Source: an uncultured virus (IMG/VR IMGVR_UViG_3300037560_000199) (lineage: Duplodnaviria; Heunggongvirae; Uroviricota; Caudoviricetes). From it: a stretch of DNA of 64,000 nucleotides. The notes beneath the pieces were generated by a model. It had not been told where the DNA came from, did not search any database, and saw only the letters and a program-made list of their open reading frames with translations. The stretch lies in the IMG/VR virus record IMGVR_UViG_3300037560_000199; one strand, written 5' to 3'. The stretch's first letter is position 1, and every line of letters starts with the position of its first letter. Below, piece after piece: positions 1-64,000 of this stretch. The position numbers were made by a program, and so were the translations under genes.

Positions 1-244
1 TCTCCTCCTCGAAGTAGTCTTTGAACTTCTCCGCATAGCCTGCGAGGACATCCCATGGATCATCACCGATGTATCCCTTCACGAGCTTTGCGCGGACGTA
101 TGCGTTGAGCATCTCGTGCAGGATCTCACCCTTGAACAAACGCATGTGTTTGCGCTGACGTTTGAGCCCGATCTTGTAACGGTACTCCCAGGCTTTCTGA
201 CATCGTCGGAACGATGAGACTTCGGAGTAGCTAACCGTTGGCAT
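1..244 (-). CDS. PD-(D/E)XK (RecB/Cas4-like) exonuclease, N-terminal part; runs off window
   Basis: Manual translation MPTVSYSEVSSFRRCQKAWEYRY...FKGEILHEML fits the S-x-S...C...Y...G-x-x-x-H N-terminus of phage PD-(D/E)XK nucleases; start overlaps the polymerase end. Confidence 0.7.
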   Translation of the reverse strand, partial: MPTVSYSEVSSFRRCQKAWEYRYKIGLKRQRKHMRLFKGEILHEMLNAYVRAKLVKGYIGDDPWDVLAGYAEKFKDYFEEE

Positions 245-2765
245 ACTTTGTTCCCCTCCCCCATGGTCCCAGTTCTACTTCGCCTTCCATCGGGACGTTG
301 AGTTTGATTTTGAATGTCTTCATGAGCTTCGGCTTTCTGATGATGTCGAGCACCTTCGGCGCACACTCGTCTATGTGCTCGTCCTTCACGATGATTAGCA
401 ATGCATCGTGGTGCTCACCTACAATCCTGAGTTTGTTGCGTGGGAAGGTCCGGTGCACCTCGATCAGGATCATCACTTTGTAATCGCCAATGAATCCTTG
501 CACCGGAGAGTTCACTGCCTGTCGCTCAGCCTCCGCTCGTATCTTGTTGTCCTTGACTTGAATGCCAGGGAGACGTCGCAGACGTCCCGTAAGAGTGCGT
601 GTGTATCCACTCAGGCGAGCGAGCTTCTTCACCTTGCGGTGCCACGCTTCGAGCTGCGCATACAATGCGAAGTAAGCCTTGCGTGCTTGCGTTGCCTCAG
701 CCATCGTCGGCTCGAAGCCGTAGTCTTTCATTGCCTGTTCGATGTATCGCTTCTCGCGCATCCCGAAAAGATAACCAAAGTTCGTTGCCTTCGAGCGATA
801 GCGTCCGTCGTACCAGCGAGGCTCGACCTTGATGCATCTCTCGGGTCCAGCTGTGAGCAATGTATCAATTGCGTCGGAGTAGCTGTTCGGGTAGTGCCCT
901 AGTGCATCTGCTGTTGGTGCTACGAGATCAGAGAATTCGTTGGTGCCCACCTCCATTGTGTTCATGCAGGTGCGCCAGTGGATGTCGATGCCTTCGTTGA
1001 AGCAACGCAGCATCTCGGTGTCTCGCGAGAGATGCGCTGCCGTGCGAAGCTCAGCTTGTGAGATGTCAGCGAAGAGGAACGTCCATCCATCGGGAGCGGT
1101 AACGATGTTGCGAATGGTGCCGTCGCGTGGGATGGGGTGCAGTGGTGAGGAGTAGCGTCCTGTCTTGGTGCCGTGCAGTTTGTAATCGAAAAAGTAGGTG
1201 TTGCCGATGCGGTACTGCTGCCATCCTTTGACATAGGTGTTGAAAAGTTTCGCTGCCGTTCGGTATTCTAGTAATTTGTCCACCACCACATGTTTGCCTA
1301 CGAGGTGATAGAGCGCAGCCTCAGACGTGCTCTTTTTCTTTTTCGGCGTAAAAATTTTGCAGGGTAGTCCCAATTCGTCGTATAGGAGGGGTGCCACCTG
1401 ATCACGACTGTCCCAGTTCAGTTCATAGCCTGCCAGTTGGTTCAATTCGTATTCGAGCGTGAGCTTCTTCGACAGGAGATCGAGACCTGCTTCCTTGCGT
1501 GCGACCGGATCGATGGTCAGCCCTTCCATCTCGATATCCAACATAGCCCGCGCTCCAGGCATCGTGAGTCGCCAGAAGAGTCGGTTGAGGTCAGGCTGCT
1601 GCTCCAGTCTCTCCTCGAAGATGTGAGCCAAGCGCAACGTGTACGCAGCGTCCTTGCCGCAGTACTCATAGTTCCGCATGGGCTTCTCGCTCTTGCCTTG
1701 TTTCTCAGCCAGGGGAATGTCGTACTCAGGCTCCCCGTCGAGGTGAGCACGCACCATGCTGGTGAGGTCGTGGGCAAGGTTCTCGTCAAGCAAATGGTGT
1801 GCCAGCATGACGTCGAAGGTCAGTCGGAAGCTGTCCCCAAATTGGGTCCTCATCCACTTACAGTCGAATTTTCCACCCTGTGCATAAGTCCGCTTGCCAT
1901 CTCGACGTGCGATGTGAAACAGTAGCTGCATCAATCGCTTGAGAGCATCACCGTGGGCAAAGGGGCTGTGGGAAAACTGTTGATAGTCCGGGTGCATGTA
2001 ACCGGGGATGACCCACGTGCGCTCTTCAAGTGCTATCGCAATCGCCGTGACATACCCCTCAGGGTCGAATGGGAAAAGGCCGGAAGTTTCACAGTCGAAG
2101 GCGAATTCTGGAGCCTCACTGAATTCATGGATGAACTGGTCGAGATTGCCTCTGCGCACGACCTTCCACTCGACGGTGTCGTTGCGGAGTCCACCGGCAA
2201 TAAGACGAGCAAGCCTGCCAAGATCATCCTTGAAGCCGGGGAGCTTCGACGGATCGCGTAGACAGTAAGCCGGGTGGAAAATCGGCATGCCGATGTAGTC
2301 CACCTTCTCGTTCTGGATGACCTCACCATGGAACTTGTTGATCGATGCTCTGCCACGGAAAAGTGTCTTCGTTGCAGGCACCCCTGCGGTGACAACAAAC
2401 TGTGGATAGAGTGTGGATAACTCTTCTTCGAGGTAGGGCTTGCAGGCTTTGATCTCAGCAGCGGTGGGTGTTCGGTTCTGTGGTGGTCGGCACTTGACGA
2501 GGTTCGTGATGTACGTCTTGTCGCTGAGTCCATTGCGCTGCAGCTCGTTGCGCAATATCTGACCACTGTCGCCAATGAAGGGCACGCCTCGACGGTCCTC
2601 ATTGGCACCGGGTGCTTCACCGATGACGAGCACTTGGACGTCGTCAGGATTGGATGGACCTTCCCCTCGCATGCAGACCGTCGAAGCGGTCGCGTGGAGT
2701 CCGCAGTCAGTGCAGCTGGAGTTGATGCTCGTCACTGAGCTTTTTCTTTTCAGCGTTCCGTTCAA
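231..2765 (-). CDS. polA: Family A DNA polymerase with N-terminal family-4 uracil-DNA glycosylase domain and 3'-5' exonuclease
   Basis: UDG motifs CTDC, GEAPG, VKCRPPQNR, HPAY; exonuclease DCETSG; polymerase motifs A (ADISQAELR), B (RSKATNFG) and C (HDA). Start codon uncertain. Confidence 0.95.
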   Translation of the reverse strand: MNGTLKRKSSVTSINSSCTDCGLHATASTVCMRGEGPSNPDDVQVLVIGEAPGANEDRRGVPFIGDSGQILRNELQRNGLSDKTYITNLVKCRPPQNRTPTAAEIKACKPYLEEELSTLYPQFVVTAGVPATKTLFRGRASINKFHGEVIQNEKVDYIGMPIFHPAYCLRDPSKLPGFKDDLGRLARLIAGGLRNDTVEWKVVRRGNLDQFIHEFSEAPEFAFDCETSGLFPFDPEGYVTAIAIALEERTWVIPGYMHPDYQQFSHSPFAHGDALKRLMQLLFHIARRDGKRTYAQGGKFDCKWMRTQFGDSFRLTFDVMLAHHLLDENLAHDLTSMVRAHLDGEPEYDIPLAEKQGKSEKPMRNYEYCGKDAAYTLRLAHIFEERLEQQPDLNRLFWRLTMPGARAMLDIEMEGLTIDPVARKEAGLDLLSKKLTLEYELNQLAGYELNWDSRDQVAPLLYDELGLPCKIFTPKKKKSTSEAALYHLVGKHVVVDKLLEYRTAAKLFNTYVKGWQQYRIGNTYFFDYKLHGTKTGRYSSPLHPIPRDGTIRNIVTAPDGWTFLFADISQAELRTAAHLSRDTEMLRCFNEGIDIHWRTCMNTMEVGTNEFSDLVAPTADALGHYPNSYSDAIDTLLTAGPERCIKVEPRWYDGRYRSKATNFGYLFGMREKRYIEQAMKDYGFEPTMAEATQARKAYFALYAQLEAWHRKVKKLARLSGYTRTLTGRLRRLPGIQVKDNKIRAEAERQAVNSPVQGFIGDYKVMILIEVHRTFPRNKLRIVGEHHDALLIIVKDEHIDECAPKVLDIIRKPKLMKTFKIKLNVPMEGEVELGPWGRGTKYANG

Positions 2766-2893
2766 GCGCTAGGATGACCCTTCCCTAGCAGCCGATAGAT
2801 CACTCAGAGGGAGAGGGCAGAGCGGCAGACCCCAGTCCGAAATCAACCGCTCCACGCTCCGGGTAGACCCCTATCCCATCATCAGGACGAGAT

Positions 2894-4996
2894 GTGGCAA
2901 ATAATAAGTCCAATTTCGATGCAACACAAACAGCACATGACTGGAGAGAGCTAGACGTTTACACCGTCCCCCTTCGCTCTCGATCCAAACGACCAAAACA
3001 CACCAATTGGACCAAGCTGAGGCTCGATGGCGAGCAGCTTGATCGTGCCTTCCAGAAGGGCGACAACATCGGTGCAATTCTCGGTGAGCCCTCGAATGAC
3101 CTCACGGACCTCGATCTTGATCTGCAGGAGGCATGCGAGGTCGCGCCGCACATCATGAGCGAGGAACATGAGACATTCACCTACGGTCACCGTGAAAAAC
3201 GTGAATCACACTTTTTTTACCGCTGCCGTGGAGCTACAACCAAGAAATGGCAGACCAAATCACTGGGAACCATCGTTGAAATTCGCTCCACGGGAGCGCA
3301 GTCGGTGTTGCCCCCGTCCATCCACCCGGATGGTGATCGCTACAACATCGACAACGATATCGAATTCAAGTCCATCCCTAAACGGGAATTAGAAAGGCTT
3401 GTTGATGAAATCGCCATCGCTGCCGTGTTCTTGCACTACTACCCTGAGGAAGGCTCGCGCCACGATTACGCCCATGCCTGCACAGGAGCGTTGTGTCACG
3501 CAGGCTGGCATGCGGACAAGGTCAAGCGTGTCCTGGGTGCAGTGCTCAGCGTGATGCAGTTTGCAGATGAGGATCTGAAGGATCGCAAAGGCACCGTAGT
3601 GAACACCATCGAGCACCATGAGATGGGTGATCGCGTGCAGGGGTTCCGCTCGCTTGAGACGTGGATCGATATGCAGACCATCCAGCAATTACGCAGATGG
3701 TGCGTTCGAGGCAAAGAAGAGGCAGAGCTGCATACTCCCTCCCCAACAGTTTTACTGAAGCGCTTCGCACCTGAAAGGAGATTCAATCAAGAATGGCTCA
3801 ACGTCGATGGGCTCGTTGGTCAGATTGCGGACTGGGCAGGCAAAGCTGCGTATGTGCAGCAGCCAATGTTTAATCTCGCAACAGGGCTCATGTGCACTGC
3901 GCTGGCGAGCTGCAATAACTACCTCGTTGATGGGTGGGATACACCACTGCAACCTTATCTCATGGTCACAGCACCAACAGGTGAGGGGAAGAACGCAGTG
4001 CTCAAAGCCGTCCAGAGATTTGCGAACGAAGTAGGTCTGGAGGAATACGTTCATCAAGAGTTTCAGAGTTACTACGCGATGCTTGACAGACTAGCTGAGC
4101 CTCCCAACATGATATGCCTGCTATGGGACGAGGCAGCTCGACATCTGGCAAGCGCAAAGAACCCAATGACTCAAAGCTTTCAGATGATCAGTCACGTGAT
4201 CTCGTTGTTTGGCAGAGCAAATGAATGGGTGGCTGGATCACCCGGTCGCAAGCAAGAGATCCCTCCCCTCGAACATCCTTTTCTCATCGTCCTCGCCACC
4301 GCTCAACCTGATCAGCTCATGCTGTCGTTAGGAAATACTTCAGAAGAGACAGGTTTCTCTAACAGATTCATAATGTTTGACTCTGGCGAAGAGTTTCCAT
4401 CACGCAATCGACGTCGCACTAAAACATTCCCATCAGCGATCAAGAAACATGCTCGTCTGTTGCGTGATCATGCACCCACGGAAGATTTCACACAGGTCAC
4501 CTGGGATAGCCCGAAGACATACAACATGTTCGATGACTTCGAGGAGACGGCTCGACATCGCACGCACCTAAAAGAGTATGCCTGGGCACGAGCGAACCAG
4601 AATGCGTTGATCATGGCGGGGCTCGTCGCTGTTGGTATCGATGCAGAGAGACCTGTGATCACAGAGGACATGGCTAACTGGGCCATAGAGGTTGTGACGT
4701 GGAGCACGACTGTCTGGACCGAGAAGATACGCTTGGCAGGTGGGGAGACCGTCAACGAGCAGGAGTCGTTCAAGGTGCAAGAGCGCATCAAAAACCCCAG
4801 GAAGTATTTGAAGACAGCGAATTCAGAGACACACCGAAAGCTGATAACTCAGGGCTACATGCCTCACTCAGTACTGATCCAAGTGACTCGGGGGATGAAG
4901 CGTTATCGACGTGAGGAGATCTTAGATGACTTGCATGAAGCGGGGCTAATTGATTCGTCTGACATGGGAGACAACAGAGTCTATTTCATCAAGTAA
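2894..4996 (+). CDS. Bifunctional primase-polymerase fused to DUF3987-like P-loop helicase domain
   Basis: KRP, NIG, DLDLD, HFFY, LPPSIH prim-pol motifs; Walker A APTGEGKN and Walker B LLWDE. Confidence 0.85.
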   Translation: MANNKSNFDATQTAHDWRELDVYTVPLRSRSKRPKHTNWTKLRLDGEQLDRAFQKGDNIGAILGEPSNDLTDLDLDLQEACEVAPHIMSEEHETFTYGHREKRESHFFYRCRGATTKKWQTKSLGTIVEIRSTGAQSVLPPSIHPDGDRYNIDNDIEFKSIPKRELERLVDEIAIAAVFLHYYPEEGSRHDYAHACTGALCHAGWHADKVKRVLGAVLSVMQFADEDLKDRKGTVVNTIEHHEMGDRVQGFRSLETWIDMQTIQQLRRWCVRGKEEAELHTPSPTVLLKRFAPERRFNQEWLNVDGLVGQIADWAGKAAYVQQPMFNLATGLMCTALASCNNYLVDGWDTPLQPYLMVTAPTGEGKNAVLKAVQRFANEVGLEEYVHQEFQSYYAMLDRLAEPPNMICLLWDEAARHLASAKNPMTQSFQMISHVISLFGRANEWVAGSPGRKQEIPPLEHPFLIVLATAQPDQLMLSLGNTSEETGFSNRFIMFDSGEEFPSRNRRRTKTFPSAIKKHARLLRDHAPTEDFTQVTWDSPKTYNMFDDFEETARHRTHLKEYAWARANQNALIMAGLVAVGIDAERPVITEDMANWAIEVVTWSTTVWTEKIRLAGGETVNEQESFKVQERIKNPRKYLKTANSETHRKLITQGYMPHSVLIQVTRGMKRYRREEILDDLHEAGLIDSSDMGDNRVYFIK

Positions 4997-4997
4997 T

Positions 4998-6092
4998 TTA
5001 CTGGTCTTCCTCGTCGTCTCTTTCGGGGGGCATGAAGTCGTAGTCCTTGGTCACGACACCGAGCTTCTCATCACCTCGCCACTGGGGTGGAATGAGGGTG
5101 GACATCTTGCCTTTGTTGGGACCGGACTTCAGTGGCTTCGAGTAATGACGCATGTGACTGCGCACTGCGTGCAGTCGCTTACGAGTGCCAGGAGTGCCTT
5201 CACCAAAGTGCAAGGGGATGTTTCCTTCTGCGGGGATCTCCAGCACATGGTGCTCGTAGAACGTACTCTCCATCGGCTTGCGTCGATGCTTCTTGATGAT
5301 CTTCCGCGCTTCGCGGGGCAGTCCCGGCACTGTGCGTCTGATTGCAGGGTTGCGCGAATGACAAAGGATCAGGAACAGCATCAGGTGGTTCAACACCGTG
5401 TTGTTGTAGCTATCCATGAAGCCCTTGCCATCGACTCCCACAGGGAACGCAGCGACACTCTGGATGTCTGCCTTGTTGTCCTTGACGAGGGGTCCTATGG
5501 GGATGTGCATCTCCACAGGCATCACTGAGAGCTTGGAGGAGGGGTCCTTCACCCCATCCTTGATGATGCCCGTCGAGTTGTAGATGCAAGGCACGCAGCA
5601 GATGAACTTCTCGCCTGGGGCGATTCCCATTTGCGTGTACCTGTCCGTCCACCTGTCTGGAACATCGGTGGCATAACGCTCCTCTAGCATCATCATCGCT
5701 TTGTTGTCTGGGGATCTCTCGGTGCCACCGATGTCCACCTCGACGTAGGTGAGGGGGAACGGCAACGCCACGGGAGTGTCCATCCATACGGGCATGCGTA
5801 TCCCTTCTTCCTTCGCCTTTTTGACTGTGTATGCGGTGGGGTGCACGTAGCGAAACTTCATCGCTGAGCGCATCGCCTTCGCAGTGCTAGCCCAGTTGTC
5901 GATCAGCTGAGGGAGTGCAGGACCAAGCTCGTCGTCTTTCACGACGAACAGGTCCTCGTGGTAGATCATCTCACTGGGGAGCTTTTTGCGCCGCCCAGCA
6001 GAGAAGTCCTCGTACTGCTCGCACCACCTCAACCACGTGTCGAATGCAGGCGAGAAGGAACGAGGTCTGCTCTTCTTGGCTTTCTTTGCCAT
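4998..6092 (-). CDS. Conserved phage protein with C-terminal H-x-VR-x-H-x-R...WRGD motif
   Basis: Long ORF ending RLHAVRSHMRHY...QWRGDEKLGVVTKDY; ATG at 6092 abuts upstream stop. Confidence 0.7.
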   Translation of the reverse strand: MAKKAKKSRPRSFSPAFDTWLRWCEQYEDFSAGRRKKLPSEMIYHEDLFVVKDDELGPALPQLIDNWASTAKAMRSAMKFRYVHPTAYTVKKAKEEGIRMPVWMDTPVALPFPLTYVEVDIGGTERSPDNKAMMMLEERYATDVPDRWTDRYTQMGIAPGEKFICCVPCIYNSTGIIKDGVKDPSSKLSVMPVEMHIPIGPLVKDNKADIQSVAAFPVGVDGKGFMDSYNNTVLNHLMLFLILCHSRNPAIRRTVPGLPREARKIIKKHRRKPMESTFYEHHVLEIPAEGNIPLHFGEGTPGTRKRLHAVRSHMRHYSKPLKSGPNKGKMSTLIPPQWRGDEKLGVVTKDYDFMPPERDDEEDQ

Positions 6093-6298
6093 TACAGAGT
6101 CGCAGATCTGCACTCGCGCTTGCGAATGTCGCGCAGCTCACTGTCCTTGTTGGGGTAATACACTCGACTGAGTGTGGGGATGTCCTCCAATTCGAGGACG
6201 GTTTCGCAGGCGTGCTTGGTAGGCATCGGGACCACGATCTGTTGCTCAATCGTACCCGGACCTGCAGCTAGGATCACAACCAAAAACCAAACTGTCAT
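6092..6298 (-). CDS. Small protein with hydrophobic N-terminus
   Basis: MTVWFLVVILAAG; RBS GGAG upstream; coupled to neighbours. Confidence 0.6.
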   Translation of the reverse strand: MTVWFLVVILAAGPGTIEQQIVVPMPTKHACETVLELEDIPTLSRVYYPNKDSELRDIRKRECRSATL

Positions 6299-6299
6299 A

Positions 6300-6491
6300 C
6301 TACTTCTCCTCATTGCTATCGATGATGATGCCGTGGTCGTCCACGACGCGCCAGAACTTGGAAGCCGTCCAGCGAAAGAACAGGTCCTTCGCAGCTTGGA
6401 CTGCTTCCTCCTCAGAATCGTACTCCATGTCGTTCCCCGTATATTGACCGGGTTCGCAGCTGTAGGTATTGATCTCCACGCGATACTTCAT
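6300..6491 (-). CDS. Hypothetical protein
   Basis: AAGGAG RBS upstream of ATG 6491; first gene after leftward promoter. Confidence 0.65.
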   Translation of the reverse strand: MKYRVEINTYSCEPGQYTGNDMEYDSEEEAVQAAKDLFFRWTASKFWRVVDDHGIIIDSNEEK

Positions 6492-6524
6492 TCCACTCAC
6501 TCCTTTCAACTAGAGGCAAAAGCC

Positions 6525-6553
6525 AATATATCACATTAGCGCTACCGTTGCAA
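6525..6553 (-). promoter_or_regulatory. Leftward sigma70 promoter with operator in spacer
   Basis: Minus strand TTGCAA-17 nt-TATATT with TGn extension; operator at 6533-6548. Confidence 0.75.
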
Positions 6554-6583
6554 AACTCGAGATTTCCGCTCAAAAGAAAAAGC

Positions 6584-6611
6584 TTGACACGGCACCGGTG
6601 ATGTGGAGAAT
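6584..6611 (+). promoter_or_regulatory. Rightward sigma70 promoter with operator
   Basis: TTGACA-16 nt-GAGAAT; operator ACGGCACCGGTGATGT 6589-6604. Confidence 0.7.
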
Positions 6612-6646
6612 GGTGTTCTAGTCTACCACCAGAAGGAGCGATCCAG

Positions 6647-7345
6647 ATGCAGATGAACGAAATCGAGAAGGCACGCCACCAGCGTGAGCAGGAAGAACGG
6701 GAGCGCAGGCGCGAGGAGGAGATCCAAAAGATCCACGACCTCCGTATGGCGGAATTCAAGCTGATCGAGAACGGCATCAAGCCGCTACTCTTTGCTCCCC
6801 TCGCTGCTGACGCGAATCAGTACCGTCAACTCACTCGCCATATCGTCACCGCAGAAGGTGAGAAGGTGGGGACGCTTTCGTACAAGCAGAACTGGTCTTG
6901 GAAGAGCGGTCGCTATTCCGTCAGCAGCAGACGCATCCTGAAGCATGGACGCTACAGCTGGGGAGAAGGTCAACGCTTCTATAAGAAGCTCGACTCTGTG
7001 GTCAAAGCGATCACGAAGTTCTGCATCGCAGTGTCGAATGACGAGGAGCGTGCCAAGGTGCTGCGCAACGAACTGCAGCATTACCGCGAGGTACTCCGCA
7101 ACTCGCAGAGACGCTCGAAATCCATTACAGGGCAGTACTCCGGTACTCTCGCTGTCGATGGGATTGTTGAGCTGCTCGCCAGCGACATCAAACAGGATCA
7201 GCTCGAAGGTCAGGAGATGATGCGCGTGCTGGTTCGCAAGAAGAGAGTGTCCCGTCGTTTCTCCGCTTGGGTGTTGGAGAGGTTCCTCGCTCCCCGTCAG
7301 AAGGAACTGGACAGCCTGGACACATCCAAGGAAAAGGTCAAATAG
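6647..7345 (+). CDS. Hypothetical early protein
   Basis: 232 aa ORF with AAGGAGCG RBS. Confidence 0.75.
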   Translation: MQMNEIEKARHQREQEERERRREEEIQKIHDLRMAEFKLIENGIKPLLFAPLAADANQYRQLTRHIVTAEGEKVGTLSYKQNWSWKSGRYSVSSRRILKHGRYSWGEGQRFYKKLDSVVKAITKFCIAVSNDEERAKVLRNELQHYREVLRNSQRRSKSITGQYSGTLAVDGIVELLASDIKQDQLEGQEMMRVLVRKKRVSRRFSAWVLERFLAPRQKELDSLDTSKEKVK

Positions 7346-7387
7346 GAGAACTAGATCACAGTAACGGTAACGGTCCCGTGATTTAAT
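7345..7387 (+). promoter_or_regulatory. CRP-box/operator/extended -10 promoter cassette
   Basis: GGAGA-actaga-TCACA 7345-7360, operator 7364-7379, TGa-TTTAAT 7382-7387. Confidence 0.75.
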
Positions 7388-7393
7388 GGGTTT

Positions 7394-7605
7394 ACATTCA
7401 GCAACACAGAGGAGGAATCTTACTGCTGCCTAAAACGAGTACGTGCATGCACGGGTAGAATTGAAACGGCATAAAAACTGCGTAACCAGACGCGACTACC
7501 GGCAGGCTCACCAAGGACTCCACACTGTTTCGCTCCAACGTCACACAGTGGACGCACTTGGCACCGTCACCAAGCGGTGGGCAGCAGTAAGATTTCACCT
7601 ACGAC
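7394..7605 (+). ncRNA. Structured leader or ncRNA carrying anti-RBS sequence
   Basis: Perfect 15-bp stem 7416-7430/7580-7594; internal hairpins; CTGTTTCGCTCCAAC at 7525-7539. Confidence 0.6.
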
Positions 7606-7621
7606 AGAAGGAGCGAGACAG

Positions 7622-7942
7622 ATGAGTAAGACAGACAATGAAGACAACCTGAAGCCTCTTGCTGACGAGTACGGCAAGCTCAAGGCTCAGCTAGCTGACC
7701 TGAAGCGGCACATGGTGGACATCAAGGAGATCTTCGAGGTGGCTGGAGTTGCCTCCTTAGAAGGTGACGTCTTCCGCCTCGTGATCTCCCACGTCGATGA
7801 CTCCACGGGTCCCGACTGGAAGAAGATCGCCTTGCGCTACAAGCCTTCCAAGCGAGTCATCGAAGCACCGGGCAACCAGAAGGTGACCCAGCAGGCGCAC
7901 GTGAGAGTGAACGTCTACGCTCGCACGGGGGAGGAGTCATGA
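7622..7942 (+). CDS. Hypothetical protein (N-terminal coiled coil)
   Basis: RBS GGAGCGAGACAG-ATG; ATGA overlap with next gene. Confidence 0.75.
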   Translation: MSKTDNEDNLKPLADEYGKLKAQLADLKRHMVDIKEIFEVAGVASLEGDVFRLVISHVDDSTGPDWKKIALRYKPSKRVIEAPGNQKVTQQAHVRVNVYARTGEES

Positions 7943-8154
7943 GGAACAAGAAACTCCTCGCACGCGCCCTCATAGCGTTGATCGAAACCCTGGTCGAGGA
8001 TGACAATCTCGGTGAGATCAAGATCCACGACGACCGTGGTGGCACGGGTGGTTGGTGGGTCATCTTGACCGACACCAAGACCCTCAACGAGACCACGTAT
8101 CACGTCGCATCCCACCGTGGTCGATTCGCTGCTGACAAGAGCACGATGTCATGA
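7939..8154 (+). CDS. Hypothetical protein
   Basis: GGAGGAG RBS; ATGA coupling. Confidence 0.65.
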   Translation: MRNKKLLARALIALIETLVEDDNLGEIKIHDDRGGTGGWWVILTDTKTLNETTYHVASHRGRFAADKSTMS

Positions 8155-8351
8155 GACAGGAATCCTTCATCAGGTGCTTCAGCATTGGTCCTCGCGTGGA
8201 GTTCTCCTACGAGACTGCGGAGTCCATGGAAAAACTCTGGCCCGATGTCTTGGTAGAGATTCGGAACTTCGAGGGCATCAGTGGTTCTGCCTGCTTCCAC
8301 ACAGAGGAAGGTTCTCTAATCGTTCACGCAAGCTGGGAGGATGAATCATGA
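8151..8351 (+). CDS. Hypothetical protein
   Basis: ATGA coupling at both ends. Confidence 0.6.
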   Translation: MRQESFIRCFSIGPRVEFSYETAESMEKLWPDVLVEIRNFEGISGSACFHTEEGSLIVHASWEDES

Positions 8352-8857
8352 GATACGCAATCGTAACTGCCTCAGCTGACATCGAGGTGATCAAGGGCTA
8401 CCTGCCTACGAACTACCACATCCTGCACGTCGATCCCAATGGTCAGGGCATCCTGATCGCAGGCGAAGACGACCACGGCTGGACGTTGGATGGCTACGTC
8501 ATCCCCCGGCTTGGCTCCGGCCTGCACGCATGCCGAGAGGTGCACCCGGTGTTCATGTCTGAGAATCTCAGCATGGGTCCTGGCTACTGCATGGACGTCC
8601 CCAACGAGTGGATGAAGGTGCCGATACCTGAGTCCACTGAGGCTCGTGATCGACACGAGTCGAATCTCGTGGAGGTCATCGTCTCGCATGAGGCTTGCGA
8701 CGATCTCGAACGCAACGATGAGACCTCGTGGACCTGTCACCTCAACCCGGATTTCTTCCTGCAGGGTAGTGATGAGGAAGTTGCATTCGATGGAACGCTG
8801 GAGCACATCTTCTACATGCTCGACAGCGATCACCTCCGCAGGGAGGGCAGCGCATGA
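8348..8857 (+). CDS. Hypothetical protein
   Basis: GGAGG RBS; ATGA coupling. Confidence 0.7.
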   Translation: MRYAIVTASADIEVIKGYLPTNYHILHVDPNGQGILIAGEDDHGWTLDGYVIPRLGSGLHACREVHPVFMSENLSMGPGYCMDVPNEWMKVPIPESTEARDRHESNLVEVIVSHEACDDLERNDETSWTCHLNPDFFLQGSDEEVAFDGTLEHIFYMLDSDHLRREGSA

Positions 8858-9237
8858 AGTATGCCAAGGTCGAAATACGTGCTGGGTTTATCGATATGCG
8901 TACCTCGTTGGGACGTCGCCTGAAGGAGGCTGGCGCAAAGGTGAACCAGTACGAGGATAAGGCACTCACGTTCATTCACCTCAATGCCGATGAGCGCACC
9001 TTGATCGATGACGTTCTCAAAGAGCTGCACGTGCGCGGCATAATCATCCGCAACCTCGATGACGAGTTGAAGGAAGAGCTGAAGCATGGAGGATCTGTTC
9101 AAGCGTGGGCAGTGGTCTACCAGAGCATGGAGAACATGGACCAGCTCGATGCCGCAGTCGAGCACATGATCGAGACTGTCAAAAAACGGGACATCCGAAT
9201 GGCGAAGATGTTCCCCAAGAAGGAGAAAGCCAAATGA
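8854..9237 (+). CDS. Hypothetical protein
   Basis: GGAGG RBS; ATGA coupling. Confidence 0.7.
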   Translation: MKYAKVEIRAGFIDMRTSLGRRLKEAGAKVNQYEDKALTFIHLNADERTLIDDVLKELHVRGIIIRNLDDELKEELKHGGSVQAWAVVYQSMENMDQLDAAVEHMIETVKKRDIRMAKMFPKKEKAK

Positions 9238-9497
9238 AAACACTCCGCTACACCGTCGAAGGCCGCTGCGCCTTCCCCATCGACATGCTGCGCTACGACT
9301 GCTGCTGGCCTGCGACTGAGCAGGACGCTAACCAGATCGAGAGCATCAATGATCCCATGGTGGACTCCCGTGAGGACAAGCCTTACCAGATCACGGTCGA
9401 GACCGCACGCAATACGCGAGACCACGGCAGGTTCATCGTCACGGAAGGTCGCTGGGATTCCTTCAACTGGAAGCTGGTGGAGGGTCCTCACGCATGA
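9234..9497 (+). CDS. Hypothetical protein (FPIDMLRYD motif)
   Basis: AAGGAG RBS; ATGA coupling. Confidence 0.7.
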   Translation: MKTLRYTVEGRCAFPIDMLRYDCCWPATEQDANQIESINDPMVDSREDKPYQITVETARNTRDHGRFIVTEGRWDSFNWKLVEGPHA

Positions 9498-9754
9498 GCG
9501 AAGAGTTCACAGTCCGGATGCGCATGGTCGAGCACCATAGCCCTGGATGTCCGCACTTTGGCATCGCAGCCGTCACTGTCGTCCTTGGTGGCTCCCCAAT
9601 GGATGGCATCGCCATGGTGGTGAAGACGCAAGCGGGTGTGACAGAGAAGTGGGTCACCTCGACCTGGGAGCATGCCCAGAAGTGGTACAAGGATCGAGGT
9701 GCAACGCAGGGCGACTTAGACAATCTGTTAGAAGCACTGGAGGATGACGAGTGA
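9494..9754 (+). CDS. Hypothetical protein
   Basis: GGAGG RBS; coupling. Confidence 0.65.
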   Translation: MSEEFTVRMRMVEHHSPGCPHFGIAAVTVVLGGSPMDGIAMVVKTQAGVTEKWVTSTWEHAQKWYKDRGATQGDLDNLLEALEDDE

Positions 9755-9966
9755 TCGACTACGTGTACATCGTCATGGGGCGCTTCGCTACGGACGGTTT
9801 ACAGACTGTCGTCAAGGCATTCGCTAGCGAGGAGCACGCACAGGAGCACGTAAAGCGCATCACGAAACCCCACGACGCTAGTGATGACTACTACTCGCTC
9901 CCGTCATCGGCAGACATGGTAGGTCTCACCTCAGTCTGGATCGAGCGGGTCAGGGTGGAGAAATGA
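9751..9966 (+). CDS. Hypothetical protein
   Basis: GGAGG RBS; GTGA coupling. Confidence 0.65.
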   Translation: MIDYVYIVMGRFATDGLQTVVKAFASEEHAQEHVKRITKPHDASDDYYSLPSSADMVGLTSVWIERVRVEK

Positions 9967-10088
9967 AGAAGAAGAAACCAATCACGTTCCGCTGCGTGAA
10001 GTGCGACAAGAAATGGGTGGGGACTAACAAGCATGTGTGCCCGCATTGCCACCACTTCGTGTTCGGCTACGGACACCATCGGTGGTGA
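9963..10088 (+). CDS. Small zinc-ribbon protein (41 aa)
   Basis: MKKKKPITFRCVKC...CPHC; GGAG RBS; coupled overlaps; not in ORF track. Confidence 0.6.
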   Translation: MKKKKPITFRCVKCDKKWVGTNKHVCPHCHHFVFGYGHHRW

Positions 10089-10267
10089 AAGTCCTCATCA
10101 CGACCCACTACACGGATCAAACGACTCGTCGTCAGCTTGGCGACCTTGAAAGCGTGAGCCTGTCGCCCATGCAACTCTGGCCCAGCAACGTGCGAGAGAT
10201 AACCTTCGAGAAGATCACTGACGAGGAAGCTAAAGTACTACTAGAAAAGTCATCCGATGAACGGTAG
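10085..10267 (+). CDS. Hypothetical protein
   Basis: GTGA overlap with previous stop. Confidence 0.55.
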   Translation: MKVLITTHYTDQTTRRQLGDLESVSLSPMQLWPSNVREITFEKITDEEAKVLLEKSSDER

Positions 10268-10296
10268 TTGACTTCACGGGAGCGGTCCCGTATGAT
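10268..10296 (+). promoter_or_regulatory. Near-consensus sigma70 promoter with operator in spacer
   Basis: TTGACT-17 nt-TATGAT; operator ACGGGAGCGGTCCCGT 10276-10291. Confidence 0.85.
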
Positions 10297-10330
10297 GAAT
10301 TCTCACAGTCAGAAAACGGAGCAGAAACAT

Positions 10331-11086
10331 ATGCAAGGATTTATCACAATGTGCGGCGCGAAGCGGGTGGAACGCAACGTCCTCAACGACGTGGAACTGC
10401 CGCAGCCGACTCGCACGCACAGTCCCTTCCCTCACGGTGACTTCATCAATCTGGTGGAAGACGAGATGGGCCGAGTCAACCTTTACTTTGGTGAGCAGGC
10501 GTATGCTCTCAATCACGAAGGTGCGCAGATGTTCGGTGCTGCTGAGGTGCGGGGACTGACCCCGATTGCCGAAGGCATCCAGACCATCATCGGTTTCCGG
10601 GGCTCGCACGACAAGACGCTGACTCGCGGTCTGCTGCAAGGCAAGGACGTGATGGTCTGCGACAACCTCGACTTCAATGGCGAGTACGTCATCCAGATGA
10701 AGCACACTCCGCGCAACATGGCACAACGCCTGCGCCACGAGGTCCGCGATCTCATCTACGGGATCAAGGGTCGCAACGATGCCGAGCGCGTGCGTGTCGA
10801 GCGCTACCAAGAAGCGCAGGTGAAGGACAGCACTGCGAATCATGCCATCATCCAGATGCTGCGCGGAGGTGTCATCAACACCCAGCGTGTCGAGAAGGTG
10901 GTCAACGAGTACTACGAGCCGTCGCACGAGGAGCACCTCAACGCGAACGGCGAGCGCACCATCTGGACGCTGCACAACGCAGCGACCGAAGCGCTCAAGG
11001 GCTGCGGCTTGGCAAGCCTGCCCAACAGGACCATGAAGCTCACTGAGCTAATGGACAACGTCACCAACTACGCACTGGCTGCGTAG
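10331..11086 (+). CDS. DUF932/DUF945-like protein
   Basis: SHDKT...VCDN...H...W-x-x-x-NA-x-TE pattern; RBS GGAGCAGAAACAT-ATG. Confidence 0.65.
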   Translation: MQGFITMCGAKRVERNVLNDVELPQPTRTHSPFPHGDFINLVEDEMGRVNLYFGEQAYALNHEGAQMFGAAEVRGLTPIAEGIQTIIGFRGSHDKTLTRGLLQGKDVMVCDNLDFNGEYVIQMKHTPRNMAQRLRHEVRDLIYGIKGRNDAERVRVERYQEAQVKDSTANHAIIQMLRGGVINTQRVEKVVNEYYEPSHEEHLNANGERTIWTLHNAATEALKGCGLASLPNRTMKLTELMDNVTNYALAA

Positions 11087-11159
11087 ACAGTTCGCTCCGC
11101 TGGGATGGGACATGGAGGTCCCTACCAGTTCGAGCGACAGGAACAGGAGCGAACAACAG

Positions 11160-11459
11160 ATGAACTACGAATTGATTTATCGTTCGGGCTACGACGGGCA
11201 TCACCTCTTCCGTAACAAGTTCAACGGACGTCTGGTGATCGCTGATCACTCGAACGACAACCTCATAGGTGATCCCGGCAATCCTGAGGGCACCGATGAT
11301 GGTCTGCTCTACGTGGACTTCAATCGTCCGGTGGAGGTGTACAAGCCCGGTATCTACTCCATCCCCATGGTCAATGCAGATGGTGGGCAGAGCAACTGCC
11401 TGGGCAAATTGGTCGAGATCCACCGCATCGAAGACATCGAAGAGCGGAGGTTCTCATGA
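11160..11459 (+). CDS. Hypothetical protein
   Basis: RBS GGAGCGAACAACAG-ATG. Confidence 0.7.
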   Translation: MNYELIYRSGYDGHHLFRNKFNGRLVIADHSNDNLIGDPGNPEGTDDGLLYVDFNRPVEVYKPGIYSIPMVNADGGQSNCLGKLVEIHRIEDIEERRFS

Positions 11460-11719
11460 CGCAGTTCGACATCACCATCCCGCAGATCGAGAGCGACATC
11501 AGGCGCAACAGGTGGCTCAAGCACCACCAGAAGTCCGTGGACAGAGTCCGCGCCTTAGTCGAAGCGTTGGGCAACGTGCGTGACTGGCAGCTGGATCTGC
11601 TGGAGGAAGTGGCAGACCAGATCAACGAGCGCAGAGAGTGCCCGCTGACTGCTCTGCGACTGCACCAGAACTCCATCCTCGACAACCCTGAGGAGTACCA
11701 GTTTTTCGACAAGGTCTGA
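11456..11719 (+). CDS. Hypothetical protein
   Basis: GGAGG RBS; ATGA coupling. Confidence 0.7.
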   Translation: MTQFDITIPQIESDIRRNRWLKHHQKSVDRVRALVEALGNVRDWQLDLLEEVADQINERRECPLTALRLHQNSILDNPEEYQFFDKV

Positions 11720-11781
11720 AACGGAGCCAAAAGAGTGGATGAGTGCAGGTCGCTACTGCGCAACAAAGAGCTTCACACTGG

Positions 11782-11813
11782 GTAGCGGGGGTCCACGTCT
11801 CGCTACTTTTTTT
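11782..11813 (+). terminator. Rho-independent terminator
   Basis: GTAGCG(GG)...(CT)CGCTAC stem followed by T7. Confidence 0.8.
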
Positions 11814-11819
11814 CAGAAC

Positions 11820-11897
11820 TGTGACGTAGTCGATATTAACGGTAGCGCTAACGTGATTTAATAGTGGTTCAGTCAAAGTTAGTTGGAGCGAGACAGA
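11820..11897 (+). promoter_or_regulatory. CRP-box/operator/extended -10 promoter plus conserved leader
   Basis: TGTGA 11820, operator 11839-11854, TGa-TTTAAT 11857, leader TTCAGTCAAAGTTAGTTGGAGCG. Confidence 0.8.
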
Positions 11898-12023
11898 ATG
11901 AAGTACGGAGCAGAGCACTACAAGTGCAGCCTCTCGAAGAAACAGAATCGTCGCAACCGTCGCGTTGCTCGCAGCCAAGAGCGTCGTGTCGGTAAAGCAG
12001 CAGCACAGGAGCGAAACAGATGA
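11898..12023 (+). CDS. Arg-rich 41-aa peptide
   Basis: MKYGAEHYKCSLSKKQNRRNRRVARSQERRVGKAAAQERNR; cassette RBS; ATGA coupling; not in ORF track. Confidence 0.65.
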   Translation: MKYGAEHYKCSLSKKQNRRNRRVARSQERRVGKAAAQERNR

Positions 12024-12382
12024 GCAAGTTCAGTGATCCGATGCCCCGAAGCGAGCACGAGTGCCCCCGGTGCCATCAGGTACTTCAGCCTCTCAGCAAT
12101 GGGATTCCTCACCACTGCAAGGTGAAGGAGTTGCCCTACGAAGAGATGTGCGAAGCGCTGCAGGGTCTGCAGGAGCATTACGGCGAGACGTATGCTCAGC
12201 ACCGCAACGAGACCGCACAGTTCGGTGACTCCTGGCCCGGTGCGCAGATCGAGTTGAGCGAGATGGGCGCAAGCGTCCGCAAGCTCGAAGCTGAGATCGA
12301 AGCGCATCCCGACCACAACCCTCTGCGCAGCTGGGACGAGAAGCTCAGCGATGATTTCACTGACGACGACATCCCGTTTTAG
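12020..12382 (+). CDS. Zn-finger/coiled-coil protein ending in SSB-like tail DDDIPF
   Basis: CPRC...HHC; C-terminus DFTDDDIPF; RBS GGAGCGAAACAG. Confidence 0.75.
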   Translation: MSKFSDPMPRSEHECPRCHQVLQPLSNGIPHHCKVKELPYEEMCEALQGLQEHYGETYAQHRNETAQFGDSWPGAQIELSEMGASVRKLEAEIEAHPDHNPLRSWDEKLSDDFTDDDIPF

Positions 12383-12398
12383 GAAGGAGCGAAACAGT

Positions 12399-12614
12399 AT
12401 GGAAATTGATATCAGAGGATCGCAGGGCAACGCAAGGTTTCTCATGGGCAGCGCCGAGCGATGGGCGAAGCAACTGGAGTGGGATCAATCAGCGATTGAC
12501 GAGATGATGGAAGACATGGAGTCAGGTGACTACAACCACCTGCTCGACGTGATCGAGGAGAAGTTCAAGTACGTCGTCACGCTCATCGGTCGCGACGGGG
12601 AGGACGACGAATGA
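12399..12614 (+). CDS. Hypothetical protein
   Basis: RBS GGAGCGAAACAGT-ATG; GSQGNA...MESGDYNHLL. Confidence 0.7.
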   Translation: MEIDIRGSQGNARFLMGSAERWAKQLEWDQSAIDEMMEDMESGDYNHLLDVIEEKFKYVVTLIGRDGEDDE

Positions 12615-12853
12615 ATCTTGATCGACCGATTCTACTCAGCGTCTGAGCCGATGGTGAAATATCCTTCCGTGAGAAGGACGAGCCAAGGCACCGCACCGCG
12701 CTTCCGTTCCACAGTGTGGATACGAAGGAGGAAGCGCAGAGCATGCAGGTCAGACACTGCAGGTATCACTACGATGGACGCTACATCCTGAACCACTGGA
12801 GTGGTGACGTCGAAGACATTTTCACCCTAGCCGATACGCTGGGCCTGGACTAG
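12611..12853 (+). pseudogene. 80-codon ORF interrupted by in-frame TGA at codon 12
   Basis: GGAGG RBS and ATGA coupling; frame stays open after TGA 12644-12646 to TAG 12853 and fills the intergenic gap. Confidence 0.55.
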
Positions 12854-12867
12854 GAGGAGCGAAACAG

Positions 12868-13332
12868 ATGACCACGCACGTTGACAGAGCACGCACACTC
12901 GCACGCATTGCGCACCACGGTCAGGTGGACAAGGCAGGCGACGACTACTTCACCGGGCACCTGACGCGAGTTGCTGAGGCAGCTGACTACTACATCGACA
13001 TGAGCGTGGGCTACCTGCACGACATCGTGGAGGACACCGTGGTTACGTTGGTGGATCTCCATACTCTGGACTTTAGCTACGACATCATCGCAGCTGTCCA
13101 GGCACTGACGCACGACAAGGACAGGCATACCTACGCCGAGTACATCACGCACATCATCGGCATTGGAGGCAGCGCTCTGCGGGTGAAGTTCAGCGACACA
13201 CGAGATCATCTGCGCGAGGAGACTATGCATGCCATCACTGCTTCGCTAGTCAAGCGCTACGAGGATGCCTTCGAGCGGCTAGCGCGAGCTAAAGGGAAGG
13301 AGGCAGAGAAGCTCCGAGAAACGGGTTTCTAG
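12868..13332 (+). CDS. HD-domain phosphohydrolase, small alarmone ((p)ppGpp) hydrolase-like
   Basis: AHHGQVDKAG..Y..H...LHDIVEDT...VKFSD. Confidence 0.8.
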   Translation: MTTHVDRARTLARIAHHGQVDKAGDDYFTGHLTRVAEAADYYIDMSVGYLHDIVEDTVVTLVDLHTLDFSYDIIAAVQALTHDKDRHTYAEYITHIIGIGGSALRVKFSDTRDHLREETMHAITASLVKRYEDAFERLARAKGKEAEKLRETGF

Positions 13333-13335
13333 AAG

Positions 13336-13411
13336 TGTGACGCAGTCGCTATTAACGCTAACGCTCCCGTGGTCTAATGTACGCTCAGTCATTCGTTGGA
13401 GCGAAGCTAAG
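13336..13411 (+). promoter_or_regulatory. CRP-box/operator/extended -10 promoter cassette
   Basis: TGTGA 13336, operator 13355-13370, TGg-TCTAAT 13373, GTTGGAGCG. Confidence 0.75.
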
Positions 13412-13798
13412 ATGCAGACCACCAGACAACGTCGAAGAGCAGCCTCGAACAACCGAGAGAACCCCAACCAGAACAAGTGCGGGCTCGCGATTGCTCAAGC
13501 TCTCGGGGTAGACGACAAGGTCCGTTACCTGCACACCATCCGCGACCTCAAGCGTGCAGCCTCTCACTACTTCAGCGTGCGCAGTCGAGCGACTGCTCTG
13601 GGTCTGAAGAAAGGCAAGCGCACCACCGTGGGCTCCATGCGCAGGCACTGCGCACTCCAAGGGGCTCGTTGGTTCCTTGTGTGGACGCCCCTGCACGTGC
13701 TCCTGCTCAATGCCAAGGGCACCACCATCATCGACGCTGACCCGCGCAAGCGCGATTCGCGCCCGGTCCTGGGAGTCTGGGGCTTGTTCCCGAAATAG
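13412..13798 (+). CDS. Basic hypothetical protein with Arg-rich N-terminus
   Basis: MQTTRQRRRAA...; cassette RBS. Confidence 0.7.
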   Translation: MQTTRQRRRAASNNRENPNQNKCGLAIAQALGVDDKVRYLHTIRDLKRAASHYFSVRSRATALGLKKGKRTTVGSMRRHCALQGARWFLVWTPLHVLLLNAKGTTIIDADPRKRDSRPVLGVWGLFPK

Positions 13799-13799
13799 C

Positions 13800-13890
13800 G
13801 GATGTTCAAAAGTGTGACGCAGTCGCTATTAACGGCACCGGTAACGTGGTCTAATAGTGGTTCAGTCAAAGTTAGTTGGAGCGAAGCAAT
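13800..13890 (+). promoter_or_regulatory. CRP-box/operator/extended -10 promoter plus conserved leader
   Basis: TGTGA 13813, operator 13832-13847, TGg-TCTAAT 13850, leader identical to 11868-11890. Confidence 0.8.
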
Positions 13891-14097
13891 ATGACAACGG
13901 TTAGACAAGAGATACAACACCTCGAAGAGCAGACGCGCAAAGCGCTGCGTGACATCAACGACGCTGAGCATCGCATCTCGATCAACAGCGACTACGTTGG
14001 TGCAGTGCTGGACCTTCAACGTGCAAGCGGTCGCCTGCTCTTCGCAAGCGAGCGCATCGCCTTTCTCGCAGAGCAGATGGTGGAGGAAGGAGCATGA
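13891..14097 (+). CDS. Hypothetical coiled-coil protein
   Basis: Cassette RBS; ATGA coupling. Confidence 0.7.
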   Translation: MTTVRQEIQHLEEQTRKALRDINDAEHRISINSDYVGAVLDLQRASGRLLFASERIAFLAEQMVEEGA

Positions 14098-14324
14098 AAG
14101 CATCAACCTTGATGAAGCTCTCCATCCAGAAGCGCAACTCAGCGATGGAGGAATGCGTCGATGTCCTAGTGCTGGGTAACAACGTGTTCACCGTTGGCAG
14201 GACCGACAACGGGTTCGCCAGCTGGGCAGTCAGCGATCACGACGACAGCAGCTATTGGGGTCACTACTTCTCGACTCACGAGGCGGCAGTGGCTGACATG
14301 TACGAGAGGGCTGGAGTCAAGTGA
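14094..14324 (+). CDS. Hypothetical protein (YWGHYF motif)
   Basis: AAGGAG RBS; coupling. Confidence 0.7.
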   Translation: MKASTLMKLSIQKRNSAMEECVDVLVLGNNVFTVGRTDNGFASWAVSDHDDSSYWGHYFSTHEAAVADMYERAGVK

Positions 14325-14437
14325 AAGCGACGATGTCAATGTGTCAGACGCTGATGCTGGTCGCAGACGACGACCTGCTCAGCGATCTGGACCAAATACT
14401 CGAATCAAAAATGCCGACAAGGCAAGGAGCGAAACAG

Positions 14438-14662
14438 ATGAAAGTTGAAGTAACCGAGACGTTCGGAGTGCGCCGCAGCAAGGACGGCGAGATCGAGATC
14501 CACGAGGGTCATGCAGTCACCGGACTGTGCATCCTCAGAGCCCCCACGCTGGAGCAGGCAGTTGCTGACCTTCGCGAGATGATGGAAGGCGATTCCATTG
14601 GCGAGTTCGAGGTGCACGTGATCGATGTGCATCCGACCAACGACAAAGACTTGCTGTCATGA
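14438..14662 (+). CDS. Hypothetical protein (may also start at GTG 14321)
   Basis: RBS GGAGCGAAACAG-ATG in frame with upstream GTG. Confidence 0.6.
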   Translation: MKVEVTETFGVRRSKDGEIEIHEGHAVTGLCILRAPTLEQAVADLREMMEGDSIGEFEVHVIDVHPTNDKDLLS

Positions 14663-14919
14663 GCAAGACAACCATCGACCTCACTCCCACGTGGCGAGCA
14701 GTAATGTCTGCCTACGTGAGAGTGCTCACAGAGGGCAATGCAGAAGGTCAACACATCGCACGCGACGAGCTACTGAACGTGGGCAAATGGCTGGATGAAT
14801 TCAACACGATGGAGTGGGGAAAGATCCTGCGCGCCGCCGACGCTAGCGACGATGATGATGTGCGGACAGCTGTCGCAGCCGTGCGTGAGTGGTTCGCCAG
14901 CGATGAGGAGCAGTCGTGA
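14659..14919 (+). CDS. Hypothetical protein (TIDLTPTW motif)
   Basis: ATGA coupling. Confidence 0.7.
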   Translation: MSKTTIDLTPTWRAVMSAYVRVLTEGNAEGQHIARDELLNVGKWLDEFNTMEWGKILRAADASDDDDVRTAVAAVREWFASDEEQS

Positions 14920-15167
14920 AAATCCAGTGGGTCTATCAGGATGATGCGGGATTCTGGGATAGCTTCGAGGAGCGCTTCTCAGTCTCCCCCATCTACATCG
15001 GGCGCACTTCGCCGCAAGGCTACGAGCTTCGCGATGCGCTCAAGACTCACACTGTTACCACTCCTCACGGCGAGCATGAGTCTCGTGTCTATCACGGGAT
15101 CTGGACAGTGCGCGAAGCGAAGGCAAAAGCCGAAGAGATCCTGCAAGCCGAGAGAAGGCGCAAATAA
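14916..15167 (+). CDS. Hypothetical protein
   Basis: GAGGAG RBS; GTGA coupling. Confidence 0.65.
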   Translation: MKIQWVYQDDAGFWDSFEERFSVSPIYIGRTSPQGYELRDALKTHTVTTPHGEHESRVYHGIWTVREAKAKAEEILQAERRRK

Positions 15168-15168
15168 C

Positions 15169-15260
15169 GGATGTTCAGAAATGTGACGTAGTTCCGGACA
15201 CGGCAGCGCTAATGTGTTTTAATAGATGTTCAGTCAAAGTTAGTTGGAGCGAAAACAGAT
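15169..15260 (+). promoter_or_regulatory. CRP-box/operator/extended -10 promoter plus conserved leader
   Basis: TGTGA 15182, operator 15200-15215, TGt-TTTAAT 15218 (spacing 1 nt shorter), conserved leader. Confidence 0.75.
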
Positions 15261-15701
15261 ATGCATACTCACTACCACCCCAAGACCCAGACGTGGTTCA
15301 CGCTCGACACCTGCGAGCATTGCGGCGGCGACGTGCAAGCGGCGAACGCTGTGAAGGTCTCGAAGGATCAGCAGCTGCAACTCGTCAAGATGGGCGTGAC
15401 CATCGTGGAGACTCTCCCGGTGGAAGGCTATTGGAGCGATGCGGTCGAAGGCGAGCAGTGCGACAACTGCCTCGACAACCACGACGTCACCGTCACGATG
15501 TCTCCCCACTTGGCGCGAATGCTTGCAACCGCAACCATCACCAATCACGAGACGACCCTGCAGGTCGCGAAGGAAGCGATGGCATTCAAGCGCACTCTGC
15601 GCCGCAAGCTCCGCGCTGCTGGTGAGCATACTGGTGAGGTCCACTCCACGCAGGAACGCGAGTTTCCTTATGTGTCGGACGGCGACGTCAGTCACGACTA
15701 A
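15261..15701 (+). CDS. Zn-ribbon hypothetical protein
   Basis: CEHC and CDNC pairs; cassette RBS. Confidence 0.7.
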   Translation: MHTHYHPKTQTWFTLDTCEHCGGDVQAANAVKVSKDQQLQLVKMGVTIVETLPVEGYWSDAVEGEQCDNCLDNHDVTVTMSPHLARMLATATITNHETTLQVAKEAMAFKRTLRRKLRAAGEHTGEVHSTQEREFPYVSDGDVSHD

Positions 15702-15725
15702 ACTAGCGAACACGAGGCGGAATAG

Positions 15726-15818
15726 GGATGTTCCGTTTTGTGACGTGGATCACAGTAACGGTAGCGCTAACGTGTTTTAATAGATGTTCAGTCAAAGTTA
15801 GTTGGAGCAAAACAGAAT
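15726..15818 (+). promoter_or_regulatory. CRP-box/operator/extended -10 promoter plus conserved leader
   Basis: Perfect TGTGA-cgtgga-TCACA 15739-15754, operator 15758-15773, TGt-TTTAAT 15776. Confidence 0.85.
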
Positions 15819-17300
15819 ATGATCTTTTCACCTTTCCAAACCGCGATCTTCGACTGGTGCAAAGCGCACCTCGAAACGGCAGGCGCACTCGTCGTGCAAG
15901 CTGTCGCAGGTTCCGGCAAAACCACCGTCATCGTTGAGGCCGCGAATTTCATTCCTGCAGATCACAAGGCTGCGTTCCTCGCGTTCAACAAGAACACCGC
16001 TGACAAGCTGCGCGAGAAGCTTCCCGAGCACGTCGAAAGCAAAACGCTCAATGCTCTAGGATGGGCGGCATGCCGCTACAACCTTGGCAAAGCGATCAAG
16101 GTCAATGCGAGCAAGACCCGCGACCTGATCCGCAGGCACCTGTCCGACGATGCCGCTGAGGTGATGGGCGACCTGATGAATCTCATCGGCAAGGCGAAGT
16201 CTCACGGTCTCATACCGGTAGGCTACGCGAACCCGACTGGGACCTATGAGGCAACCGACGAGCGCTGGATTGAGCTGATGGACCGGTTCGACATCGACCC
16301 CAACAATGGCACCACCGAAGCTGAGTTTCTAGGATGGGCGAACACGCTGCTCAAGCTAGGGCTCGAAGAAACCCACGAGCTTGACTTCGATGATCAGCTG
16401 TATATGCCCGTCGCACTCGACATGCGCACGTGGGGTTACGACTGGGTCATCGTCGATGAGGCGCAAGATGTCTCCCACGTGCAGCGCACCTTGCTTCGCA
16501 AGTTTCTCAAGCGCGGCGGCAGAGTGATTGCAGTGGGCGATTCTCATCAAGCTATCTACGGGTTTCGCGGTGCAGACTCGCAGTCACTCGCGAACATCGG
16601 GCGACTGTTCAAGGCTGATGAGCTACCGCTCTCGATCAGCTATCGTTGCCCGCGCAAGGTGATCGAGATAGCTAAGCAATTTGTCCCGCACATTGAGTGC
16701 AGCGACACTGCCGAAGAAGGCGAGGTGTTGAACCCGACAGCATGGTCAATCGATTCGTTCAGCGACGATGACCTGATCGTCTGCCGCAACACTGCGCCGC
16801 TGATCGAGCTTGCATACAAGTGCATCGCGGAAGGCAAGAAGGTGCACGTGATGGGTCGCGACATCGGCACCGGTCTGATCAACGTGGTCAAGAAAGCAGG
16901 CGGCAAGCGTATCAGCACCATCGAAGAGCTTCGCCCGAAGCTTGATGCATGGCAACAACGACAGCTGCGCAAGGCGGGCGAAGATGAGGCGAAGCAAGCT
17001 GCAGTAACCGATAAGGTTGACTGCCTCAACGTGGTGATGGCGGGACTCGAAACCATCGCTGAGCTAGTCGCTGCGATTAACAGCATCTTCAGCAATGATG
17101 TGAAGGGAACCACCTTAGCAACGGTGCACAAGGCGAAGGGTATGGAAGCGCCGCGAGTGTTCATACTCGAACCGCACCTCATGCCATCACCTTGGGCGCG
17201 CCAGCCCTGGCAACAAGAGCAGGAAGCCAACCTGCAATACGTTGCCGTGACCCGTGCGCTTGAGACGCTGGTCTACCTTCCTTTGGACATAATCGAATAG
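15819..17300 (+). CDS. UvrD/Rep-family superfamily 1 helicase
   Basis: AVAGSGKT, VDEAQD, VGDSHQAIYGFRGA, SYRCP, TVHKAKGME, YVAVTRA. Confidence 0.95.
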   Translation: MIFSPFQTAIFDWCKAHLETAGALVVQAVAGSGKTTVIVEAANFIPADHKAAFLAFNKNTADKLREKLPEHVESKTLNALGWAACRYNLGKAIKVNASKTRDLIRRHLSDDAAEVMGDLMNLIGKAKSHGLIPVGYANPTGTYEATDERWIELMDRFDIDPNNGTTEAEFLGWANTLLKLGLEETHELDFDDQLYMPVALDMRTWGYDWVIVDEAQDVSHVQRTLLRKFLKRGGRVIAVGDSHQAIYGFRGADSQSLANIGRLFKADELPLSISYRCPRKVIEIAKQFVPHIECSDTAEEGEVLNPTAWSIDSFSDDDLIVCRNTAPLIELAYKCIAEGKKVHVMGRDIGTGLINVVKKAGGKRISTIEELRPKLDAWQQRQLRKAGEDEAKQAAVTDKVDCLNVVMAGLETIAELVAAINSIFSNDVKGTTLATVHKAKGMEAPRVFILEPHLMPSPWARQPWQQEQEANLQYVAVTRALETLVYLPLDIIE

Positions 17301-17317
17301 TCGCTCCAACGGCTGTT

Positions 17318-17342
17318 AGCCCCGGAAACGGGGCTTTTTTTT
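17318..17342 (+). terminator. Rho-independent terminator
   Basis: AGCCCCG-GAAA-CGGGGCT followed by T-run. Confidence 0.9.
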
Positions 17343-17354
17343 GATTGTCAGAAA

Positions 17355-17435
17355 TGTGAACTGCGTCACAGTAACGGGAGCGCTAACGTGAGAGAATAGC
17401 TATTCAATCGAGATAGTGAGTTGGAGCGAAACGGC
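17355..17435 (+). promoter_or_regulatory. CRP-box/operator/extended -10 promoter cassette
   Basis: AAA-TGTGA-actgcg-TCACA 17355-17370, operator 17374-17389, TGa-GAGAAT 17392. Confidence 0.85.
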
Positions 17436-18209
17436 ATGAACAAGAACGGCATCATTCTCTGGGAAGGCAAGTCCAAGCTTGCGGGACATCGCGAGGTTGA
17501 CATCGTTGTGATCGCAGTCGGTCTCAACGATAGCAAGAATCGCAAGACCGGCAACATGCTGCAGACCTATATCCTTCTGCGCGACGTCTCGCCAGTGGAA
17601 GCAATCAAGCTAGGCTTTGACGGTGCGATCTGCGGCAAGTGCGTGCACCGTGGCGACGACGGGTTCAGTGGTCGCACTTGCTACGTGAACGTGGGGCAAG
17701 GTGTCACATCGGTTTGGCTCTGCTTTCAGCGCGGCAATTACGCCAAGGTGCAGAGCACCGAAGAGATTCGCGAAGTCGGTGCGGGTCGCATGGTTCGACT
17801 GGGAACGTACGGCGACCCCAAAGCAGTGCCCGCTGAGATCTGGGAAGCATTGCTCTCTCGTTCAAAGGGTCACACTGGCTACACTCACCAATGGGAAAGC
17901 GCACGCGGCGCAAGATGGCAACGGCTTGTGATGGCAAGTGCGGATACCCCCAACGATGCAACGATGGCGCACGCGAAAGGGTTCCGTACGTTTCGAGTGA
18001 ATCGCGACGGGGTGAAGGCGAAAGGTGAAGTGATATGTCCTGCGAGCGAGGAAGCGGGCAAGAAGCTGCAGTGTGATACGTGCGGCGCATGCAACGGGAC
18101 AGCCACGCAGCGCAAGGGTTCGATTACAATCAAGGCGCATGGTTCGCAGGTGAGCGAGCGCAACCTTGACAAGCTTGATGCGCGGATCATCGCGAGAATG
18201 GCGGCATGA
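17436..18209 (+). CDS. Cys-rich conserved phage protein (GP88-like, possibly Fe-S binding)
   Basis: CGKC...CYV, RLGTYGDP, TGYTHQW, CPAS, CDTCGAC, AHG. Confidence 0.6.
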   Translation: MNKNGIILWEGKSKLAGHREVDIVVIAVGLNDSKNRKTGNMLQTYILLRDVSPVEAIKLGFDGAICGKCVHRGDDGFSGRTCYVNVGQGVTSVWLCFQRGNYAKVQSTEEIREVGAGRMVRLGTYGDPKAVPAEIWEALLSRSKGHTGYTHQWESARGARWQRLVMASADTPNDATMAHAKGFRTFRVNRDGVKAKGEVICPASEEAGKKLQCDTCGACNGTATQRKGSITIKAHGSQVSERNLDKLDARIIARMAA

Positions 18210-18210
18210 T

Positions 18211-18477
18211 GAGCGATTGCAGGATTGCAACCGATTGCAGAAACCTGCATCAGGCTCAAAGCCACGTGGGAGTAAGGCTGCAGCCGAGCGATTGCAGAAT
18301 TGCAAGAATCGTCGTTCTCTCTCTCTCTCTCTACTCTCTAAGAGTCTCTCTCTATACATACAACCTCTCTCTCTCTGTACAACTATACAATTATACAATT
18401 GGTATTGATAAGATACTGATAAACAAAGGGAAAACATACCCGCTGCGATTGCACCCCATTTGCATCCTGCAATCGCT
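18211..18477. repeat. Iteron-like GATTGCA repeats around (CT)n tracts and an AT-rich core; candidate replication origin
   Basis: GAGCGATTGCAG at 18211 and 18286, further GATTGCA copies, inverted copy 18464-18477; (TC)n 18316-18332 and 18365-18376; TATACAAT twice. Confidence 0.6.
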
Positions 18478-18564
18478 AGTTTCTGGGGGTCTGGTGACGT
18501 CACAATGGCGGGCGCTGCGGACAGCTGCGCGATGGTTCGCGGGTGCCCATATAGGCCCAAATAC

Positions 18565-18659
18565 GGATGTTCTAAAGTGTGAACTAGTCGATATCTACGG
18601 TAACGGTCCCGTGGCATAATGGTGTTTCAGTCAAGTTATCAAGTTGGAGCGAAAACGAA
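18565..18659 (+). promoter_or_regulatory. CRP-box/operator/extended -10 promoter cassette
   Basis: TGTGA 18578, operator 18597-18612, TGg-CATAAT 18615, GTTGGAGCG. Confidence 0.8.
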
Positions 18660-18836
18660 ATGCCACATCCTTACCAGAGCCAGTTACGCGCCCTCGAAGC
18701 CTCGCTACTTGCGAAGCTCAATGATCGCGACTGGGACAACTGCCGTCAGACCCTGCGCCGCGAGCTTGCCGATGTTCGCGCTACCATTCAGCAGGTTGCC
18801 AATTGGACCGACACGTCCGCTCAGGAGCAAAGCTAG
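18660..18836 (+). CDS. Hypothetical 58-aa helical protein
   Basis: Cassette RBS GGAGCGAAAACGAA-ATG; not in ORF track. Confidence 0.65.
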   Translation: MPHPYQSQLRALEASLLAKLNDRDWDNCRQTLRRELADVRATIQQVANWTDTSAQEQS

Positions 18837-19003
18837 TGAATGCATTCAAGAAAGCCGAAGCCCGCGCAGCCCTGCAATTGATGGCGCTGCGCAGTGAAGC
18901 CCGCGAGCTTGAGTCTCAGCTGCGAGGCAAGCGCGGAAACAGAGAGCTGATCAAGCGCGAACTCTTCGCCGTTCGGTCCATCATCATTGAGGTAACGTCA
19001 TGA
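18836..19003 (+). CDS. Hypothetical helical protein
   Basis: AGGAGC RBS; GTG overlaps previous stop. Confidence 0.6.
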   Translation: MNAFKKAEARAALQLMALRSEARELESQLRGKRGNRELIKRELFAVRSIIIEVTS

Positions 19004-19263
19004 GCGATCTAATCCAAATCGAACGCGAGCGCTTCGTTGACATCGTGCGCTACAACGTGGTGCTTTGGTCAACCTTCGCAATCGATGATAGCTCAATCTC
19101 TTGCATGCAATACATCGATGACCGTGATGGGTGCGTGCAAGCCCAAGCCATTTACCCCGCGCCCGCGCATCGTGGCGAGCCGGTGGTTCCCATCTATGAG
19201 ACGCGCCCCGAGCATTTCGAGGCTTCGGTTATGCGCGAGCTTCCCGACTACGAAAGCGAGTAG
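19000..19263 (+). CDS. Hypothetical protein
   Basis: GAGG RBS; ATGA coupling. Confidence 0.65.
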   Translation: MSDLIQIERERFVDIVRYNVVLWSTFAIDDSSISCMQYIDDRDGCVQAQAIYPAPAHRGEPVVPIYETRPEHFEASVMRELPDYESE

Positions 19264-19270
19264 CCTATGC

Positions 19271-19335
19271 GCGGCAGCGCTACCGTGATCCACGTCACAG
19301 AACGGGCAACTGCCTGAACTGTGACGGAGATCACA
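19271..19335. promoter_or_regulatory. Operator plus two CRP-type boxes at end of early region
   Basis: GCGGCAGCGCTACCGT 19271-19286; CGTGA-N6-TCACA 19284-19299; TGTGA-N6-TCACA 19320-19335. Confidence 0.7.
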
Positions 19336-19409
19336 CCAGAAAGGTGGCACCCGTCACACCCCGGCTTGACAAACAAGTCGCCGAAGGCCTCCCATTTCAA
19401 TATTTTTGA

Positions 19410-19973
19410 GTGTATACTCCTATAATCTCTTTTCTCAACGGGACCGTTGATGTGGACGAGTACGAGCCTATCGCAAAGATCTGGATCAGTGGGAAGCCCC
19501 CCCTCATCCGCATGCGTGCTCGTCTCGCGTGGGGTGAAGCCATGGAATACCCCCACGTCTTCAAGACCCGCTCCCACGCTCGTCGCATCATGGAAGCATT
19601 CGCCACCGCAGGGCAGATCGCCACCGATGATTGGAATCCGGTCTACTACCAGCCTCCGAAGTACAAGCTGCCGGAAACCGACTTCTCCTACACCCGCAAT
19701 GTCTCAGGCAAGTATGTGGTCCCCGTCGCCGCTGGTGTCGAGACTCACGGTGCCGTGGCTGAACTGCACTTAGCGCTCCCGTGTATTCCCGATGCAGATA
19801 TCTTCGATGACCCCCGAGCTGAGTTAGCCGAGCACTTTCCGCGCATCGTCAAACATGCCCCCCGCAGGCACCAGCGCATGTCCCGTTTGGAGGAGATCAA
19901 TTTGCTGCATATCGTTCGAGCTGAGAAGACGGATATCTTTATCCCCACGGGAGCGTTAGTGAATAATGATTGA
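19410..19973 (+). CDS. Hypothetical protein (start uncertain)
   Basis: 187-aa ORF coupled to next gene. Confidence 0.55.
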   Translation: MYTPIISFLNGTVDVDEYEPIAKIWISGKPPLIRMRARLAWGEAMEYPHVFKTRSHARRIMEAFATAGQIATDDWNPVYYQPPKYKLPETDFSYTRNVSGKYVVPVAAGVETHGAVAELHLALPCIPDADIFDDPRAELAEHFPRIVKHAPRRHQRMSRLEEINLLHIVRAEKTDIFIPTGALVNND

Positions 19974-20157
19974 GTACAAGTTCGTAGCTGTTCACGGGTC
20001 TATGTTGTTTGAAGACCGTATGAAAGAGTTGGTAGAGAAAGGGTGGATGCCTCTGGGTGGGCCTGCCGTAAAAGTGGTTCCCGATAAGCCTGATGGGAGC
20101 TACGATGATCGACCCACATTCTACCAGCACATGGTGAGGGGCGCAGATGATGGCTGA
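19966..20157 (+). CDS. DUF1737-like small protein
   Basis: Y..V...F...EL...GW.PLGGP...FYQHMV pattern. Confidence 0.6.
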   Translation: MIEYKFVAVHGSMLFEDRMKELVEKGWMPLGGPAVKVVPDKPDGSYDDRPTFYQHMVRGADDG

Positions 20158-20488
20158 GCTGCAAAAATATCAGTGGACGATGTCGGGGATGCGCCCTGAC
20201 GATTCTCAGTTGGGCGCGATGTGGTTTTACAGGGGCATCGACGTGGATGCCGCACTGGCTGAAGAAGCACCCGTCATGACAGCCGATGAACTTCGAGCTG
20301 AATTGGTCGAGCGCTGCCGTGCAATTGATGCCGACCTGCAGAGGAGGGAACTCATCGTGAGCGCTGTCAATATGGAACACCACGCTGTGATCGAGACCCT
20401 TCGCAGGCAGTACGATGCGTTCGCCTATCTCATTCCCCTGATCGATGATGCGATGGCGGATCGCCCAGTCGAGGAAGATGATGACTGA
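20147..20488 (+). CDS. Hypothetical protein
   Basis: GAGG RBS; overlap coupling. Confidence 0.6.
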   Translation: MMAELQKYQWTMSGMRPDDSQLGAMWFYRGIDVDAALAEEAPVMTADELRAELVERCRAIDADLQRRELIVSAVNMEHHAVIETLRRQYDAFAYLIPLIDDAMADRPVEEDDD

Positions 20489-20660
20489 CAAAACAATTGA
20501 GACCCTCTATGGTGGTGAGTTTGCCGCGCAGCTCGTAAGCGCCCGCATTCCCTTCAGGATCGAGTATGACGAGAACTCGAACATCTTCTACATCCCAGAG
20601 GAACACATCGAGTTTGCGTTCGAGATGATGTCGATGATCCGCAGGACGAAGCTGCGATGA
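20481..20660 (+). CDS. Hypothetical protein
   Basis: GAGG RBS; coupling. Confidence 0.55.
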   Translation: MTDKTIETLYGGEFAAQLVSARIPFRIEYDENSNIFYIPEEHIEFAFEMMSMIRRTKLR

Positions 20661-20752
20661 GGGTGGACCGCTTCGTGCAGGGGTTTGTGATAGGAGTGTT
20701 GTTCGTCATCGTTTTGGTTGAGCTGCGCGCACTGATCGAGTGGTTGCTATGA
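20657..20752 (+). CDS. 31-aa membrane peptide
   Basis: MRVDRFVQGFVIGVLFVIVLVELRALIEWLL; ATGA overlaps at both ends. Confidence 0.5.
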   Translation: MRVDRFVQGFVIGVLFVIVLVELRALIEWLL

Positions 20753-20934
20753 GGGATGTTGAGCGGAAGTTCTGGGAGAAGCTGCAACCCCTGATCGAGC
20801 AGGACATGCAGGTGATGGCTGAGCTGGAAAGGAAGCATGCACGCTTCGCAGCTGAGATGAATCGCAGGATGATCGAGGCTTTCATCGAGGGGAACCCCAA
20901 CCTCAATCTCATACAGAAGACGTACAAGCTGTGA
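20749..20934 (+). CDS. Hypothetical protein
   Basis: ATGA coupling. Confidence 0.55.
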   Translation: MRDVERKFWEKLQPLIEQDMQVMAELERKHARFAAEMNRRMIEAFIEGNPNLNLIQKTYKL

Positions 20935-21179
20935 CTGCTGAAGAGGAGGAGTACGTCCTCACCAATTACAACTCGACTGCGATTTCGATCTATCGTCTCA
21001 AGCGCAAGCTGGGACTAGATGTCCCTGGTGTCATCTATCGCTTTCGCAGGGGGCATGATCCCTGGCCGGATGATTGGACTCGCTGGGTCCCCCGCAGGTA
21101 GAGGGGGTTGCATCTGGTAGCGTTGCCGTGTAGGCTCCTTGGTAGATGAAGAATTCATGGTAGTAAAGGAGTGTGAAAT

Positions 21180-21383
21180 ATGCGCAAGGCAGATGTGGAA
21201 ACCCTCAATACCCTCTTCGATGAGCTGTGTGCGATCCTCGCCCTCATCGAGAAAGAAGCCCCCGAAGACGACGACGATCACTGGTGCAATCGAGTGTTCA
21301 CTGAGTTCGATAATGCCCTGTGTGGAGTCAACAATGTACTCACCGAGCTGCAGCTGATGGTGCAGAAGGGGGATATCAAATGA
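21180..21383 (+). CDS. Hypothetical protein
   Basis: AAGGAG RBS. Confidence 0.65.
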   Translation: MRKADVETLNTLFDELCAILALIEKEAPEDDDDHWCNRVFTEFDNALCGVNNVLTELQLMVQKGDIK

Positions 21384-21607
21384 GCGATACCAATCCCTTC
21401 GACACCCCGGAAGCGAAACTCAAGTACCTGAAGAAGGACTATGAGTATGCGAAGGAACGGCTGCAGTCGAACCAGAAGCGCATGAACAAACTCCTGACAA
21501 AGATGTACCCCCTTAACTCGGACAGGGATTTCTGGTTGAAGGAGATTCAGCGCTGCACCCAGGAGATGTACGAGCTGCAGTTTGGAGACGATGATGAAGT
21601 TTCCTGA
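21380..21607 (+). CDS. Hypothetical coiled-coil protein
   Basis: ATGA coupling. Confidence 0.6.
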   Translation: MSDTNPFDTPEAKLKYLKKDYEYAKERLQSNQKRMNKLLTKMYPLNSDRDFWLKEIQRCTQEMYELQFGDDDEVS

Positions 21608-22073
21608 TTTCAGCAATGTCATGGGGCAGTTCGCACCCCGCTTGCAAGAACTCGATCAGAAGATCAGTGTGCTGGACACGCAGCGCGGAGAGGTGCTCCA
21701 GAGGAGACTCAATGCAATCCTCGAAGAGTTTCATGCGCTGGTCCCCGGCATTGAGTTCGGCAAGACGGTGGTCTCCTATCCAACAGTGCGACCCGGCTAC
21801 GCAAAGACTCCTATCGTGCGCCATGGGATCTTGGGTGAGCCCTTCCGTACGAATTCATTCAGTGGCATCGTTTGGACGCTGCCTTTGTCGCATATTACGA
21901 AGCTTACCCGATGGGATCACAAGGGTGCGGAGTACTTGGCTTATCCCAAGTACAACCGCAGGACTCTGCGTGCAGATCGCAATTCGCACATCAGCACCGG
22001 TGAAGAGTTCGAGATCGTCGGTGAGATTGTGCGCGAAAGTCCGTACGGGCTCTACGAGGTGAAGTTTCTATGA
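21591..22073 (+). CDS. Hypothetical protein
   Basis: GGAG RBS; overlap. Confidence 0.65.
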   Translation: MMKFPDFSNVMGQFAPRLQELDQKISVLDTQRGEVLQRRLNAILEEFHALVPGIEFGKTVVSYPTVRPGYAKTPIVRHGILGEPFRTNSFSGIVWTLPLSHITKLTRWDHKGAEYLAYPKYNRRTLRADRNSHISTGEEFEIVGEIVRESPYGLYEVKFL

Positions 22074-22444
22074 ACCAGACTGATGGACTGCGCAACTTCA
22101 TCTACCAGCAGGTCGATGAGGGTTACGTTCTGCAGTCGGACATGGCTTACACCTTCCTGGGCGAGGAACGTCACGGTTTCTACGTGTGGGCGTTGAAAGG
22201 TCTCGATCCCATCCTGTTGGTCGATCAGTTCAAACGTGACATCCAAGCGTGGGTCAAAGCTGCTGGGCCGAAGGCTACTATCGTCATGCGCAGGTGGCCC
22301 GAGATGGACCCGGTGTTTGAAGGTGGCTTCCAACTGGCTGCGAGGATGCTGATCGTCAATCGCTTCTACAAGAGTGTCTCACCCTCGTTCATGCCGAAGC
22401 CCGAAGGTGAAGAAGCTCAGACGTTGGGAGGCACCGATGAGTAA
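22070..22444 (+). CDS. Hypothetical protein
   Basis: GAGGTG RBS; ATGA coupling. Confidence 0.65.
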   Translation: MNQTDGLRNFIYQQVDEGYVLQSDMAYTFLGEERHGFYVWALKGLDPILLVDQFKRDIQAWVKAAGPKATIVMRRWPEMDPVFEGGFQLAARMLIVNRFYKSVSPSFMPKPEGEEAQTLGGTDE

Positions 22445-22534
22445 GGATGATCGACTGCTGTATGTCTCGATTGCCTTGGTGGTCGTCGGTGCCTGCATGC
22501 TCGTCTTGTCTCGGTTTATCGAGGTGGCAGTGCG

Positions 22535-22723
22535 ATGAAACAGAAATCACCTTACGAGCTAGCTGAGGAGACCGTGGATCACGTCACTGATCAGGGTAGG
22601 CGTATTGTCAAACTCAACCATGACTCGTCACAGCAAGAGAAGGTGCAGGTTTTGAATTACCTGCGCACCGTGAGGACCACCATCGAGCTGATGGAGCACG
22701 AGATCATGAAGGTGCCCCAATGA
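22535..22723 (+). CDS. Hypothetical protein
   Basis: GAGGTG RBS. Confidence 0.55.
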   Translation: MKQKSPYELAEETVDHVTDQGRRIVKLNHDSSQQEKVQVLNYLRTVRTTIELMEHEIMKVPQ

Positions 22724-22899
22724 ACAAAGACATTGAAGACGCGCTGCTAGCGATGCACACCTTGCTGAAGGGAGTCCAAACTGAGCTGGAGGCTATCGGG
22801 ACGCAGTACACGCTGAGCGTCGAAGAAACAGATGCGCTCCATGATCTAGCGGTCGAAGTTGGGAGCGCGATACGTGAAATTGAACGGATGGTGCCATAA
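22720..22899 (+). CDS. Hypothetical protein
   Basis: ATGA coupling; fills gap; not in ORF track. Confidence 0.5.
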   Translation: MNKDIEDALLAMHTLLKGVQTELEAIGTQYTLSVEETDALHDLAVEVGSAIREIERMVP

Positions 22900-22911
22900 G
22901 GAGGTGCAAAT

Positions 22912-23127
22912 ATGACTGGAATTGAACAGGTGCTTGTGTTCGTTGTGGGTATTCTGGTAGGTGCTGTCATCATGCAGTTTCGCCAAGTGCAGAACACACG
23001 GGACTCACTGCAATTGCTCGCTGGGCAGTTCGATCAGCTGCAGGGCATCATGCACGGATACGTCAGGGATACCCGTGCCGAATTCGAGAAGCAGCTCGAC
23101 GCAATCGAGGCGAAATACGAGAAGTGA
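22912..23127 (+). CDS. Small membrane-anchored coiled-coil protein
   Basis: AAGGAGGT RBS; N-terminal hydrophobic helix. Confidence 0.65.
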   Translation: MTGIEQVLVFVVGILVGAVIMQFRQVQNTRDSLQLLAGQFDQLQGIMHGYVRDTRAEFEKQLDAIEAKYEK

Positions 23128-23306
23128 GCTGGGTGGTGATTGCATCTTCGGTGCTGGCGATTGTAGCGGTCATCTTTACAGTGGTTGCGGCAGTTATCAA
23201 TCATCGGACATGGTTCGTCCACATAGTTCGTCTCGAAGAGACCAATCGACGTCTGGAGAAGGCACTCAAGGATATCGAAGATCTTGAACGATGGGTGAAT
23301 AGGTGA
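23124..23306 (+). CDS. Small membrane-anchored coiled-coil protein
   Basis: GTGA coupling; N-terminal hydrophobic helix. Confidence 0.6.
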   Translation: MSWVVIASSVLAIVAVIFTVVAAVINHRTWFVHIVRLEETNRRLEKALKDIEDLERWVNR

Positions 23307-23353
23307 ACAGTAACTAACTCGAACACACGACGTGTCGATAAGAGAGGTACGAC

Positions 23354-23578
23354 ATGGCAACACAGACTGAGATTTGCATCATTCCCGATTGCGAGCAAGA
23401 GGTGAGGTATTACCACCTGCACGTCTGCGCGGCGTGCTATTCCGGCTTAGCGAGGTGGCGAGGCAGACCCGTTGCGGACAAACGCCACAACCTGGGGCGC
23501 TGCAATCGGCTGGTCAGCCGCATGGAGTTCATCATGGGGCATCCCAGGCACCATCCGAAGAAGAAGGGGAGCCAGTAG
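23354..23578 (+). CDS. Zn-finger-like small protein
   Basis: CIIPDC...CAACY; GAGG RBS. Confidence 0.6.
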   Translation: MATQTEICIIPDCEQEVRYYHLHVCAACYSGLARWRGRPVADKRHNLGRCNRLVSRMEFIMGHPRHHPKKKGSQ

Positions 23579-23579
23579 T

Positions 23580-23981
23580 ATGAGTTTTACGGTCACCGTC
23601 TACAAAGTAGCTGACAAAGACCTGGGCAGTATGCTCGCGGGTTTGAAGGTTCCTCGTGGGGCTCGCTATGAGCTAACGCACTTCCTCGATGTCGAGATCC
23701 CTGGTGATATCGCTCCGAAGAAACGCAAGAAGAAGGGGGTGAGACGTTCGCATCAGAGCCTCCTCGAATCAAAGCTCACCATGACTGGGAAGCTGGCGAA
23801 GCAGAAGAACAGTGCGGTCGCACGAGGACTGCTGCTGTTCGAGAACTGCGAGGTCGAGGATGGCATCGGCAATGTGAGTGTCCAGGGTTTCCGTGACTAC
23901 CTGAAGACGCATCGGATGCAGAAGCCCGAGCTGCTGCAGAAGCGCATGTTGCGCGATGGGTACGTGGCTTATTTGGAGTGA
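23580..23981 (+). CDS. Basic hypothetical protein
   Basis: GGAG RBS. Confidence 0.6.
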   Translation: MSFTVTVYKVADKDLGSMLAGLKVPRGARYELTHFLDVEIPGDIAPKKRKKKGVRRSHQSLLESKLTMTGKLAKQKNSAVARGLLLFENCEVEDGIGNVSVQGFRDYLKTHRMQKPELLQKRMLRDGYVAYLE

Positions 23982-23985
23982 AGAC

Positions 23986-24480
23986 GTGGACGAGCTGGAA
24001 GATCTGAGGGATCGGTTTTGGAAGGGGGCTTGGGGAGAGGGGGATTGGTGTCCGGTCTGTGATCGTTGGGGCAAGGTCCACAAGCGCAAGCTCAACAAGG
24101 GCATGGTTCGCTGCTTGATCTACCTGTACCAACAATGGCGCAAAGGAGTGAACGAGTACATTCATGTTCCATCGGAGGCACCTCGCCACGTTCTGAATTC
24201 GGCTGAGATAGGCAAGCTCCAGCACTGGGGTCTGGCAGAGAATATGCCCAACGAGGATGATCCAACGAAGAAGCACACAGGCTATTGGATGATCCTTTCT
24301 AAGGGCATTGCCTTCCTAGAGGGGAGAGTCAAAGTGCCGAGCCATGTGTATATCTTCGACAATACACCTTTGGAGTTCACGCAAGAGATGGTCGATCCCA
24401 GCTGGTGTCTGGGTGAGCCTTTCGACTATCGCGAGTTGATGGACGAGAGGGCAAATGATTTAGATGAGGATTTGAAATGA
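23986..24480 (+). CDS. Conserved phage protein with CxxC, possibly winged-helix
   Basis: CPVC...KL.HWGL...GYW...KG..FL.G...VP. Confidence 0.6.
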   Translation: MDELEDLRDRFWKGAWGEGDWCPVCDRWGKVHKRKLNKGMVRCLIYLYQQWRKGVNEYIHVPSEAPRHVLNSAEIGKLQHWGLAENMPNEDDPTKKHTGYWMILSKGIAFLEGRVKVPSHVYIFDNTPLEFTQEMVDPSWCLGEPFDYRELMDERANDLDEDLK

Positions 24481-24971
24481 GCGACGAAGGGGATACACCG
24501 GATCAAGCACAGTCAGCTGATCCGGGGCAATTTGCAGCAGGGGCGATTCGCCCAATGGAATCCCATCCGCGCACGGTGGTGCTGCGCCATGACGATACCG
24601 GGAGTTACCAGATCCTCATGGGTAGTCGCGTGCTTCAGGGTTTCTGTCAGGAGTTCGAGGATGTTACGGGTTGCTCGATGGGTGTGGACCTGCAGCAGCG
24701 CGTGCGAATTCACATCGAGTATATCGGTCGGCGGCAACAGGCGCGCTACCCTGATCGACAGCCTCCTCCTGATGCTCTCATACGTCATCGAGATCCTGGG
24801 GAAGCTGTGATGATTCGTACTACTGAGCAAGGAATCGAACAGGAGGAAGTCGCTCTGTTCAGCTCAGCTCACCCTCAAGGGATAGAGAGGTGGCCGGATA
24901 TAGCGCGAAGGGGATTGCAAGAAGAAATGACCCGGCTACAAGACATGCTCAACTTGCTAGAAGGCATGTGA
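24477..24971 (+). CDS. Hypothetical protein
   Basis: GAGG RBS; ATGA coupling. Confidence 0.6.
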   Translation: MSDEGDTPDQAQSADPGQFAAGAIRPMESHPRTVVLRHDDTGSYQILMGSRVLQGFCQEFEDVTGCSMGVDLQQRVRIHIEYIGRRQQARYPDRQPPPDALIRHRDPGEAVMIRTTEQGIEQEEVALFSSAHPQGIERWPDIARRGLQEEMTRLQDMLNLLEGM

Positions 24972-24975
24972 TACG

Positions 24976-25119
24976 ATTGCGCTTGCGTGGTATCTGTGAT
25001 TCTTCATCTGTTTCACGCTCCGCCACGCAGTGCAATGGCTTCATGGACTAAGTCGTTGCGGGGACCGCTCGTTGCAACAGGAATATTCCACTCCTAGTCG
25101 CGAGCGGTCCCCACTTTTT
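24976..25119 (+). ncRNA. Candidate trans-acting sRNA antisense to early-gene RBS
   Basis: Extended -10 TGa-TACGAT 24969-24977; hairpin 24976-25036 with loop CATCTGTTT(CA)CGCTCC; 12-bp perfect stem 25060-25071/25101-25112 then T5. Confidence 0.6.
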
Positions 25120-25136
25120 ACTAAGGAGGGGAACCC

Positions 25137-25589
25137 ATGAGTCTCGATGACGATATCCGTCAAGCTATCGCAAACAACCTCACTGCCGAGATCGGCACCC
25201 GTCTCAACGAGCGTCTCACTCAGGCTGATGCCGATGCAGAGCGTATAGGCAAGCTGGAGAAGCAGAACAAAGAATACGAGATGAAACACAGCCGCTGGGA
25301 GATTCATCAGTCTGTAGTGACAGCTCTCGATGAACGTGAGGACGAGGTGTTCAAACGCGAACACGAGATGGAGATCCAAGAAGCGAAAATGGAGATCCGT
25401 CAGGAGTGGGCTCGCACGGCGCACGAGGATTCAATGAAGGTTCTGGAGATCGTCTTCAAAGGACCGGCGCAACGACTCGCCTTCGACCTGCAAGGTGGCC
25501 TCAGTGGGTTGATGACTGCAAACGGCATGAGCCTGAGCCCCTACGCTAACCTCAACGGGAAGATCGAGACCGATGGCGAGTCTGGGTGA
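25137..25589 (+). CDS. Coiled-coil hypothetical protein
   Basis: AAGGAGG RBS. Confidence 0.7.
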   Translation: MSLDDDIRQAIANNLTAEIGTRLNERLTQADADAERIGKLEKQNKEYEMKHSRWEIHQSVVTALDEREDEVFKREHEMEIQEAKMEIRQEWARTAHEDSMKVLEIVFKGPAQRLAFDLQGGLSGLMTANGMSLSPYANLNGKIETDGESG

Positions 25590-25785
25590 CTGGATAGTCA
25601 CGTTCGAGTTTAATCGACTCCCCCAGCGCAGACAGACACCGCTAGAGTCACAGTGGGCATTCGAGGAGATCAAGGATGGTTTCTGGCTCAACGCTGACCA
25701 CCAGATCTGCCGTCAGGGTCAAGGTCACTACTGGGTCCCACCTTCACGTATTATGCTGATCGAGCCCCTGGAGAAACAGATGTGA
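25573..25785 (+). CDS. Hypothetical protein
   Basis: Overlap coupling. Confidence 0.55.
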   Translation: MASLGDWIVTFEFNRLPQRRQTPLESQWAFEEIKDGFWLNADHQICRQGQGHYWVPPSRIMLIEPLEKQM

Positions 25786-25997
25786 GCCCATGGACCCACT
25801 CGATCTGCGAGCGCTGCTGGCGATTTCGCGAAGATGGACTTCCCGTTCCGGCGACCATGCGCAATGAGCACAGGTCTCTGGAGAATTGTTGCTTCTGTGA
25901 TCAGAAGCACGAATCTGGTATCTATACCCGGCACGATCCCAAAGACCCAGCTCTCAAATGCGGAGGAGAGCACGATGACGAAGCAAACGCGGGGTAA
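25782..25997 (+). CDS. Cys-rich small protein
   Basis: CERCW...CCFC...SGIY; GTGA coupling. Confidence 0.6.
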   Translation: MSPWTHSICERCWRFREDGLPVPATMRNEHRSLENCCFCDQKHESGIYTRHDPKDPALKCGGEHDDEANAG

Positions 25998-26208
25998 GAA
26001 CGGAAGGTTTGGACCGGTGATAGAGTCACCAGCTGCCGAGAACGATCCGATGCCAACAGAGCGTCTAACGCGAATGGAGTGGAACCCTTGCGGTCACGAC
26101 TTCGCAGTGATGACCCTTACCTCCAGCTACCCAATGCCCAGTCGATGGCACCGATTCTGGTCGCGAGCGCTCATGGGCGTGCACTGGAAATACGTTGACG
26201 ATGCCTGA
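25975..26208 (+). CDS. Hypothetical protein
   Basis: GGAGGAG RBS. Confidence 0.55.
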   Translation: MTKQTRGKNGRFGPVIESPAAENDPMPTERLTRMEWNPCGHDFAVMTLTSSYPMPSRWHRFWSRALMGVHWKYVDDA

Positions 26209-26383
26209 AGACGACTTTCTGAAAACGGCTCCGCAGCCTCCCATAGTGGCGCAGTTCAACGCGGAGAGCGGCGACTGGGAGATTCTGGTCCAAGATCAGT
26301 GGGTCAGTATCTCCCATCTCATCGACTCCCTGATCGAGATGCGCACCATCTTGGAAGCGGAAGTGAAAGGCACATTGCCGTGA
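26201..26383 (+). CDS. Hypothetical protein
   Basis: Overlap coupling. Confidence 0.5.
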   Translation: MPEDDFLKTAPQPPIVAQFNAESGDWEILVQDQWVSISHLIDSLIEMRTILEAEVKGTLP

Positions 26384-26703
26384 GGGATCTCTACTACATG
26401 TATCCGAAGGCTCATCACTCAATGTTTTTACGAACCAAGCAGAGTATCGAAGGGGACTGCATCACCTACGAGCTGAGAGTAGCGCGTGCACTCATGGAGG
26501 ACATGCGCGACATCACGAAGTTCGAGGGATGGTTCAATGTTCGGGGGATGTACTTTCGAGAGCCTTTCGACGCTATCGTTGACTGGGTTGAGCTTCAGCC
26601 TGAGGGGCTCGCCATGCAGCTTCTGAGGCTGGCGTACATTGCAGCTCGACACGAGGAGGGACCATACGGTGAACCGGAGGAGCTTTCTAAAGACACTGAT
26701 TAG
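26380..26703 (+). CDS. Hypothetical protein
   Basis: GTGA coupling. Confidence 0.55.
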   Translation: MRDLYYMYPKAHHSMFLRTKQSIEGDCITYELRVARALMEDMRDITKFEGWFNVRGMYFREPFDAIVDWVELQPEGLAMQLLRLAYIAARHEEGPYGEPEELSKDTD

Positions 26704-26878
26704 TGCAGCGGGTGCAGTTGCTGCTGCTCCCTACGTGCCAGCGATCATTCGCGAGCCAGTGCGTCAATGGGGTGAGCGACAGCAGGCAATGATCGATGCA
26801 CTCGCTGCCAGCATGCTCCAGACCAAAGAGGTGATGACTGCCAACGTGCTGAACCGTGCCTTCGGAGATCCCGATTGA
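26669..26878 (+). CDS. 69-aa twin-arginine-signal protein with capsid-like C-terminal segment
   Basis: GAGGAGG RBS; MNRRSFLK plus hydrophobic stretch; C-terminal LAASMLQTKEVMTANVLNRAF. Confidence 0.75.
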   Translation: MNRRSFLKTLISAAGAVAAAPYVPAIIREPVRQWGERQQAMIDALAASMLQTKEVMTANVLNRAFGDPD

Positions 26879-27048
26879 CCCACTACCTCTGGATCGCAGC
26901 TCACTTTACTCGTTGGTATTTGTGGGGTGCTCTGATTTGGATTTTCGCCTATCCAGAGACTGGATTTTGGACTGCCCTCACCCTGACCCTCATCGTAGCC
27001 GGAATCGAGATTAAATACCTAAATCCCCGCCACTGGACCGTTAATTGA
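26875..27048 (+). CDS. 57-aa membrane protein
   Basis: TTGA overlap; two hydrophobic segments; not in ORF track. Confidence 0.45.
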   Translation: MTHYLWIAAHFTRWYLWGALIWIFAYPETGFWTALTLTLIVAGIEIKYLNPRHWTVN

Positions 27049-27172
27049 CCTAACAGCGGAACTAAGGGGAACTACCGTTCGTCGGATCGAGAACATGCGG
27101 GCTCCAGCCGGTTTCGCCCTTCTAAGTCATTGATGCTTTCGCCCCTCAGCCAGTTCGTTAGACTCCATAGTG

Positions 27173-27192
27173 TATAATGGTAGCGCTACCGT
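27173..27192 (+). promoter_or_regulatory. TATAAT overlapped by operator palindrome
   Basis: TATAAT 27173-27178; ATGGTAGCGCTACCGT 27177-27192. Confidence 0.65.
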
Positions 27193-27231
27193 GGAATGAC
27201 GGTGGTCGCTCTTTAACAGATGGAGAATCAT

Positions 27232-28014
27232 ATGAAAGTGGAATCGAACACGTCGGATATTCCGACAGCGTTTCTGAGGACAGTCTTCGCCAAGGTGCAC
27301 AACCACCTCAAGAAGTCGGAAGGTCACCTCCGTAGCTGGAAGTACTTGAAGGTCACCGTGAGACAGTCCCCAACTAAGAGAGGTTGTTCGGGCTATGCCT
27401 ACTACAACACTGGACCGATCACGTTGACACTTGCTCGTCGTGAGGTTGTCTTTGACGACAAGGTGTATCCGATCCTGACGACTCGAAAGATCGCGTGGAT
27501 CTTCTATCACGAGGTGATGCATGTGTACGGTTACCGGCACAAGCAGTACAGCGACATTCCTAAGGAGGAACTCGATGCTCTCTGTGCTGATTGGCCCGAG
27601 CATCCACCACGGATCGAGAAGAAGTCGAAGCCGAGAGTGGATCATGTAGCGAAGCGAGCTGCGAGTATCGATGCTCGAATCGAGCAATGGGGGACGAAGC
27701 TCAAGCGAGCTGAGAATGCCCTCAAGAAACTCAAGACGCAGAAGAGCTACTACGACAAGAAGCTCTCGGAACCTCGCCCTGAGCCGAAGCCTCGCAAGGC
27801 CGCGAAGCGACGTGGCACGATCTGGGAGGTGGCGAAGGAACACGGATGTCTTGTGGATCAGGAGTTCGGGGTTTACATGGTGTATCCACCCGATGCTCTC
27901 AATGACTCAGAGGACGATCCCTTCGGGGATGACCACTCCTGTGACAGTGCCAAGGAAGCACGCAGGCGCGTGATGGTCTATGCTAGTCTGGCAGAGCCCT
28001 CCCCCGGAGGGTGA
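27232..28014 (+). CDS. Zinc metallopeptidase-like protein (HExxHxxGxxH) with coiled coil
   Basis: HEVMHVYGYRH; GGAG RBS. Confidence 0.7.
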   Translation: MKVESNTSDIPTAFLRTVFAKVHNHLKKSEGHLRSWKYLKVTVRQSPTKRGCSGYAYYNTGPITLTLARREVVFDDKVYPILTTRKIAWIFYHEVMHVYGYRHKQYSDIPKEELDALCADWPEHPPRIEKKSKPRVDHVAKRAASIDARIEQWGTKLKRAENALKKLKTQKSYYDKKLSEPRPEPKPRKAAKRRGTIWEVAKEHGCLVDQEFGVYMVYPPDALNDSEDDPFGDDHSCDSAKEARRRVMVYASLAEPSPGG

Positions 28015-28031
28015 GACACGAAGACGGATCT

Positions 28032-28059
28032 TGGGGCTCCTTGTGAGCCCCATTTTTTT
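28032..28059 (+). terminator. Rho-independent terminator
   Basis: TGGGGCTC-cttgt-GAGCCCCA followed by T7. Confidence 0.85.
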
Positions 28060-28095
28060 GCGCCTATACTGCCGCCCCGTCGAATAGGACCTTCG

Positions 28096-29691
28096 ATGGC
28101 ACAGATCGTCAGCCTCAATTTTGGACTCGTACACCATCCCCCGGAATTCGATTACGATTTCGACTGGGGCGATCTCGATGAGGATATCAAAGCCCAGCTC
28201 CCCGCTGACACGGGTGAAGTCATCCAGATGTTCAGCGAGGAAGAGCTGCATCTCATTCGCTGGCGCATCTGCTGGAAGCGCATGGCGCGGCAGAAGCAGA
28301 TCCCCCCGGAAGTCTTCGAGTCGATGGAGAAGTCGATCTGGCTCATCCGTTCTGGTCGGGGATTCGGCAAGACGTTGACGGGAGCCAACTGGTTGGGCAT
28401 CGAGGCATCCCTTTACGCTTCGTACTACGCAGTCATCTCACCGACACACGACGACGTGCGCTACACCTGCTTTGAAGGTCCAACGGGACTGCTCGCATGT
28501 ATCCCCCCGAAGCTGATCGCAGACCGTAACCAAGCACTTCCCTCCATTACCTTGTGGAACGGCTCGATCATTCGTGGCTTCGCGGGGGATACTCCCGAGC
28601 GCTTGCGGGGACCCCAGCATGCCAAGATCTGGTGCGACGAGATCGCATCGTGGAAGTACCCGCAGGAGGCATGGGACAACCTGAGCTTTGGCCTGCGTCT
28701 GGGCAACAAGCCTCAGATCTGTGTGACAGGGACACCGAAGCCCACTCCCTTCGTGCGTCGGTTGGTGAGTGATAAACGTACAGTCGATGTGGTGGGCAGC
28801 ACCTACGAGAACCGGGCGAATTTGACGGAGTACTTCTTCGACAGCATCGCCAAGTACGAGGGCACGCGAGTCGGTCGCCAGGAGATTCGAGGCGAGCTGC
28901 TGGACCCGGAAGAGGAAGGCTTCGTCAAGCGCAGTCAGTGGAGGCTCTGGCCTCACAAGAAGTCACTCCCGAAGTTCAGCTTCATCGTGCTGTCCATCGA
29001 CCCCGCGTTCACCGAGAAGAACTTCGACAAGCGCAAGCAGGAGAATGATCCGACAGCCTGCAGTGCGTGGGGTGTGTTCATGATCCCGCGTCAGGACAAG
29101 GCACCGCTCCCGCATGTCATGCTGCTCGATGCGTGGGAAGATTGGCTTGGCTTCCCGGCTCTCGTGCGCCGGATCAAGAAGGAGAAAATGTACACCTATG
29201 GTGATGTTGACGAGCCCTACCTGAGGCCAAAGATCATCCCGAAGAGTCAGCGAGCCAAGCACCAGGGGAGAGTGCCTGACATCATTTTGATCGAGGAGAA
29301 GGCATCTGGAATCAGCCTGAGACAGCAGCTTGCGGAAGAGAATATCTTGACGCACGGCTACAATCCGGGTAATGAAGATAAGCTAACGCGACTACATTAC
29401 GTGTCGCCTATGTTTGCTGCCGGTCGAGTCTGGGCTGTTGAATCGGAAATCAACCCTGGCGCGTTCAATACGCACCACGATCCCCTCATCTCCCAAGTCT
29501 GCTCCTACGTGGGTCCCGGCTCTACTGAGCGGGACGATTTACTCGACACTGCCACTCAGGGACTGCGACTCCTTATGGATCAGTTCTTTGGCCCGTTCAC
29601 CGTCGTGGACAACGTCGAGGCACGCGAGAGAGCCAAAGCGAAGCAGATTGCGGAGCGTCGGTTGAAGAAGCGGAACAACCCTTATGACTGA
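28096..29691 (+). CDS. terL: Terminase large subunit
   Basis: GRGFGKT, RLRGPQ, WCDE, TGTPK, SIDPA nuclease motif, IEEKASG, DDLLD. Confidence 0.95.
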   Translation: MAQIVSLNFGLVHHPPEFDYDFDWGDLDEDIKAQLPADTGEVIQMFSEEELHLIRWRICWKRMARQKQIPPEVFESMEKSIWLIRSGRGFGKTLTGANWLGIEASLYASYYAVISPTHDDVRYTCFEGPTGLLACIPPKLIADRNQALPSITLWNGSIIRGFAGDTPERLRGPQHAKIWCDEIASWKYPQEAWDNLSFGLRLGNKPQICVTGTPKPTPFVRRLVSDKRTVDVVGSTYENRANLTEYFFDSIAKYEGTRVGRQEIRGELLDPEEEGFVKRSQWRLWPHKKSLPKFSFIVLSIDPAFTEKNFDKRKQENDPTACSAWGVFMIPRQDKAPLPHVMLLDAWEDWLGFPALVRRIKKEKMYTYGDVDEPYLRPKIIPKSQRAKHQGRVPDIILIEEKASGISLRQQLAEENILTHGYNPGNEDKLTRLHYVSPMFAAGRVWAVESEINPGAFNTHHDPLISQVCSYVGPGSTERDDLLDTATQGLRLLMDQFFGPFTVVDNVEARERAKAKQIAERRLKKRNNPYD

Positions 29692-30037
29692 CGTGCCCAT
29701 CAAGCTCGACGTCCCCTACTTCCTGCATGAGCCACAGCGCCACCTGCGTTCTGTCAAGTGGTGCCAGGATCACTGGGCGCACCTGATGTTCGCCCTCAAG
29801 GAGAGGGGTCTGGGGGATCAGATCTCACCCGATGCCCAGACCCTGAATGCTAAGTTCCTTCGGGGGGAGAAGGACCCCTGCTGGGAAGCCTGCAATATGA
29901 TCAACATCGGCGCACTGGAGATCTTCGGGGTCAACAAGGTGGTCGATGAGAACAATGGCTGTCCCGTCTGCGCCTTCGCCAACATCACCCAGCACGTAGC
30001 TGACCTCATGGCAATGAGATTCATGGAGCCTCACTGA
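29684..30037 (+). CDS. Hypothetical protein
   Basis: Overlap with terL; WC..HW...CPVC. Confidence 0.65.
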   Translation: MTDVPIKLDVPYFLHEPQRHLRSVKWCQDHWAHLMFALKERGLGDQISPDAQTLNAKFLRGEKDPCWEACNMINIGALEIFGVNKVVDENNGCPVCAFANITQHVADLMAMRFMEPH

Positions 30038-30249
30038 TGGTAAACAATGCAATCAACAAAATGGTCTTCCCTGACCAAGTCGAGCTTGATCTTCTCTGTG
30101 AGAAGTATGGTCAGTGGAACGTCGAGCAGACGATGATCTACATCACGCAAGCCTGCGACAATCGAGAGCGCAGCGTGGCGATCCCCGCAACGGCAGAGCG
30201 GGTCGAGAAGATCCTCGATGCTGTCCATGGAGAATTCTTGAATGGCTGA
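30037..30249 (+). CDS. Hypothetical protein
   Basis: TGATG coupling. Confidence 0.5.
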   Translation: MVNNAINKMVFPDQVELDLLCEKYGQWNVEQTMIYITQACDNRERSVAIPATAERVEKILDAVHGEFLNG

Positions 30250-32833
30250 GGCTACCGGCACAGTCGAAGAGTTCGAGGAGGTTCCTGATGAGGTGACCGA
30301 TACCGACGATGGGGGTGCCATTGTCCGGGTAGGAGATGACGTCCCCACTCGTCCGAATCGCGAGTGGTACGAGAACATCGCGGAGGATATCGACCAAGCT
30401 GAACTGAGCAGCATTTGTACACGTCTGCTGCAGGACATCGAACGTGACAGGGAGTCGAGAACACAGCGGGACAAGGACTACGAGGAAGCCATCAAGCGCA
30501 CGGGCTTGGGGAAAGAGACTCCGGGTGGAGCAGATTTTGAGGGAGCGTCGAAGGCAGTACACCCGATGCTCACGGAAGCAGTTGTTGATTTTGCGTCCCG
30601 AGCCATCAAGGAGCTGATGCCACCTAACGGTCCCGTTAAGGTGTACGTGCCTGGGGAGAATCCAGAGCACGGACGCTTCGCCAAAGGCGAGCGGGTCAAG
30701 ACGTACATGAATTGGCAGTTCCTGATCCAGATGCCTGATTTTCGATCAGAGCTGGAGCAGCTGCTGACACAGCTTCCACTGGGTGGGTCCCAGTACATGA
30801 AGCTCGTGTACGACGGTCAGAAGAAGCGCCCCGTTCCTACCTATTGGCCCAGCGACGACGTCTACCTTCCCTACGCAGCATCCAATTTCTACACCGCAGA
30901 GCGAGTGACCTTCGTTGAGCACATCACGGAGCACGAGGTTAAGCAGCGTGTGAAGGGTGAGATGTGGCTCGATCTGGGTTCAGTCGCCACGGCACAACCT
31001 ACCAACAAGTCCAAAGCGGAGAAGGCGACAGACGCAGTCGAAGGCAAAGACGAGCTGCAGCCATACAACGAGGATGGGTTGCGCAACGTCTACGAGGTGA
31101 TGTGCTACTGCGACCTGGAGAAGTATGACTACGCGCCTTACAGGATCACCATCGATGGCGCAGCTCGCAAGATAGCTGCCGTCAACCGAAACTGGGAGGA
31201 GGACGACGAGACCCAGCAGCCTCTCTACTGGGCTGTCGAGTTCCCCTTCGTTCCGTGGCGCGGAGCGTACAGCGTTGGGTTAGGCCAAATGATTGGTTCC
31301 CTAGCCGGTGCTGCAACCGGTGCGCTTCGCGCCCTTCTCGATTCCGCGCACATGAACAACCTGCCCACCCTGCTCAGGCTCAAGGGGGCAAACTTCAGTG
31401 GTCAGTCGAAGGAACTGAACATCGCTGAGGTCACCGAGATCGAGGGCGGGATTGCTGGTGATGACATTCGCAAGCTGATCATGCCTGTGCCCTTCAACCC
31501 CCCCTCAAACGTCCTGTTAGAGCTGCTGGGGGTCCTCACCGAAGCTGGTCGAGGGATGGTGCAGACCACCTTCGAGAAGTTGGGTGAGCAAAGCACGCAG
31601 ATGCCTGTAGGCACCACCCTCGCTCTGATCGAAGAAGGCATGACTGTCTTCAGCGCAATTCACCTGCGCATGTTCCAGGCAATGAACTACATGCTGCGGA
31701 TCTTGAATCGGATCAACCGCATGTACTTGGTGGAGGAGGAAGCGAAGAGCGACATTGGTGAGGTGCTCGCATATCGCAAGGATTTTGATCCACCGTTCGA
31801 CATCATGCCTGTCGCTGACCCGGAAATTTTCTCCGACGTTCAGCGCATGGCACAGCTGCAAGTCATCGCAGACCGCGCTGCACAGATGCCTGAGGTCTAC
31901 AACGTCAAGGCTGTCGAGAAGCGCATCCTCGAACGCACGAAGATCCCGAACCCTGACGAGCTGCTCCTACCCGATGACACACCGGAGGATCAAAATGCCG
32001 TTAACGAAAACGCCTCCATGTCTCTCGGAAGACCAGTTGCAGCTTTTCCTCAACAAAATCACCTTGCCCACATGCAGGTGCATCTCGATTATCTCCAGTC
32101 CCCCGTACTCGGACAAAATATGCTTATCTCCCAGACCTTCATGCCGATGGTCTTGGAGCACCTTAAAGAGCACATTGCGTTCTATTATGTCGAGTACAAC
32201 TACGATCTTCTGCAGGCATCCACTGGATTCAGTGAGCAGCAGATGAGCGAGATGATGAAGATGAACACCCCTGATGTGCGCAAAGAGCTGGACAAGAATT
32301 TGGCCGTGCAATCGCAGGTTGTTATGCCTGCGGTGAGTAAAGTGCTGTCTGGCTTGCTGCCAATCATTGAGCAGACAGCACAGCAGATTCAGGAAATGCA
32401 GCCCGAGCCCGAGCAACCTCCCATGGACCCGAATACGCAGATGGCTATCGAGCAAGAGCAGAAGTCGGATGAGATGCGTGATGCACGGGAGCGTGAGACA
32501 ACACAGTTGCAGCTTGTGGATAAGCAGGAGGCGCGGGCGGATCAGAAAGAAATCAAGTTCATGGAGCTTGATCACGAAACTCGTGAGAGCACTCTCCGTG
32601 GTGCGCGTGAAGATGCTCGAAAAGCTATGGAGTACGCCGCTCGACTCGAAGAGCTTATGGAGCGACTCGACGCTGAGCGAGAGGAGACTCTTGTCGAGAC
32701 TGAGAGCCGTGAGGACATGAACGCTGAAGATAACGAAACAGCGTTAGAAATCGCGGACAAGAATGCGGAAGCAGCAAAACAGAGAGGTAGGATCACGACC
32801 GGAGAGGGTGTAACCAACCCCCGGACTCGATAG
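30242..32833 (+). CDS. Portal protein with long C-terminal coiled coil
   Basis: Position after terL; HPMLTEA, YMNWQ, PVGTTLALIE, PVADP motifs typical of podovirus-like portals. Confidence 0.9.
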   Translation: MAEATGTVEEFEEVPDEVTDTDDGGAIVRVGDDVPTRPNREWYENIAEDIDQAELSSICTRLLQDIERDRESRTQRDKDYEEAIKRTGLGKETPGGADFEGASKAVHPMLTEAVVDFASRAIKELMPPNGPVKVYVPGENPEHGRFAKGERVKTYMNWQFLIQMPDFRSELEQLLTQLPLGGSQYMKLVYDGQKKRPVPTYWPSDDVYLPYAASNFYTAERVTFVEHITEHEVKQRVKGEMWLDLGSVATAQPTNKSKAEKATDAVEGKDELQPYNEDGLRNVYEVMCYCDLEKYDYAPYRITIDGAARKIAAVNRNWEEDDETQQPLYWAVEFPFVPWRGAYSVGLGQMIGSLAGAATGALRALLDSAHMNNLPTLLRLKGANFSGQSKELNIAEVTEIEGGIAGDDIRKLIMPVPFNPPSNVLLELLGVLTEAGRGMVQTTFEKLGEQSTQMPVGTTLALIEEGMTVFSAIHLRMFQAMNYMLRILNRINRMYLVEEEAKSDIGEVLAYRKDFDPPFDIMPVADPEIFSDVQRMAQLQVIADRAAQMPEVYNVKAVEKRILERTKIPNPDELLLPDDTPEDQNAVNENASMSLGRPVAAFPQQNHLAHMQVHLDYLQSPVLGQNMLISQTFMPMVLEHLKEHIAFYYVEYNYDLLQASTGFSEQQMSEMMKMNTPDVRKELDKNLAVQSQVVMPAVSKVLSGLLPIIEQTAQQIQEMQPEPEQPPMDPNTQMAIEQEQKSDEMRDARERETTQLQLVDKQEARADQKEIKFMELDHETRESTLRGAREDARKAMEYAARLEELMERLDAEREETLVETESREDMNAEDNETALEIADKNAEAAKQRGRITTGEGVTNPRTR

Positions 32834-32916
32834 CGCGGGGACCGGCAGGTCGGCCCGCAGAAAGCGATGCTACACTCGTGAGCTGCGACAAGCTCCATTC
32901 CTAACAGGAGACAGAC

Positions 32917-33141
32917 ATGGGCAAGAACATCGGGTACTACCCGAAAGGTGCAATCAACCAGCACAAGATGATGGCGACGGGTGCAGGCTTGCGTAAAGCC
33001 AACACGTCCGACGAGGAGACGGTGCCATCACCTTGGGGCAAAGGCACGACCCACCCTGGCAAGATTCGTCAGAGTGGCACGAGTACGGGGAGTGGTTCGG
33101 GCAAGAGTGTGCCCAAAACATCGAAGATGACACCTCCGTAG
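32917..33141 (+). CDS. Small basic hypothetical protein
   Basis: AGGAG RBS; extended -10 TGc-TACACT at 32868-32876 upstream. Confidence 0.6.
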   Translation: MGKNIGYYPKGAINQHKMMATGAGLRKANTSDEETVPSPWGKGTTHPGKIRQSGTSTGSGSGKSVPKTSKMTPP

Positions 33142-33153
33142 CGTGGGCATAGA

Positions 33154-33363
33154 ATGCCCGCCGACGTAGACATCGTGTTGAAGAAGTTCCTGACGGCAGT
33201 GAAGCAGGAACAAGCCGGATGCCTCGCGTTGCTCGCGACACCGAAAGATAAGAGTGCTTTCGGATACGGTGAAGCATGCGGCATTTTGCAAGGCTTGAAT
33301 CGCGCCGAGCGGCTGTTCGAGAGATTGATTGGGGAAGAGGAAGACGAGACCGAAGATGGCTGA
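33154..33363 (+). CDS. Hypothetical protein
   Basis: Y...CG..QGL pattern; common position before phage GroES. Confidence 0.65.
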   Translation: MPADVDIVLKKFLTAVKQEQAGCLALLATPKDKSAFGYGEACGILQGLNRAERLFERLIGEEEDETEDG

Positions 33364-33856
33364 GGAAAATCCAATTGTTCTACCTGAGAATTACTCCTTA
33401 GAGGAGAGAGGCAGGACTATCGGTGGTCGGACGAAGTTGCAATACGACAGCATCGAGCAGGCGTTTCCCGAAGTGGAACCCGGCTTGAGACCTTTTGGGT
33501 CACGTGTTCTCGTGCAAAAACGTACGCCCAGAACAGTCACTGAGGGTGGGATCATTGTTCCAATTGAATCCCAGGAGACTGAGTTCTGGAACACTCAAGT
33601 CGCTAAAGTCATTACTCTTGGACCCGGTGCTTTCAAGAACCGCGATACCCTGGCTGAGTGGCCGGAAGGAGACTGGTGCCAGGAGGGTGCGATTGTGCGC
33701 GTGCCAAAATACGGTGGCGACAGGTGGTTCGTAACTCTCCCTGGTGCTACGTCTATGCGAATGGGCGTAGACCAAGCGTGCTTCGTTATCTACAACGATC
33801 TGGACATGATAGGCCAGATTACTTGTGACCCGATGGAGGTAATCGCATACCTGTAA
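33356..33856 (+). CDS. groES: GroES/Cpn10-like co-chaperonin
   Basis: PFGSRVLV...TEGGIIVP...V..LGPG...KYGG...NDLDMIG. Confidence 0.85.
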   Translation: MAEENPIVLPENYSLEERGRTIGGRTKLQYDSIEQAFPEVEPGLRPFGSRVLVQKRTPRTVTEGGIIVPIESQETEFWNTQVAKVITLGPGAFKNRDTLAEWPEGDWCQEGAIVRVPKYGGDRWFVTLPGATSMRMGVDQACFVIYNDLDMIGQITCDPMEVIAYL

Positions 33857-33866
33857 GGAGGTGAGC

Positions 33867-34883
33867 ATGTCCGACGTCGAAAGCTTTCAGGACGTTGACG
33901 AGGACGCAATAGAAGAGGAAAAGGAAGAGCAGTTCACTGCCATCGAGGATGAACCCGAAGGCGAGGAAACTGACGACCAAGAGGAAGAAGGGAAGGAAGA
34001 GACCCGCTTGGGAGAGGGTCGTGACGACGAAGAGGAAGGCAAGAAGTCTCGTCGTGAAGATGGTCGCACCCGTCGTCAACGCCAGCGCAAAGCCAAAGAG
34101 CGCACGGATCGCGAGGTGGGCTTCCTGCGCACTCGCAATGAGCAATTGGAACGTCGCTTCAGTGAACTCGAAGCGAATGTCGATGCTCGCGTCACAGGCA
34201 CTGAGATTTCTGGCATCGATCAGAACATCAGCAAATCGAAATCCGACCTGCAGCTTGCCAATCAAGTCATTGCGCAAGCCGTCGAGAAAAACGATGGTAA
34301 GAACCTCGCTGAAGCGATGGACCATCGTGACAACATCCGAGACAACCTACGGGATCTAGAGCAAGCCAAGGAGTATCTCACCGACGAGGACAACCGTCGT
34401 ACTAGTGCTCCAGAGATGCGGCTCGATCCGCGTCACGTCGCCCACGCACAATCATTCATGGTTGATAACGACTGGTGGGACCCACTAGGACGTGACAATG
34501 ATTCACGAACAGTGCTAGACATCGACGGGGCACTGGTTCAAGAGGGGTATGACCCCACAAGCAAAGATTACTGGGACGAGCTGAGAGAGCGCGTCGAGAA
34601 AGAATTGCCTCTACATTTCGACGCTGGAAATGAGGGGGATGATGACGACGATGACGCAGACTCCGGTAACGGAAAGGGGAAGCGTCAGACTCGTCGGAAC
34701 AAGGGACCTACGTTTCGTACAGGTGGGCGTGAACGCTCCCTGAAGGATAACGAGGTGTACATCAGCCCCGAGCGCAAGGACGCAATGGTCGAGGCTGGTA
34801 TTTGGGATGATCCGGTTGCCCGGAACAAGATGCTCAAGCGTTACGCTGAGTATGACCGTGATGCAGCACAAGGGAGCAACTAA
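33867..34883 (+). CDS. Capsid scaffolding protein (putative)
   Basis: Acidic N-terminus, coiled coil, position between portal and capsid. Confidence 0.7.
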   Translation: MSDVESFQDVDEDAIEEEKEEQFTAIEDEPEGEETDDQEEEGKEETRLGEGRDDEEEGKKSRREDGRTRRQRQRKAKERTDREVGFLRTRNEQLERRFSELEANVDARVTGTEISGIDQNISKSKSDLQLANQVIAQAVEKNDGKNLAEAMDHRDNIRDNLRDLEQAKEYLTDEDNRRTSAPEMRLDPRHVAHAQSFMVDNDWWDPLGRDNDSRTVLDIDGALVQEGYDPTSKDYWDELRERVEKELPLHFDAGNEGDDDDDDADSGNGKGKRQTRRNKGPTFRTGGRERSLKDNEVYISPERKDAMVEAGIWDDPVARNKMLKRYAEYDRDAAQGSN

Positions 34884-34885
34884 TC

Positions 34886-35464
34886 ATGCCCGCTAAGCGA
34901 AAATCAGACGGCAGACTGAATTCCCATCAATCGGGAGCACGCGCAGATCGTCGCATGGAAGACAGGAATGTGACGCAAGACCGCACGCTATCAGACGATG
35001 AACGGGTGGCAGAGTTTCGCCAACAGTTTTTCCAATCAGCATTGCCTGATCTACCAAAGATTCCTGGCTACCACGTTTGTTGGCTTACCACTGAGAATCC
35101 CCGCGATCCGGTCCATTCGAGGATGCGACTGGGCTATGAACCGATCAAAGAGACGGACATACCCGGTTGGGAACATGCCTCGATCAAGACTGGAGAATGG
35201 GTTGGCTGCATCGGTGTGAATGAGATGCTCGCATTCAAGCTTCCGCTTGAGCTGTACGAACAGTACATGCGTATCAATCACCACGAGGCACCTCTCGCTG
35301 AGGAAGAGAAACTCAGCGCAAGGATTCGCCAGATGGAAGCGGAGATGAACCAAGCGTCGAAAGGCGCAGTAGAGTTGGAACTCGAAGACGGCACAGCTGC
35401 ATTGGGTGTGGCACCAGAGCCTCCACCGTTTGCAAGACAGACGGGAGAGGAGGACCTGGGTTAA
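34886..35464 (+). CDS. Conserved head-module protein
   Basis: P..PGYH..W...GYEP motif; position. Confidence 0.7.
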   Translation: MPAKRKSDGRLNSHQSGARADRRMEDRNVTQDRTLSDDERVAEFRQQFFQSALPDLPKIPGYHVCWLTTENPRDPVHSRMRLGYEPIKETDIPGWEHASIKTGEWVGCIGVNEMLAFKLPLELYEQYMRINHHEAPLAEEEKLSARIRQMEAEMNQASKGAVELELEDGTAALGVAPEPPPFARQTGEEDLG

Positions 35465-35491
35465 ACCTAACCTGATTCGGAGGAACTCAAG

Positions 35492-36043
35492 ATGAGTTCT
35501 ATTGCATCTCCGTTCGGGCTGAAGCCTGCGTTCCATCCGTCTGGCATCATTCGCCAGTCGCATACGACCATAGCGTCGGGCTTTGGCACGGACATCTTTC
35601 AGTTTTCTCCAGTTCGCGTTGCCGCTGATGGCACACTGGAGGACGCTGCTGCAGGTGAGTCACTCGTCGGCGCATTCATGGGTGTGGAATTCACCCGTAC
35701 CGATGGTCGTCGTGCAGTAGCAAACTTCTGGGAGGCAGGCACGGTCGCAACCGAGATCGTTGCCTACTACACGGAAGACCCCCTCATCATCTACGAGATC
35801 CAGGCGGATGCGCCCTTCTTGCAGACGGCTATAGGGGAGCAGTTCGACACGACTGCCCTTGCGGGCAACGCCACCACGGGTCTTTCTTCTGCTGCATTGA
35901 ACATCGCTTCGTCAGCGGCTAATGCGCAGTTGAGAGCCATTGGTGTAAACCCTGCTGCGGACAACATCATTGGTGATGCGTTCACCATCGTCCAAGTGCA
36001 GATCTCCGAACACCAGTACGTCGCTACTATCGTAGCGCTCTAA
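35492..36043 (+). CDS. Capsid decoration/auxiliary protein (putative)
   Basis: PFGLKP...GAFMG...DP...YEIQAD; immediately upstream of major capsid gene. Confidence 0.65.
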   Translation: MSSIASPFGLKPAFHPSGIIRQSHTTIASGFGTDIFQFSPVRVAADGTLEDAAAGESLVGAFMGVEFTRTDGRRAVANFWEAGTVATEIVAYYTEDPLIIYEIQADAPFLQTAIGEQFDTTALAGNATTGLSSAALNIASSAANAQLRAIGVNPAADNIIGDAFTIVQVQISEHQYVATIVAL

Positions 36044-36071
36044 CGCACGTACTCAGTAAAGGAGATCAGCA

Positions 36072-37001
36072 ATGGCTGTCCCAATGCGATCAACTGACTT
36101 CCGGTCGATTGTTGAACCGATTCTCAACGAGACGTTCGACGGAATTTATAACCAGCGTGCGGACGAGTGGAAGGGAGTTTTCACGGAGCGACAGGGTACG
36201 CCCCGGAGCTACCACGAAGAGCCCGTCCTGTTCGGTTTCAACGCTGCGCCCGAGATGCCGGATGGCACCCCGGTCACGTTCGATGCTGGCGGGGTGCTGT
36301 TCATTCAGCGCTACGTCTATCGCGTCTTCGGTCTCGCGTTTGCGATGACGAAGGTGCTGGTCGAAGACGGTGACCACATCCGCATCGGCACGATCTACTC
36401 CGAGCACCTTGCTCAGTCGATGATCGAGACGAAGGAAACGCTCTGCGCCAACATCTTCAACCGCGCCTTCAACGGTGCGTTTGTCGGTGGCGACGGTGTA
36501 GCGTTGAACGTCACGAACCATCCGATTGCGCCAGGAGGCTCAGCGGGTGGTGTGTTCTCGAACCTACTGACGACTGCTGCGGCTCTGTCGCAAACGTCGC
36601 TTGAGCAGTTGCTCATTCAGATCCGCAACGCTGTTGACAACAACGGCAAGCGCATCCGACTGTCGCCGCTCAAGATCGTCACGGGTCCGAGCCAAGTCTT
36701 CCAGGCTGAGGTGCTGTTGAAGTCGGTCCTGCGTGCAGGCACGGCGAACAACGACATCAACCCAATCCTCTCGATGGGTCTGCTCGACCAAGGTCAAGCG
36801 AACCTGTCCCGTATCACCTCCACGACTGCATGGTGGGTCCAGACGGACGCTCCTCGTGGTCTGCAGATGATGATGCGTCGGGGACTGGAGAAGAGCATGG
36901 AAGGCGACTTCGAGACGGACTCGATGCGCTACAAGTCCACCGAGCGATACATTCCAGACTGGACCGACCCTCGTACGGTCTTCGGTACGCCTGGACTGTA
37001 G
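36072..37001 (+). CDS. Major capsid protein (HK97 fold, inferred)
   Basis: 309 aa; SM..TKE...N..N.AF, GGDG..L....HP, NNDINP, DFET, D.R...G..G. Confidence 0.9.
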   Translation: MAVPMRSTDFRSIVEPILNETFDGIYNQRADEWKGVFTERQGTPRSYHEEPVLFGFNAAPEMPDGTPVTFDAGGVLFIQRYVYRVFGLAFAMTKVLVEDGDHIRIGTIYSEHLAQSMIETKETLCANIFNRAFNGAFVGGDGVALNVTNHPIAPGGSAGGVFSNLLTTAAALSQTSLEQLLIQIRNAVDNNGKRIRLSPLKIVTGPSQVFQAEVLLKSVLRAGTANNDINPILSMGLLDQGQANLSRITSTTAWWVQTDAPRGLQMMMRRGLEKSMEGDFETDSMRYKSTERYIPDWTDPRTVFGTPGL

Positions 37002-37074
37002 ACATTCACGGAAGGGTGGGGTGGGGACGTGAAACTCACCCCTAACTTCTCCAGACGCGAAATGGAGAAACCTA

Positions 37075-37800
37075 ATGGCTTTTATTGACAACATCCTCAC
37101 TCGCTTCGGCAATGGGGTTAACAACGAAGACGTCGGAAGCGTTTTCAATTCCTTGAGGTATCCGAGCCATCTCGGCTCACATGTCTTCGAGGAAGATTTC
37201 TACACCTTCGTAGCAGGGCAGTGGACCGAGACTGACATACAAGGTGTAAACACCGTCGCCATAGCAGATGGTAACGGTGGCATCATCACGCACACTCTTG
37301 CTGGTGCGGACGATGATGAAGTTCAGCTGCAGCGTGTTGCTGCCGGTATCACGGTGGAGAGTTGGCTCCTCGATCCTGACAGGCGTTTCTTCATCGAGAT
37401 CCTTGCCACGCTATCGGAAGTCATCCTCTCGGAGATGTTGATAGGTCTGGCGATTACCGACGCAACGCTGTTGCCAGCCCCTTCGGATGGTCTGTACTTC
37501 CACAAGGCGGAAGGCGCAGGTCTCGTGTCGCTGGACGCTATCAAGAACACCGTGGAGGTCTCTGGTGATGTTGGGACCATCGTGGATGCCACAGCGTTTA
37601 GGCTGCAAGCCTATTACGATGGCGAGGGCTCAGCTGGACGGCTGTATGGTGCGCTCGACGGTGTCATCGGCAGCTTCTCAGAACCTGATGCCAGTTTCCC
37701 AGACGATGAGGAACTAACGATTTCGTTCGCAGTTCGGGCTGGTGAGGCTGCTGCGAAGGTCCTGACTCTGGATCGCATCGTCGTCATTCAGGAGAGATAA
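37075..37800 (+). CDS. Virion structural protein
   Basis: Beta-rich ORF after capsid; GGAG RBS. Confidence 0.65.
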   Translation: MAFIDNILTRFGNGVNNEDVGSVFNSLRYPSHLGSHVFEEDFYTFVAGQWTETDIQGVNTVAIADGNGGIITHTLAGADDDEVQLQRVAAGITVESWLLDPDRRFFIEILATLSEVILSEMLIGLAITDATLLPAPSDGLYFHKAEGAGLVSLDAIKNTVEVSGDVGTIVDATAFRLQAYYDGEGSAGRLYGALDGVIGSFSEPDASFPDDEELTISFAVRAGEAAAKVLTLDRIVVIQER

Positions 37801-37803
37801 CCC

Positions 37804-38439
37804 ATGCGTCCTGTTATCCAAACACGACAGTTGGATGCGGCTGACCCCAATGGGATCTTCCTCGATCAGGGATCTACTACGGATGTGCCGCTCACTCTGA
37901 ACGGTGCCTTCGTAACAGCAGGTGTAGCTCAGCTCGATCAGCAACGGCAGGTGGAGTTGGAGTCGGCAGCGAACCTGTCGGCTATCAACTACACCGTTGT
38001 TGGCACGGACGAGCAAGGTCGGATCATCAGCGAGACTATCGTCGGTCCTAATGTTGGAGTGTCGGCAACGTCCCTGGACTTCCTCACCGTCACGAGCATC
38101 ACACCCGATGGAACGGATGCTGGTCTGATGGAAGGAGGCACGAACGCGCTAGGAGGTTCTATCCCAATAGTCGTTGACCAAGGTGTCACACCGACGAACA
38201 TCGGTTTGGGAGTCACCGGCTTTGCTGTTGCAGCGGACGTCACCGTGCAGCACACATTCGATGATCCCTGGCAAGACCCTTCGACCATCTTGACGTGGTT
38301 CGATCATCCCACGTTGGTAAATGTAGTCGCCAATGGAGATGGCAACCTCGCCTTCCCGCCTCGTGCGGTGCGTCTATTCACCAACTCTGGGATTGGCGAA
38401 GCTACGCTGACCCTGGTACAAGCGGGGATAGCGGCATGA
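37804..38439 (+). CDS. Virion structural protein
   Basis: GTD..G....ETI.GPN, VQHTFDDP, W..HP, P.RAVRL. Confidence 0.65.
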   Translation: MRPVIQTRQLDAADPNGIFLDQGSTTDVPLTLNGAFVTAGVAQLDQQRQVELESAANLSAINYTVVGTDEQGRIISETIVGPNVGVSATSLDFLTVTSITPDGTDAGLMEGGTNALGGSIPIVVDQGVTPTNIGLGVTGFAVAADVTVQHTFDDPWQDPSTILTWFDHPTLVNVVANGDGNLAFPPRAVRLFTNSGIGEATLTLVQAGIAA

Positions 38440-39002
38440 GCGAAAGCATTTCTGGTGGAGATATGGCTGGTGCTCGTGGATCAGGTATGGTCACGCTCCC
38501 TGCATATCTCCTTGAGGATTCGCCACGATTGGCGAAGAGACTCGAAGATCTTCGAGCAGCTGAGGAGCGAGCGAAGGAGGCAATTGCGCTCATCGGTGAT
38601 GCATCGCAGATTGAACAGCTGCGTGCGCAAGCAGCTGCGGAGAGAGATGAGCAAGATCGACTCACTGCAGAGACTCGTAAGGAGTGTGAGGAACTCCTTG
38701 CGTTTGCAAAACGTGAAGCCACTGACATAGTAGACCGCGCCCGCGAAACGGCTGAAGGTTTACTGTTGCGTGCTCAAGAGACAGAAGCACGCTCACAACA
38801 GACTACGGCTGATGCCAGCAAAGTCATTGCGCAAGCAGCAGAGACCCATGCAGACCTGCAAGGGAGAGAAGTGTCTTTGATGGCAGAGCGGGAGGCGTTG
38901 AACAAACTTCAGCTTGACCTCCATGAACGGGAACAACTACTTCTGGACGAGAAGTCTAAGCTCGCAACAGTGCGCGAGAGGATCGCTGAGATCCTGGGGT
39001 AG
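38436..39002 (+). CDS. Coiled-coil protein
   Basis: ATGA coupling; E/A/R-rich heptads. Confidence 0.65.
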   Translation: MSESISGGDMAGARGSGMVTLPAYLLEDSPRLAKRLEDLRAAEERAKEAIALIGDASQIEQLRAQAAAERDEQDRLTAETRKECEELLAFAKREATDIVDRARETAEGLLLRAQETEARSQQTTADASKVIAQAAETHADLQGREVSLMAEREALNKLQLDLHEREQLLLDEKSKLATVRERIAEILG

Positions 39003-39005
39003 CCC

Positions 39006-39830
39006 TTGACGGCACAATCGGGTTTGGGGTTTTCAGGGATCGTCGCGATACAGATCCCTGACGATGGTGCTACGGGAACGCAGCTCACCAAGCAATCCCC
39101 TGACGATTACGATTACGACTGGGAAGCCGATCCCGTCGCACCCTCGCCTCAGAGAGCTTGGTTTGAAGCGATGGGCACTCGCTCGCTCGCTTCATCTGAC
39201 TTCACCATTGGCTCCACCATTGCGGAAGGAGTTCAAGCGGTCTCGGCAGGTGCTGGTGCAACGGTCTTTAGTCCGTTAGGCATCCAAGATGATCACCCAG
39301 GCATCTGGGGTCTGCGCACCGGGGCGACTGCTGCTGGTCGAGTATTCGTTATTGGCAGAGTTGGCTCCTATAACATCGGAGTCGGTGGCCTCACACGAGT
39401 TGGAACCTGGGTGCGGACACCGGCAGCGCTTTCGGATGCTGTTCAAGAGTACGTGCTTCGCTCTGGCCTTTTCAGCATCAGCCTGCCCAACACCATCGAC
39501 TTCGGTGTGGGCTTTGAATATCAGTTCGACCAGAACGGTGGCAGATGGCAGGGCATCACGGATGCCGCAGCAGAGTCATCGCTTGACACCGGCATCACGG
39601 TGACTGTGGACACTTGGTACTACTTGGAGTTTGAGGTCAACGCTGCCGGGACCTCAGTGGAATACTTTATCGACACTGTTTCGGTCGGCACTTTAGCGGT
39701 CGCCGCTAACATTCCGTCTGGCACAGGTTTCAATAACTTCTACAACACGCACATCATGAAGTTGGCAGGAGTGGCTTTTCGTGATTTCTTCATCGATGCC
39801 TACTACGCATATCAGGAGATTTCTCGCTAG
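39006..39830 (+). CDS. Fibre/lectin-like structural protein
   Basis: GATGTQLTKQSPDDYDYDW fibre linker; beta-sandwich-like C-terminus. Confidence 0.6.
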   Translation: MTAQSGLGFSGIVAIQIPDDGATGTQLTKQSPDDYDYDWEADPVAPSPQRAWFEAMGTRSLASSDFTIGSTIAEGVQAVSAGAGATVFSPLGIQDDHPGIWGLRTGATAAGRVFVIGRVGSYNIGVGGLTRVGTWVRTPAALSDAVQEYVLRSGLFSISLPNTIDFGVGFEYQFDQNGGRWQGITDAAAESSLDTGITVTVDTWYYLEFEVNAAGTSVEYFIDTVSVGTLAVAANIPSGTGFNNFYNTHIMKLAGVAFRDFFIDAYYAYQEISR

Positions 39831-40240
39831 TGGGTATCCCAACAGATGAAAAACGGACATTGGAATGGAATCCGGCAGAGGAGTCCTCCAGTTCGGCTGA
39901 GGGTAGTGCTGACCAGCGGATAGGGATCACTGTTGAATGTCCGGTACTAGCCGACAACTTCACTCTGTTTTTTACTCCCGTAGAGATAACGATTCAGCAG
40001 ATAAATTTTGTCCTGGCAGGCACCACCGACGTAACGGTTTTTGTGAGGTTCGATGCTGATAGAAGTGTCGTTGGGACCAGCGTCATCAACGCGGGAACAG
40101 TCGTGACCAGCACAACGAGTGGTCAAGAAGTTACGTCATTCGACAATGCAGTCATTCCAGCTGGAAGCTGGGTGTGGGTAGAGTTCACCGCTGTCACTGA
40201 TAATCCCGATGAGGTCAACGTGTCTGTGGTGTACAACTAA
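39830..40240 (+). CDS. Structural protein
   Basis: Beta-rich; coupled. Confidence 0.55.
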   Translation: MGIPTDEKRTLEWNPAEESSSSAEGSADQRIGITVECPVLADNFTLFFTPVEITIQQINFVLAGTTDVTVFVRFDADRSVVGTSVINAGTVVTSTTSGQEVTSFDNAVIPAGSWVWVEFTAVTDNPDEVNVSVVYN

Positions 40241-40431
40241 TGCCCACTCGTGAGGAAGCCTTAATCTTTGTCAAGGACTCCAGGCAACCAGACCTCGTGC
40301 CTGCGGTCATCGCTGACGTCGCGGCTTTTCGGAGGTTGGGTTTGAAGTCAGACGATCAGTCGAGAGCGGAGACTTTGCGGGCTGCTGCCCAACTGCCAGC
40401 AGATAAGCCATTCCCGGTGAGGGAATCCTAA
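40240..40431 (+). CDS. Hypothetical protein
   Basis: TAATG coupling at both ends. Confidence 0.5.
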   Translation: MPTREEALIFVKDSRQPDLVPAVIADVAAFRRLGLKSDDQSRAETLRAAAQLPADKPFPVRES

Positions 40432-41621
40432 TGGCTGCAGTCACTCAATCCACTCAGGAAACGAACGACTACTGGGCGACGTGGACGCACGTCTTCCAAG
40501 GCAAAAACCTTACGTTCCTTCCACCTCCGTTCCAACTAGCTCGTCAGATTCAGGGTAACTTTTTCATTGGTCTGCAAGCGCAGACGGTGAATATGTTCGA
40601 CACGCAAATTCCTCCGGGGGCAACCGTAGACTCCGCTACGATGGATGTTATCGCGTTCGCCAATTCAGCGGTGGGCACTCACACGGCTACGATCAATGCA
40701 CCGGAACGATCTTTTGGTAGTCAGCTCTTAGACCCGTATCAGACACCGTTCATTCCGTTTACAGGTTGGCGCAGAGATTTCTGGTCGAATCAAGAGATCG
40801 CTGTCGTCTCCACCACGTTCACGTTCATTGCTCAACCAATCGGTTTCGCCGTAGGTAATGCAGATTGGGAGATGAATGCGTTCACTGTGCTGGGAGGTAC
40901 GGGTGCTAACCGAGAACGGATGGCACAGAAGATCACTGTATTGCCTTCGGGTAATAATGCGGTCGCTTTCATCTCATACCAGATGCAGCGATTCGGCAAT
41001 CCACCGGGCAACATTACTTGTAGCATTCAAGGCATCACAACTGATCGAGGAGTCACTATTCCAGACGGTATCAATGTCGATGTCAGTACACCTGTCGCAG
41101 CCAGTAGCCTGTCGAACACGGGACTCAGCGGAGTCATCTTCTTCTTCCCAAGCAACCCTGTGCTGGTAACTGGACAGGACTATTTTCTCGTCATCGACGT
41201 GGAGTATCCGACCAGCATCCCCAACCGTATCTCAATCGGGCACCTGAACCAGTTCCTTCAAGACGGTCAGCTCTACCACTTTGGCGAGGGACTGGGCAAT
41301 GACTGGCAGAACGCGCCGGGTAGCGTCGATGCGAATCAGTGGCACACTGTGGGATCGCCTCGCGTGGCGGCAGACATTGACTGGGACATGCCTCAGTTTT
41401 TTACGGGTGTCACCTTTTCCACTCCAGACATCACAGCGCTCGTGCAAGCACAGATCCAAGATCCTGGCTACACGGCTGACGCTGGCATCATCATCGGTGT
41501 CGATAGAGTTCAAACCGATCCGCTGCTTAACCGAATCTGGCGCAGCAATTTCTTTACGGGTCTTGTCGATGGTCCAGTGCTGAACGTCACTTTCCGCGAA
41601 AGAAGGGTAATGCTCACATGA
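40431..41621 (+). CDS. Structural/adhesin-like protein
   Basis: IPPGATVDSAT...TPDITALVQ...P.L.V pattern; beta-rich. Confidence 0.6.
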   Translation: MAAVTQSTQETNDYWATWTHVFQGKNLTFLPPPFQLARQIQGNFFIGLQAQTVNMFDTQIPPGATVDSATMDVIAFANSAVGTHTATINAPERSFGSQLLDPYQTPFIPFTGWRRDFWSNQEIAVVSTTFTFIAQPIGFAVGNADWEMNAFTVLGGTGANRERMAQKITVLPSGNNAVAFISYQMQRFGNPPGNITCSIQGITTDRGVTIPDGINVDVSTPVAASSLSNTGLSGVIFFFPSNPVLVTGQDYFLVIDVEYPTSIPNRISIGHLNQFLQDGQLYHFGEGLGNDWQNAPGSVDANQWHTVGSPRVAADIDWDMPQFFTGVTFSTPDITALVQAQIQDPGYTADAGIIIGVDRVQTDPLLNRIWRSNFFTGLVDGPVLNVTFRERRVMLT

Positions 41622-42160
41622 CAGCCTTTGGTGCAATCCTAAGCAGTCAAGCTCTATCAGAGCAGATCATCATCACGGCTGAGCAGTTCCGTGTTGGTGG
41701 TACTGCACCTTCGTCTGTCACGATTGGCACGACACCGACAGTTGACGCACTGCAATTCTCAACAACGGCTCAGCTCGTCTCGACGTTCTTCGTGCTGCCA
41801 TTCAACATGGACCGCACTGTAAATCCAGAATTGGTATTGGTGTGGAGTCTGGCTGCGACTGAGATCAACCTTGACGAGCTGAGCGTCACGCTCGACTACA
41901 CCGCGCCCATTGATCTTTCAACAGGCAGTGGTATTGCCAAGACATCGACACAGCTCACCAATAATCTCCCGGTGACGACAGCTAACGGCTTGGCAATAGG
42001 GGACATCTATTCGCAGACATTCGCGTTTGCTGTAGCCGATGCGACCAACCCACTGGCAAATGCGATTGGACTTGCAGTCGAGTTTCACCTGACAAACACC
42101 GTGGGTGTCGGACTCATAGATCTCATCGGTGCCTGCTTGGGCTACGAGAGACTTCATTAA
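41618..42160 (+). CDS. Structural protein
   Basis: ATGA coupling; beta-rich. Confidence 0.6.
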   Translation: MTAFGAILSSQALSEQIIITAEQFRVGGTAPSSVTIGTTPTVDALQFSTTAQLVSTFFVLPFNMDRTVNPELVLVWSLAATEINLDELSVTLDYTAPIDLSTGSGIAKTSTQLTNNLPVTTANGLAIGDIYSQTFAFAVADATNPLANAIGLAVEFHLTNTVGVGLIDLIGACLGYERLH

Positions 42161-42173
42161 CAGGAGAGGAGTG

Positions 42174-43388
42174 ATGGCAAAGATTGCAGGGTTGCAGTAC
42201 GTCAATGAATTTACGTTCCCTACGGAACAAGGATTCACTGGCTCTGCTGGTAAAGAGAACGTGCGCGGTTACTACCGTGGTGGTCGCGTCAAGAAAGATC
42301 CGGTTAAGGCAGCTGCGCAGAAACCTCGCGCAGCTGGGCCTGGAGCTTCACACGGTGGAGAGGTGAAAGCGGGTGCTCGTCGTAAGGCATCAGGTGCAGG
42401 CATGCCGAAGAACGTGAAGGCGCGTGGCGGCAAGATGGAGTACAACGAGGGCGGCACCGTGGGGGTAACGACTCCACGAAGGGGCAAGTCAATGCCTCAG
42501 CAAGGGAAGCAGGAGCACTACGCTGCGAAGAGCGCTGCGAAGAATCGTGGCGGCATGATGGATTATGCCGAAGGTGGCTCCGTGCACGACAAGCTCAAAG
42601 CCGAAGGCGCGAAGATGGGCTATGCCTACGGAGGCACAGTCAAGAACACCTCTGCGGAGTTCGTGCAGACGAGTGGCAAGCAAGCCACGATGGACAATGC
42701 CAACTATCCACCGGGGCATCCATCGAGTGCACGTGACAAGGAGTCAGGTCCACGGAAGAAACTTCGACCCAGGTTCAAGAAGGGTGGAGGTGTTCGTCAC
42801 GTGCGTGATGCTGGATATGCCGATGGTGGCGCGATCAAGGTTGACCTCAGCAAGATCAAAGGCGCGAAAACTCGTGAGAGTGGAGACGCAAAAGGAAGGC
42901 GCAAGGCATCGAAGAAAGGAATGCCCAAAGGTGTGAAGGCGCATGGTGGACTCGCAAAATACGCGGCAGGGGGGTATGCCGAAGGCGGGACAAAAAAGGG
43001 TGAAGAGGCAGGCAGTGGGATAGAGCTGACTATAAGGAACATCCAAGAACAGATATCCGATACGGAAGACCTCCTTCAAGAGGCAGCAGCAGCTTCTAAG
43101 ATAATGACGACTTCTGGAACAACTGCTGCAAGAGCCACACGGTCGAGGTCTCTAGATGACCCTGAGTTTCAGGTTACGACACCTTCAGCCGCTACTGAAG
43201 CAGCCAAGGCAGCATCGAAGCCAGAGCCCAGCATCAAACAGACTGGGGTAGGGAAATCGGGCGAGCCTGCTTTCGGTAGGGAGATGAAACCTGTGATGCA
43301 TGCGAAGCTCGCTGGTGGTGGTGTCGTTAGCGCTGCGAAAGGCGGCAAGAAAAAGGCAGCGCGACGTGCGCGAGGTGGACGGAGGTAA
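42174..43388 (+). CDS. Basic low-complexity protein with about 15 xxxGG motifs
   Basis: YNEGG, YAEGG, YAYGG, FKKGG, YADGG and others; GAGGAG RBS. Confidence 0.7.
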   Translation: MAKIAGLQYVNEFTFPTEQGFTGSAGKENVRGYYRGGRVKKDPVKAAAQKPRAAGPGASHGGEVKAGARRKASGAGMPKNVKARGGKMEYNEGGTVGVTTPRRGKSMPQQGKQEHYAAKSAAKNRGGMMDYAEGGSVHDKLKAEGAKMGYAYGGTVKNTSAEFVQTSGKQATMDNANYPPGHPSSARDKESGPRKKLRPRFKKGGGVRHVRDAGYADGGAIKVDLSKIKGAKTRESGDAKGRRKASKKGMPKGVKAHGGLAKYAAGGYAEGGTKKGEEAGSGIELTIRNIQEQISDTEDLLQEAAAASKIMTTSGTTAARATRSRSLDDPEFQVTTPSAATEAAKAASKPEPSIKQTGVGKSGEPAFGREMKPVMHAKLAGGGVVSAAKGGKKKAARRARGGRR

Positions 43389-43391
43389 ACG

Positions 43392-44453
43392 ATGGCGACA
43401 TCGGGAACAGTCGGTTCAACGATCTTCCTGAACCAGCAGATCATCGACCATGCGTTTAGACGCTGCAAGATGGTCCCGCAGGAGATCACGGTAGAGCACA
43501 TAGACACGGCACTCGATCTGCTGTGGCTGTTCTGCATGACGTTGGTCAACAAGGGCATCAAGCTTTGGAATGTCCAGCCGATCATCTTGCCCATATATGA
43601 GGCTGAGCAGACGGTGCCTCTGCCTCTGGGCACGGAGGACATCCTCGACATTAACCTGCGCACTCAGACTCGGATCACCGGGACTGCGAGTGCGTCAGAG
43701 GGTGATGCCGACAATGCGTTCGATGGTGACGTGACGACTGCGACCATACAGACGTTAACGCTGGGCACGATCACGATGGCACTCGATTCAGCGACGGCTA
43801 TCAGAACCTTTGGGATCTTGCCCAATGTGACTGAGAGCTGGGACTTCGTCATCGAGGCGACGAATGACAACTACGTGACCAGTACTGCGCTCATTACACG
43901 TACAGGTCAGGCTATGGTCGCGGGTGAATGGTTGTGGATCGATGTGCAGGGTGTCACTGCATTTGATAGCTATCGACTGCGTGCGACCGGCACCACGGTG
44001 CTCAACGTGTTGGAGCTGGTGTATCAGGACACCCCTCAGGAGATTCCGTTCTACCACACGCTCAACAGGACGGACTACTCGAACCTGCCTGACAAGACAA
44101 ACCTGGGGCGACCGACGCAGCTGTGGTACGACCGACAGCGCACGATCCCTGAGCTGGAGATCTGGCCGAGCCCTGAGTTCCAATTCACCTTCGCACAGAT
44201 CACGGGTTTCGTGCAGAGCCAGATGCAGGACGTGGGTGAGATGACTGATGAGCTGCAGGTGCCTGATCGTTGGTATCTCGCAATCGTTTGTAGCTTAGCT
44301 GCGCATCTCGCACGCGAGATCAAGGAAGTGCGTGTCGAGCTGATCCCAATCATCGATGCGGATGCAGCTCTTTACCTAGCGGATGCTTGGACAGGCGAAG
44401 GGGATGGTGCTGATACGTTCCTGCGTCCCAACATCTCACCGTACACGAGGTAG
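43392..44453 (+). CDS. Head-tail/tail structural protein
   Basis: MATSGT...A.RC...N.G..LW...Y.NLP.K...GRP.Q.W.DRQ...WP. Confidence 0.7.
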   Translation: MATSGTVGSTIFLNQQIIDHAFRRCKMVPQEITVEHIDTALDLLWLFCMTLVNKGIKLWNVQPIILPIYEAEQTVPLPLGTEDILDINLRTQTRITGTASASEGDADNAFDGDVTTATIQTLTLGTITMALDSATAIRTFGILPNVTESWDFVIEATNDNYVTSTALITRTGQAMVAGEWLWIDVQGVTAFDSYRLRATGTTVLNVLELVYQDTPQEIPFYHTLNRTDYSNLPDKTNLGRPTQLWYDRQRTIPELEIWPSPEFQFTFAQITGFVQSQMQDVGEMTDELQVPDRWYLAIVCSLAAHLAREIKEVRVELIPIIDADAALYLADAWTGEGDGADTFLRPNISPYTR

Positions 44454-44456
44454 ATC

Positions 44457-44807
44457 ATGGCACTGTTCATTGACCCTACAGGTAGATCGACATACGGCAT
44501 AGGAGTGTGTGCACGCTGCTGGCGCAAGATGAGTCTGGAAGATCTGTACTCCGATCCGAACTCGCCTGGGCTCAAAGTCTGTCTCGATGATCTCGATGAC
44601 TACGATCCGTATCGTTTGCCTGCACGGCGCACAGAGGATGTGACGCTGCCGTTCTATCGACCTGACGAGCCGCTGACTGCTGGTGGTGAAAACACAGTTG
44701 CTCTGTTTGGCATTCGCTCCACCGTTGGTGGTAACCCTCGCATAACAGCTGGTGGTGACCTGCGTCAGCTTGAGAGCAGTTCATTGGGACCAATTTCAGA
44801 GAGTTAA
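44457..44807 (+). CDS. Cys-containing conserved virion-module protein
   Basis: CARC...GLKVC...DP...RPD. Confidence 0.65.
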   Translation: MALFIDPTGRSTYGIGVCARCWRKMSLEDLYSDPNSPGLKVCLDDLDDYDPYRLPARRTEDVTLPFYRPDEPLTAGGENTVALFGIRSTVGGNPRITAGGDLRQLESSSLGPISES

Positions 44808-44809
44808 TA

Positions 44810-47800
44810 ATGGCTAACGTACAAATCTCAGATCTGCCCTTCGCCATCACACCTCTGATAGGTGCGACTACGTTCTTCGAGGTGGAAGCTACAGAGGGTG
44901 GAGTGGTTGTCAGTCGAAGAGTCGCTGCAGACGATCTCGTCGTCAGTGCGACCACTCTCTTTATCAATGGCACCAGTACGGATGACCCATCAATTGGTGG
45001 GGGAGTATTCGATGGACAGCTTCTCTGGCGCAATGTCAATTTGCAGCAAACGGGTGTCTTTGGTTTCGACCCTGCAGGCGATAACTTCATCTGGTCGAAC
45101 GATGCGGAAGGTGGCTTCCACCAGATTGCGATCCGAGATGGAACGGTGTTGGTTGAGACGATTGCTGCAGCTGCAGGTGGACTGCTTGCTAACAACCTGC
45201 TCACGGGTGCAGGGCTCGAACGTGTTCTGACGGCTTCGGACTTCTTCGCAGGTCCGGTGGGAACGAGCGTCGATGATCCAACAGCACCGGGTTCCTTCAA
45301 TGCGCAACTTCAGTGGCAGAACGCACTTGCTGATCCGCTAGCCAATCTCGGATTCAATGCGGATGCTGTCTTCGCTATCGACAGTGTCATACATGGTGGA
45401 GTTGTCAGGATACGCGGCGAAGATCTTTTAGGTGTTCTGAACACCCTGTTTGAAGGCGATCCCGGTAATGGTGTGCTGCTCTTCTGGGATGGTGCTCTCA
45501 GATTCTTCACGTCGTTCACAGGCATCAATGTTCAAGGAGATGGTGTAGGTAACCCCGCAACGGGTGCTGCTCAGGATGTCGATCTTACCTTGAGCAACTC
45601 ATTAGGTGCGTTTGCAGCTCAGTTGGGCTTCCCTACCAGCACCACTGATCTCCGACTTAAAAATTTCGTTCACGGAGGTACAGTTGAACTCATTGGTGAA
45701 GATGCAGGTGGTGTCGAGCGCAATATTTTCGTAGCTGATCCCGATGGTATTGCGCAGATTTTCAACGTGGGTGTTGCAACGCTACGCACGACCACTGCTG
45801 CAGCAGGTGGTGCAGAAGCCAATAACACGTTAACCGGGGCGGGCTTCGAGCGTGTGCTCACAGCGTCGGATGCTTTCACTGGAATCATTACAGGCTCCAG
45901 CACTGATAGCCCTGAAACCCCCGGTGGAACGTGGGACGGTCTTCTACGATTCGAGAACGCTAACAATTTACAAACGGCGCGAGTTGGTTTCGAGCCAGCA
46001 GGCGATACGTTTTTTGTTCAGCCTACGGTAGAAGGTGGACGTCTGATCTTAGGGGGTAGAAGCCCTGGAGCACCGGGTGTTCTTCGTGAAGCTATCGTCA
46101 TTGACTTCGACACTGGTGCACTGCCTGCCGGTTCAACGCGCTTCTTCGAGGCGAATGGTACTGCTGAGAAGATGCGGTTGGACACCGGGGTTGACGCTGT
46201 AACGGAGGTTGCCAATGTTGGGAACAATCCGGCAAGTGGACTCGCACAACATGGTCAGTTCCGGGTAACGAACAACTCTGCTCAAGTTGCAGGTGAATTC
46301 GGATTCCCTGCGACGGGGGGTCTTTCGACTACCATGCGGGTGAAGAACTTCGTGCATGGTGGTCCTGTCGAACTCGTTGGTGAGAATGCTGCAGGCACCG
46401 AGCGTATTCTCTTCTTCTACGATCCTGACAATTCGGGTCCGATCATCTTTGGACCGCTCGACAACAACCCTGCGACAGATGCCTCGATCCAAGATACACG
46501 GCTGACATTCAGGAACCCGTCTGCGCAAACCATCTGGCAGATAGGATTCCTCGAAGGCACCAATGATTTCTCTCTTAAGCTCTTCCAAGACACTGGAACT
46601 CTGCGGCTTCGAGGAAGTAGTGCAGCTAGTGGCGATATTCTCCTGGCTATCTTTGATCCTGTTGCTGATGCAAAACTCTTCCAGGCTGGAGCGGAGGTCT
46701 TTCGTACGCTAGCTGCAGCATCAGGTGGAGCACAGGCAAACAACACGTTAACGGGTGCAGGATTCGAGCGAGTACTCACGACTGGCGACCTGACATCGGT
46801 AGCAACTAGTGGTGTATCTCCGTTCGACATCGCTTCAGGTGCTGCTGCTGATCCGACGCTTACGCTCACCGAGAACGTCACGCTCTCGACTACGTTCTTG
46901 CATGACGTCAGCACCGACATCACGCTCATCCGAAACGAAGTTAACTCCGGGCATCTTGAACTTCGTGCCAGAAGTAGTGCTGGCGTTGATCGACGGTTGC
47001 TTACGGGGGACCCGGATAACCAAACGATTCTGTATTGGCAGGATAACCTTCGCGTTCGGACTGCGCAGTTCGGCACTGAGTTCATCGGGAGTTCAGCGAC
47101 TGGAAGCACACTGCGTTTCTTTGGAAGCAATGGAACTACGTTGGTTGGGTTGATGACCATCGGTGGAGGTGGTGTCAATGAGATTCAACTAATCCCCAAT
47201 GCTACTAATGACGGTCAAGCCTTCCGTTTTCTTCTTTCTGATGCTGGTGGCGTTGCACGCGAGATGCTTCGGATGGACCCCGATAATAGCGTTGATCTTA
47301 GTTTCGCTGGGGTTGTGACCGCAGAAACAGTGGCGGAAGGCTTTGGTGCTCGATCAGCAGCGGCTGATCCAGTTTTTCAGTTGATTGAAAACATTAGTCT
47401 TCGTGGAACGTGGCGGCATGTTATAGCGACCGGAGTCTCCGAACTGAGAAACCGAGAGATTTCAGGACATGTACAGATTCGTGCCACTGATCTTTTGTCT
47501 GCTGATGTCCCGCTGATTACTGGGGACCCTGATGGTCCTGTTGAGCTGTATCACGATGCTTTGCTTCGTGCGTATACCAATTCAGTCGGTCTGACCTTAC
47601 GCGGAGACGGTGCGGACTCTGGCAACTTCACGATGGAAGATACGGGTGTCGCTACGATCTTCCACATTGATGTGACCGCTGGGATCACTCAGATTCGTAG
47701 CTTCATCAACGCTAATGTGATCAATATCGTAGGCGACGATACCGGAGCCGTCACTCGAAACCTGATCACGATGGACCCCGATGGTGCCAACAGCATCGAG

Positions 47801-48055
47801 TTATATGAAGTAGGTGTCTCAGTTGCGCGTACAGCTACGGCAGCACTCGGTGGTCTCTTTGCCAACAACACTTTAACGGGTGCTGGGTTCGAGCGAGTGC
47901 TGACCACAGCAGATCGTCGGAGCGCAGAGATCTATACACCGACTAACGTCTCAACGGATCGTGCCTACGATGCTAATGCAACGACGTTGGATGAACTTGC
48001 CGATGTACTCGGCACGTTGATTGCCGATCTACAAGCAATTGATGTGATTCAATAA
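44810..48055 (+). CDS. Long tail fibre with internal repeats
   Basis: MANVQISDLP N-terminus; 4 x ANN.LTGAG.ERVLT; repeated DPD units; C-terminal helix. Confidence 0.8.
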   Translation: MANVQISDLPFAITPLIGATTFFEVEATEGGVVVSRRVAADDLVVSATTLFINGTSTDDPSIGGGVFDGQLLWRNVNLQQTGVFGFDPAGDNFIWSNDAEGGFHQIAIRDGTVLVETIAAAAGGLLANNLLTGAGLERVLTASDFFAGPVGTSVDDPTAPGSFNAQLQWQNALADPLANLGFNADAVFAIDSVIHGGVVRIRGEDLLGVLNTLFEGDPGNGVLLFWDGALRFFTSFTGINVQGDGVGNPATGAAQDVDLTLSNSLGAFAAQLGFPTSTTDLRLKNFVHGGTVELIGEDAGGVERNIFVADPDGIAQIFNVGVATLRTTTAAAGGAEANNTLTGAGFERVLTASDAFTGIITGSSTDSPETPGGTWDGLLRFENANNLQTARVGFEPAGDTFFVQPTVEGGRLILGGRSPGAPGVLREAIVIDFDTGALPAGSTRFFEANGTAEKMRLDTGVDAVTEVANVGNNPASGLAQHGQFRVTNNSAQVAGEFGFPATGGLSTTMRVKNFVHGGPVELVGENAAGTERILFFYDPDNSGPIIFGPLDNNPATDASIQDTRLTFRNPSAQTIWQIGFLEGTNDFSLKLFQDTGTLRLRGSSAASGDILLAIFDPVADAKLFQAGAEVFRTLAAASGGAQANNTLTGAGFERVLTTGDLTSVATSGVSPFDIASGAAADPTLTLTENVTLSTTFLHDVSTDITLIRNEVNSGHLELRARSSAGVDRRLLTGDPDNQTILYWQDNLRVRTAQFGTEFIGSSATGSTLRFFGSNGTTLVGLMTIGGGGVNEIQLIPNATNDGQAFRFLLSDAGGVAREMLRMDPDNSVDLSFAGVVTAETVAEGFGARSAAADPVFQLIENISLRGTWRHVIATGVSELRNREISGHVQIRATDLLSADVPLITGDPDGPVELYHDALLRAYTNSVGLTLRGDGADSGNFTMEDTGVATIFHIDVTAGITQIRSFINANVINIVGDDTGAVTRNLITMDPDGANSIELYEVGVSVARTATAALGGLFANNTLTGAGFERVLTTADRRSAEIYTPTNVSTDRAYDANATTLDELADVLGTLIADLQAIDVIQ

Positions 48056-48072
48056 CCAAAGGAGAACTAGAA

Positions 48073-48360
48073 ATGGCAAACATGAACGTGACACCACAAC
48101 AAGTCCAGATGGCAGCGTCTGCTGGAGTACAGCTGTTACAGGTAGATAATCTTGCTGTACCACTGGTCATCTCGAAGAGTGGCGCACTGGCGATGCTCGA
48201 AAACTTGCTGGGTGCGATTGCACGCGGCGAGTTGATTGTCTCACCGAATCCAGAACTGGCAGCGAAGCAAGAAACTGATCCACCACCGGATGGTGAGAAG
48301 GAACCTCAAGGGAAGGGACGAGGCAATCTCAAGCCGGTGAAGGACGACAAGGTTAACTGA
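48073..48360 (+). CDS. Hypothetical protein (possible fibre chaperone)
   Basis: AAGGAG RBS; position after fibre gene. Confidence 0.55.
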   Translation: MANMNVTPQQVQMAASAGVQLLQVDNLAVPLVISKSGALAMLENLLGAIARGELIVSPNPELAAKQETDPPPDGEKEPQGKGRGNLKPVKDDKVN

Positions 48361-48770
48361 TGCCTGCGTTCTCTACCAACTCCTTGAGGCAGTTAGACAC
48401 CTGCGATACGAGATTGCAGGCACTTTTCCACAAGGTCCTTGTGCATCGTGATTGCACCATCATCGAAGGCTTCCGTGATGAAGAACGACAGAATGAAATG
48501 CACCGACAGGGACGTTCACAACTCAAGTGGGGGGCTTCTCTTCACAATCACTCACCGTCCCGCGCTGTGGACGTGGGTCCGTACTACCCCGGTGAGGGAA
48601 TCCCTTGGGACAGTAGAGAGAGGTTCATCTTCTTTGCCGGATTCGTCTTTGCGGTGGCGGACGATTTGCAAATCCCAGTCCGGTGGGGTGGGGATTGGGA
48701 TAGCGATCTGACATTCACCGACCAAAGCTTTCACGATCTCCCTCACTGGGAGCTGGTGGAGGAGGACTAA
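48360..48770 (+). CDS. Endolysin, M15 L-Ala-D-Glu peptidase
   Basis: EGFR...Q...SLHN...AVD...RWGGDW...DLPHWEL. Confidence 0.9.
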   Translation: MPAFSTNSLRQLDTCDTRLQALFHKVLVHRDCTIIEGFRDEERQNEMHRQGRSQLKWGASLHNHSPSRAVDVGPYYPGEGIPWDSRERFIFFAGFVFAVADDLQIPVRWGGDWDSDLTFTDQSFHDLPHWELVEED

Positions 48771-48973
48771 TGAACGATCAAACGAATATACAAACGGTTG
48801 GGTTAGCTGCAGGAGCAACGGTCATCGTGATGTGGCTGCTGGGCTTCTTTGCGCCTGCCCTGATGTCAACGGCACCAGTTGGTCTCGAAGCTGCGATCAC
48901 AGGTGTCGTTGCAGTCATGGCAGGCTACGTCCTGCCGAAAGACAAATTCACGAAGGGGACTGGCAATGGCTAG
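48770..48973 (+). CDS. Holin (putative, 2 TM)
   Basis: Two hydrophobic helices, basic C-terminus, adjacent to endolysin. Confidence 0.65.
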   Translation: MNDQTNIQTVGLAAGATVIVMWLLGFFAPALMSTAPVGLEAAITGVVAVMAGYVLPKDKFTKGTGNG

Positions 48974-49343
48974 AGTACTTCACTACGCATTCCCACTCTG
49001 GCTCGTCATGGGATTTGCCCTCGTAGCGTGCGAGTCAATCAATCCCGCTGGCAAGGCAGAGACACTGGAGCAACGTGCGTATGCCGTCTACGGCATGTAC
49101 ACCCTCTTCGCGGAGAAGGCTGCGGATCTCGCAGAGAACGACGCACTGCCCCGTTCGGTTCGACTCGGTCTCGTGGAAGCTGAAGAGCGAGCGAGTCCTG
49201 TCGTCACTTCACTGCTCAATGCAGCGGAGGACATGCAAGCACTGAACAATTCAACCACTCGCACGAGTCTTGAAGCATGGATCGACCGGGCTCTCCCGCT
49301 CATCAATGATCTGGTTCGTAGCGTCAAAGGAGCACAGGAATGA
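48966..49343 (+). CDS. Lipoprotein (lysis accessory/spanin-like candidate)
   Basis: Signal peptide with lipobox LVAC. Confidence 0.6.
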   Translation: MARVLHYAFPLWLVMGFALVACESINPAGKAETLEQRAYAVYGMYTLFAEKAADLAENDALPRSVRLGLVEAEERASPVVTSLLNAAEDMQALNNSTTRTSLEAWIDRALPLINDLVRSVKGAQE

Positions 49344-49744
49344 GTCCAGTCGAATTAGTAATTGTTGCACTGCGCGGTATCTCCATGTTGCTTGGGGGAA
49401 TCAAAATTCGAGGAAGGGATGGGTCTGAACTCCTGGGTCTCCTCGCTTCCCTGATCGAAGAAGGTGCGGAGACCTTTGAAGACCTGAAAGCCTTCACTGC
49501 AACCATCGAGGCTATGGTGGCTGACAATCGAGATCCAACATCCGCTGAGTGGGATGACATGCGTTCGCGTGGTCAGGCTGCACATGATCGACTGCAAGCT
49601 GTGAAGGACGAACTCACAGCGGAGGAGGAGCCAGTTGAAGAAGAAGAAACCCCGGAAGCAGAGCCGGTTCCTGAGGCTGAACCAGAAGCGGAAGAAGAAG
49701 CCGACCCTGCACCTCCCGGCGAAGGCACGCCAGGACAACCCTGA
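49340..49744 (+). CDS. Protein with hydrophobic N-terminus and acidic PE-rich tail
   Basis: AAGGAG RBS; ATGA coupling. Confidence 0.55.
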   Translation: MSPVELVIVALRGISMLLGGIKIRGRDGSELLGLLASLIEEGAETFEDLKAFTATIEAMVADNRDPTSAEWDDMRSRGQAAHDRLQAVKDELTAEEEPVEEEETPEAEPVPEAEPEAEEEADPAPPGEGTPGQP

Positions 49745-49755
49745 GGACGTAACCG

Positions 49756-50400
49756 ATGGCAGAGACACTGACCTTTGACTCGTTGCAGGATGACCTGCGC
49801 AAGTACTTGGAGCGGGGCACGTCCGTCGATCCCACGGTGTTCTCTGAGCTTCCTCGTCTGATCAACCTCGCAGAGAGAAATCTTGCGAACTCGTTGAAGA
49901 TCCTGGGCTTCATAAACGTCGTGACGGATGTGATGACGATAGGTCAGTCGGTGATTCCCAAGCCTGATCGATGGAGGGACACGATCTCGATCAACTTCGG
50001 GGTAGGTGCAACGCAGATACGCACACCATTGTTTCCTCGTGTGTATGAGTACCTGCGTCGGTATTGGCCCGATGAGGATCTCACGGACCAGCCGAAGTTC
50101 TATGCTGACTACGACTACTTCAACTGGTTGATTGCACCCTCAGCGGATTTCGCTTATCCGTTCGAGGTCAATTATTGGGAGCTGCCTGCATTGTTGGATG
50201 GCGCAAACCAGACAAACTGGACAACAGACTTTGCCCCCAATGCTCTGTTGCATGCGTCACTTCTCCAGGCAACTCCTTTTTTGAACAACGATGAGCGCAT
50301 CCCTGTGTGGCAAGGTATCTATGACAGGGACGTGATGATCCTCGAACAGCAGGATGTGCGGCGCATCATCGACAGACAAGTCACGAGGGAGAGTGTCTGA
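49756..50400 (+). CDS. Head-to-tail adaptor (tail tubular protein A-like)
   Basis: L...L..YL.R...I.LAE...P.FYA...AP..D...NW....AP.ALL...L. Confidence 0.75.
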   Translation: MAETLTFDSLQDDLRKYLERGTSVDPTVFSELPRLINLAERNLANSLKILGFINVVTDVMTIGQSVIPKPDRWRDTISINFGVGATQIRTPLFPRVYEYLRRYWPDEDLTDQPKFYADYDYFNWLIAPSADFAYPFEVNYWELPALLDGANQTNWTTDFAPNALLHASLLQATPFLNNDERIPVWQGIYDRDVMILEQQDVRRIIDRQVTRESV

Positions 50401-52433
50401 TGGCATACGCAGAAGTTTTTGGTGGGCAGCTGATCTTCCCGTCGCAGACAAGTTACCTCGCGATCACGACTGCTGTAGACGTCACGTTGCAATGGCCCAT
50501 TGAGCAGCAGATTGCGGGTATCGATGTAGTCGCTGACTTCATGGATATCGACGCGACGGTGCCTGCGATCAACATCGACATGCCGGATGCACGGCAGTCA
50601 GGCACAGGTCAGAAAGTATTGTTCAACAACATTGGTGCCAACCTGTACACGGTGCGTGACGATGCAGGAGGCACGATCTCGACGGTCGCACCGGGTGAGC
50701 AGTTTGTGTTCACCCTCACGGACAATACGACAGCTGCAGGAACGTGGACTTTCTTTCAGATGGGCTCAGCGGTCTCTACTGCTACAGCGGGTGCGTTGAC
50801 TGGTGCAGGCATCAAAGCGATCTCCACCACGCTGAACCAGATGATCGAGTCCGATGTCGAGGCAGCGACTCCGTTCACAGTGGTCGATGCGGATCGAGCG
50901 AAGTGTTTGATCTACACCATCGGCACAGGTACGTGCAACCTGCCCTCTCCAGCTGCAGTCGGTGACGACTGGTTCTTCATGCTGAGAAACTCTGGAACGG
51001 GCACACTCAACATCGTGCCTCCTTCTGGAGTGATCGATGATTCTGCGAGTATCAACCTCGATCCCAACGACTCGTGTTTCATCTTCACGGACGGCACCGA
51101 CTTCTTCACTGTTGGATTGAGCACAGGCTCTGTCATCGCGTTCGACTTCGTCTCGATTGCGATCCCAGGCTCAGGAGACTTCACACTCTCTGGTGCAAAC
51201 CTCAACCGGATCTCGTATCGATTCACTGGGCTGCTTACTGGCGACCGCAAGATCGTCGTCCCTGGCACTACGCAGCAATACTGGGTGGACAACCAAACGA
51301 CAGGTGCTTTCGCACTGACGGTTGGTACATCTGCACAAGTGGGTGAACCAGAGATTACTCAAGGACTCGCTGAGATCTTCTACTGCGATGGTGTCGATGT
51401 AGTCAATGCGGTGTCGGCAGTCGCGGTCTCGGTGCCTGTCACCATCGCTCAAGGTGGTACGAGTGCGACGACTGTAGGTGGGGCTCAGACATCCCTGCAA
51501 GTGCCACCGACATCACGGGATATGATCGCAGGTGTGGCGATGAGCGGGGGAGGCGATCTGTCAGCGGATCGTACCTTTGATTACGCTGGTGGGCTCGATG
51601 ATCAGTCTGATGTCACACTCACTGCGCCAGTAACAGGTGGTGTCCTTTTCAAGAGCGCAGCGGATTGGCTCGACACCGATGCGATCTTTATTGATCCAGC
51701 AGCTGAGGTTTCACTCAAATTTGCTGGGGCGCAGGTTGTTGAAACCATTGCGTTGGGCTTGTCCGTCGATATTCAGGCTGACCAAGTCAACCTCATACGA
51801 GTTCTCAACTCCATCGGTGGTGTTCGGTTGTTGATTACGAACAGCACGGGTCTAGCGCAGATCACTCAGACGGATAACTTGGGCGCAGCTCAGGACGCTT
51901 GGATTCAGATGGCACGAGGTGGCTCAGTCACCTTGATTGATGCTGGGCTGAACGCACTGCGTACAACGACACCGGGTGCTGGTGGAGTCACTGCAAACAA
52001 TACGCTCACTGGTGGTGGCTTCGAGCGTGTTCTGACCACGAGCGATCTCGTCACAGGAATCACAGGTACATTCACGTCGCCTCTTACTGCTCTTAGTGGC
52101 AATACCAATTCGGTGATCACCCAAGCTCACCTTCTCGGTGGTTTGCCTGACATCGTGCAACTCATCATGGAATGCACTACAGGCGAACACGGCTATTCCG
52201 TTGGTGATCAGGTGGTGCTGAACCCAACAGAAAATGCGTTAGACGAAGGAGCAGGAGTATCTCAGTGCTACAACATGGTCGCTTACGACGGGACTAACAT
52301 CTATTCGACAGTGGGTTTCGAGGCTGGAGGTGGGGCACTAGGAACCCAAGTACCTGACCGATCAAGCCCAGGAGTACCCGCGTTAGCCACACCTACGAGT
52401 TGGAGCTTCTTGGTTAAGGCGATTAGATTCTGA
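50400..52433 (+). CDS. Tail fibre/tail protein
   Basis: P.TIAQGGT.AT, SGGGDLSADRT fibre motifs; shares ANNTLTG.GFERVLTT repeat. Confidence 0.7.
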   Translation: MAYAEVFGGQLIFPSQTSYLAITTAVDVTLQWPIEQQIAGIDVVADFMDIDATVPAINIDMPDARQSGTGQKVLFNNIGANLYTVRDDAGGTISTVAPGEQFVFTLTDNTTAAGTWTFFQMGSAVSTATAGALTGAGIKAISTTLNQMIESDVEAATPFTVVDADRAKCLIYTIGTGTCNLPSPAAVGDDWFFMLRNSGTGTLNIVPPSGVIDDSASINLDPNDSCFIFTDGTDFFTVGLSTGSVIAFDFVSIAIPGSGDFTLSGANLNRISYRFTGLLTGDRKIVVPGTTQQYWVDNQTTGAFALTVGTSAQVGEPEITQGLAEIFYCDGVDVVNAVSAVAVSVPVTIAQGGTSATTVGGAQTSLQVPPTSRDMIAGVAMSGGGDLSADRTFDYAGGLDDQSDVTLTAPVTGGVLFKSAADWLDTDAIFIDPAAEVSLKFAGAQVVETIALGLSVDIQADQVNLIRVLNSIGGVRLLITNSTGLAQITQTDNLGAAQDAWIQMARGGSVTLIDAGLNALRTTTPGAGGVTANNTLTGGGFERVLTTSDLVTGITGTFTSPLTALSGNTNSVITQAHLLGGLPDIVQLIMECTTGEHGYSVGDQVVLNPTENALDEGAGVSQCYNMVAYDGTNIYSTVGFEAGGGALGTQVPDRSSPGVPALATPTSWSFLVKAIRF

Positions 52434-54007
52434 TGGCTGAAGCACCTGTCCTACTCACATCGCAACCGGGCATTAAGCGCGATGGCACGAAGTTCGAGGG
52501 CGACTTCTACGTCGATGGACGTTGGTGTCGCTTTCAGCGTGGCAAGCCGAGAAAGATGGGTGGCTACATGGAAGTCACCGACACGGTGCCGGAAGTTGCA
52601 CGAGGCATGGACTCCTTCTCGTCCAATGGTGTGCAGTACATCCACATCGGACATCCTCTCAGCGTAGGTCAGTACCAAGTTGCTGACGGCACGCTCAATC
52701 TATTCACTGCTCGCACGCCTGCTGCGCTCGTGACGGATGTTAACAACCTGTGGCAGTTCGCTGTGTTTGCGGACACTGCTGCCAGTGCAACGGGCAATCA
52801 CTTGCTCATTGCACATGCTGCACCCAATTTAGCGAACATCGACAACTCCGTGGGGGGCAACATCTACATCGGCACCGTCACTGATACAGCCTTACTGAAT
52901 GAGGTGGGGTTGAATACCGATCCTCTTGTTGGATGGAACACCGGGACGTTTGGACCCGTCAGCGGTGGTATCGTTGTCACGGGTCAGTGGCTGTTCACTT
53001 TCGGTAGTAGTGGGCTTATTAAGCAATCCCAGATCAATAATCTGTCCGACGTGCCGGTCGAGTTCAACCTGGGCACGCAGAAGATCGTCAGAGGTATTGC
53101 ACTGCGTGGGCAAGGTCTTGGTGCAGCCGTGATCATGTGGTCGCTCGACTCGATCATTCGAGGTACAGCGACGGGCACGGCTGCTGAACCCTTCTTCCAG
53201 TTCGACATCCTCTCGACGGACACTTCAATCCTGTCCTCACAGGGAGTGGTCGAGTACGACGGCATTTACTATTGGCCTGGAGTTGACCGCTTCCTGCTGT
53301 TCAATGGTGTCGTGCGTGAGATGCAGAACAACATGAACCTCAACTTCTTCTTCGACAACATGAACTTCGCTGCGAGGCAGAAGGTGTTCGGATTCAAGGT
53401 GCCACGCTTCGGTGAGATCTGGTGGTGCTTCCCGAAAGGTTCAGCGACTGAGTGCAACCACGCTGTGATCTTCAACGTGCGAGAGGGAACGTGGTATGAC
53501 ACACCCCTGCCCGACTCTGACGACGTTGATCAGGGACGCACGGCAGGTATCTTTGCGAAGACATACCAGAAGCCCTTCATGGTGGACAACGAAGTCACGG
53601 CGAGAGGTCGCACGCTGTGGCAACACGAGGTCGCTGTGGACAAGGTCCGTGGCGTTGACATCGCTGCCATACCCTCCTTCTTCGAGACGCATGAGCTGAA
53701 CCTATTGGAAGCAGGGCAAGCGATGAAGGAGATTCGAGTCGCACGCATTGAGCCTGACTTCGTACAGTCAGGTCCCATGACGTTGACCGTGCGTGGACGG
53801 CAGAATGCGAAGGCACCGCAGACTGAGGTTACTCCTGCGTCCACCTTCGTTGAGACACCTACGGAAGGCACGGACGAGACCATCAAGCTGAAGGACGTCA
53901 AACGCTTGATGAGTTTCAAGTTCGAGTCGAACGTGGGTGGAGGTGACTACGAGTACGGCGACACCTACGCGCACATCGAACCAGCAGATGGGAGGGTCGA
54001 GTCGTGA
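52433..54007 (+). CDS. Tail nozzle/stabilisation protein (tubular protein B-like)
   Basis: PGI.RDGT...W.RF..G.P.K.GG, FGEIWW.FP, W.HE, R.EPDF. Confidence 0.75.
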   Translation: MAEAPVLLTSQPGIKRDGTKFEGDFYVDGRWCRFQRGKPRKMGGYMEVTDTVPEVARGMDSFSSNGVQYIHIGHPLSVGQYQVADGTLNLFTARTPAALVTDVNNLWQFAVFADTAASATGNHLLIAHAAPNLANIDNSVGGNIYIGTVTDTALLNEVGLNTDPLVGWNTGTFGPVSGGIVVTGQWLFTFGSSGLIKQSQINNLSDVPVEFNLGTQKIVRGIALRGQGLGAAVIMWSLDSIIRGTATGTAAEPFFQFDILSTDTSILSSQGVVEYDGIYYWPGVDRFLLFNGVVREMQNNMNLNFFFDNMNFAARQKVFGFKVPRFGEIWWCFPKGSATECNHAVIFNVREGTWYDTPLPDSDDVDQGRTAGIFAKTYQKPFMVDNEVTARGRTLWQHEVAVDKVRGVDIAAIPSFFETHELNLLEAGQAMKEIRVARIEPDFVQSGPMTLTVRGRQNAKAPQTEVTPASTFVETPTEGTDETIKLKDVKRLMSFKFESNVGGGDYEYGDTYAHIEPADGRVES

Positions 54008-54246
54008 GTCACATCGATCCTCGTGGCTTTGGTGATGACGTGGTTGCGTGGGCAGATCGCATGGTGCTGTTGATCGAGCGTGAGGTCGATAACATGCCGC
54101 GCCTTGAAGACCCAGAGAAGTGGCGCGAATGGGCGGAAGCGTTGTGGGGAACACCCGATACAGCGGGACAAGATGCACCTCGACCAGATGCATTCGACAC
54201 ATGGCAAGAATGGGCTGAACGTCTGTTCCTAACACAGGAATTCTAA
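54004..54246 (+). CDS. Trp-rich small tail-module protein
   Basis: DPR...WA...W.EWA...F.TWQEWA. Confidence 0.65.
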   Translation: MSHIDPRGFGDDVVAWADRMVLLIEREVDNMPRLEDPEKWREWAEALWGTPDTAGQDAPRPDAFDTWQEWAERLFLTQEF

Positions 54247-54248
54247 CG

Positions 54249-55997
54249 ATGCCGCAGGGTGGATTAGCACAGATGCTTGAGCAGGCTGGTGGCGAACCTG
54301 ATGTCGTCAAGGCTGCTCAAAAGATCGAGGGGGTGAAGGGAGGAACGGAGACACTCTTCACCGTGGCTGCTCAAGCAGCCTTGGATCTTGCGGGGGATAA
54401 GGAGACTACGAACAAGGGGCTTCGCCTCTACTGCCTTGGTGGAGAGGTCAAAGCCGCGAAAGGTGGATCGACACGAGCTGCGGCAGAGCGCACTCGTCAG
54501 GCAGGTCGTGGTGACGATGACATCCTCATGCATGTGACTCCAGATGAAGCGAAGATTCTCGAAGGGATGTGGGGCAAGCCTCAGACCAATCCCAACACGG
54601 GCATGCCTGAGTATGGGTTCTTCAAAAAAGCGTGGAAGAAAATCAAGTCAGGTGTGAAGAAGGTGGTCGCATCCAAAGCCTTCGGGACCATCGCGCCTAT
54701 CGCATTAGCCATGATCCCTGGTATCGGTCCAGCTCTCGGTATCGCACTGCAGGCTGGACTGGGTGCTATGACTGCTCAGGCTCGTGGAGAGAAACCCCTG
54801 ATGGGAGCCATCTCGGGAGCTGCCGCTGGAGCAGGGAGTGCGATTGGAAAAGCTGCAAGCACTGCAGCCAAAGCAGGGACTCTGACCCTGAAGCAGAAGA
54901 TTGGAGCGGGTGTAGGGAAGGCTCTCGCAAAAGGTGTCTCGTCTGCAGCTCAAGCTGGAGATGTGCGAGCCTTCGCCCCTGGCGTAGTTGGGTCAGGTAT
55001 CTCGCAAGGTTTGTCAGGAGGTTTGGGAGCAGTCACACAAGCGTTCGCACCTGCGGCTGCTACGGCAGGTCAGCCAGGAGTGCCTGCCCCCGCTGGGACT
55101 AGTAATCTTGCACAATTGTCTCAGGTGGGTCAGGCGGCATACACGGGTGCCCCCGCTGCTGCTACGGGTCCCATGCAATTCCTGCCTGGGGGTCCGCTCG
55201 CTTCCCCTGGACCGATGACACCAAAGTGGAAGGAGCTGCTTAAGAAGTACGGTCCAGCGGCTGGACTGGGTGCCATGGCACTGATGGGAGGGATGGGTGG
55301 TGAGGAGGATGAAGAGAGACCTCCCACAGGTGCAAGACCGGGGTTCGATGAGTCGCTGCCGCTCTACTCCATGAACCGAAAGTTCCGTGGACTGCCATCA
55401 GCCGAAGACTACTTCACCTACGGGCAGGCAGGGTCCCCCTACTCAGGGCAGCAGCTCTTCTTGGAGCCTGATCCCTTCCCCCTCACAGACGAAGCAGGAG
55501 AGCCTGTGGGAGGTCCTGGGGGACTTGGTGCGATGGGACAGCAGACAGAGGAACAGATGCGTGCGCAGCTGTACGGTCCCCAGCAGCAGAGCTTCCAACG
55601 TGGAGGCGAGTTCGACTACTGGGAGCAGAACGAGGACGTCACCAACACGGTCCCCACAGCAAGCGCTGAGGGACGCTACGTGAAGGGTCCTGGCACCGGA
55701 CGGTCGGATGACATCGAGGCGAGACTCTCGGATGGCGAGTACGTGATGGACGCTGAGACGGTCGCTCTCCTGGGTGATGGCTCCAGCGATGAGGGTGCCA
55801 GACGTCTCGATGCGATGCGCTCGAACCTGCGCAAGCACAAGGCGAAGAAACTCAGCAAAGGTGAGTTCAGCCATAAGGCTAGGGAGCCTGCCAAGTACAT
55901 GAACAAGGTCCACGGTGGGAGCGTCAAGATGAAGCGCAAGCGCTATGAACATGGTGGCGTGCACAATGTGCCACGAGCCACGGGAGGGAGAGCGTAA
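54249..55997 (+). CDS. Internal virion/ejection protein with membrane-active segment
   Basis: GRGDDDILMHV, NPNTGMPEY, amphipathic helix plus TM segment, GPGTGRSDDI.ARLSDGEYV. Confidence 0.7.
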   Translation: MPQGGLAQMLEQAGGEPDVVKAAQKIEGVKGGTETLFTVAAQAALDLAGDKETTNKGLRLYCLGGEVKAAKGGSTRAAAERTRQAGRGDDDILMHVTPDEAKILEGMWGKPQTNPNTGMPEYGFFKKAWKKIKSGVKKVVASKAFGTIAPIALAMIPGIGPALGIALQAGLGAMTAQARGEKPLMGAISGAAAGAGSAIGKAASTAAKAGTLTLKQKIGAGVGKALAKGVSSAAQAGDVRAFAPGVVGSGISQGLSGGLGAVTQAFAPAAATAGQPGVPAPAGTSNLAQLSQVGQAAYTGAPAAATGPMQFLPGGPLASPGPMTPKWKELLKKYGPAAGLGAMALMGGMGGEEDEERPPTGARPGFDESLPLYSMNRKFRGLPSAEDYFTYGQAGSPYSGQQLFLEPDPFPLTDEAGEPVGGPGGLGAMGQQTEEQMRAQLYGPQQQSFQRGGEFDYWEQNEDVTNTVPTASAEGRYVKGPGTGRSDDIEARLSDGEYVMDAETVALLGDGSSDEGARRLDAMRSNLRKHKAKKLSKGEFSHKAREPAKYMNKVHGGSVKMKRKRYEHGGVHNVPRATGGRA

Positions 55998-57037
55998 TGG
56001 CTAATGGCGACGACTCACCGTTTGGTTTCCTAGACTTCCTGTTCCAAGGTAAGCCTCCGAAGTCAGTCACCACCTACGGCGAGACGATCAAGGATATCCC
56101 CAAGTGGATGTCCGACTACACGCAGGGTGTGATCGCGAAAGCCAACGCTGCGGCAGCTGAGCCCTACATCCCCTACGGTGGTCCGCGCATTGCAGGTTTC
56201 CAACCAGAGCAGGAGGCTGGCTTCGCAGCTGCAGAGCAGGCAGCGGGTGCCTACCAACCCTACTTGGAGGGTGCAGCTGGAGCCACCGTTGGTGCGCTAG
56301 GGGAGGCTGGTCGGAGCTTCATCGATGAGGGCAACGTCGAGCAGTACATGAACCCGTACATCCAGAACGTGCTCGACCGGCAGGAGTCGCTCGCTGGTCG
56401 CACGTTGACGGAGAATTTTCTCCCGGCTCTCCAACAAACCTTCGGAGGGGCGGGACAGTATGGCTCCCGTGGTGGTGTCGGCTCAATGGAGACGGCAGGC
56501 ATTCGAGGTGTGCGCGACATCCAAGAGAACTTGGAAGAGCAACGGCTCGCGACACTTGGTGGAGCCTACGGTCAGGCAGCTGACATCTTCGGCCAGGACG
56601 TTGGACGAGCTGCTGAGTACGGACTTCGAGGAGGTCAGCAACTGGGTGCATTAGGTGAAGCAGCTCAAGGGTTGGGCTTGCGTGGAGCAGGTGCACTCGA
56701 AGGGATTGGTGCGACACGACAGCAGCAGGAACAGCGTGGTCTTGATCTCGCGTATCAGGATTTCCAAGAGCAACGCGATCTGCCCTTCGACCGACTCAGT
56801 TTCATGTCCGACATCGTTCGTGGTCTGCCGATGGGTGGACGGGAGACGACTACAGAACGTGGTCCCGCATCCATCTACCAACCCTCACCCCTCTCGCAGG
56901 TCATTGGTGGTGCTGGTGTCTACAAAGCACTAACGGAAGCACGAGGGGGACGTGTTCGACGTGTTCGACGTTACGCGAAGGGAGGACTCGCTCGCGTTCG
57001 GGACATGATGAGCCCCACTGAGATGAGTTATGCCTAA
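55997..57037 (+). CDS. DNA pilot/ejection protein
   Basis: GFLDFLF N-terminus; YMNPY; Q/G/A-rich helices. Confidence 0.7.
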   Translation: MANGDDSPFGFLDFLFQGKPPKSVTTYGETIKDIPKWMSDYTQGVIAKANAAAAEPYIPYGGPRIAGFQPEQEAGFAAAEQAAGAYQPYLEGAAGATVGALGEAGRSFIDEGNVEQYMNPYIQNVLDRQESLAGRTLTENFLPALQQTFGGAGQYGSRGGVGSMETAGIRGVRDIQENLEEQRLATLGGAYGQAADIFGQDVGRAAEYGLRGGQQLGALGEAAQGLGLRGAGALEGIGATRQQQEQRGLDLAYQDFQEQRDLPFDRLSFMSDIVRGLPMGGRETTTERGPASIYQPSPLSQVIGGAGVYKALTEARGGRVRRVRRYAKGGLARVRDMMSPTEMSYA

Positions 57038-59054
57038 GCTAAAACCACGACCAGAGACGATACGTGGACCTGATGGAAGTCCAATAGGATTCGTGCCCAC
57101 GGATGGTTCGTTCGTGCCCGTCGAAGGGTTTTTCGACCGTACGGGGAGTCAGATCAGCCAGATAGACGCAGAGAGAATACGTCAGCTGACAGCGGGTGCG
57201 GAATGGGGTGAGGGAAGAAGCGACCGCATGCTGGCGATGATAAGGGAGATGAGGAAAGGCGAGGGTACTTCAGGTGCCCAGCAGCGTCGGCAGGAGATGC
57301 AGGAGATGCTGGGCGATCCTCTATCAGGTCGTGATGCGATTCGCCTATCGGAAGATCCTAATGAGATCGAACTGCTCATGGAGGGGAGCAACGTCTCCGA
57401 AGAGGATGCTGCGTTAGGCAAGGCGAAGCTCGCAGCGATAGAAGAATACGGAACCGGGAAGGGCAGGGTCGAAGAGTACGCTGACGGTTCTCAGGAGTGG
57501 GTGCCTGAAGGTATGGCGATAACGGGTAGGGCTCCGTTCATGATCCGCGAAGGTCCAACGACGAGAGAAGAAGAAGCACCACGTGGACGACCGGGCATGT
57601 CATCAGCAAGTGTAATGAAGTTTCTGCGTGATGAGTCAGGGCAACTCCAATCCTCTGCCCGTATTGATAAGAATAGACAGCGACTAATTCGAGAGGCGCA
57701 GGGGTATCAGGAAGGTGGACTCGCCGCAGTGACGGGAGTAGGTGAGCCCAAGATGGCAGAGGATGATGATCAGCCACTGGTGCCGAAGCCAGGGAATCTC
57801 ATCTCAAGAACGCTTTCAAGGATACGCAAAGCATTTGGTTTTGCAGAGGGTGGACTCGTGCGTTATGCAAATGGTGGACGTGTAGGTTTTCCAAACGGTG
57901 GTCTCGCTACCGCAGTGGGTTTTGGTGACGACGAGGTTGAGGAAGATCCACCCTCTCTTGTCCAAGAGGCACTGGCAGGACGTGCGGAACGCATCCAACT
58001 GAACAAGGAGAAAACACTACGTCGTTTGTCGTCTGCACGTGATGCCATCCTCTCACAGGAACGTGACAAGAGTTCAAAGTGGCTTGCTCTTGCACAAGGC
58101 ATGTTGGCACCGACGAGGACGGGAGGCTTTGGTGAGTCTCTGGGCACCACAGCAGGGTTGTTAGGTCAGGAAAGGAAAGAATCACAAGAGTTCGAGTTGG
58201 ATCGATCAGAGCGATTGCGTGAGATTGAAGCGGACATGGCTGACGCGGAGTCCGTAGCTATTAAACAAGAACAGGCAGAAGCAAAGGCAGCAGGTCCGCT
58301 TGGAGGTCGTGCTCTTCACGGAGCAATTCAAACCGTCGTGCACCCAGAGGATACGGAGAAGGATGTTGAAGACCAGCGTCTGATCCTGGCAGCTGCGCGG
58401 AAAGATGGCAGCATCATACATCTGAAAGATCCAGACACCGGTGACTACCTCTTCGATGCCGACCGACAAGACCCTGCTCGCCAAGCTGCAATTAGACGAG
58501 CGATTTTGGAAGCAGAAGGGGAAGAGGGTCGTGCGCAAGAGGACATCTCCAATGCCATCGTAGCTATGCAAGGCCGACGAGATGTTGCGCGGGGGATGGA
58601 GATCCTAGCCACGGGAGATCCCACGACCACCAGTGGATGGCAAGCAATGAAGACATCCTTCGCTGAATGGGTGGGCTTCGAGCTAGAGGACACAGTCTCG
58701 CTCGCAGAGCTGCAGACTATTGTGGGTCAGGACTACATCAGAACGATGGAGGCATTCACTGGACCGAAGTCTGACCGTGATGTGTCAGAGGCGAAAGCTC
58801 TGTCGTCAGGTATCCAACGTAACACCACATTGAACTGGAGACGTCTGCAACGTCTTTCAGGAATTCTTGATCGAGTGTATTCGGCAGGTGTGAGAGCAGC
58901 GCACGGTCGTGATGATCGAGACGCAATGTTTCGCTTGGAGTTCGATCCCGACCTTCCCCTCGTCACGACGAAAGAGGAGCGCGATGAGCTGCCACCGGGG
59001 CAGGCATACTATCGAACCGTAGGTGGGCAGAAGTACATGAAAGGCGAGGACTAG
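57030..59054 (+). CDS. Internal virion/ejection protein
   Basis: Position; GG motifs; LA..L.PT.TGGFGESLG. Confidence 0.65.
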   Translation: MPKLKPRPETIRGPDGSPIGFVPTDGSFVPVEGFFDRTGSQISQIDAERIRQLTAGAEWGEGRSDRMLAMIREMRKGEGTSGAQQRRQEMQEMLGDPLSGRDAIRLSEDPNEIELLMEGSNVSEEDAALGKAKLAAIEEYGTGKGRVEEYADGSQEWVPEGMAITGRAPFMIREGPTTREEEAPRGRPGMSSASVMKFLRDESGQLQSSARIDKNRQRLIREAQGYQEGGLAAVTGVGEPKMAEDDDQPLVPKPGNLISRTLSRIRKAFGFAEGGLVRYANGGRVGFPNGGLATAVGFGDDEVEEDPPSLVQEALAGRAERIQLNKEKTLRRLSSARDAILSQERDKSSKWLALAQGMLAPTRTGGFGESLGTTAGLLGQERKESQEFELDRSERLREIEADMADAESVAIKQEQAEAKAAGPLGGRALHGAIQTVVHPEDTEKDVEDQRLILAAARKDGSIIHLKDPDTGDYLFDADRQDPARQAAIRRAILEAEGEEGRAQEDISNAIVAMQGRRDVARGMEILATGDPTTTSGWQAMKTSFAEWVGFELEDTVSLAELQTIVGQDYIRTMEAFTGPKSDRDVSEAKALSSGIQRNTTLNWRRLQRLSGILDRVYSAGVRAAHGRDDRDAMFRLEFDPDLPLVTTKEERDELPPGQAYYRTVGGQKYMKGED

Positions 59055-59058
59055 TCCC

Positions 59059-61479
59059 ATGGCAGAAGACACCGAATTTGTCGAAGAAGAAATTGAGGAC
59101 TGGGGTGACCTCCCTGTTTCAGCTGAGAGGATAGTTCCTGGCACGTTGGAAGGGCGAAACCTACAGGTAAACCCTTCGTGGGGGGATCGACCCATCAGGA
59201 ATGTCAGTGATGTTGCTGCTGTTTCACGGGACATTTACTCACAAGAGATCCCAAGGGAAGAGCCGCTTCAATCAGAGTTTCCCATGGAGCCGGGAACGTC
59301 ACGAGCTGCACAAGAACTGCCTGAGCTTGCGAGCCTGAGAGCAGGGATAGTGGATTTTGTTCCTGACCCAGAGGGAATCGATTTCAAGGGTTTCCCACAA
59401 GCGATGGCTATGGTCACCATGACCGACCCAAACGAAATTGCCAAGATGATGCAGGACTCATTCCCTGAGACGGTGGGCATCCAGTGGGCACCTGACGGTA
59501 CGATAATCATTCGTAACGTGAAGACGGGTGCAGCGGCGATTCTCAATCGTCCTGGCATCAGTGCGATGGATGTTTCACAACTGCTGGGTCTCAGCGCTGC
59601 GTATTTTCCCACGGGGAAAATTGCCACCATGGGTGCATCGTTGACAGCTCGACTTGCAGCAGGAATAGGTGCCGGAACGGGAACTGAATATGGTATCCAA
59701 AAGTTTCAGGAGATGGTTGGAGGTCAATTCGATCCTCTTGACGTAGCGCTCTCTGGTGCACTGGGTCCTATAGCTGAGCTTGGTCGCCCGCTCATTACGG
59801 CAGGGCAAACCACAGGCAGATTCATTGGGAGTTACCTGCCGAAGAATTGGTTCGGGGGTAAAGGTCTTGAAGGTGTGCTCCCCGAAGCGAAGAAGTTAGC
59901 ACTCAATTTCTCAAAGGGAGCGAAGGACTATCTGGAGTCAGGACGTAAAGCCGTCATCATGACTCAGGATATGCTGGCGGAAACGATGAAACCGTACAAG
60001 CAGATCTTCTACAAGATGGTCGAGCGTTTGCCGTTCACAGGTACAGGTGGTCTGCGTGCCACTCAAAGAAACCAACGCATGGAAGTGCTGAGGAGACTGG
60101 CTTACAAGTATGACATCAACCCCAATACGAATTACGGCAAGCGCGTTATGGAGGAGATGAATGCAGTTGCTGGTGAGGCTATGGACGCAGCAGCAAAGGC
60201 ACGCATTGCTGTACTGGATTCGATGAAGGACGAAGAGGTTGTACTGCGAGCATTCCCCAAGATGATTGGCAAGATCAAGAACGCTGAGCTGGAGTTCGGG
60301 GGGATGGGCAACGAGAGTCTCATCAAGATGCTCGACAACTTCAGGACCACAGTGTGGCAGGGGGGCGGGCGTGAGAATTACAGCCGACAGTTCGGAGTAG
60401 TCAACGATTTCTTGGAGCGTCTATATCAAGAGGCAACCAGCGCACCTCCAGCAGCAAAAGAATCCATCATGCAAGTAGCAGATGCGCTGAATGAAGATCT
60501 GCTGCGCACTGCCAGATCCAAAGGAGGAGATCTCGCAAAAGAATGGGCAAGAGCCTCCAGGGTTGTGAAGGACATGATCACCAAAACAGAAAAGAAAACG
60601 CTCAGCGAGGTCATCGAAGCAGGTGAGATTGATCAACAAATCATACGCAAAGTTCTCAGAGACGCAGACCCTGACCAGCTGACTCTCATGTACAACAAGA
60701 TGAGTCCAGAAGGAGTCAACGCGGCGCAGCAGATGATCATGCGCGATGTGCTCAAGGCAGGGGGTTGGAGACCCGTTGCACGCCCAGGAGCAGAAACTAC
60801 CACGAAAGGCCTGTTAGGCCGCGAAGCAGGTGAAGTAGCAGCTGAAGAAGCCCCTGGTGTCATGAAGCAGCTGAAACAGCGTGTCTTCGGTGATCCCGCC
60901 CCCGTGCCCGAAGAATTATTTATCGATGCCGATAAAGCTCTGAAGTACATAGAGACAGAAGCAGTAGGGAAACAGTTCCGAAAGTTCTTCCCTGGCAAGA
61001 GGGCTCAGGACGAACTTGAAGGGATGCGTCAGTACCTCAGCTTGACTGCAGAAGCACAGAAGACAGGTAAGGGAACGGGCATGGCTGCAGCAATGGGAAG
61101 TGTGGGTTTTGCTGCACTCGACGTTATGACAATTGGTATCTTGGGTGCACTGGGACGCACCATTCAAAGTGCACCGATGCGCAACCTGATGCTGCGACTG
61201 CACCATGTGAAAGGTGACCAGCGAGCGACGGATGCAATCATGGAGCTGATCCAACCTCTGGCAATGGGATTGGGGCGAGACGTGTTGCAGCAATGGACTG
61301 AGTCTGATCCATACGACCAAGTCTATATGGCAGAAGATCCTGATGAGGTTGATCAGGACGTAGATCGTACGCTCTCGGGGAAACCGACAATCGATGATCT
61401 GCGAGTCGCAGCTGAGCAATACGCTGGACCAGCTATGGAAGATGTGAGTGCCCGACTGCAGGGGATGTTGGAGGAATAA
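59059..61479 (+). CDS. Large ejection (DNA transfer) protein
   Basis: N.PG.S..D motif and hydrophobic segments; last of ejection cluster. Confidence 0.65.
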   Translation: MAEDTEFVEEEIEDWGDLPVSAERIVPGTLEGRNLQVNPSWGDRPIRNVSDVAAVSRDIYSQEIPREEPLQSEFPMEPGTSRAAQELPELASLRAGIVDFVPDPEGIDFKGFPQAMAMVTMTDPNEIAKMMQDSFPETVGIQWAPDGTIIIRNVKTGAAAILNRPGISAMDVSQLLGLSAAYFPTGKIATMGASLTARLAAGIGAGTGTEYGIQKFQEMVGGQFDPLDVALSGALGPIAELGRPLITAGQTTGRFIGSYLPKNWFGGKGLEGVLPEAKKLALNFSKGAKDYLESGRKAVIMTQDMLAETMKPYKQIFYKMVERLPFTGTGGLRATQRNQRMEVLRRLAYKYDINPNTNYGKRVMEEMNAVAGEAMDAAAKARIAVLDSMKDEEVVLRAFPKMIGKIKNAELEFGGMGNESLIKMLDNFRTTVWQGGGRENYSRQFGVVNDFLERLYQEATSAPPAAKESIMQVADALNEDLLRTARSKGGDLAKEWARASRVVKDMITKTEKKTLSEVIEAGEIDQQIIRKVLRDADPDQLTLMYNKMSPEGVNAAQQMIMRDVLKAGGWRPVARPGAETTTKGLLGREAGEVAAEEAPGVMKQLKQRVFGDPAPVPEELFIDADKALKYIETEAVGKQFRKFFPGKRAQDELEGMRQYLSLTAEAQKTGKGTGMAAAMGSVGFAALDVMTIGILGALGRTIQSAPMRNLMLRLHHVKGDQRATDAIMELIQPLAMGLGRDVLQQWTESDPYDQVYMAEDPDEVDQDVDRTLSGKPTIDDLRVAAEQYAGPAMEDVSARLQGMLEE

Positions 61480-62057
61480 TGCCAGCGGTACGTGTACAGA
61501 AAAGGTTGGTGCGCAATCGTTCGGGGCGTTTGCTCGCAGAGGGTGAACGCTTGTTCCTGCCTGACCATCTCAATCAGGTGCGTGCGATTGCCATGCGCGG
61601 GATTGGTGAAGAGCAGATGTCAGAGCTGTTCGACATCAAGCGCAGTCAGATCAACAAGTGGAAGAAGCAGTACCCCCTGTTCAAGGAAGCACTCGAAGAG
61701 GGATTCACCGATGCTGACGCTGCCGTACTCAGTGCCGTGTACCAATCCGCTGTGGGATACACCCATGACGAGGAGAAGCTGTTCTTCTGGGATGGTGATG
61801 TTACCCGTGCTGATACCGTCAAGCACTACAAGCCCGACATGGTTGCAGCCAAGCTGTGGCTCACCAACAGACAGAGAGAGCACTGGAAGGATCGCCAACA
61901 CACTGCGGTATCTGGAGGTGACGGAGACAGCTCACCCCTTGGCTTGCGTGATGAGACGAAGCTCGAAGTGATGAGCAGCATCCTTGCGCTTATAAATCCG
62001 AAGCCCGACAACGCTGTGACCATCGACGGTGAGACCGGCGAGATGATCGAGGAATAG
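61479..62057 (+). CDS. terS: Terminase small subunit
   Basis: HTH ending WKKQYP.F.EAL..G, then ADA.V...AVGY...KHY.PD..A...WL.NR....W.D. Confidence 0.85.
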   Translation: MPAVRVQKRLVRNRSGRLLAEGERLFLPDHLNQVRAIAMRGIGEEQMSELFDIKRSQINKWKKQYPLFKEALEEGFTDADAAVLSAVYQSAVGYTHDEEKLFFWDGDVTRADTVKHYKPDMVAAKLWLTNRQREHWKDRQHTAVSGGDGDSSPLGLRDETKLEVMSSILALINPKPDNAVTIDGETGEMIEE

Positions 62058-62059
62058 TC

Positions 62060-63307
62060 ATGCCATCGAAGACCCCTGCACAAGCAAAGCTCATGCGAGC
62101 AGTCGCACACGGTTGGAAGCCTGATCGAATGAAGGGACCCTCGCGTAAGGTGGCGAAGGAGTTCGTTGCTGCTGACAAGAAAGCTAAGGGGTACGCAGTG
62201 GGTGGGAAGTACACTGGTTTCAAGGGAAAATTTCATAAACTGCAGAAGAATCTGCTACTGGCTGCTCGACGTGGGAATAAAAAGGCCCAAGCGGCTATTC
62301 GCAAACACGCTAGTAAGCAGGAGCGAGGGGAGACTGTAGGTGACTTTGGAAGGTGGGCACTTGAGCAACGAGGACAGTTCGATCCTAGACCCGGTGGCTT
62401 AGCTGAAGCTGCAGCACCACCAGCTCGAACGATTGATCCTGTCCCAGGACGTGAGTTCATCTCCGGTGATGCACCTCCTCGACGTTTTGCCGCCGCACCT
62501 CCTCGACGCACTGCTGCGGACGTAGCTCCAGGCTTCGACCCCGGTCGAGTTCCGCCAGCCCTTGTTGCCTATCTGCAATCGCTGCAGGGGAGTGAACCAG
62601 AACCTGTGAAGATGCAGTTCGGTGGGGCAATGAACTTTCTCCGCAAAGGTAGCGTACCACCAATGCAACAGGCTGCAGGTCGAGGACAGCCTCCGGGTGG
62701 GGGTGGTGGCTTGCAACAATTCCTACGTCGAGGTCAAGTGCCGGGTGGTGGAGGTGGAGGTGGTCAATTCAAAGGCATGGGTCGTGGCATGAATTCGCTG
62801 CTGCAGCAGATCCAACAGCGGAGAGGTGGCGCGGGTCAAGGACAGCCAAGACCTGTGGCGCAGACTCAAGGACCTGAATCCTTTCGGAGGAAAATGCCAG
62901 GAGCACCGGGAGGAGGAGTGCCGTTGCGCGGTGTCGGTCGTCCACCTGGGATGGGCAGACCGGGTGCCGGTGGTGGCGCAAGTGACTACCAACGCATGCT
63001 GCAACAGCGTAAGCAGCAAGCGACTGCTGGTGGACCACAGCGAAGCATTCAACCTGTCGGTGGTGGTTACAACACAGGGGTCGCAGGTGGTAGCCGGTTA
63101 CTCCAACCGCAACAGCCTACCGGCGGCGCAGGAATGCCGGGAGGAGCGAACCGAATCGGGATGGGTGATCAGCAAGGTGCGCAGGCGAGAGCGATGCAGG
63201 TGCAGACCGGTCGTCCACCGATGTCTCGGAGGCAACCATTCCCCGGTGGAGGTGGACGAGGTCGCTTTGGTGGAAGGGGGAGGGGTCGAAGTCGATTCCG
63301 CAGGTAA
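62060..63307 (+). CDS. Gly/Gln/Arg-rich low-complexity protein
   Basis: MPSKTPAQAKLMRAVAH N-terminus; RGG-rich C-terminus. Confidence 0.65.
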   Translation: MPSKTPAQAKLMRAVAHGWKPDRMKGPSRKVAKEFVAADKKAKGYAVGGKYTGFKGKFHKLQKNLLLAARRGNKKAQAAIRKHASKQERGETVGDFGRWALEQRGQFDPRPGGLAEAAAPPARTIDPVPGREFISGDAPPRRFAAAPPRRTAADVAPGFDPGRVPPALVAYLQSLQGSEPEPVKMQFGGAMNFLRKGSVPPMQQAAGRGQPPGGGGGLQQFLRRGQVPGGGGGGGQFKGMGRGMNSLLQQIQQRRGGAGQGQPRPVAQTQGPESFRRKMPGAPGGGVPLRGVGRPPGMGRPGAGGGASDYQRMLQQRKQQATAGGPQRSIQPVGGGYNTGVAGGSRLLQPQQPTGGAGMPGGANRIGMGDQQGAQARAMQVQTGRPPMSRRQPFPGGGGRGRFGGRGRGRSRFRR

Positions 63308-63392
63308 CACCACAGCGTAAGCAGTTGCCCGTCGAGCCCCACAAGTGGAAGAGGAATCCGTCCTCACACTGTAGGTTCATGCTGTTGTCCCT

Positions 63393-63848
63393 CTAGGAAG
63401 GGAAGTCCCCTGGTCCCAGCACCTGGGTGTCAGGACACCAGTGCTTTACCTTATCACGAACCTCTTCGCGATCATCGATCAGGATTGTAGGCTTGTCGTG
63501 CACTGCCCACTCTGCAACTAGATCAGGACCTTCGATGCCGGTCTCCCACTGATCACGTTGACGAAGGATCACCTTGTCGAACAGTTCGTGACCAACGAGC
63601 CACTCCTTCTCGTGCTCGTACTTGTTCTTGAAGCGGGTGGAGTAGATCAGAATGTACTCACCCTGCTTAATCCATTCCTTCACCATGAGCAGAACTTGTG
63701 GTCGAGGAAGATCGTCAGGCAGTCCTTTGTAGTAGGTCTTCCATGCTTCACGATTACGCGGGTCCGCTGCCGTGGTGGCTAGAAGGATAGCCAAGCGATC
63801 AGTGTGATCACTCAGCGTACCTTCGAGGTCCACCATGATCAGGCTCAT
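63393..63848 (-). CDS. HAD-family phosphatase (PNKP 3'-phosphatase-like)
   Basis: VDLEGTL, STR, WL, IDDR motifs. Confidence 0.75.
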   Translation of the reverse strand: MSLIMVDLEGTLSDHTDRLAILLATTAADPRNREAWKTYYKGLPDDLPRPQVLLMVKEWIKQGEYILIYSTRFKNKYEHEKEWLVGHELFDKVILRQRDQWETGIEGPDLVAEWAVHDKPTILIDDREEVRDKVKHWCPDTQVLGPGDFPS

Positions 63849-64000
63849 GCTTTGTGCTTCGCCTTCACCTTGCGTTTGGCTTTGGCTTTCTTCTTGGCGG
63901 GAGCTTTGCGCTTCGGAGGATTGGGATCGAAGTCGCGGAGCTGCTTGCGCACTTCGTTCATGAACTCAGTGAGAGCTTCTCGATCACGTTCGTTGGTGAG
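63845..64000 (-). CDS. C-terminus of basic protein; runs in from window edge
   Basis: Open frame with K/A-rich tail ending in ATGA overlap with HAD gene. Confidence 0.5.
   Translation of the reverse strand, partial: LTNERDREALTEFMNEVRKQLRDFDPNPPKRKAPAKKKAKAKRKVKAKHKA

Follow-up and report, generated by a model that had tools for sequence, protein, structure and literature searches.

Repeated promoter-operator-leader cassettes and RBS-complementary RNA elements in the early module of an uncultivated marine-sediment phage

How can a phage control together early genes that are split into many short transcription units? The question arises for an uncultivated tailed phage from marine sediment with a siphovirus-like genome, of which a stretch of 64,000 nt (the window) was analysed. 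Its region 6525..27192 is the early/replication module, and each transcription unit in it is headed by a copy of a single mobile promoter-operator-leader cassette, of which the phage has about 8–10. The initial annotation had proposed three layers of control: a host CRP-type activator, a phage operator and RNAs complementary to the ribosome-binding site (RBS). The four observations behind it (cassette, palindrome, RBS type and anti-RBS elements) were all found and all lie above chance; the interpretation is supported in part, namely for the box geometry, the operator as a protein site and the reality of the anti-RBS elements. The best explanation overall, to which we assign a probability of about 0.55, is that activator-dependent, operator-controlled cassettes are combined with RNA elements pairing with early RBSs. 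The promoters, terminators and RNAs of the window are all predicted from its sequence.

The promoter cassette

A repeat search of the window returned families with 4–9 copies. The cassette is about 95 nt long, is present in eight plus-strand copies and consists of a TGTGA-N6-TCACA-type box, a 16-bp palindrome, an extended -10 and a shared leader of about 35 nt ending in the RBS GGAGCGAAAC; a -35 element is absent, and the palindrome occupies the promoter spacer. An nhmmer profile built from the eight copies (palindrome starts at 7364, 11839, 13355, 13832, 15200, 15758, 17374 and 18597) recovered 8/8 in the window with E-values of 3e-19 to 3e-29, confirming the stereotyped early-gene promoter claimed earlier. 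In the -10 hexamers TTTAAT and TCTAAT, the A usual at -11 is missing, which counts against the preferred explanation. The predicted promoter features are the following.

6518..6554, minus strand: promoter with TTGCAA -35-like element, palindrome 6533-6548 in the spacer and TG-n-TATATT extended -10; drives small leftward genes from 6491
6584..6646, plus strand: canonical sigma-70-type promoter, TTGACA-16-GAGAAT, with degenerate operator 6589-6604; its leader and RBS GGAGCGATCCAG serve gene 6647-7345
7331..7397, plus strand: cassette P7364, with half box GGAGAACTAGATCACA, palindrome 7364-7379 and TG-A-TTTAAT
10268..10296, plus strand: canonical promoter, TTGACT-17-TATGAT, spacer palindrome 10276-10291
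11780..11902, plus strand: terminator 11780-11815, then cassette P11839 and leader
11898..12023, plus strand: arginine-rich ORF of 41 aa, first gene downstream of P11839, conserved in relatives L093, L173 and L174
13317..13419, plus strand: cassette P13355
13795..13898, plus strand: cassette P13832
15163..15268, plus strand: cassette P15200, box off by 1 nt
15721..15820, plus strand: cassette P15758, perfect box TGTGACGTGGATCACA, upstream of the helicase gene
17337..17447, plus strand: cassette P17374, perfect box TGTGAACTGCGTCACA
18559..18667, plus strand: cassette P18597
19264..19460, unstranded: regulatory hub with palindrome 19271-19286, operator-like 19438-19455, three TGTGA/TCACA boxes (19284, 19320, 19343) and TATACT/TATAAT -10-like hexamers
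27168..27192, plus strand: TGTATAAT, then near-perfect palindrome ATGGTAGCGCTACCGT; precedes gene 27232 and the terminase gene

In the close relative L093, whose helicase is 93% identical at the amino acid level, boxes, palindromes and leaders are retained and the cassettes have swapped places; in other metagenome runs, the contig joints 18594>15200 and 15133>13793 fall at cassette borders. Closest among known systems are the PeSLs (promoter-early stem-loops), which T4-like phages carry as mobile regulatory cassettes (PMC2839356). As far as that description goes, they share with the present cassettes the many copies of a composite motif, which runs from an upstream stop codon through a promoter to the SD and start codon with a palindrome between -35 and -10, the clustering among small ORFan early genes, and the reshuffling of genes by cassette-to-cassette recombination. 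By the same description, PeSL promoters are of the consensus sigma-70 type with AT-rich upstream sequence, while the cassettes studied here have no -35 and a TGTGA box at -41.5; in PeSLs the palindrome forms a stable G/C stem-loop and serves as terminator, while that of the window is unfolded and conserved in sequence; and PeSLs belong to T4-like phages, whereas the window genome is siphovirus-like.

The palindrome as a probable operator

The palindrome ACGGTAGCGCTACCGT has 11 matches at up to three mismatches against 0.13 expected, a number reached by 0/100 shuffles. With a further copy at 13832 (four mismatches) and degenerate ones at 6589 and 19438, the total comes to about 13–14, so that the 13 repeats counted originally hold. 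The outermost copies, at 6533 and 27177-27192, bound the region studied. In a folding test, the hairpin was no better than in shuffles for 8/12 window copies. The palindrome is kept clade-wide between -35 and -10, and in the 28 other loci showing promoter-like sites the operator lies in the 17-bp spacer between TTGACA and TATAAT. Since it is conserved across the clade in a sigma-70-type spacer and does not fold, we read it as a protein operator, and the sequence comparisons support its likely sequence-specific recognition. The operator layer of the proposal thus gains a putative protein site; the single repressor attached to it stays conjectural because no DNA-binding fold, or protein for either the palindrome or the box, was identified among the window proteins by Pfam, PHROGs or structure searches.

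The CRP-type box and its proposed activator

The perfect TGTGA-N6-TCACA box occurs three times in the window (15739, 17355, 19320) against 0.17 expected, with 0/100 shuffles reaching three; at up to two mismatches there is no excess in the window (30 against 41.8 expected). TGTGA lies at a constant offset (-19 from the palindrome) in 6/8 cassettes, the box being shifted by 1 nt at 15200 and retaining the right half alone at 7364; five of the eight have the left half-site only. The box ends 3 nt upstream of the palindrome, after which comes the G-n-hexamer, and this spacing puts the centre of the box at -41.5, at a distance of 29 nt upstream from the -10 hexamer. The register of the -10 follows from the homologous TG-n-TATAAT of relatives. 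In galP1 and other class II CRP-dependent promoters, TGTGA-N6-TCACA is centred at -41.5, a -35 is lacking and the -10 is extended. The predicted geometry of the cassettes, alike in all three respects, fits a class II CRP-type activator site. Unlike galP1-type promoters, the cassettes are phage-borne and exist in about eight copies, a second protein site takes up their spacer, and their CRP dependence is putative. In phage T1, host cAMP-CRP acts as a repressor at the pir, dam and recE promoters (PMC6737242). The likeness is that a phage considered lytic has several promoters on which host CRP works; the difference is that CRP represses there, and that a repeated cassette and class II architecture do not appear in the parts of the T1 description consulted (PMC6737242).

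No CRP-like protein was seen among the 100 window proteins scanned (59 against Pfam, 89 against PHROGs, 48 against both). The box is found in 0/28 other loci with promoter-like sites, most of which have TTGACA instead, and is a derived trait of the lineage of the window and L093. The element upstream of the same operator varies among lineages: the TGTGA box in the window and L093, TATTTAACATAAT in L002-L007 and TGACTTACAAA in L174. Swapping of a phage factor would account for this, and it speaks for a second, equally conventional reading, somewhat unlikely in our estimation, in which an early phage protein binds the box and turns on the cassettes as middle promoters, after Mu Mor/C or T4 MotA, while the TTGACA promoters (6584, 10268) are the truly early ones. 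The standard middle promoters of phages lack a -35 and depend on an activator, and two canonical promoters do stand at the left side of the module. The site of the Mor dimer is also comparable as described: it spans 16 bp, contains two inverted repeats of 5 bp and is centred at -43.5 (PMC4390567). However, the motif is the CRP consensus, A/T flanks included, centred exactly at -41.5, and no candidate activator was recognised among the window proteins; the product of gene 6647 folds well (pLDDT 82) with no PDB match, and has a homologue in L174, where the TGTGA box is missing.

A shared RBS of the early genes

The common leader and RBS claimed for the early genes were found as well. The leader/RBS 18-mer has seven matches at up to three mismatches against 0.09 expected, and GGAGC[GA]A precedes 13/28 crude plus-strand gene models at 6.6–19.3 kb against 1/61 elsewhere (Fisher P = 3e-7). 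Five internal starts that have no promoter (11160, 12020, 12399, 12868, 14438) carry it as well. The early genes whose translation begins de novo have in common an SD context of their own, GGAGC, with a C that is unable to pair with the canonical 16S tail.

An extended RBS word common to early genes allows one factor to inactivate the whole class. RegA of T4 is a protein that controls early mRNAs. The RegB/S1 and RegA systems, together with the PeSLs the nearest parallels known, resemble the present case in having such a word, the RegB/S1 site being described as the 11-nt GGAGRAYARAA in early RBSs (PMC1702504). A phage protein could accordingly target GGAGCGAAAC here, be it a RegB-like nuclease, a RegA-like repressor or the arginine-rich 41-aa peptide, and the specificity of the RBS type for the early class and the conservation of the peptide in relatives agree with this. 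We regard it as quite improbable: Pfam and PHROGs scans of the window proteins gave no RegA/RegB family matches, the RegB sites described rarely have C at position 5 (PMC1702504), and the complementary elements would be left unexplained. The T4 factors described are proteins, while the sole matching partner found here is RNA, namely GCUCC-containing complements.

RNA elements complementary to the RBS

For the pairing scan, 15,994 plus-strand windows of 24 nt were compared with 14 early start regions, and with 14 late ones as control. The four non-coding elements reported initially (7525, 11090, 17301, 25005) are present and rank 1, 4, 9 and 17 of 15,994. Five of the eight top distinct sites are non-coding with early targets, against 9.7% of all windows and 1/8 with the late-gene control. 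Exact plus-strand RBS complements of at least 10 nt number 2, against 0.355 expected. The RNA features predicted are the following.

7397..7606, plus strand: structured 5' leader RNA of gene 7622, about 210 nt, z -4.0
11087..11159, plus strand: intergenic RBS-sequestering structure; fold 11078-11170, z -3.1
17301..17343, plus strand: helicase 3'UTR; anti-RBS TCGCTCCAAC abuts the stop codon, intrinsic terminator 17318-17343
24972..25126, plus strand: intergenic RNA element with degenerate operator and TG-n-TATCTG, z -4.7
27100..27145, plus strand: weak anti-RBS-like segments (GCTCC and two TTTCGCCC) in an unstructured intergenic region

Two elements are best read as cis RBS sequestration on their predicted folds. 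The anti-RBS 11090-11098 (GTTCGCTCC) begins 4 nt past a stop codon and complements GGAGCGAAC (11146-11154), the RBS of gene 11160. In L093, the inner hairpin has compensatory changes, and the MFE structure of the orthologue gives the anti-RBS another partner. The fold 17296-17445 (z -4.0) pairs an exact 10-mer complement of the shared RBS/leader, at 17301-17310, with the RBS of the following gene. CpxQ-type 3'UTR-derived sRNAs consist of a stop codon, a short single-stranded complement and a Rho-independent terminator, and in RBS-sequestering translational coupling an anti-SD beside the upstream stop codon pairs with the next SD. The 17301 element and those of relatives have the former layout, 11090 the latter; unlike in both, one word is reused at several window sites and matches a whole gene class.

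The other two resist a cis reading and are candidates for trans action. In the leader RNA 7397-7606, which matched no Rfam family and is absent from the ~72% relatives, a 20-bp stem (7410-7430 / 7580-7600) closes the structure and the anti-RBS 7525-7539 (CTGTTTCGCTCCAAC), an exact 15/15 complement of GTTGGAGCGAAACAG, sits at an internal hairpin apex; its own RBS is free, with a summed anti-RBS/own-RBS pairing probability of about 0. Segment 7517-7545 pairs with 14/14 early start regions at -15 kcal/mol or better. In 24972-25126, a single-stranded anti-RBS seed is followed by one hairpin and then by a 13-bp-stem hairpin with U5; positions 25004-25021 (CATCTGTTTC, CA and CGCTCC) complement GGAGCG..GAAACAGATG, start codon included, and pair at -11.2 kcal/mol with their own downstream start region against a mean of -20.2 with early ones.

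The full proposal, in which host CRP activates, one phage repressor silences and a single seed of trans small RNAs hits about 14 early genes, draws on these properties: 7525 matches the consensus leader rather than its own RBS, including a GTT confined to promoter-proximal leaders, 25005 has sRNA-like anatomy, and 17301 and its counterparts share their layout with 3'UTR-derived sRNAs. It nevertheless seems rather doubtful, as 7397-7606 is a 5'UTR without a terminator, good cis partners exist for 11090 and 17301, and the whole records of relatives hold no comparable long anti-RBS. A scan of these records with their own RBSs found long complements in none of them (best z -4.7 and -5.3), and the 9-mer antisense count was 0 in 2/3 of them.

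What relatives do conserve is the anti-SD: in 18/19 loci, the homologue of gene 10331 has GCTCC at 4–16 nt from its stop codon, with a terminator following (in L004 after one additional small ORF). GCTCC stands at most 30 nt upstream of 19/69 terminator-like hairpins against about 1.7 expected, a count to which shared ancestry contributes since the elements all belong to a single conserved terminator family, present twice per genome. It is retained while its flanks vary, and the base before it follows the lineage RBS, being C in the window and L093 (GGAGCG) and T in most relatives (GGAGCA). Beyond GGAGC, complementarity to own RBSs is slightly higher than to those of other phages (0.90 nt against 0.69 nt), with L007-9827, L113, L109-1193 and L006 as exceptions. 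Of the anti-RBS layer, the elements and an anti-SD conserved in relatives stand; the trans action claimed for all four is doubtful for 11090 and 17301, which are predicted to fold onto the next RBS in cis.

It could also be that there is no regulation at the RNA level, the shared RBS being part of a recombining cassette in PeSL-like concerted evolution and the anti-RBS matches being remnants of cassette fragments that became inverted, or else pieces of a conserved terminator module. Cassettes do exchange between loci, PeSLs as described run from stop codon to SD/start codon and mediate shuffling (PMC2839356), the GCTCC elements are one family, and the 7397-7606 insert is lineage-specific. Against this, which we hold to be improbable, the RBS type also occurs at the five promoterless starts, the homology of 7525 to the leader stops at 15 nt, the anti elements concentrate in sense-strand non-coding RNA, and GCTCC is kept despite variable flanks.

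Proposed mechanism

In the preferred reading of activator-dependent, operator-controlled cassettes with pairing RNA elements, host RNA polymerase would require a dimeric activator at -41.5 in class II geometry, most simply a CRP/FNR-type protein, and a clade-conserved candidate phage protein would bind the palindrome and occlude the promoter. GCUCC-containing complements in untranslated regions would pair with early RBSs as RNA elements. Those directly after a stop codon (11090, 17301 with its terminator, and the orthologues in relatives) most likely act in cis. On polycistronic or read-through RNA they would mask the RBS that follows, except when a ribosome terminates on the element; the outcome would be translational coupling or insulation. 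The leader RNA 7397-7606 and the terminator-linked element 24972-25126 are candidates for trans repression of early translation. The RBS complements may thereby provide this phage with a further control of early protein synthesis, at the level of RNA.

Gene content and relatives of the phage

The window is a tailed-phage genome, with the following PHROG matches:

231-2765, minus strand, DNA polymerase
2894-4996, primase
15819-17300, UvrD-type helicase
28096-29691, large terminase
out to 63 kb, structural genes

Almost all ORFs at 5-28 kb are without a family assignment in PHROGs and Pfam, the window has no tRNA genes, and the phage collection has no near-identical record. Against siphoviruses of Pseudomonas, Xanthomonas and Sphingomonas, the identity of the helicase does not exceed 39%, and a host search of genome contigs gave helicase relatives at 26-43% only, in three MAGs. 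Marine-sediment metagenome runs contain the window DNA and may be its source. Among the related loci (IMG/VR and metagenome contigs), L001 is the same phage, L002-L007 and many metagenome contigs have a helicase identity of ~72%, and L093 is a close relative (93% amino acid and ~81% nucleotide identity) spanning window 10436-19447. A profile scan of IMG/VR added two 50% relatives, L173 and L174.

Promoter cassettes of the early genes

The initial annotation had claimed a stereotyped early promoter and a common leader with its RBS, an observation that is confirmed and extended here. Eight plus-strand copies (P7364 to P18597, named by palindrome start) have ~95 nt in common, and the 18-mer of the leader is matched 7 times for 0.09 expected. 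From the upstream end, a cassette is composed of:

part 1, ..AATAnCGGATGTTC.., often with the upstream stop codon within
part 2, TGTGAC-N5-(TCACA, TCGAT or TCGCT)
part 3, 3 nt
part 4, the palindrome ACGGTAGCGCTAACGT
part 5, G-n-(TTTAAT, TCTAAT, CATAAT or GAGAAT)
part 6, ..GTTCAGTCAAAGTTAGTTGGAGCGAAACAG..ATG

The equivalent promoters in relatives read TTGACA-CGGnAGCGCTnCCGTG-n-TATAAT, which fixes the register of the window promoters. The palindrome occupies the 17-bp spacer, the window hexamers line up with TATAAT, and CGTG gives the TG of an extended -10. TTGACA itself is missing from the cassettes, with 4 mismatches in seven of the eight and 2 in P15200. Terminators separate from the cassette were found upstream of two cassettes only, and the cassette 21-mer has no occurrence outside the phage's own contig.

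The cassettes also recombine: L093 has other cassette variants or types at orthologous sites, and in contigs from other runs 18594 is joined onto 15200 and 15133 onto 13793, the joints being cassette borders. P18597 lies inside the 3' end of ORF 18206-18619 (window 18206-18667), so that either this ORF was called too long or the cassette has been inserted within a coding region. The PeSL cassettes of T4-like phages are units running from stop codon to start codon, often with a palindrome between -35 and -10 (PMC2839356). Like these, the window cassettes are a repeated composite promoter motif that extends from a stop codon to the SD and start among early ORFans, and recombination between them reshuffles genes.

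The putative activator box

Perfect copies of the box (TGTGA-N6-TCACA, 16 bp) occur at 3 sites for 0.17 expected, while the motif at 2 mismatches shows no excess. The TGTGA half-site is present at a fixed offset in 6/8 cassettes, both halves being perfect in only 2/8, and the box centre was computed at -41.5, 29 nt from the predicted -10 hexamer. The cassettes have the predicted architecture of class II activator-dependent promoters; phage activators near such a position are well known. The box is a derived trait of the window and L093: of the promoter-like palindrome sites, 6 of 9 in the window and 4 of 5 in L093 have TGTGA at the fixed offset, and the 28 other loci with such sites have it in no case, mostly showing TTGACA instead.

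No CRP-like or other DNA-binding family was found among the window proteins (89 scanned in PHROGs, 59 in Pfam), and the putative activator may be either a host or a phage protein. Gene 6647 (genes are named by ORF start) was considered and rejected as a partner of the box, as L174 carries a homologue without it. In phage Mu, the phage activator Mor is placed at -43.5, about the same position as the box (PMC4390567). For phage T1, host CRP is documented at several promoters as a repressor (PMC6737242), whereas the box here would be an activator site.

Other upstream words are found in the relatives. In L003, L004 and L007, TATTTAACATAAT lies upstream of the same operator-bearing promoters (e.g. 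L003:9679-9748), in either orientation and ~8 bp upstream of TTGACA, and L174 has TGACTTACAAA (5770-5835, 9833-9900); both are absent from the window. The L093 promoter before the gene 17436 homologue (L093:6620-6690) has acquired both a -35 (TTGACA) and a -10 (TATACT), and its TGTGA..TCACA box is found 15 bp further upstream at a non-canonical position (centre ~-56.5).

The palindrome as a probable operator

The repeated 16-bp palindrome reported earlier stands, with 11 matches at ≤3 mismatches for 0.13 expected. Besides the cassettes, it is found in one promoter that points leftward (6533) and in the canonical promoters at 6584 and 10268. The dyad overlaps core promoter elements in several promoters and is conserved in sequence, its outer ACGG/CCGT and central GCGC being kept across phages.

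The PeSL palindrome is read as a terminator stem-loop (PMC2839356). Such a stem-loop, terminator or attenuator, was rejected here: in 8/12 copies the hairpin has a dG of -4 kcal/mol or weaker, no better than shuffles. Since the sequence is conserved and these 8/12 copies have no hairpin above shuffles, the better reading is that the window dyad, unlike the PeSL stem-loop, would be the operator of a dimeric protein. Bound to the palindrome, this protein would occlude RNA polymerase at the promoter.

The conserved dyad over core promoters fits the earlier proposal of repression by one protein. For this putative protein, no HTH or CRP family was matched among the window proteins (Pfam, PHROGs). 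An RHH match in 8854-9237 is sub-threshold (19.9 bits, cut-off 27). The families of genes 7622, 8348 and 10331, conserved beside the promoters, have no PDB sequence match (for 7622 and 8348, family profiles had no hit at E < 0.009). Modelling the gene 7622 family with AF2 led to a poor structure (pLDDT 53.5), and the good model of gene 6647 has no Foldseek match at E <= 0.001.

Several neighbouring features were also observed. At the right end of the cassette region is a regulatory hub, 19264-19460, in which three TGTGA/TCACA boxes lie 36 and 23 bp apart and a palindrome overlaps a TCACA box; the hub also has the hexamers TATACT and TATAAT, and an operator-like ACGGGACCGTTGATGT is found where the next operon begins. 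A near-perfect palindrome at 27177 directly follows TGTATAAT ahead of the terminase operon, and is probably the operator-controlled promoter of this terminase/late operon; the intergenic region, 27049-27232, is unusually unstructured (z +1.8) and contains GCTCC and two TTTCGCCC repeats. The operator halves read GGAGC and GCTCC in many copies (L003:13086-13120; L004:9516-9567 and 11748-11799; window 10276-10291 and 17374-17389), these being words of the early SD and its complement, perhaps by coincidence. The first gene after P11839 is a 41-aa arginine-rich ORF (11898-12023, MKYGAEHYK...NRRNRRVARSQERR...) whose stop codon overlaps the gene 12020 start. The ORF is kept in L093, L173 and L174, where it precedes the gene 6647 homologue; it is ARM-like and could encode an RNA binder or antiterminator.

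A private early RBS and its complements

At 6.6-19.3 kb, 13 of 28 crude gene models have the word GGAGC[GA]A ahead of their start, against 1 of 61 elsewhere. It is used where a start is promoter-proximal or follows an intergenic gap, and is absent at overlapping, coupled starts; relatives have GGAGCA(C/A)GA in the same usage. The conserved C after GGAG is unable to pair with the canonical CCUCC of 16S rRNA, and therefore seems to be selected by a factor other than the ribosome. No RegB or RegA homologue was found in the window (89 proteins scanned in PHROGs, 59 in Pfam). The RegB/S1 site of T4, GGAGRAYARAA, is the known precedent for a class-wide early RBS word (PMC1702504).

Four non-coding elements complementary to the early RBS/leader (7525, 11090, 17301 and 25005, named by position) had been proposed as anti-RBS RNAs. 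The mean duplex energy of 15,994 plus-strand windows of 24 nt was computed against 14 early start regions, with these top distinct sites:

7521, z -6.5, non-coding
25005, z -4.8, non-coding
44701, z -4.3, coding
17297, z -4.1, non-coding
39449, z -4.0, coding
8505, z -3.9, coding
11089, z -3.8, non-coding
27109, z -3.8, non-coding

By this ranking, the four elements are the best four non-coding complements in the window. The fifth, 27109, was rejected as an anti-RBS, being weak and unstructured. Five of the eight top sites are non-coding (9.7% of all windows are), compared with one of eight in a control scan against 14 late start regions. Exact complements of at least 10 nt number 2 for 0.355 expected, and an accessible seed complementary to the target start regions was found beyond chance.

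Possible action in cis or in trans

The element at 11090 starts 4 nt, and that at 17301 1 nt, downstream of a stop codon, and the MFE folds pair each element with the RBS of the next gene (11078-11170, z -3.1; 17296-17445, z -4.0). The latter fold spans a terminator and a promoter and is therefore relevant to read-through RNA only. Both elements are kept in L093, together with an enclosed hairpin (11100-11128) with compensatory changes; the L093 MFE fold gives the 11090 orthologue another partner. Translational coupling or insulation would be expected to give such a pattern, and action in cis is likely for these stop-codon-adjacent elements.

Sequestration of the neighbouring RBS is predicted for these two elements and not for 7525 and 25005. 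Element 7525 is at the apex of an internal hairpin in a leader that folds well (z -4.0) and is itself closed by a 20-bp stem. The element leaves its own RBS free, its summed cis-pairing probability is ~0, and it is complementary to GTT in the leaders of other genes. The RNA region, 7397-7606, has no terminator. Element 25005 is predicted to be single-stranded, with two hairpins and a U5 tract downstream of it (z -4.7), and its duplex with its own downstream start (-11.2 kcal/mol) compares with a mean of -20.2 for early starts; the 3' end of 24972-25126 resembles a terminator and its 5' side, weakly, a promoter. For these two RNAs, action in trans is possible.

The initial annotation had one RNA seed silencing about 14 genes. 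An accessible seed is present beyond chance, but 11090 and 17301 are predicted to pair in cis, and a regulon acting in trans is a doubtful proposition. In the proposed mechanism, a processed ~190-nt 5'-leader RNA and terminator-linked 3'UTR RNAs with GCUCC-type seeds would pair with at least 13 early starts and turn early translation off as a class, and this RNA layer would sit atop promoters sensing the host's metabolic state via a CRP-type activator. To this reading, in which the early genes' private SD context (GGAGC...) is read in trans by the phage's own RNAs in addition to CRP-type promoters, we give a probability of roughly 0.2.

Conservation in related phages

In 18 of 19 relatives' loci, ..GCTCC.. 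is found at the site orthologous to 11087, with 4-16 nt between it and the stop codon of the gene 10331 homologue; downstream come a conserved terminator and then the helicase gene's promoter and RBS. In L004, one extra small ORF precedes the element. Across the window and 17 relatives, GCTCC lies within 30 nt upstream of 19 of 69 terminator-like hairpins (~1.7 expected), counts that are not independent because the GCTCC hairpins are one terminator family. Directly before GCTCC, the window and L093 (RBS GGAGCG) have C and most relatives (RBS GGAGCA) have T, with four exceptions. Complementarity beyond GGAGC is only slightly in favour of a phage's own RBSs (0.90 nt, versus 0.69 nt for those of other phages), and certain elements match one particular RBS over 10-11 nt. 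The private SD context and its matching GCUCC elements are, at the level of sequence, real and conserved in the clade.

The 7525 element is more restricted. A long complement like it was found in neither of two whole relative records scanned with their own RBSs, and the 7397-7606 RNA is present in none of the relatives' loci compared, the ~72% relatives as well as L173 and L174 lacking it. An IMG/VR 15-mer scan gave 50 loci, none related to 6400-8200 (blastn), a metagenome scan with gene 6647 gave no match, and a scan with gene 25137 gave the phage's own contig only. Rfam had no family at the gathering threshold, nor, for 7300-7700, at E up to 5. In other runs, variant contigs span 7346-7692, 7475-7626 and 7520-7625, with 7-12 differences.

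The terminator module GCTCC-(N2-4)-CCCCC-N18-22-GGGGG-T6-8 was observed twice per locus in several relatives and is a second kind of repeated regulatory cassette:

L007, 8904-8950 and 9827-9877
L118, 4100-4145 and 5010-5057
L095, 628-673 and 1550-1601
L109, 303-355 and 1193-1240

Significance

The promoter-operator part is a variation on known phage logic, with cassettes of PeSL type, a spacer operator and a class of promoters that depends on an activator, and the window cassettes extend the idea of mobile regulatory cassettes beyond T4-like phages. Several early promoters of class II activator-dependent build would be new if confirmed, and would link infection with the physiology of the host. 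Of the finding as a whole, the anti-RBS part is the interesting one. To our knowledge, the temporal programmes of lytic phages have been worked out mainly in a few model systems and are protein-based; the trans reading, if true, would be an RNA-only counterpart of T4 RegA/RegB. If confirmed, the arrangement 'stop codon - GCUCC - terminator', shared by ~20 related phages from marine sediment, would be a simple sequence signature by which to look for such control elsewhere, and class-wide early translational control via pairing to a standardised RBS would be a new phage regulatory layer.

Follow-up and report, generated by a model that had tools for sequence, protein, structure and literature searches.

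Analysis of a 64,000-nucleotide stretch of DNA from an uncultured virus of the Caudoviricetes (the window, by which we mean the whole of this stretch) revealed, at positions 7394-7624, a structured RNA that represents a new family. Judging from sequence comparison, this element is a real, conserved, strand-specific RNA that presents, at the tip of one of its hairpins, an anti-leader, that is, the exact complement of the consensus leader that precedes a series of early/middle genes in the same window. The function that we tentatively favor, at slightly less than an even chance, is that of an operon-embedded antisense RNA which would block the shared early/middle translation-initiation region in trans and perhaps its own ribosome-binding site (RBS) in cis.

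On the plus strand, the segment 7410-7600 is predicted to fold into a four-way junction closed by a stem of 17-20 bp (Table 1). The folding energy of the plus strand of 7394-7624 is -75.3 kcal/mol compared to a shuffle mean of -57.9 (z = -4.12), and none of the 200 shuffled sequences was as stable, whereas the minus strand yields a z of only -1.59, with 13 of 200 shuffles as stable; for the orthologous plus-strand RNA from the metagenomic locus L051, z is -3.27, again with 0 of 200 shuffles as stable. The closing stem, P1, comprises 17 contiguous pairs, or 20 with one A-A mismatch. As described in an earlier note on this DNA, it contains a perfect inverted repeat, 7416-7430 (AATCTTACTGCTGCC) being the reverse complement of 7580-7594, and extension to 7410/7600 gives 21-nt arms that are 90% complementary. 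The same note suggested that the element might be a conformational switch, and this suggestion is not supported: P1 is highly stable, the centroid fold agrees with the minimum-energy fold, and no alternative fold is indicated. The other suggestion made there, RNase III-type processing of the closing stem, appears structurally plausible given that P1 is predicted to form about two turns of mostly regular double helix, as in RNase III substrates.

Of the two nested stems originally proposed for the anti-leader hairpin P3, the outer one, CCAAG/CTTGG, is retained (7511-7515/7557-7561). The inner one, CACTGT/ACAGTG, is present in the window but is broken by the variants 7546 C>A, 7547 A>C and 7549 T>C; the register that is conserved and covaries is 7519-7523/7548-7552, which fits the variants at all three positions. 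The upper pairs of P3 are weak, namely, 7526-7528/7543-7545 (3 bp) and 7531-7532/7539-7540 (2 bp), and the predicted apical loop is CUCCAA (7533-7538). The RBS that follows the RNA is mostly unpaired in the predicted 231-nt fold.

Table 1. Positions of the RNA, its parts, its predicted targets and the marker genes in the window
Feature	Position	Strand	Remarks
Operator-like site GGAGAACTAGATCACA	7345..7360	+	2 mismatches to TGTGA-N6-TCACA
Putative -10 hexamer TTTAAT	7382..7387	+	from alignment of 9 cassettes and the repeat family
5' single-stranded segment	7394..7409	+	together with AGGAGG 7410-7415, aligns to the ordinary short cassette leader
P1 closing stem, 5' strand	7410..7430	+	7414-7430 with 7580-7596 (17 bp); 7410-7412 with 7598-7600
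P1 closing stem, 3' strand	7580..7600	+	
P2 domain	7445..7507	+	irregular helix 7445-7458 with 7496-7507, enclosing hairpin P2b (7479-7483/7490-7494)
P3 anti-leader hairpin	7511..7561	+	P3a 7511-7515/7557-7561; P3b 7518-7523/7548-7552 plus 7554
Anti-leader CTGTTTCGCTCCAAC	7525..7539	+	at the P3 tip; exact complement of consensus GTTGGAGCGAAACAG
P4 hairpin	7562..7579	+	7562-7567/7574-7579, loop variable
RBS/leader of the RNA itself, GAAGGAGCGAGACAG	7607..7621	+	3 mismatches to consensus; possible cis target
First ORF behind the RNA, 106 aa	7622..7942	+	first in a series of closely spaced small ORFs that ends at the terminator-like site 11780-11808
Leader/RBS copies, predicted trans targets	11882, 12005, 12383, 12853, 13395, 13875, 14423, 15243, 15801, 17420, 18643	+	just 5' of start codons
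Region of predicted trans targets	11882..18657	+	
DNA polymerase	231-2765	-	PHROG match
Primase	2894-4996		PHROG match
Helicase	15819-17300		PHROG match; among the genes of the leader-bearing region
Large terminase	28096-29691		PHROG match

The search of Rfam detected no family at the gathering score in the window, nor at E-values up to 10 in 7200-7800; ARAGORN detected no tRNA-like element. With no Rfam match and no alternative fold indicated, the element does not appear to belong to a known class of riboswitches or cis-regulatory leaders. No intrinsic terminator was found 3' of the RNA, between position 7600 and the start codon at 7622, and accordingly, a free small RNA would need processing; the nearest terminator-like call, 7375-7390, is located upstream of the RNA, within the promoter. 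The element thus lacks the 3'-terminal intrinsic terminator and U tail that are the hallmark of Hfq-type trans-acting small RNAs. Open reading frames across the element (7443-7625 on the plus strand, and 7398-7598 and 7420-7557 on the minus strand) were considered and rejected: compared to L051, there are a 1-nt indel and a 9-nt insertion that disrupt the frame of every crossing ORF, which indicates that the element is non-coding. A function at the DNA level, as an origin or a packaging site, was judged unlikely because the two strands fold unequally and because G-U pairs are present.

We then compared the window and L051, available as full sequences, with partial contigs from the runs X5, X7, X9 and X10. 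The RNA is identical between the window and L051 in 192 of the 216 aligned columns (88.9%), which exceeds the identity of the upstream ORF (75.2%), the downstream ORF (72.6%) and the promoter (74%) and so points to purifying selection on the RNA. Among the 59 pairs of the window/L051 consensus fold, 3 differ on both sides, 1 has become G-U through a one-sided change, and none is broken. Compensatory double changes are found in three stems. In P1, 7418 T>G is accompanied by 7592 A>C in L051, X7 and X10 (on the same contig in X7 and X10); in P3, 7522 A>G and 7549 T>C coincide in L051, X9 and X10 (on the same contig in X9 and X10); and in P4 of L051, a G-C pair is replaced by A-U. The changes appear in independent combinations, with the P1 change only in X7, the P3 change only in record 13 of X9, and both in X10 and L051; for X9, the P1 pair is an indirect assignment because its 5' side lies on a separate contig of similar depth. 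No half-changed pairs were found among the contigs that span both sides, and the contig variant 7430 C>T produces a G-U pair; these G-U pairs are workable only in the plus-strand RNA. Taken together, the stability of the plus-strand fold, the covariation, the conservation above the flanking genes and the strand-specific G-U pairs bear out the proposal of the earlier note that the region encodes a structured RNA.

The variation is distributed unevenly over the molecule. The P2 sequence is almost invariant across the window, L051 and the contigs, so that its pairs, which do not vary, are beyond the covariation test; L051 carries an additional CAUC-GAAA-GAUG hairpin as an insertion following position 7461. 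The loop of P4 is variable both in length and in sequence and is 2 nt longer in X5, X9 and X10. The segment 7523-7545 shows no variation in L051 or in any contig; because the whole RNA is highly conserved, conservation of the anti-leader 15-mer alone is not specific. One contig, X10 record 2, resembles the element over 7454-7520 only and is unlike it in the flanks.

The genomic context of the RNA connects it to a set of promoter cassettes. A repeat family of 65-90 nt is found ahead of the genes at 11.8, 13.3, 13.8, 15.2, 15.7, 17.3 and 18.6 kb, and the segment 7335-7399 is a member of this 7-copy family, with 62% identity to the reference copy. The alignment of this segment with the other cassettes continues through the -10 region into the leader, which agrees with the earlier placement of the RNA directly behind a cassette promoter. 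The alignment of the cassettes (n = 9) consists of a TGTGA-N6-TCACA-like site, a -10-like TTTAAT/TCTAAT and then the short leader TCAGTCAAAGTTAGTTGGAGCGAAACAG-ATG; the orthologous operator-like site in L051 is a perfect TGTGA-N6-TCACA. By this alignment, transcription would start at about 7394-7397. Behind the 7335 cassette promoter, a leader-like stretch (ACATTCAGCAACACAGAGGAGG) is followed by the structured element and then by a second RBS, GAAGGAGCGAGACAG-ATG; with a leader-like stretch on the 5' side and a second RBS on the 3' side, the element looks inserted into an ordinary cassette leader. Terminator-like sites (11780-11808 and 17318-17335) are located just ahead of the 11.8 and 17.3 kb cassettes.

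The consensus leader 15-mer, GTTGGAGCGAAACAG, has 12 plus-strand copies between 7607 and 18657, directly before start codons, each 0-3 nt from an ATG. When up to 3 mismatches are allowed, the window contains 13 matches to the 15-mer compared to the expected 1.94, and none of 100 shuffles reaches 13. Individual leaders differ from the consensus: none is identical to the 15-mer, three differ from it by 1 base, and the 12-mer core GGAGCGAAACAG is found without mismatch at 4 RBSs (12008, 12386, 12856 and 14426). In the remainder of the window, which holds the terminase gene, no 15-mer leader matches were found outside the 7607-18657 region; weak 12-mer matches occur at 32771, 39676, 60964 and 62589.

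Against this background, the segment 7525-7539 is the sole minus-strand match of the leader 15-mer in the 64-kb window, with 0 mismatches; we estimate the chance of an exact 15-mer in 128 kb at about 1e-4. The exact complementarity to GTTGGAGCGAAACAG reported in the earlier note is therefore confirmed, with the qualification that it applies to the consensus and not to any individual leader; since no single leader equals the 15-mer, the loop mirrors the consensus. In a duplex scan of the 24-nt loop against the whole plus strand, leader/RBS sites make up 7 of the top 10 sites and 11 of the top 30, with energies from -32.4 to -21.9 kcal/mol compared to a background of -10.1 (sd 3.6). The twelve translation-initiation regions (7622-18660) pair with the 24-nt loop at -20.6 to -32.2 kcal/mol. 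For the 15-mer, the duplexes amount to -19.4 to -26.7 kcal/mol and opening of the targets costs 4.0-8.9, so that the net pairing energies stay favorable. On the side of the RNA, opening costs 0.04 kcal/mol for the apical loop 7533-7538 and 5.5 for the whole 15-mer; 9 of the 15 anti-leader positions are predicted to be mostly unpaired (probability of being unpaired, 0.95-1.00) and 6 mostly paired (0.00-0.09), with a mean of 0.61.

From these features, we infer the following mode of action. The RNA of about 190 nt would form the beginning of the transcript initiated at the cassette promoter 7335-7399, and P3 would offer a 15-nt complement of the leader, from the Shine-Dalgarno sequence to position -1, of about 12 early/middle genes. 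Antisense cover that extends from the Shine-Dalgarno sequence to the base before the AUG should block initiation; here, the pairing would cover the ribosome-binding site and prevent binding of the 30S subunit. The outcome would be class-wide, RNA-mediated damping or shut-off of the translation of early/middle genes, and because the RNA and its targets are driven by promoters of one kind, they would form an incoherent feed-forward loop, that is, a pulse generator or timer. The RNA may also act in cis on its own downstream RBS (7610-7621), and P1 may be cut by a double-strand-specific RNase that would free the RNA from the mRNA. If this is the case, a single RNA provides a compact post-transcriptional shut-off or pulse of early genes, which would also explain why some phages retain over-long, identical ribosome-binding leaders. 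The predicted pairing of 12-15 nt can be mutated and restored on both partners and is thus directly testable. A pure antisense role does not account for the near-invariant P2, and this suggests that the domain has some additional partner, for instance, a protein, a ligand or a tertiary fold.

The pairing in cis deserves separate consideration. As the earlier note pointed out, 7525-7536 is complementary to 7610-7621, 73 nt downstream, over 12 nt, the single non-Watson-Crick pair being G-U. Conceivably, the element functions in cis only, with a loop-to-tail pseudoknot involving its own RBS that tunes translation of the 7622 operon; P2 might then serve as a sensor for a protein or a small molecule. 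The energy of this duplex (-22.8 to -24.9 kcal/mol), the location of the element in a 5' UTR and the near invariance of P2 are all compatible with such a role, and the similar lengths of P3 and P1 imply that the loop could reach the 3' tail. Nevertheless, we consider exclusive action in cis unlikely. The loop matches the GTT-extended cassette consensus in 15 of 15 positions compared to 12 of 15 for its own RBS, and the substitution G7617T in the RBS of L051 and X7 introduces a U-U mismatch that is not compensated, the loop being unchanged; these two observations favor action in trans. The argument from the three extra matches is a modest one, given that such a difference would arise by chance in about 1 in 64 cases. 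Furthermore, the RBS of the element is mostly open in the predicted fold, no riboswitch or leader family is matched in Rfam, and the 17-bp P1 differs from the ligand-gated P1 stems of riboswitches. Covariation between the loop and its targets was not found in the sequences compared, in which the anti-leader is invariant and L051 ends before the cassette region.

The position of the RNA is also reminiscent of RNA processing or stability elements, or of processive antitermination RNAs, in the leaders of long operons, such as the RNase III sites of the T7 early mRNA, the lambda N leader and the HK022 put RNA. If the element belonged to this category, the anti-leader match would be incidental. Such a role would account for the long closing helix (17 bp, or 20 bp with one mismatch), for the location immediately 3' of a promoter, with a series of small ORFs following up to the terminator-like site 11780-11808, and for the conservation of the primary sequence of P2. 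We regard it as improbable because it leaves unexplained the exact 15-nt leader complement, which has no second minus-strand copy in 64 kb and is kept at the tip of a hairpin whose stem covaries, and because the element is present in just 1 of the 8 window cassettes aligned, the 7335 copy.

The window comes from a phage at a large distance from those sequenced so far: the top match of its DNA polymerase is 38.9% identical, and a blastn search of the RNA region against sequenced phages gave no match. Nearly every long ORF is on the plus strand, and the GC content is 53-59%. The 11 listed runs that carry the stretch are all DNA runs, labelled as marine sediment or marine metagenomes. Among virus records, the nearest is G001, with 100% identity to the window over the two stretches for which a comparison was made (L063 and L064; window 14248-20133); extrapolated, this record would span approximately 13316-51225 of the window, so that the RNA region would lie outside it. 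For the proteins that flank the RNA, of 232 and 106 aa, neither Pfam nor PHROG yielded a family.

To trace the origin of the element, we examined the neighborhoods of the homologs of the upstream 232-aa protein, of which 28 were found in metagenomes. A metagenome scan with the alignment of these homologs produced 9 loci, all of which were inspected. The RNA is present, in the same place, in one of them, L051, with 72% protein identity. Four loci (L055, L056, L058 and L059; about 40% identity) keep the gene order without the RNA; in these, the homolog of the 106-aa ORF is preceded by a TTGACA-N17-TATAAT promoter and the short leader AAGGAGCAAACAG-ATG. In L058, GGAGCAAACAG-ATG is found at three starts. 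In the remaining four (L052, L053, L054 and L057), a different gene comes next. Because the relatives without the RNA (L055, L056, L058 and L059) already possess GGAGCAAACAG-ATG, the shared leader appears to be older than the RNA, and because these distant relatives keep the gene order and a similar leader, the RNA seems to have been inserted into a 5' UTR.

Searches in IMG/VR and in GTDB genomes detected no additional carrier of the RNA. In IMG/VR, the two flanking proteins alone identified no relatives; the leader 15-mer hit 50 loci, all dismissed as chance matches (the longest shared stretch was 24 nt); a 20-mer from the loop had one match, within an unrelated coding region; a 23-mer from the P2 core had 0 matches; a gapped P2 pattern hit 21 loci, all by chance; and the protein alignment A1 recovered 2 loci, both without the RNA. 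GTDB genomes yielded nothing with the protein alignment and 0 matches with a 21-mer from P2. The RNA is single-copy in the window, with one orthologous copy in L051 and none in the other loci compared.

An insertion into a 5' UTR raises the question of whether the element is simply the functionless relic of a small mobile element (MITE or Correia-like) or of a local rearrangement. The perfect 15-bp terminal inverted repeats (within 21-nt arms that are 90% complementary), the absence of the element from the same site in the more distant relatives, the leader-like sequences on both flanks (ACAGAGGAGG and ACAGAAGGAG) and the restriction of the similarity in X10 record 2 to 7454-7520 could all be residues of such an event. 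Yet a passenger of this kind is highly improbable: instead of multiple dispersed copies, there is a single one in the window and in the loci compared, the RNA is more conserved than the neighboring genes, and compensatory changes preserve three helices, including G-U pairs that are compatible with the plus strand only. Correia/ERIC-type miniature inverted-repeat elements are transcribed into mRNAs and cut by RNase III, and the RNA described here resembles them in being a short 5' UTR insertion with terminal inverted repeats and a long stem in the mRNA. Unlike them, it is single-copy, has internal helices that covary and contains a target-complementary loop.

With respect to the function that we favor, the closest analogues are probably the c4 RNA of phages P1 and P7, reportedly characterized as an antisense RNA by Citron and Schuster in 1990, and the CI RNA of satellite phage P4. 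In these systems, the antisense RNA is encoded in the leader of the operon that it controls and is transcribed from the same promoter as the target; its loops are complementary to the downstream ribosome-binding region, and it acts after processing. The element in the window is likewise encoded upstream of a target, on what we infer to be the same transcript, with a loop complementary to the downstream RBS. Given that it has no Rfam match, it is not a member of the C4 family, for which regulation of Ant expression is described in passages of a published source (PMC8201110). The differences are substantial: the element is a four-way junction of about 190 nt, compared to the tRNA-like c4 of about 70-80 nt; it is predicted to target about 12 leaders belonging to several transcription units, whereas c4 controls one operon; and, unlike c4, it shows no sign of RNase P-type processing and no evident role in lysogenic immunity. 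Portable cassettes that combine a promoter with a leader and head early genes in repeated copies have reportedly been described in T4-type phages, by Arbiol et al. in 2010, as promoter-early stem-loop (PeSL) cassettes. The cassettes of the window resemble these, but PeSL are the cassettes themselves rather than an RNA complementary to their leaders, and the promoter type is different, with a TGTGA-N6-TCACA site at about -41.5 in the window.

The timing of phage gene expression is commonly attributed to promoters, sigma factors and repressors, along with a few proteins that repress translation. A possible parallel to an RNA that recognizes the leader of a temporal gene class comes from the Cluster K mycobacteriophages, in which, according to sections of two reports (PMC3203893, PMC11373665), the start-associated sequence (SAS), a conserved motif of 13-15 nt in one orientation that extends beyond the Shine-Dalgarno sequence, is located upstream of many non-structural starts; in these sections, its role is called unknown, still in 2024, and an RNA or protein partner is raised. 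The leader in the window is of the same type, extending beyond the Shine-Dalgarno sequence, in one orientation, a few nucleotides from the starts of non-structural genes. The part of Pope et al. 2011 that deals with the motif mentions that phages of subcluster K1 have a single SAS that is oriented oppositely (PMC3203893), and thus both systems combine an extended leader in one orientation with one reverse copy. The motif, the phage group and the host are all different, and so is the location of the reverse copy, which in the window is in a 5' UTR behind an early-type promoter and in Adephagia is in the gap between genes 92 and 93, the interval where late transcription is reported to begin in a section of PMC11373665.

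It is possible, if rather doubtful, that anti-leader RNAs are a general phage device that arose several times, with the Cluster K SAS as another case. Such a device would assign one shared leader to a whole temporal class of genes, and a single RNA would mirror that leader at a hairpin tip and switch the translation of the class. The Cluster K phages are cultured, with RNA-seq and genetic tools at hand, and offer a route to an answer for the SAS. We found 16 SAS on the plus strand of Adephagia and one, with 1 mismatch, on the minus strand, in the 432-nt gap between genes 92 and 93; the fold of this gap has a z of -8.15, with the anti-SAS predicted to be in the loop of a long hairpin. The parallel is suggestive and applies to K1 only. 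An alignment was made for 13 of the 182 matching phage records: one is without the loop, two have a different insert and four have other pyrimidine-rich loops. In these Cluster K records, there is no covariation between the loop and the SAS, and Unicorn and Amohnition, two of the four with other pyrimidine-rich loops, have an unchanged SAS. The other six records retain the loop CCUCCUAUCCC, and in the lower stem that supports it, 3 of the 10 pairs are changed on both sides and 0 are broken.

At the base of the element's closing stem P1 lies AGGAGG (7410-7415), a strong Shine-Dalgarno-like sequence behind which no canonical start codon is found, and with which the Shine-Dalgarno position of the ordinary cassette leaders aligns. 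This hexamer looks like the original ribosome-binding site, shifted out of place by insertion of the RNA. In the P2 domain, GAAACGGCAT (7463-7472) forms part of the internal loop; the identical 10 bases recur at 17427-17436 (as GAAACGGCATG), where they cover a leader's end together with the start codon for the gene at 17436. The P2 stretch could act as an internal target mimic by pairing with the anti-leader's 5' half; alternatively, it could be a leader relic.

In one 381-nt contig (record 2 of run X10, one of four other runs with contigs carrying the RNA), similarity to the window is restricted to the P2 core (7454-7520), with 10 differences over 67 nt, and both flanks of the P2-like part are unrelated to the window. 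Judging from this contig, the P2 domain may also be found in other surroundings, or combined with another hairpin.

The promoter cassettes contain the palindrome TGTGA-N6-TCACA, which is the CRP-type consensus (see the table for exact sites). Its end is separated from the -10-like hexamer by 21 nt, placing the centre of the site near -41.5 relative to the inferred transcription start, as in class II activator-dependent promoters. When up to two mismatches are allowed, the window contains 30 such sites versus 41.8 expected, that is, no excess over chance. The cassette arrangement suggests that the early cassettes would need a CRP-like activator, encoded by either the host or the phage.

In L055 and L058, more distant relatives that lack the RNA, the homologue of the 106-aa ORF is preceded by a promoter in which an inverted repeat, CTCCC...GGGAG, has the -10 element TATAAT in its loop (L055 2296-2320; L058 4700-4725). 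The window copy retains CCCGTG...GGG (7375-7390), which is terminator-like by scan.

Among Cluster K mycobacteriophages, the sole reverse-oriented start-associated sequence (SAS, a motif shared upstream of start codons) of Adephagia (JF704105) is found within a hairpin loop; the hairpin covaries and may be an anti-SAS RNA. Late transcription is reported to start in the intergenic gap that holds it. The hairpin loop is kept in 6 of the 13 aligned Cluster K phages; four others have different loops despite an unchanged SAS (checked in two of the four).

Positions of the CRP-type sites and of the Adephagia hairpin
Feature	Sequence	Position	Remarks
TGTGA-N6-TCACA, exact	window	15739-15754, 17355-17370, 19320-19335	two of three inside cassettes
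TGTGA-N6-TCACA	L051 (metagenomic relative with the RNA)	about 4698-4713	
Hairpin with reverse SAS	Adephagia (L086)	38662-38714; in the record about 58,661-58,713	432-nt gap between genes 92 and 93

A 67-nt repeat is present in five copies (45165-52036) inside the large late ORFs 44810-48055 and 50400-52433, and probably marks repeated domains of tail or fibre-like proteins.

Follow-up and report, generated by a model that had tools for sequence, protein, structure and literature searches.

What does the 165-nt gap (24972-25136) between ORF 24477-24971 and ORF 25137-25589 encode and, if its product is an RNA, on which genes would that RNA act? The gap lies in a 64,000-nt stretch of DNA from an uncultured member of the Caudoviricetes, the whole of which was analysed and is referred to here as the window. 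Nearly all genes of the window and all neighbours of the gap are on the + strand. A family-A DNA polymerase gene (231-2765) occupies the minus strand, and further landmarks are genes for a primase (2894-4996), a helicase (15819-17300), the large terminase TerL (28096-29691) and a major-head-like protein (36072-37001). With a DNA polymerase, a primase and a helicase of its own, the phage looks lytic. A related contig, G005, is 63.9 kb long and has terminal repeats, so the window is probably near a whole genome. Most window proteins have no Pfam or PHROG family, no tRNA genes were found in the window, and a blastn search of public phage records gave no match to it; the DNA runs that contain window sequence are labelled as marine sediment metagenomes. 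Among the runs listed for 23500-28100, none is recorded as RNA. An earlier note on this DNA had read the gap as a stand-alone, middle-phase sRNA whose loop would shut off the translation of early genes.

Structure and conservation of the intergenic element

On the + strand, the gap folds as three hairpins (H1, H2 and the terminator H3) followed by T5. H1 (24976-25036) consists of a stem (24976-24990/25023-25036), interrupted by a single bulged U, and a loop of 32 nt (24991-25022), in which the conserved pyrimidine-rich seed UGUGAUUCUUCAUCUGUUUCACGCUCC spans 24995-25021 and the stretch TTCATCTGTTT-CA-CGCTCC spans 25003-25021. A small inner helix (24995-24999/25013-25017) forms within this loop and leaves 25000-25012 unpaired, with a predicted unpaired probability of at least 0.9 at these positions. 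H2 (25037-25054) has the form GGCUU-CAUGGACU-AAGUC. H3 and its U tract (25060-25119) resemble an intrinsic terminator, with a perfect 12-bp lower stem (25060-25071/25101-25112), an upper stem-loop, AC, and T5 at 25115-25119; the apical motif UUCCACUCCUAG (25086-25097) is a candidate second anti-SD seed. About half of each seed is sequestered in a helix, at an opening cost of 5-11 kcal/mol.

A check of the sequence recovered every part that the earlier note had described (the extended -10, the H1 stem, the 32-nt loop, the 12-bp stem and T5), and the folding calculation that it had proposed gave -67.9 kcal/mol for the region (z = -6.3), which none of 200 shuffles equalled. Because the minus strand folds equally well (z about -6.3), folding energy alone cannot give the strand. 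H3 has the G+C-rich stem and U tract of an intrinsic terminator and stands at the end of the unit on the coding strand. A simple consensus scan does not list it as a terminator, and its U tract is short and its loop large. The terminator is probably leaky, with T5 here and only T4 in the related loci L106 and L107. An Rfam search of the whole window gave no match at the gathering threshold; at E-values up to 10, the interval 24900-25200 had just two matches, to mir-2076 (18.4 bits, threshold 90) and to CRISPR-DR10 (14.2 bits, threshold 39), both at chance level.

The element is present in the related loci L005, L106, L107/L108 and L109, and was aligned as five distinct sequences. The terminase of L005 is 92% identical to that of the window, and the other loci were reached in metagenome contigs through the adjacent 150-aa protein. 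With a covariance model, full-length copies were confined to 6 of 87 sources, namely the window, L005, L106, L107, L108 and L109; the 87 sources (1.26 Mb) include 43 terminase-related and 40 helicase-related loci. Five near-complete relatives had no DNA match to the element. Since neither the covariance model nor the DNA search finds the element elsewhere, it appears to be limited to a narrow clade. Within this clade, the loop is conserved in the relatives, as the earlier note had required of it: the 28-nt core of the H1 loop, TGTGATTCTTCATCTGTTTCACGCTCCG, is unchanged in all five distinct sequences, as is the H3 motif UCCACUCCU / TCCACTCCT, and both remain invariant where the flanking proteins have fallen to 53-65% identity. 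The gap as a whole is 87% identical between L005 and the window, which is not exceptional by itself because the DNA of the two is 74-89% identical overall.

RNAalifold, applied to the relatives, returned the three hairpins. Across the five sequences, standard pairs fill 97.8% of the pair cells, compared with 32-46% when the partners are slid. Eight pairs vary solely by wobble (G-U versus G-C or A-U), and double compensatory changes are seen at three pairs, of which one belongs to H2 and two to H3. In the 15-pair H1 stem, 10 pairs never vary, three vary as G-U/G-C or U-A/U-G only, and two are unpaired in two of the five sequences. The five pairs of H2 are paired in 100% of cells, with one full compensatory change from U-A to C-G in two sequences and one pair that changes from G-U to G-C. 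Among the 20 pairs of H3, the two double compensatory changes occur in L106, and four pairs have wobble changes. The covariation score was reached by 18 of 500 column shuffles, and the support that five related sequences can give is modest, though consistent. Read on the opposite strand, the G-U pairs would become A·C, which identifies the + strand as the folded one. Indels of 1-3 nt among the relatives mean that there is no conserved ORF on either strand.

The borders of the element were examined in contigs with rearranged neighbourhoods. In L109, homology starts exactly at 24972-24975, and what the upstream gene has in common with the window is limited to 197 nt at 74% identity. In a contig from run X7, the upstream gene is deleted and the join lies at 24975. 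DNA contigs from four runs show mosaic joints. The element thus behaves as a unit with a sharp 5' edge, and we are confident that a conserved, structured RNA element exists at this locus.

Complementarity between the loops and the phage's own start regions

The start region GGAGCGAAACAGATG, to which the H1 loop is antisense, occurs exactly at three places on the + strand (12008-12022, 12856-12870 and 14426-14440), each time ending in the ATG of an ORF: 12020-12382, 12868-13332, whose product is HD-phosphohydrolase-like (PHROG), and 14438-14662. With one mismatch it is found at 7610 and with two at 6635, so that the window holds five matches with at most two mismatches, all on the + strand, against 0.17 expected; none of 100 shuffles reached five. 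Variants of this early start region lie on the + strand at 6635, 7610, 11146, 12386, 13398, 15243, 15804 and 17421. Reading a crude start table by eye, we found the same design (GGAGCG or GGAGCA, then an A-rich spacer) in the region from 6.6 to 17.4 kb at about 11 gene starts (6647, 7622, 11160, 12020, 12399, 12868, 13412, 14438, 15261, 15819 and 17436). The bulged complement GGAGCGNNAAACAGATG is found exactly on the minus strand at 25005-25021; it has two matches where 0.20 would be expected, a count reached in 3 of 100 shuffles.

The early start region and 25003-25021 form a duplex of 16 bp with a 2-nt bulge and a hybrid energy of -23 kcal/mol. Net pairing energies were computed from core duplexes, with the opening energies subtracted; a calculation with full-length RNAduplex plus opening energies was discarded because it over-extends duplexes. 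With both partners opened, the exact and one-mismatch early starts that were tested gave -10.8 to -13.3 kcal/mol, and the variant start at 11160 gave -7.6 kcal/mol. The earlier note's claim that the loop is antisense to the SD and AUG of the genes at 12020, 12868 and 14438 is therefore sound as a statement about sequence, and so is its remark that the RBS of the gene downstream of the element differs from the early start region. Across IMG/VR, the early start region has 56 exact matches, about the chance number, and these are confined to the window's own genome and unrelated contigs. Contig G003, which has two such matches, is unrelated to the window. In the five near-complete relatives without the element, no exact or one-mismatch copy was found; with two mismatches, there were three matches in two of the five. 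The loci of the element-bearing relatives contain no copy of the early start region but end short of the early genes, and the comparison of seed and target among them covers the gene before TerL plus ORF 21180 in L106.

ORF 21180-21383 (67 aa) represents a second class of putative target. Its start region, GGAGUGUGAAAUA (21168-21180, + strand), runs from the SD to the A of the AUG and pairs with 25009-25021 of the H1 loop over 13 bp (2 G-U), a length that is at chance level for the whole window. The leader of this ORF contains a second complementary site of 11 nt at 21144-21154. The same 13-mer stands at the corresponding start region in L106, the sole relative whose locus reaches there.

The third class consists of ORF 27232-28014, which lies directly before TerL and encodes a 260-aa protein with an HExxH motif. 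Its start region, AACAGAUGGAGAAUCAUA (27215-27232, + strand), extends from the SD (GGAG, 27222-27225) to the AUG and is complementary to 24995-25012 of the H1 loop over 18 contiguous bp with 2 G-U, or over 16 bp with 1 G-U. This is the best pairing among 89 start regions, none of 400 composition-matched shuffled loops reached 18 bp, and the net energy is -6.4 kcal/mol. Homologues of the window-type protein (P0002-P0004) are 60-81% identical to it, and an IMG/VR scan for the DNA of the window-type gene returned only the window's own genome. For the flanking genes and the targets, searches of Pfam, PHROGs and Atlas assigned no function; the one exception is a weak lead for ORF 27232, SprT-like, whose score of 0.79 falls below the threshold. 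The early-gene target set of the earlier note is thus too narrow: its complementarity stands, ORF 27232 pairs better, ORF 21180 pairs as well, and in relatives the H3 loop offers a second seed.

In the window itself, no start region was found to match the apical loop of H3. When the window is compared with L005, L106, L107 and L108, homology stops at 27218, within the site at 27215-27232, and picks up again near 27621-27646. In these four loci, the counterpart of ORF 27232 has another N-terminal half and another start region, which reads ttaaca(a/g)CTAGGAGTGGAA(a/t)tATG (three distinct sequences, L107 and L108 being identical here). CTAGGAGTGGAA is the complement of the H3 apical motif and occurs as the sole exact + strand copy in each locus. 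The L005 start region matches its H3 loop exactly over 15 nt (CAGCTAGGAGTGGAA), a length that none of 200 shuffles reached. The match is 11 nt in L106, whereas L107/L108 have 12 bp, one of them G-U (10 nt Watson-Crick), and both matches are at chance level when taken alone; in L107/L108, an A to G change in the loop is absorbed as U-G. The net energies of the H3 pairs in relatives range from -4.6 to -8.0 kcal/mol. A contig from run X5 represents a third combination: it follows the window sequence up to 27227 (AACAGATGGAGAA), continues with an L005-type coding start and keeps 13 nt of complementarity to H1. With an H1-type start region in the window and X5, and an H3-type start region in L005, L106, L107 and L108, the same gene keeps its complementarity to the element through a module swap. 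We regard this target swap as the strongest argument that the predicted pairing is functional.

How far chance could account for these matches depends on the test. Six of the 89 start regions pair with the H1 loop over at least 11 bp, against 0.59 expected, and 1 of 400 shuffled loops did as well; four of the six belong to one motif family, so the count corresponds to three independent target classes. A looser, energy-based shuffle test was marginal (p about 0.02-0.04). In a whole-window RNAduplex scan, RBS sites made up 6 of the top 25, and the best site, at 29647 (-31.8), is not an RBS. The RNA has 21 stretches of at least 12 bp with the + strand, compared with 7 in a reversed-genome control; by our reading of these rows against the start list, 5 of the 21 are on start regions, all through the H1 loop. 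Purine-rich start regions pair with pyrimidine-rich loops through composition. A 14-15-nt match of 53095-53109 to the 3' arm of H1 was set aside as chance level (3.5% of shuffles). The mismatches in the duplexes are G-U compatible and hence fit RNA-RNA pairing rather than a DNA inverted repeat. Overall, the H1 loop has what the sequence of a trans-acting sRNA would be expected to have, namely a conserved, accessible seed complementary to SD and AUG.

Origin of the RNA and competing readings

The extended -10-like motif TGATACGAT (24969-24977, + strand) includes the hexamer TACGAT (24972-24977), which is present as TAnGAT in all five distinct sequences. The TGA of this motif is the stop codon of ORF 24477-24971, and its TG is lost in L109. 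No -35 was found near TACGAT, and a consensus promoter scan lists no promoter here. The promoter modules of the phage differ from this arrangement: they consist of a -35, a spacer with the palindrome GGTAGCGCTACC and a -10, often with TGTGA-N6-TCACA. A box common to the 5' arm of H1 and the leader at 27183, GCGCTnnCGTGG, was first taken as a shared promoter/+1 region; it was rejected as the promoter of the RNA because in relatives it is the spacer of TTGACA-N17-TATAAT, the flanking hexamers of which are absent here. Given that the TG belongs to a stop codon and that neither a -35 nor a promoter in the scan was found, the RNA may equally be a leader, or the upstream operon's 3' end left by termination or processing. 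Gene 25137 begins 18 nt past the T run of H3, which leaves no room for a promoter, so transcription must read through H3. A conserved antiterminator was not found; the one competing helix that the window can form, GUUGC/GCAAC, is lost in L005, and folding with the 3' arm left out gives a structure 19 kcal/mol less stable than the terminator fold. From the missing signs of an own promoter, the forced read-through and the lack of an antiterminator, we favour release of the RNA by partial termination or processing of upstream transcripts, and consider a weak promoter of its own possible. What remains of the stand-alone sRNA of the earlier note is, accordingly, a structured, non-coding + strand element with a terminator, for which a promoter of its own is no more than a candidate.

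The preference for a trans-acting RNA, set out below, has to be weighed against readings that confine the element to its own locus. If the element were a structured 3' end and nothing else, with a terminator and stabilising hairpins that close the operon ending at 24971, its complementarity to start regions would be a by-product of composition. The architecture of H3 and T5 suits this reading, as do the marginal energy statistics and the chance level of the shorter matches. It is nevertheless unlikely in our judgement: the 18-bp match (0/400) and the 15-nt match (0/200) were not reached by shuffles, these two long matches are on the start of the same gene in different phages and use different loops, and a mere stabiliser would not need an invariant 28-nt loop. 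The element could alternatively be a cis-acting leader or attenuator of gene 25137-25589, with loops that bind a factor which controls read-through or covers the SD downstream. The 150-aa gene does stay with the element where the upstream gene has been replaced or deleted (L109 and the X7 contig), T5 and the RBS are too close for a promoter to fit between them, the U tract of T4-T5 is weak, and we read the H3 loop as partly complementary to the downstream SD region CUAAGGAGGGG. The absence of a conserved antiterminator and the far stronger terminator fold do not fit an attenuator or riboswitch, however, and the long matches to distant start regions would be left unexplained. We therefore hold a leader to be improbable; since leader-derived sRNAs exist, it would also be compatible with action in trans.

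Two further readings do without a + strand RNA. That homology ends at 27218, within the 27215-27232 site, and again at the element's 5' edge, and that gene-cassette joints carry stereotyped start regions, would be understandable if the sequences worked as DNA, either as inverted repeats for recombination and module exchange or as a protein-binding site. Stem substitutions that keep pairing through G-U are meaningless in duplex DNA, though, and G-U also accommodates the imperfect positions in the 18-bp and 12-bp matches, which makes a DNA-level element very improbable. The other reading takes the minus strand as coding, with GGAGCGTGAAACAGATG as a real RBS in front of a small gene, and a 16-codon frame does follow the motif. 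Because a 1-nt indel shifts this frame in L005 and L107, the peptide lacks conservation; the neighbouring genes all lie on the + strand and the G-U pairs favour the + strand fold, so that we give a minus-strand gene hardly any credence.

Proposed action, known regulators and significance

On balance, the sequence evidence inclines us, with some reserve, towards a trans-acting RNA that would use two seed loops to repress translation of the phage's own genes. In this proposal, 24972-25122 would specify a + strand RNA of about 135-150 nt with three hairpins and an intrinsic terminator. A discrete RNA would accumulate through termination of the upstream operon, processing or a weak promoter of its own. 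Its two pyrimidine-rich loops would serve as seeds and pair in trans with the SD and AUG of phage mRNAs, and the pairing would block 30S binding and thereby repress translation. The H1 loop would address the early and replication-region genes that share GGAGCGAAACAGAUG, the 67-aa ORF 21180 and ORF 27232 (260 aa). In the closest relatives, it would be the H3 loop and not H1 that addresses the gene before the terminase. The early shut-off proposed by the earlier note would then be part of the story at most, since the predicted targets are wider.

The C4 antisense RNA family has an Rfam model of its own (RF01695). In c4, two separate loops serve as pairing sites. By analogy of mechanism, the closest known system to the proposed RNA is the c4 antisense RNA of the immI operon of phages P1 and P7 (Citron and Schuster, 1990, cited in the available text of PMC8201110). 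Like c4, the element is phage-encoded, structured and non-coding, lies on the strand of its targets and is predicted to pair through loops around the RBS, in trans though encoded nearby. Unlike c4, it has no sequence or structure homology to that RNA, as judged by the lack of an Rfam match. c4 controls one operon (icd-ant) of a temperate phage and serves immunity, whereas the element described here is predicted to act on many genes through a shared start and on a packaging-region gene.

Among bacterial sRNAs, RsaE and RoxS have C/U-rich anti-SD seeds, and CpxQ-type sRNAs are derived from 3'UTRs. The element resembles such anti-SD and 3'UTR-derived sRNAs in its terminator hairpin and U tail, its conserved single-stranded pyrimidine seed, its multiple SD/AUG targets and its possible origin as an mRNA 3' end; it differs in being phage-encoded and, by prediction, aimed at the stereotyped starts of the phage itself. 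Terminator loops have been assigned a regulatory role that is "likely without base-pairing" in the portion of PMC11979758 available to us; the H3 loop here, in contrast to those loops, has 11-15 nt of complementarity. The sRNAs and asRNAs of phages, as covered in the available text of PMC12197685, include sar of P22, OOP and aQ of lambda, PreS, VpdS and DicF. With sar and OOP, the element would share a phage origin and the repression of phage genes by pairing (PMC12197685). According to the same text, sar, OOP and aQ are cis-antisense RNAs from the opposite strand, whereas the predicted targets here are on the same strand and 2-18 kb away, which sets the element apart from the sar/OOP type. 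PreS, VpdS and DicF, as described there, act mainly on host mRNAs, and the genes at issue here would be the phage's own (PMC12197685). In literature searches that covered papers outside subscription journals, including the accessible part of PMC12197685, we found no phage RNA matched to a start shared by many of the phage's own genes.

A broader possibility, which we put forward tentatively and consider rather doubtful, is an address-code system in which blocks of genes are stamped with stereotyped starts and one RNA carries the anti-codes in two loops. Genes would enter, leave or switch loops by swapping a start of about 15 nt at a mosaic joint, a change that the gene before the terminase appears to have undergone, and anti-RBS RNAs might form a widespread, undescribed layer of timing. 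In distant relatives, another code, AGGAGCACGACAAUG, is found, with a matching seed, GUAGUGCUCCU, beside the terminator in a 3'UTR. Relative to a reversed control, the 3'UTR seeds of the distant relatives were not enriched overall in complementary stretches (34 versus 37, 27 versus 25, and 4 versus 0).

Virulent phages usually time their gene expression through promoters, switches of sigma factor or RNA polymerase, and protein translational repressors such as RegA of T4. If the proposed action is true, the element would be a compact post-transcriptional timer that silences a block of genes through a shared RBS "address" and gates a packaging-region gene. Such a timer would combine two seeds in a single RNA with a target that changes from one seed to the other between relatives. 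The two-loop design and the natural target swap provide ready compensatory pairs for testing, and the element could become a small programmable repressor part. For the phage itself, such an RNA would explain why near-identical 15-nt start regions are kept on unrelated genes.

Repeated promoter/leader modules of the early region

A promoter/leader module of ~95 nt recurs upstream of early transcription units in the window, with copies at 11805-11900, 13321-13414, 15724-15821, and 17340-17438 and further copies at 6499-6590, 19237-19330, 21110-21182, and 27143-27234. Its layout comprises, in order, TGTGAC..., TAACGGTAGCGCTAACGTGA, and TTTAAT, followed after a brief leader by the stereotyped RBS; the TAACGGTAGCGCTAACGTGA box forms, in relatives, the 17-nt spacer within TTGACA...TATAAT promoters. 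With at most one mismatch, GCGCTNNCGTGG occurs 22 times, compared with 5.7 expected. The sequence GGTAGCGCTACC forms a perfect palindrome and may be an operator. Several modules carry, inside or immediately 5′ of them, TGTGA-N6-TCACA palindromes (15740-15760, 17355-17375, and 19320-19345), which are similar to the CRP consensus.

Further sites complementary to the element or to early starts

A second site, AGAUGAAGAAU, was found in the leader of ORF 21180 (21144-21154), where 11 nt are an exact complement of positions 24999-25009 of the predicted RNA element; it is kept in the related locus L106 with one change. A 15-nt stretch at 53095-53109, within ORF 52433-54007, is complementary to the 3′ arm of hairpin H1 with one G-U pair, and was rejected as being at chance level (3.5% of shuffles attain 14 nt). 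The 3′UTR 3′ of the helicase gene (17301-17342) contains UCGCUCC, the complement of GGAGCGA in the early start region, and a clean terminator, GCCCCGgaaaCGGGGC plus T8, then follows.

The gene before terminase, a mosaic joint

The gene preceding terminase is the site of a mosaic joint (27218 and 27621-27646 in the window; 5845-6624 in L005, a related locus carrying the element). Its N-terminal half and start region are exchanged between the window and L005 types, and the C-terminal half of the protein (residues ~123-257) is 48% identical between them; the motif HEVMH of the window type reads HDMSH in the L005 type. In the window, the gene has a -10-like TATAAT of its own, accompanied by a leader hairpin (27173-27210), and is likewise served by its own terminator at 28032-28052.

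Distant relatives and the downstream gene

More distant relatives have another stereotyped early start region, AGGAGCACGACAATG, with eight forward matches in G011 and seven in G009 at ≤3 mismatches. In the 3′UTR 5′ of the helicase promoter (L117 9783-9840; L114 9787-9845; L119 9825-9880), they carry a seed, GUAGUGCUCCU, complementary to this start region, with a stop codon immediately on one side and an intrinsic terminator on the other; against AGGAGCACTAC-type starts, complementarity is exact over 11 nt. Because no overall enrichment of complementarity over the reversed control was found for the seeds of these relatives, GUAGUGCUCCU no more than hints at a parallel anti-RBS element.

In the window, the RBS region of the gene 3′ of the element (CUAAGGAGGGGAAC, 25124-25136) resembles CUAGGAGUGGAA, the target of the loop of the terminator-like hairpin H3. 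Given this resemblance, the H3 loop might also mask the RBS of the downstream gene in cis, on read-through transcripts.
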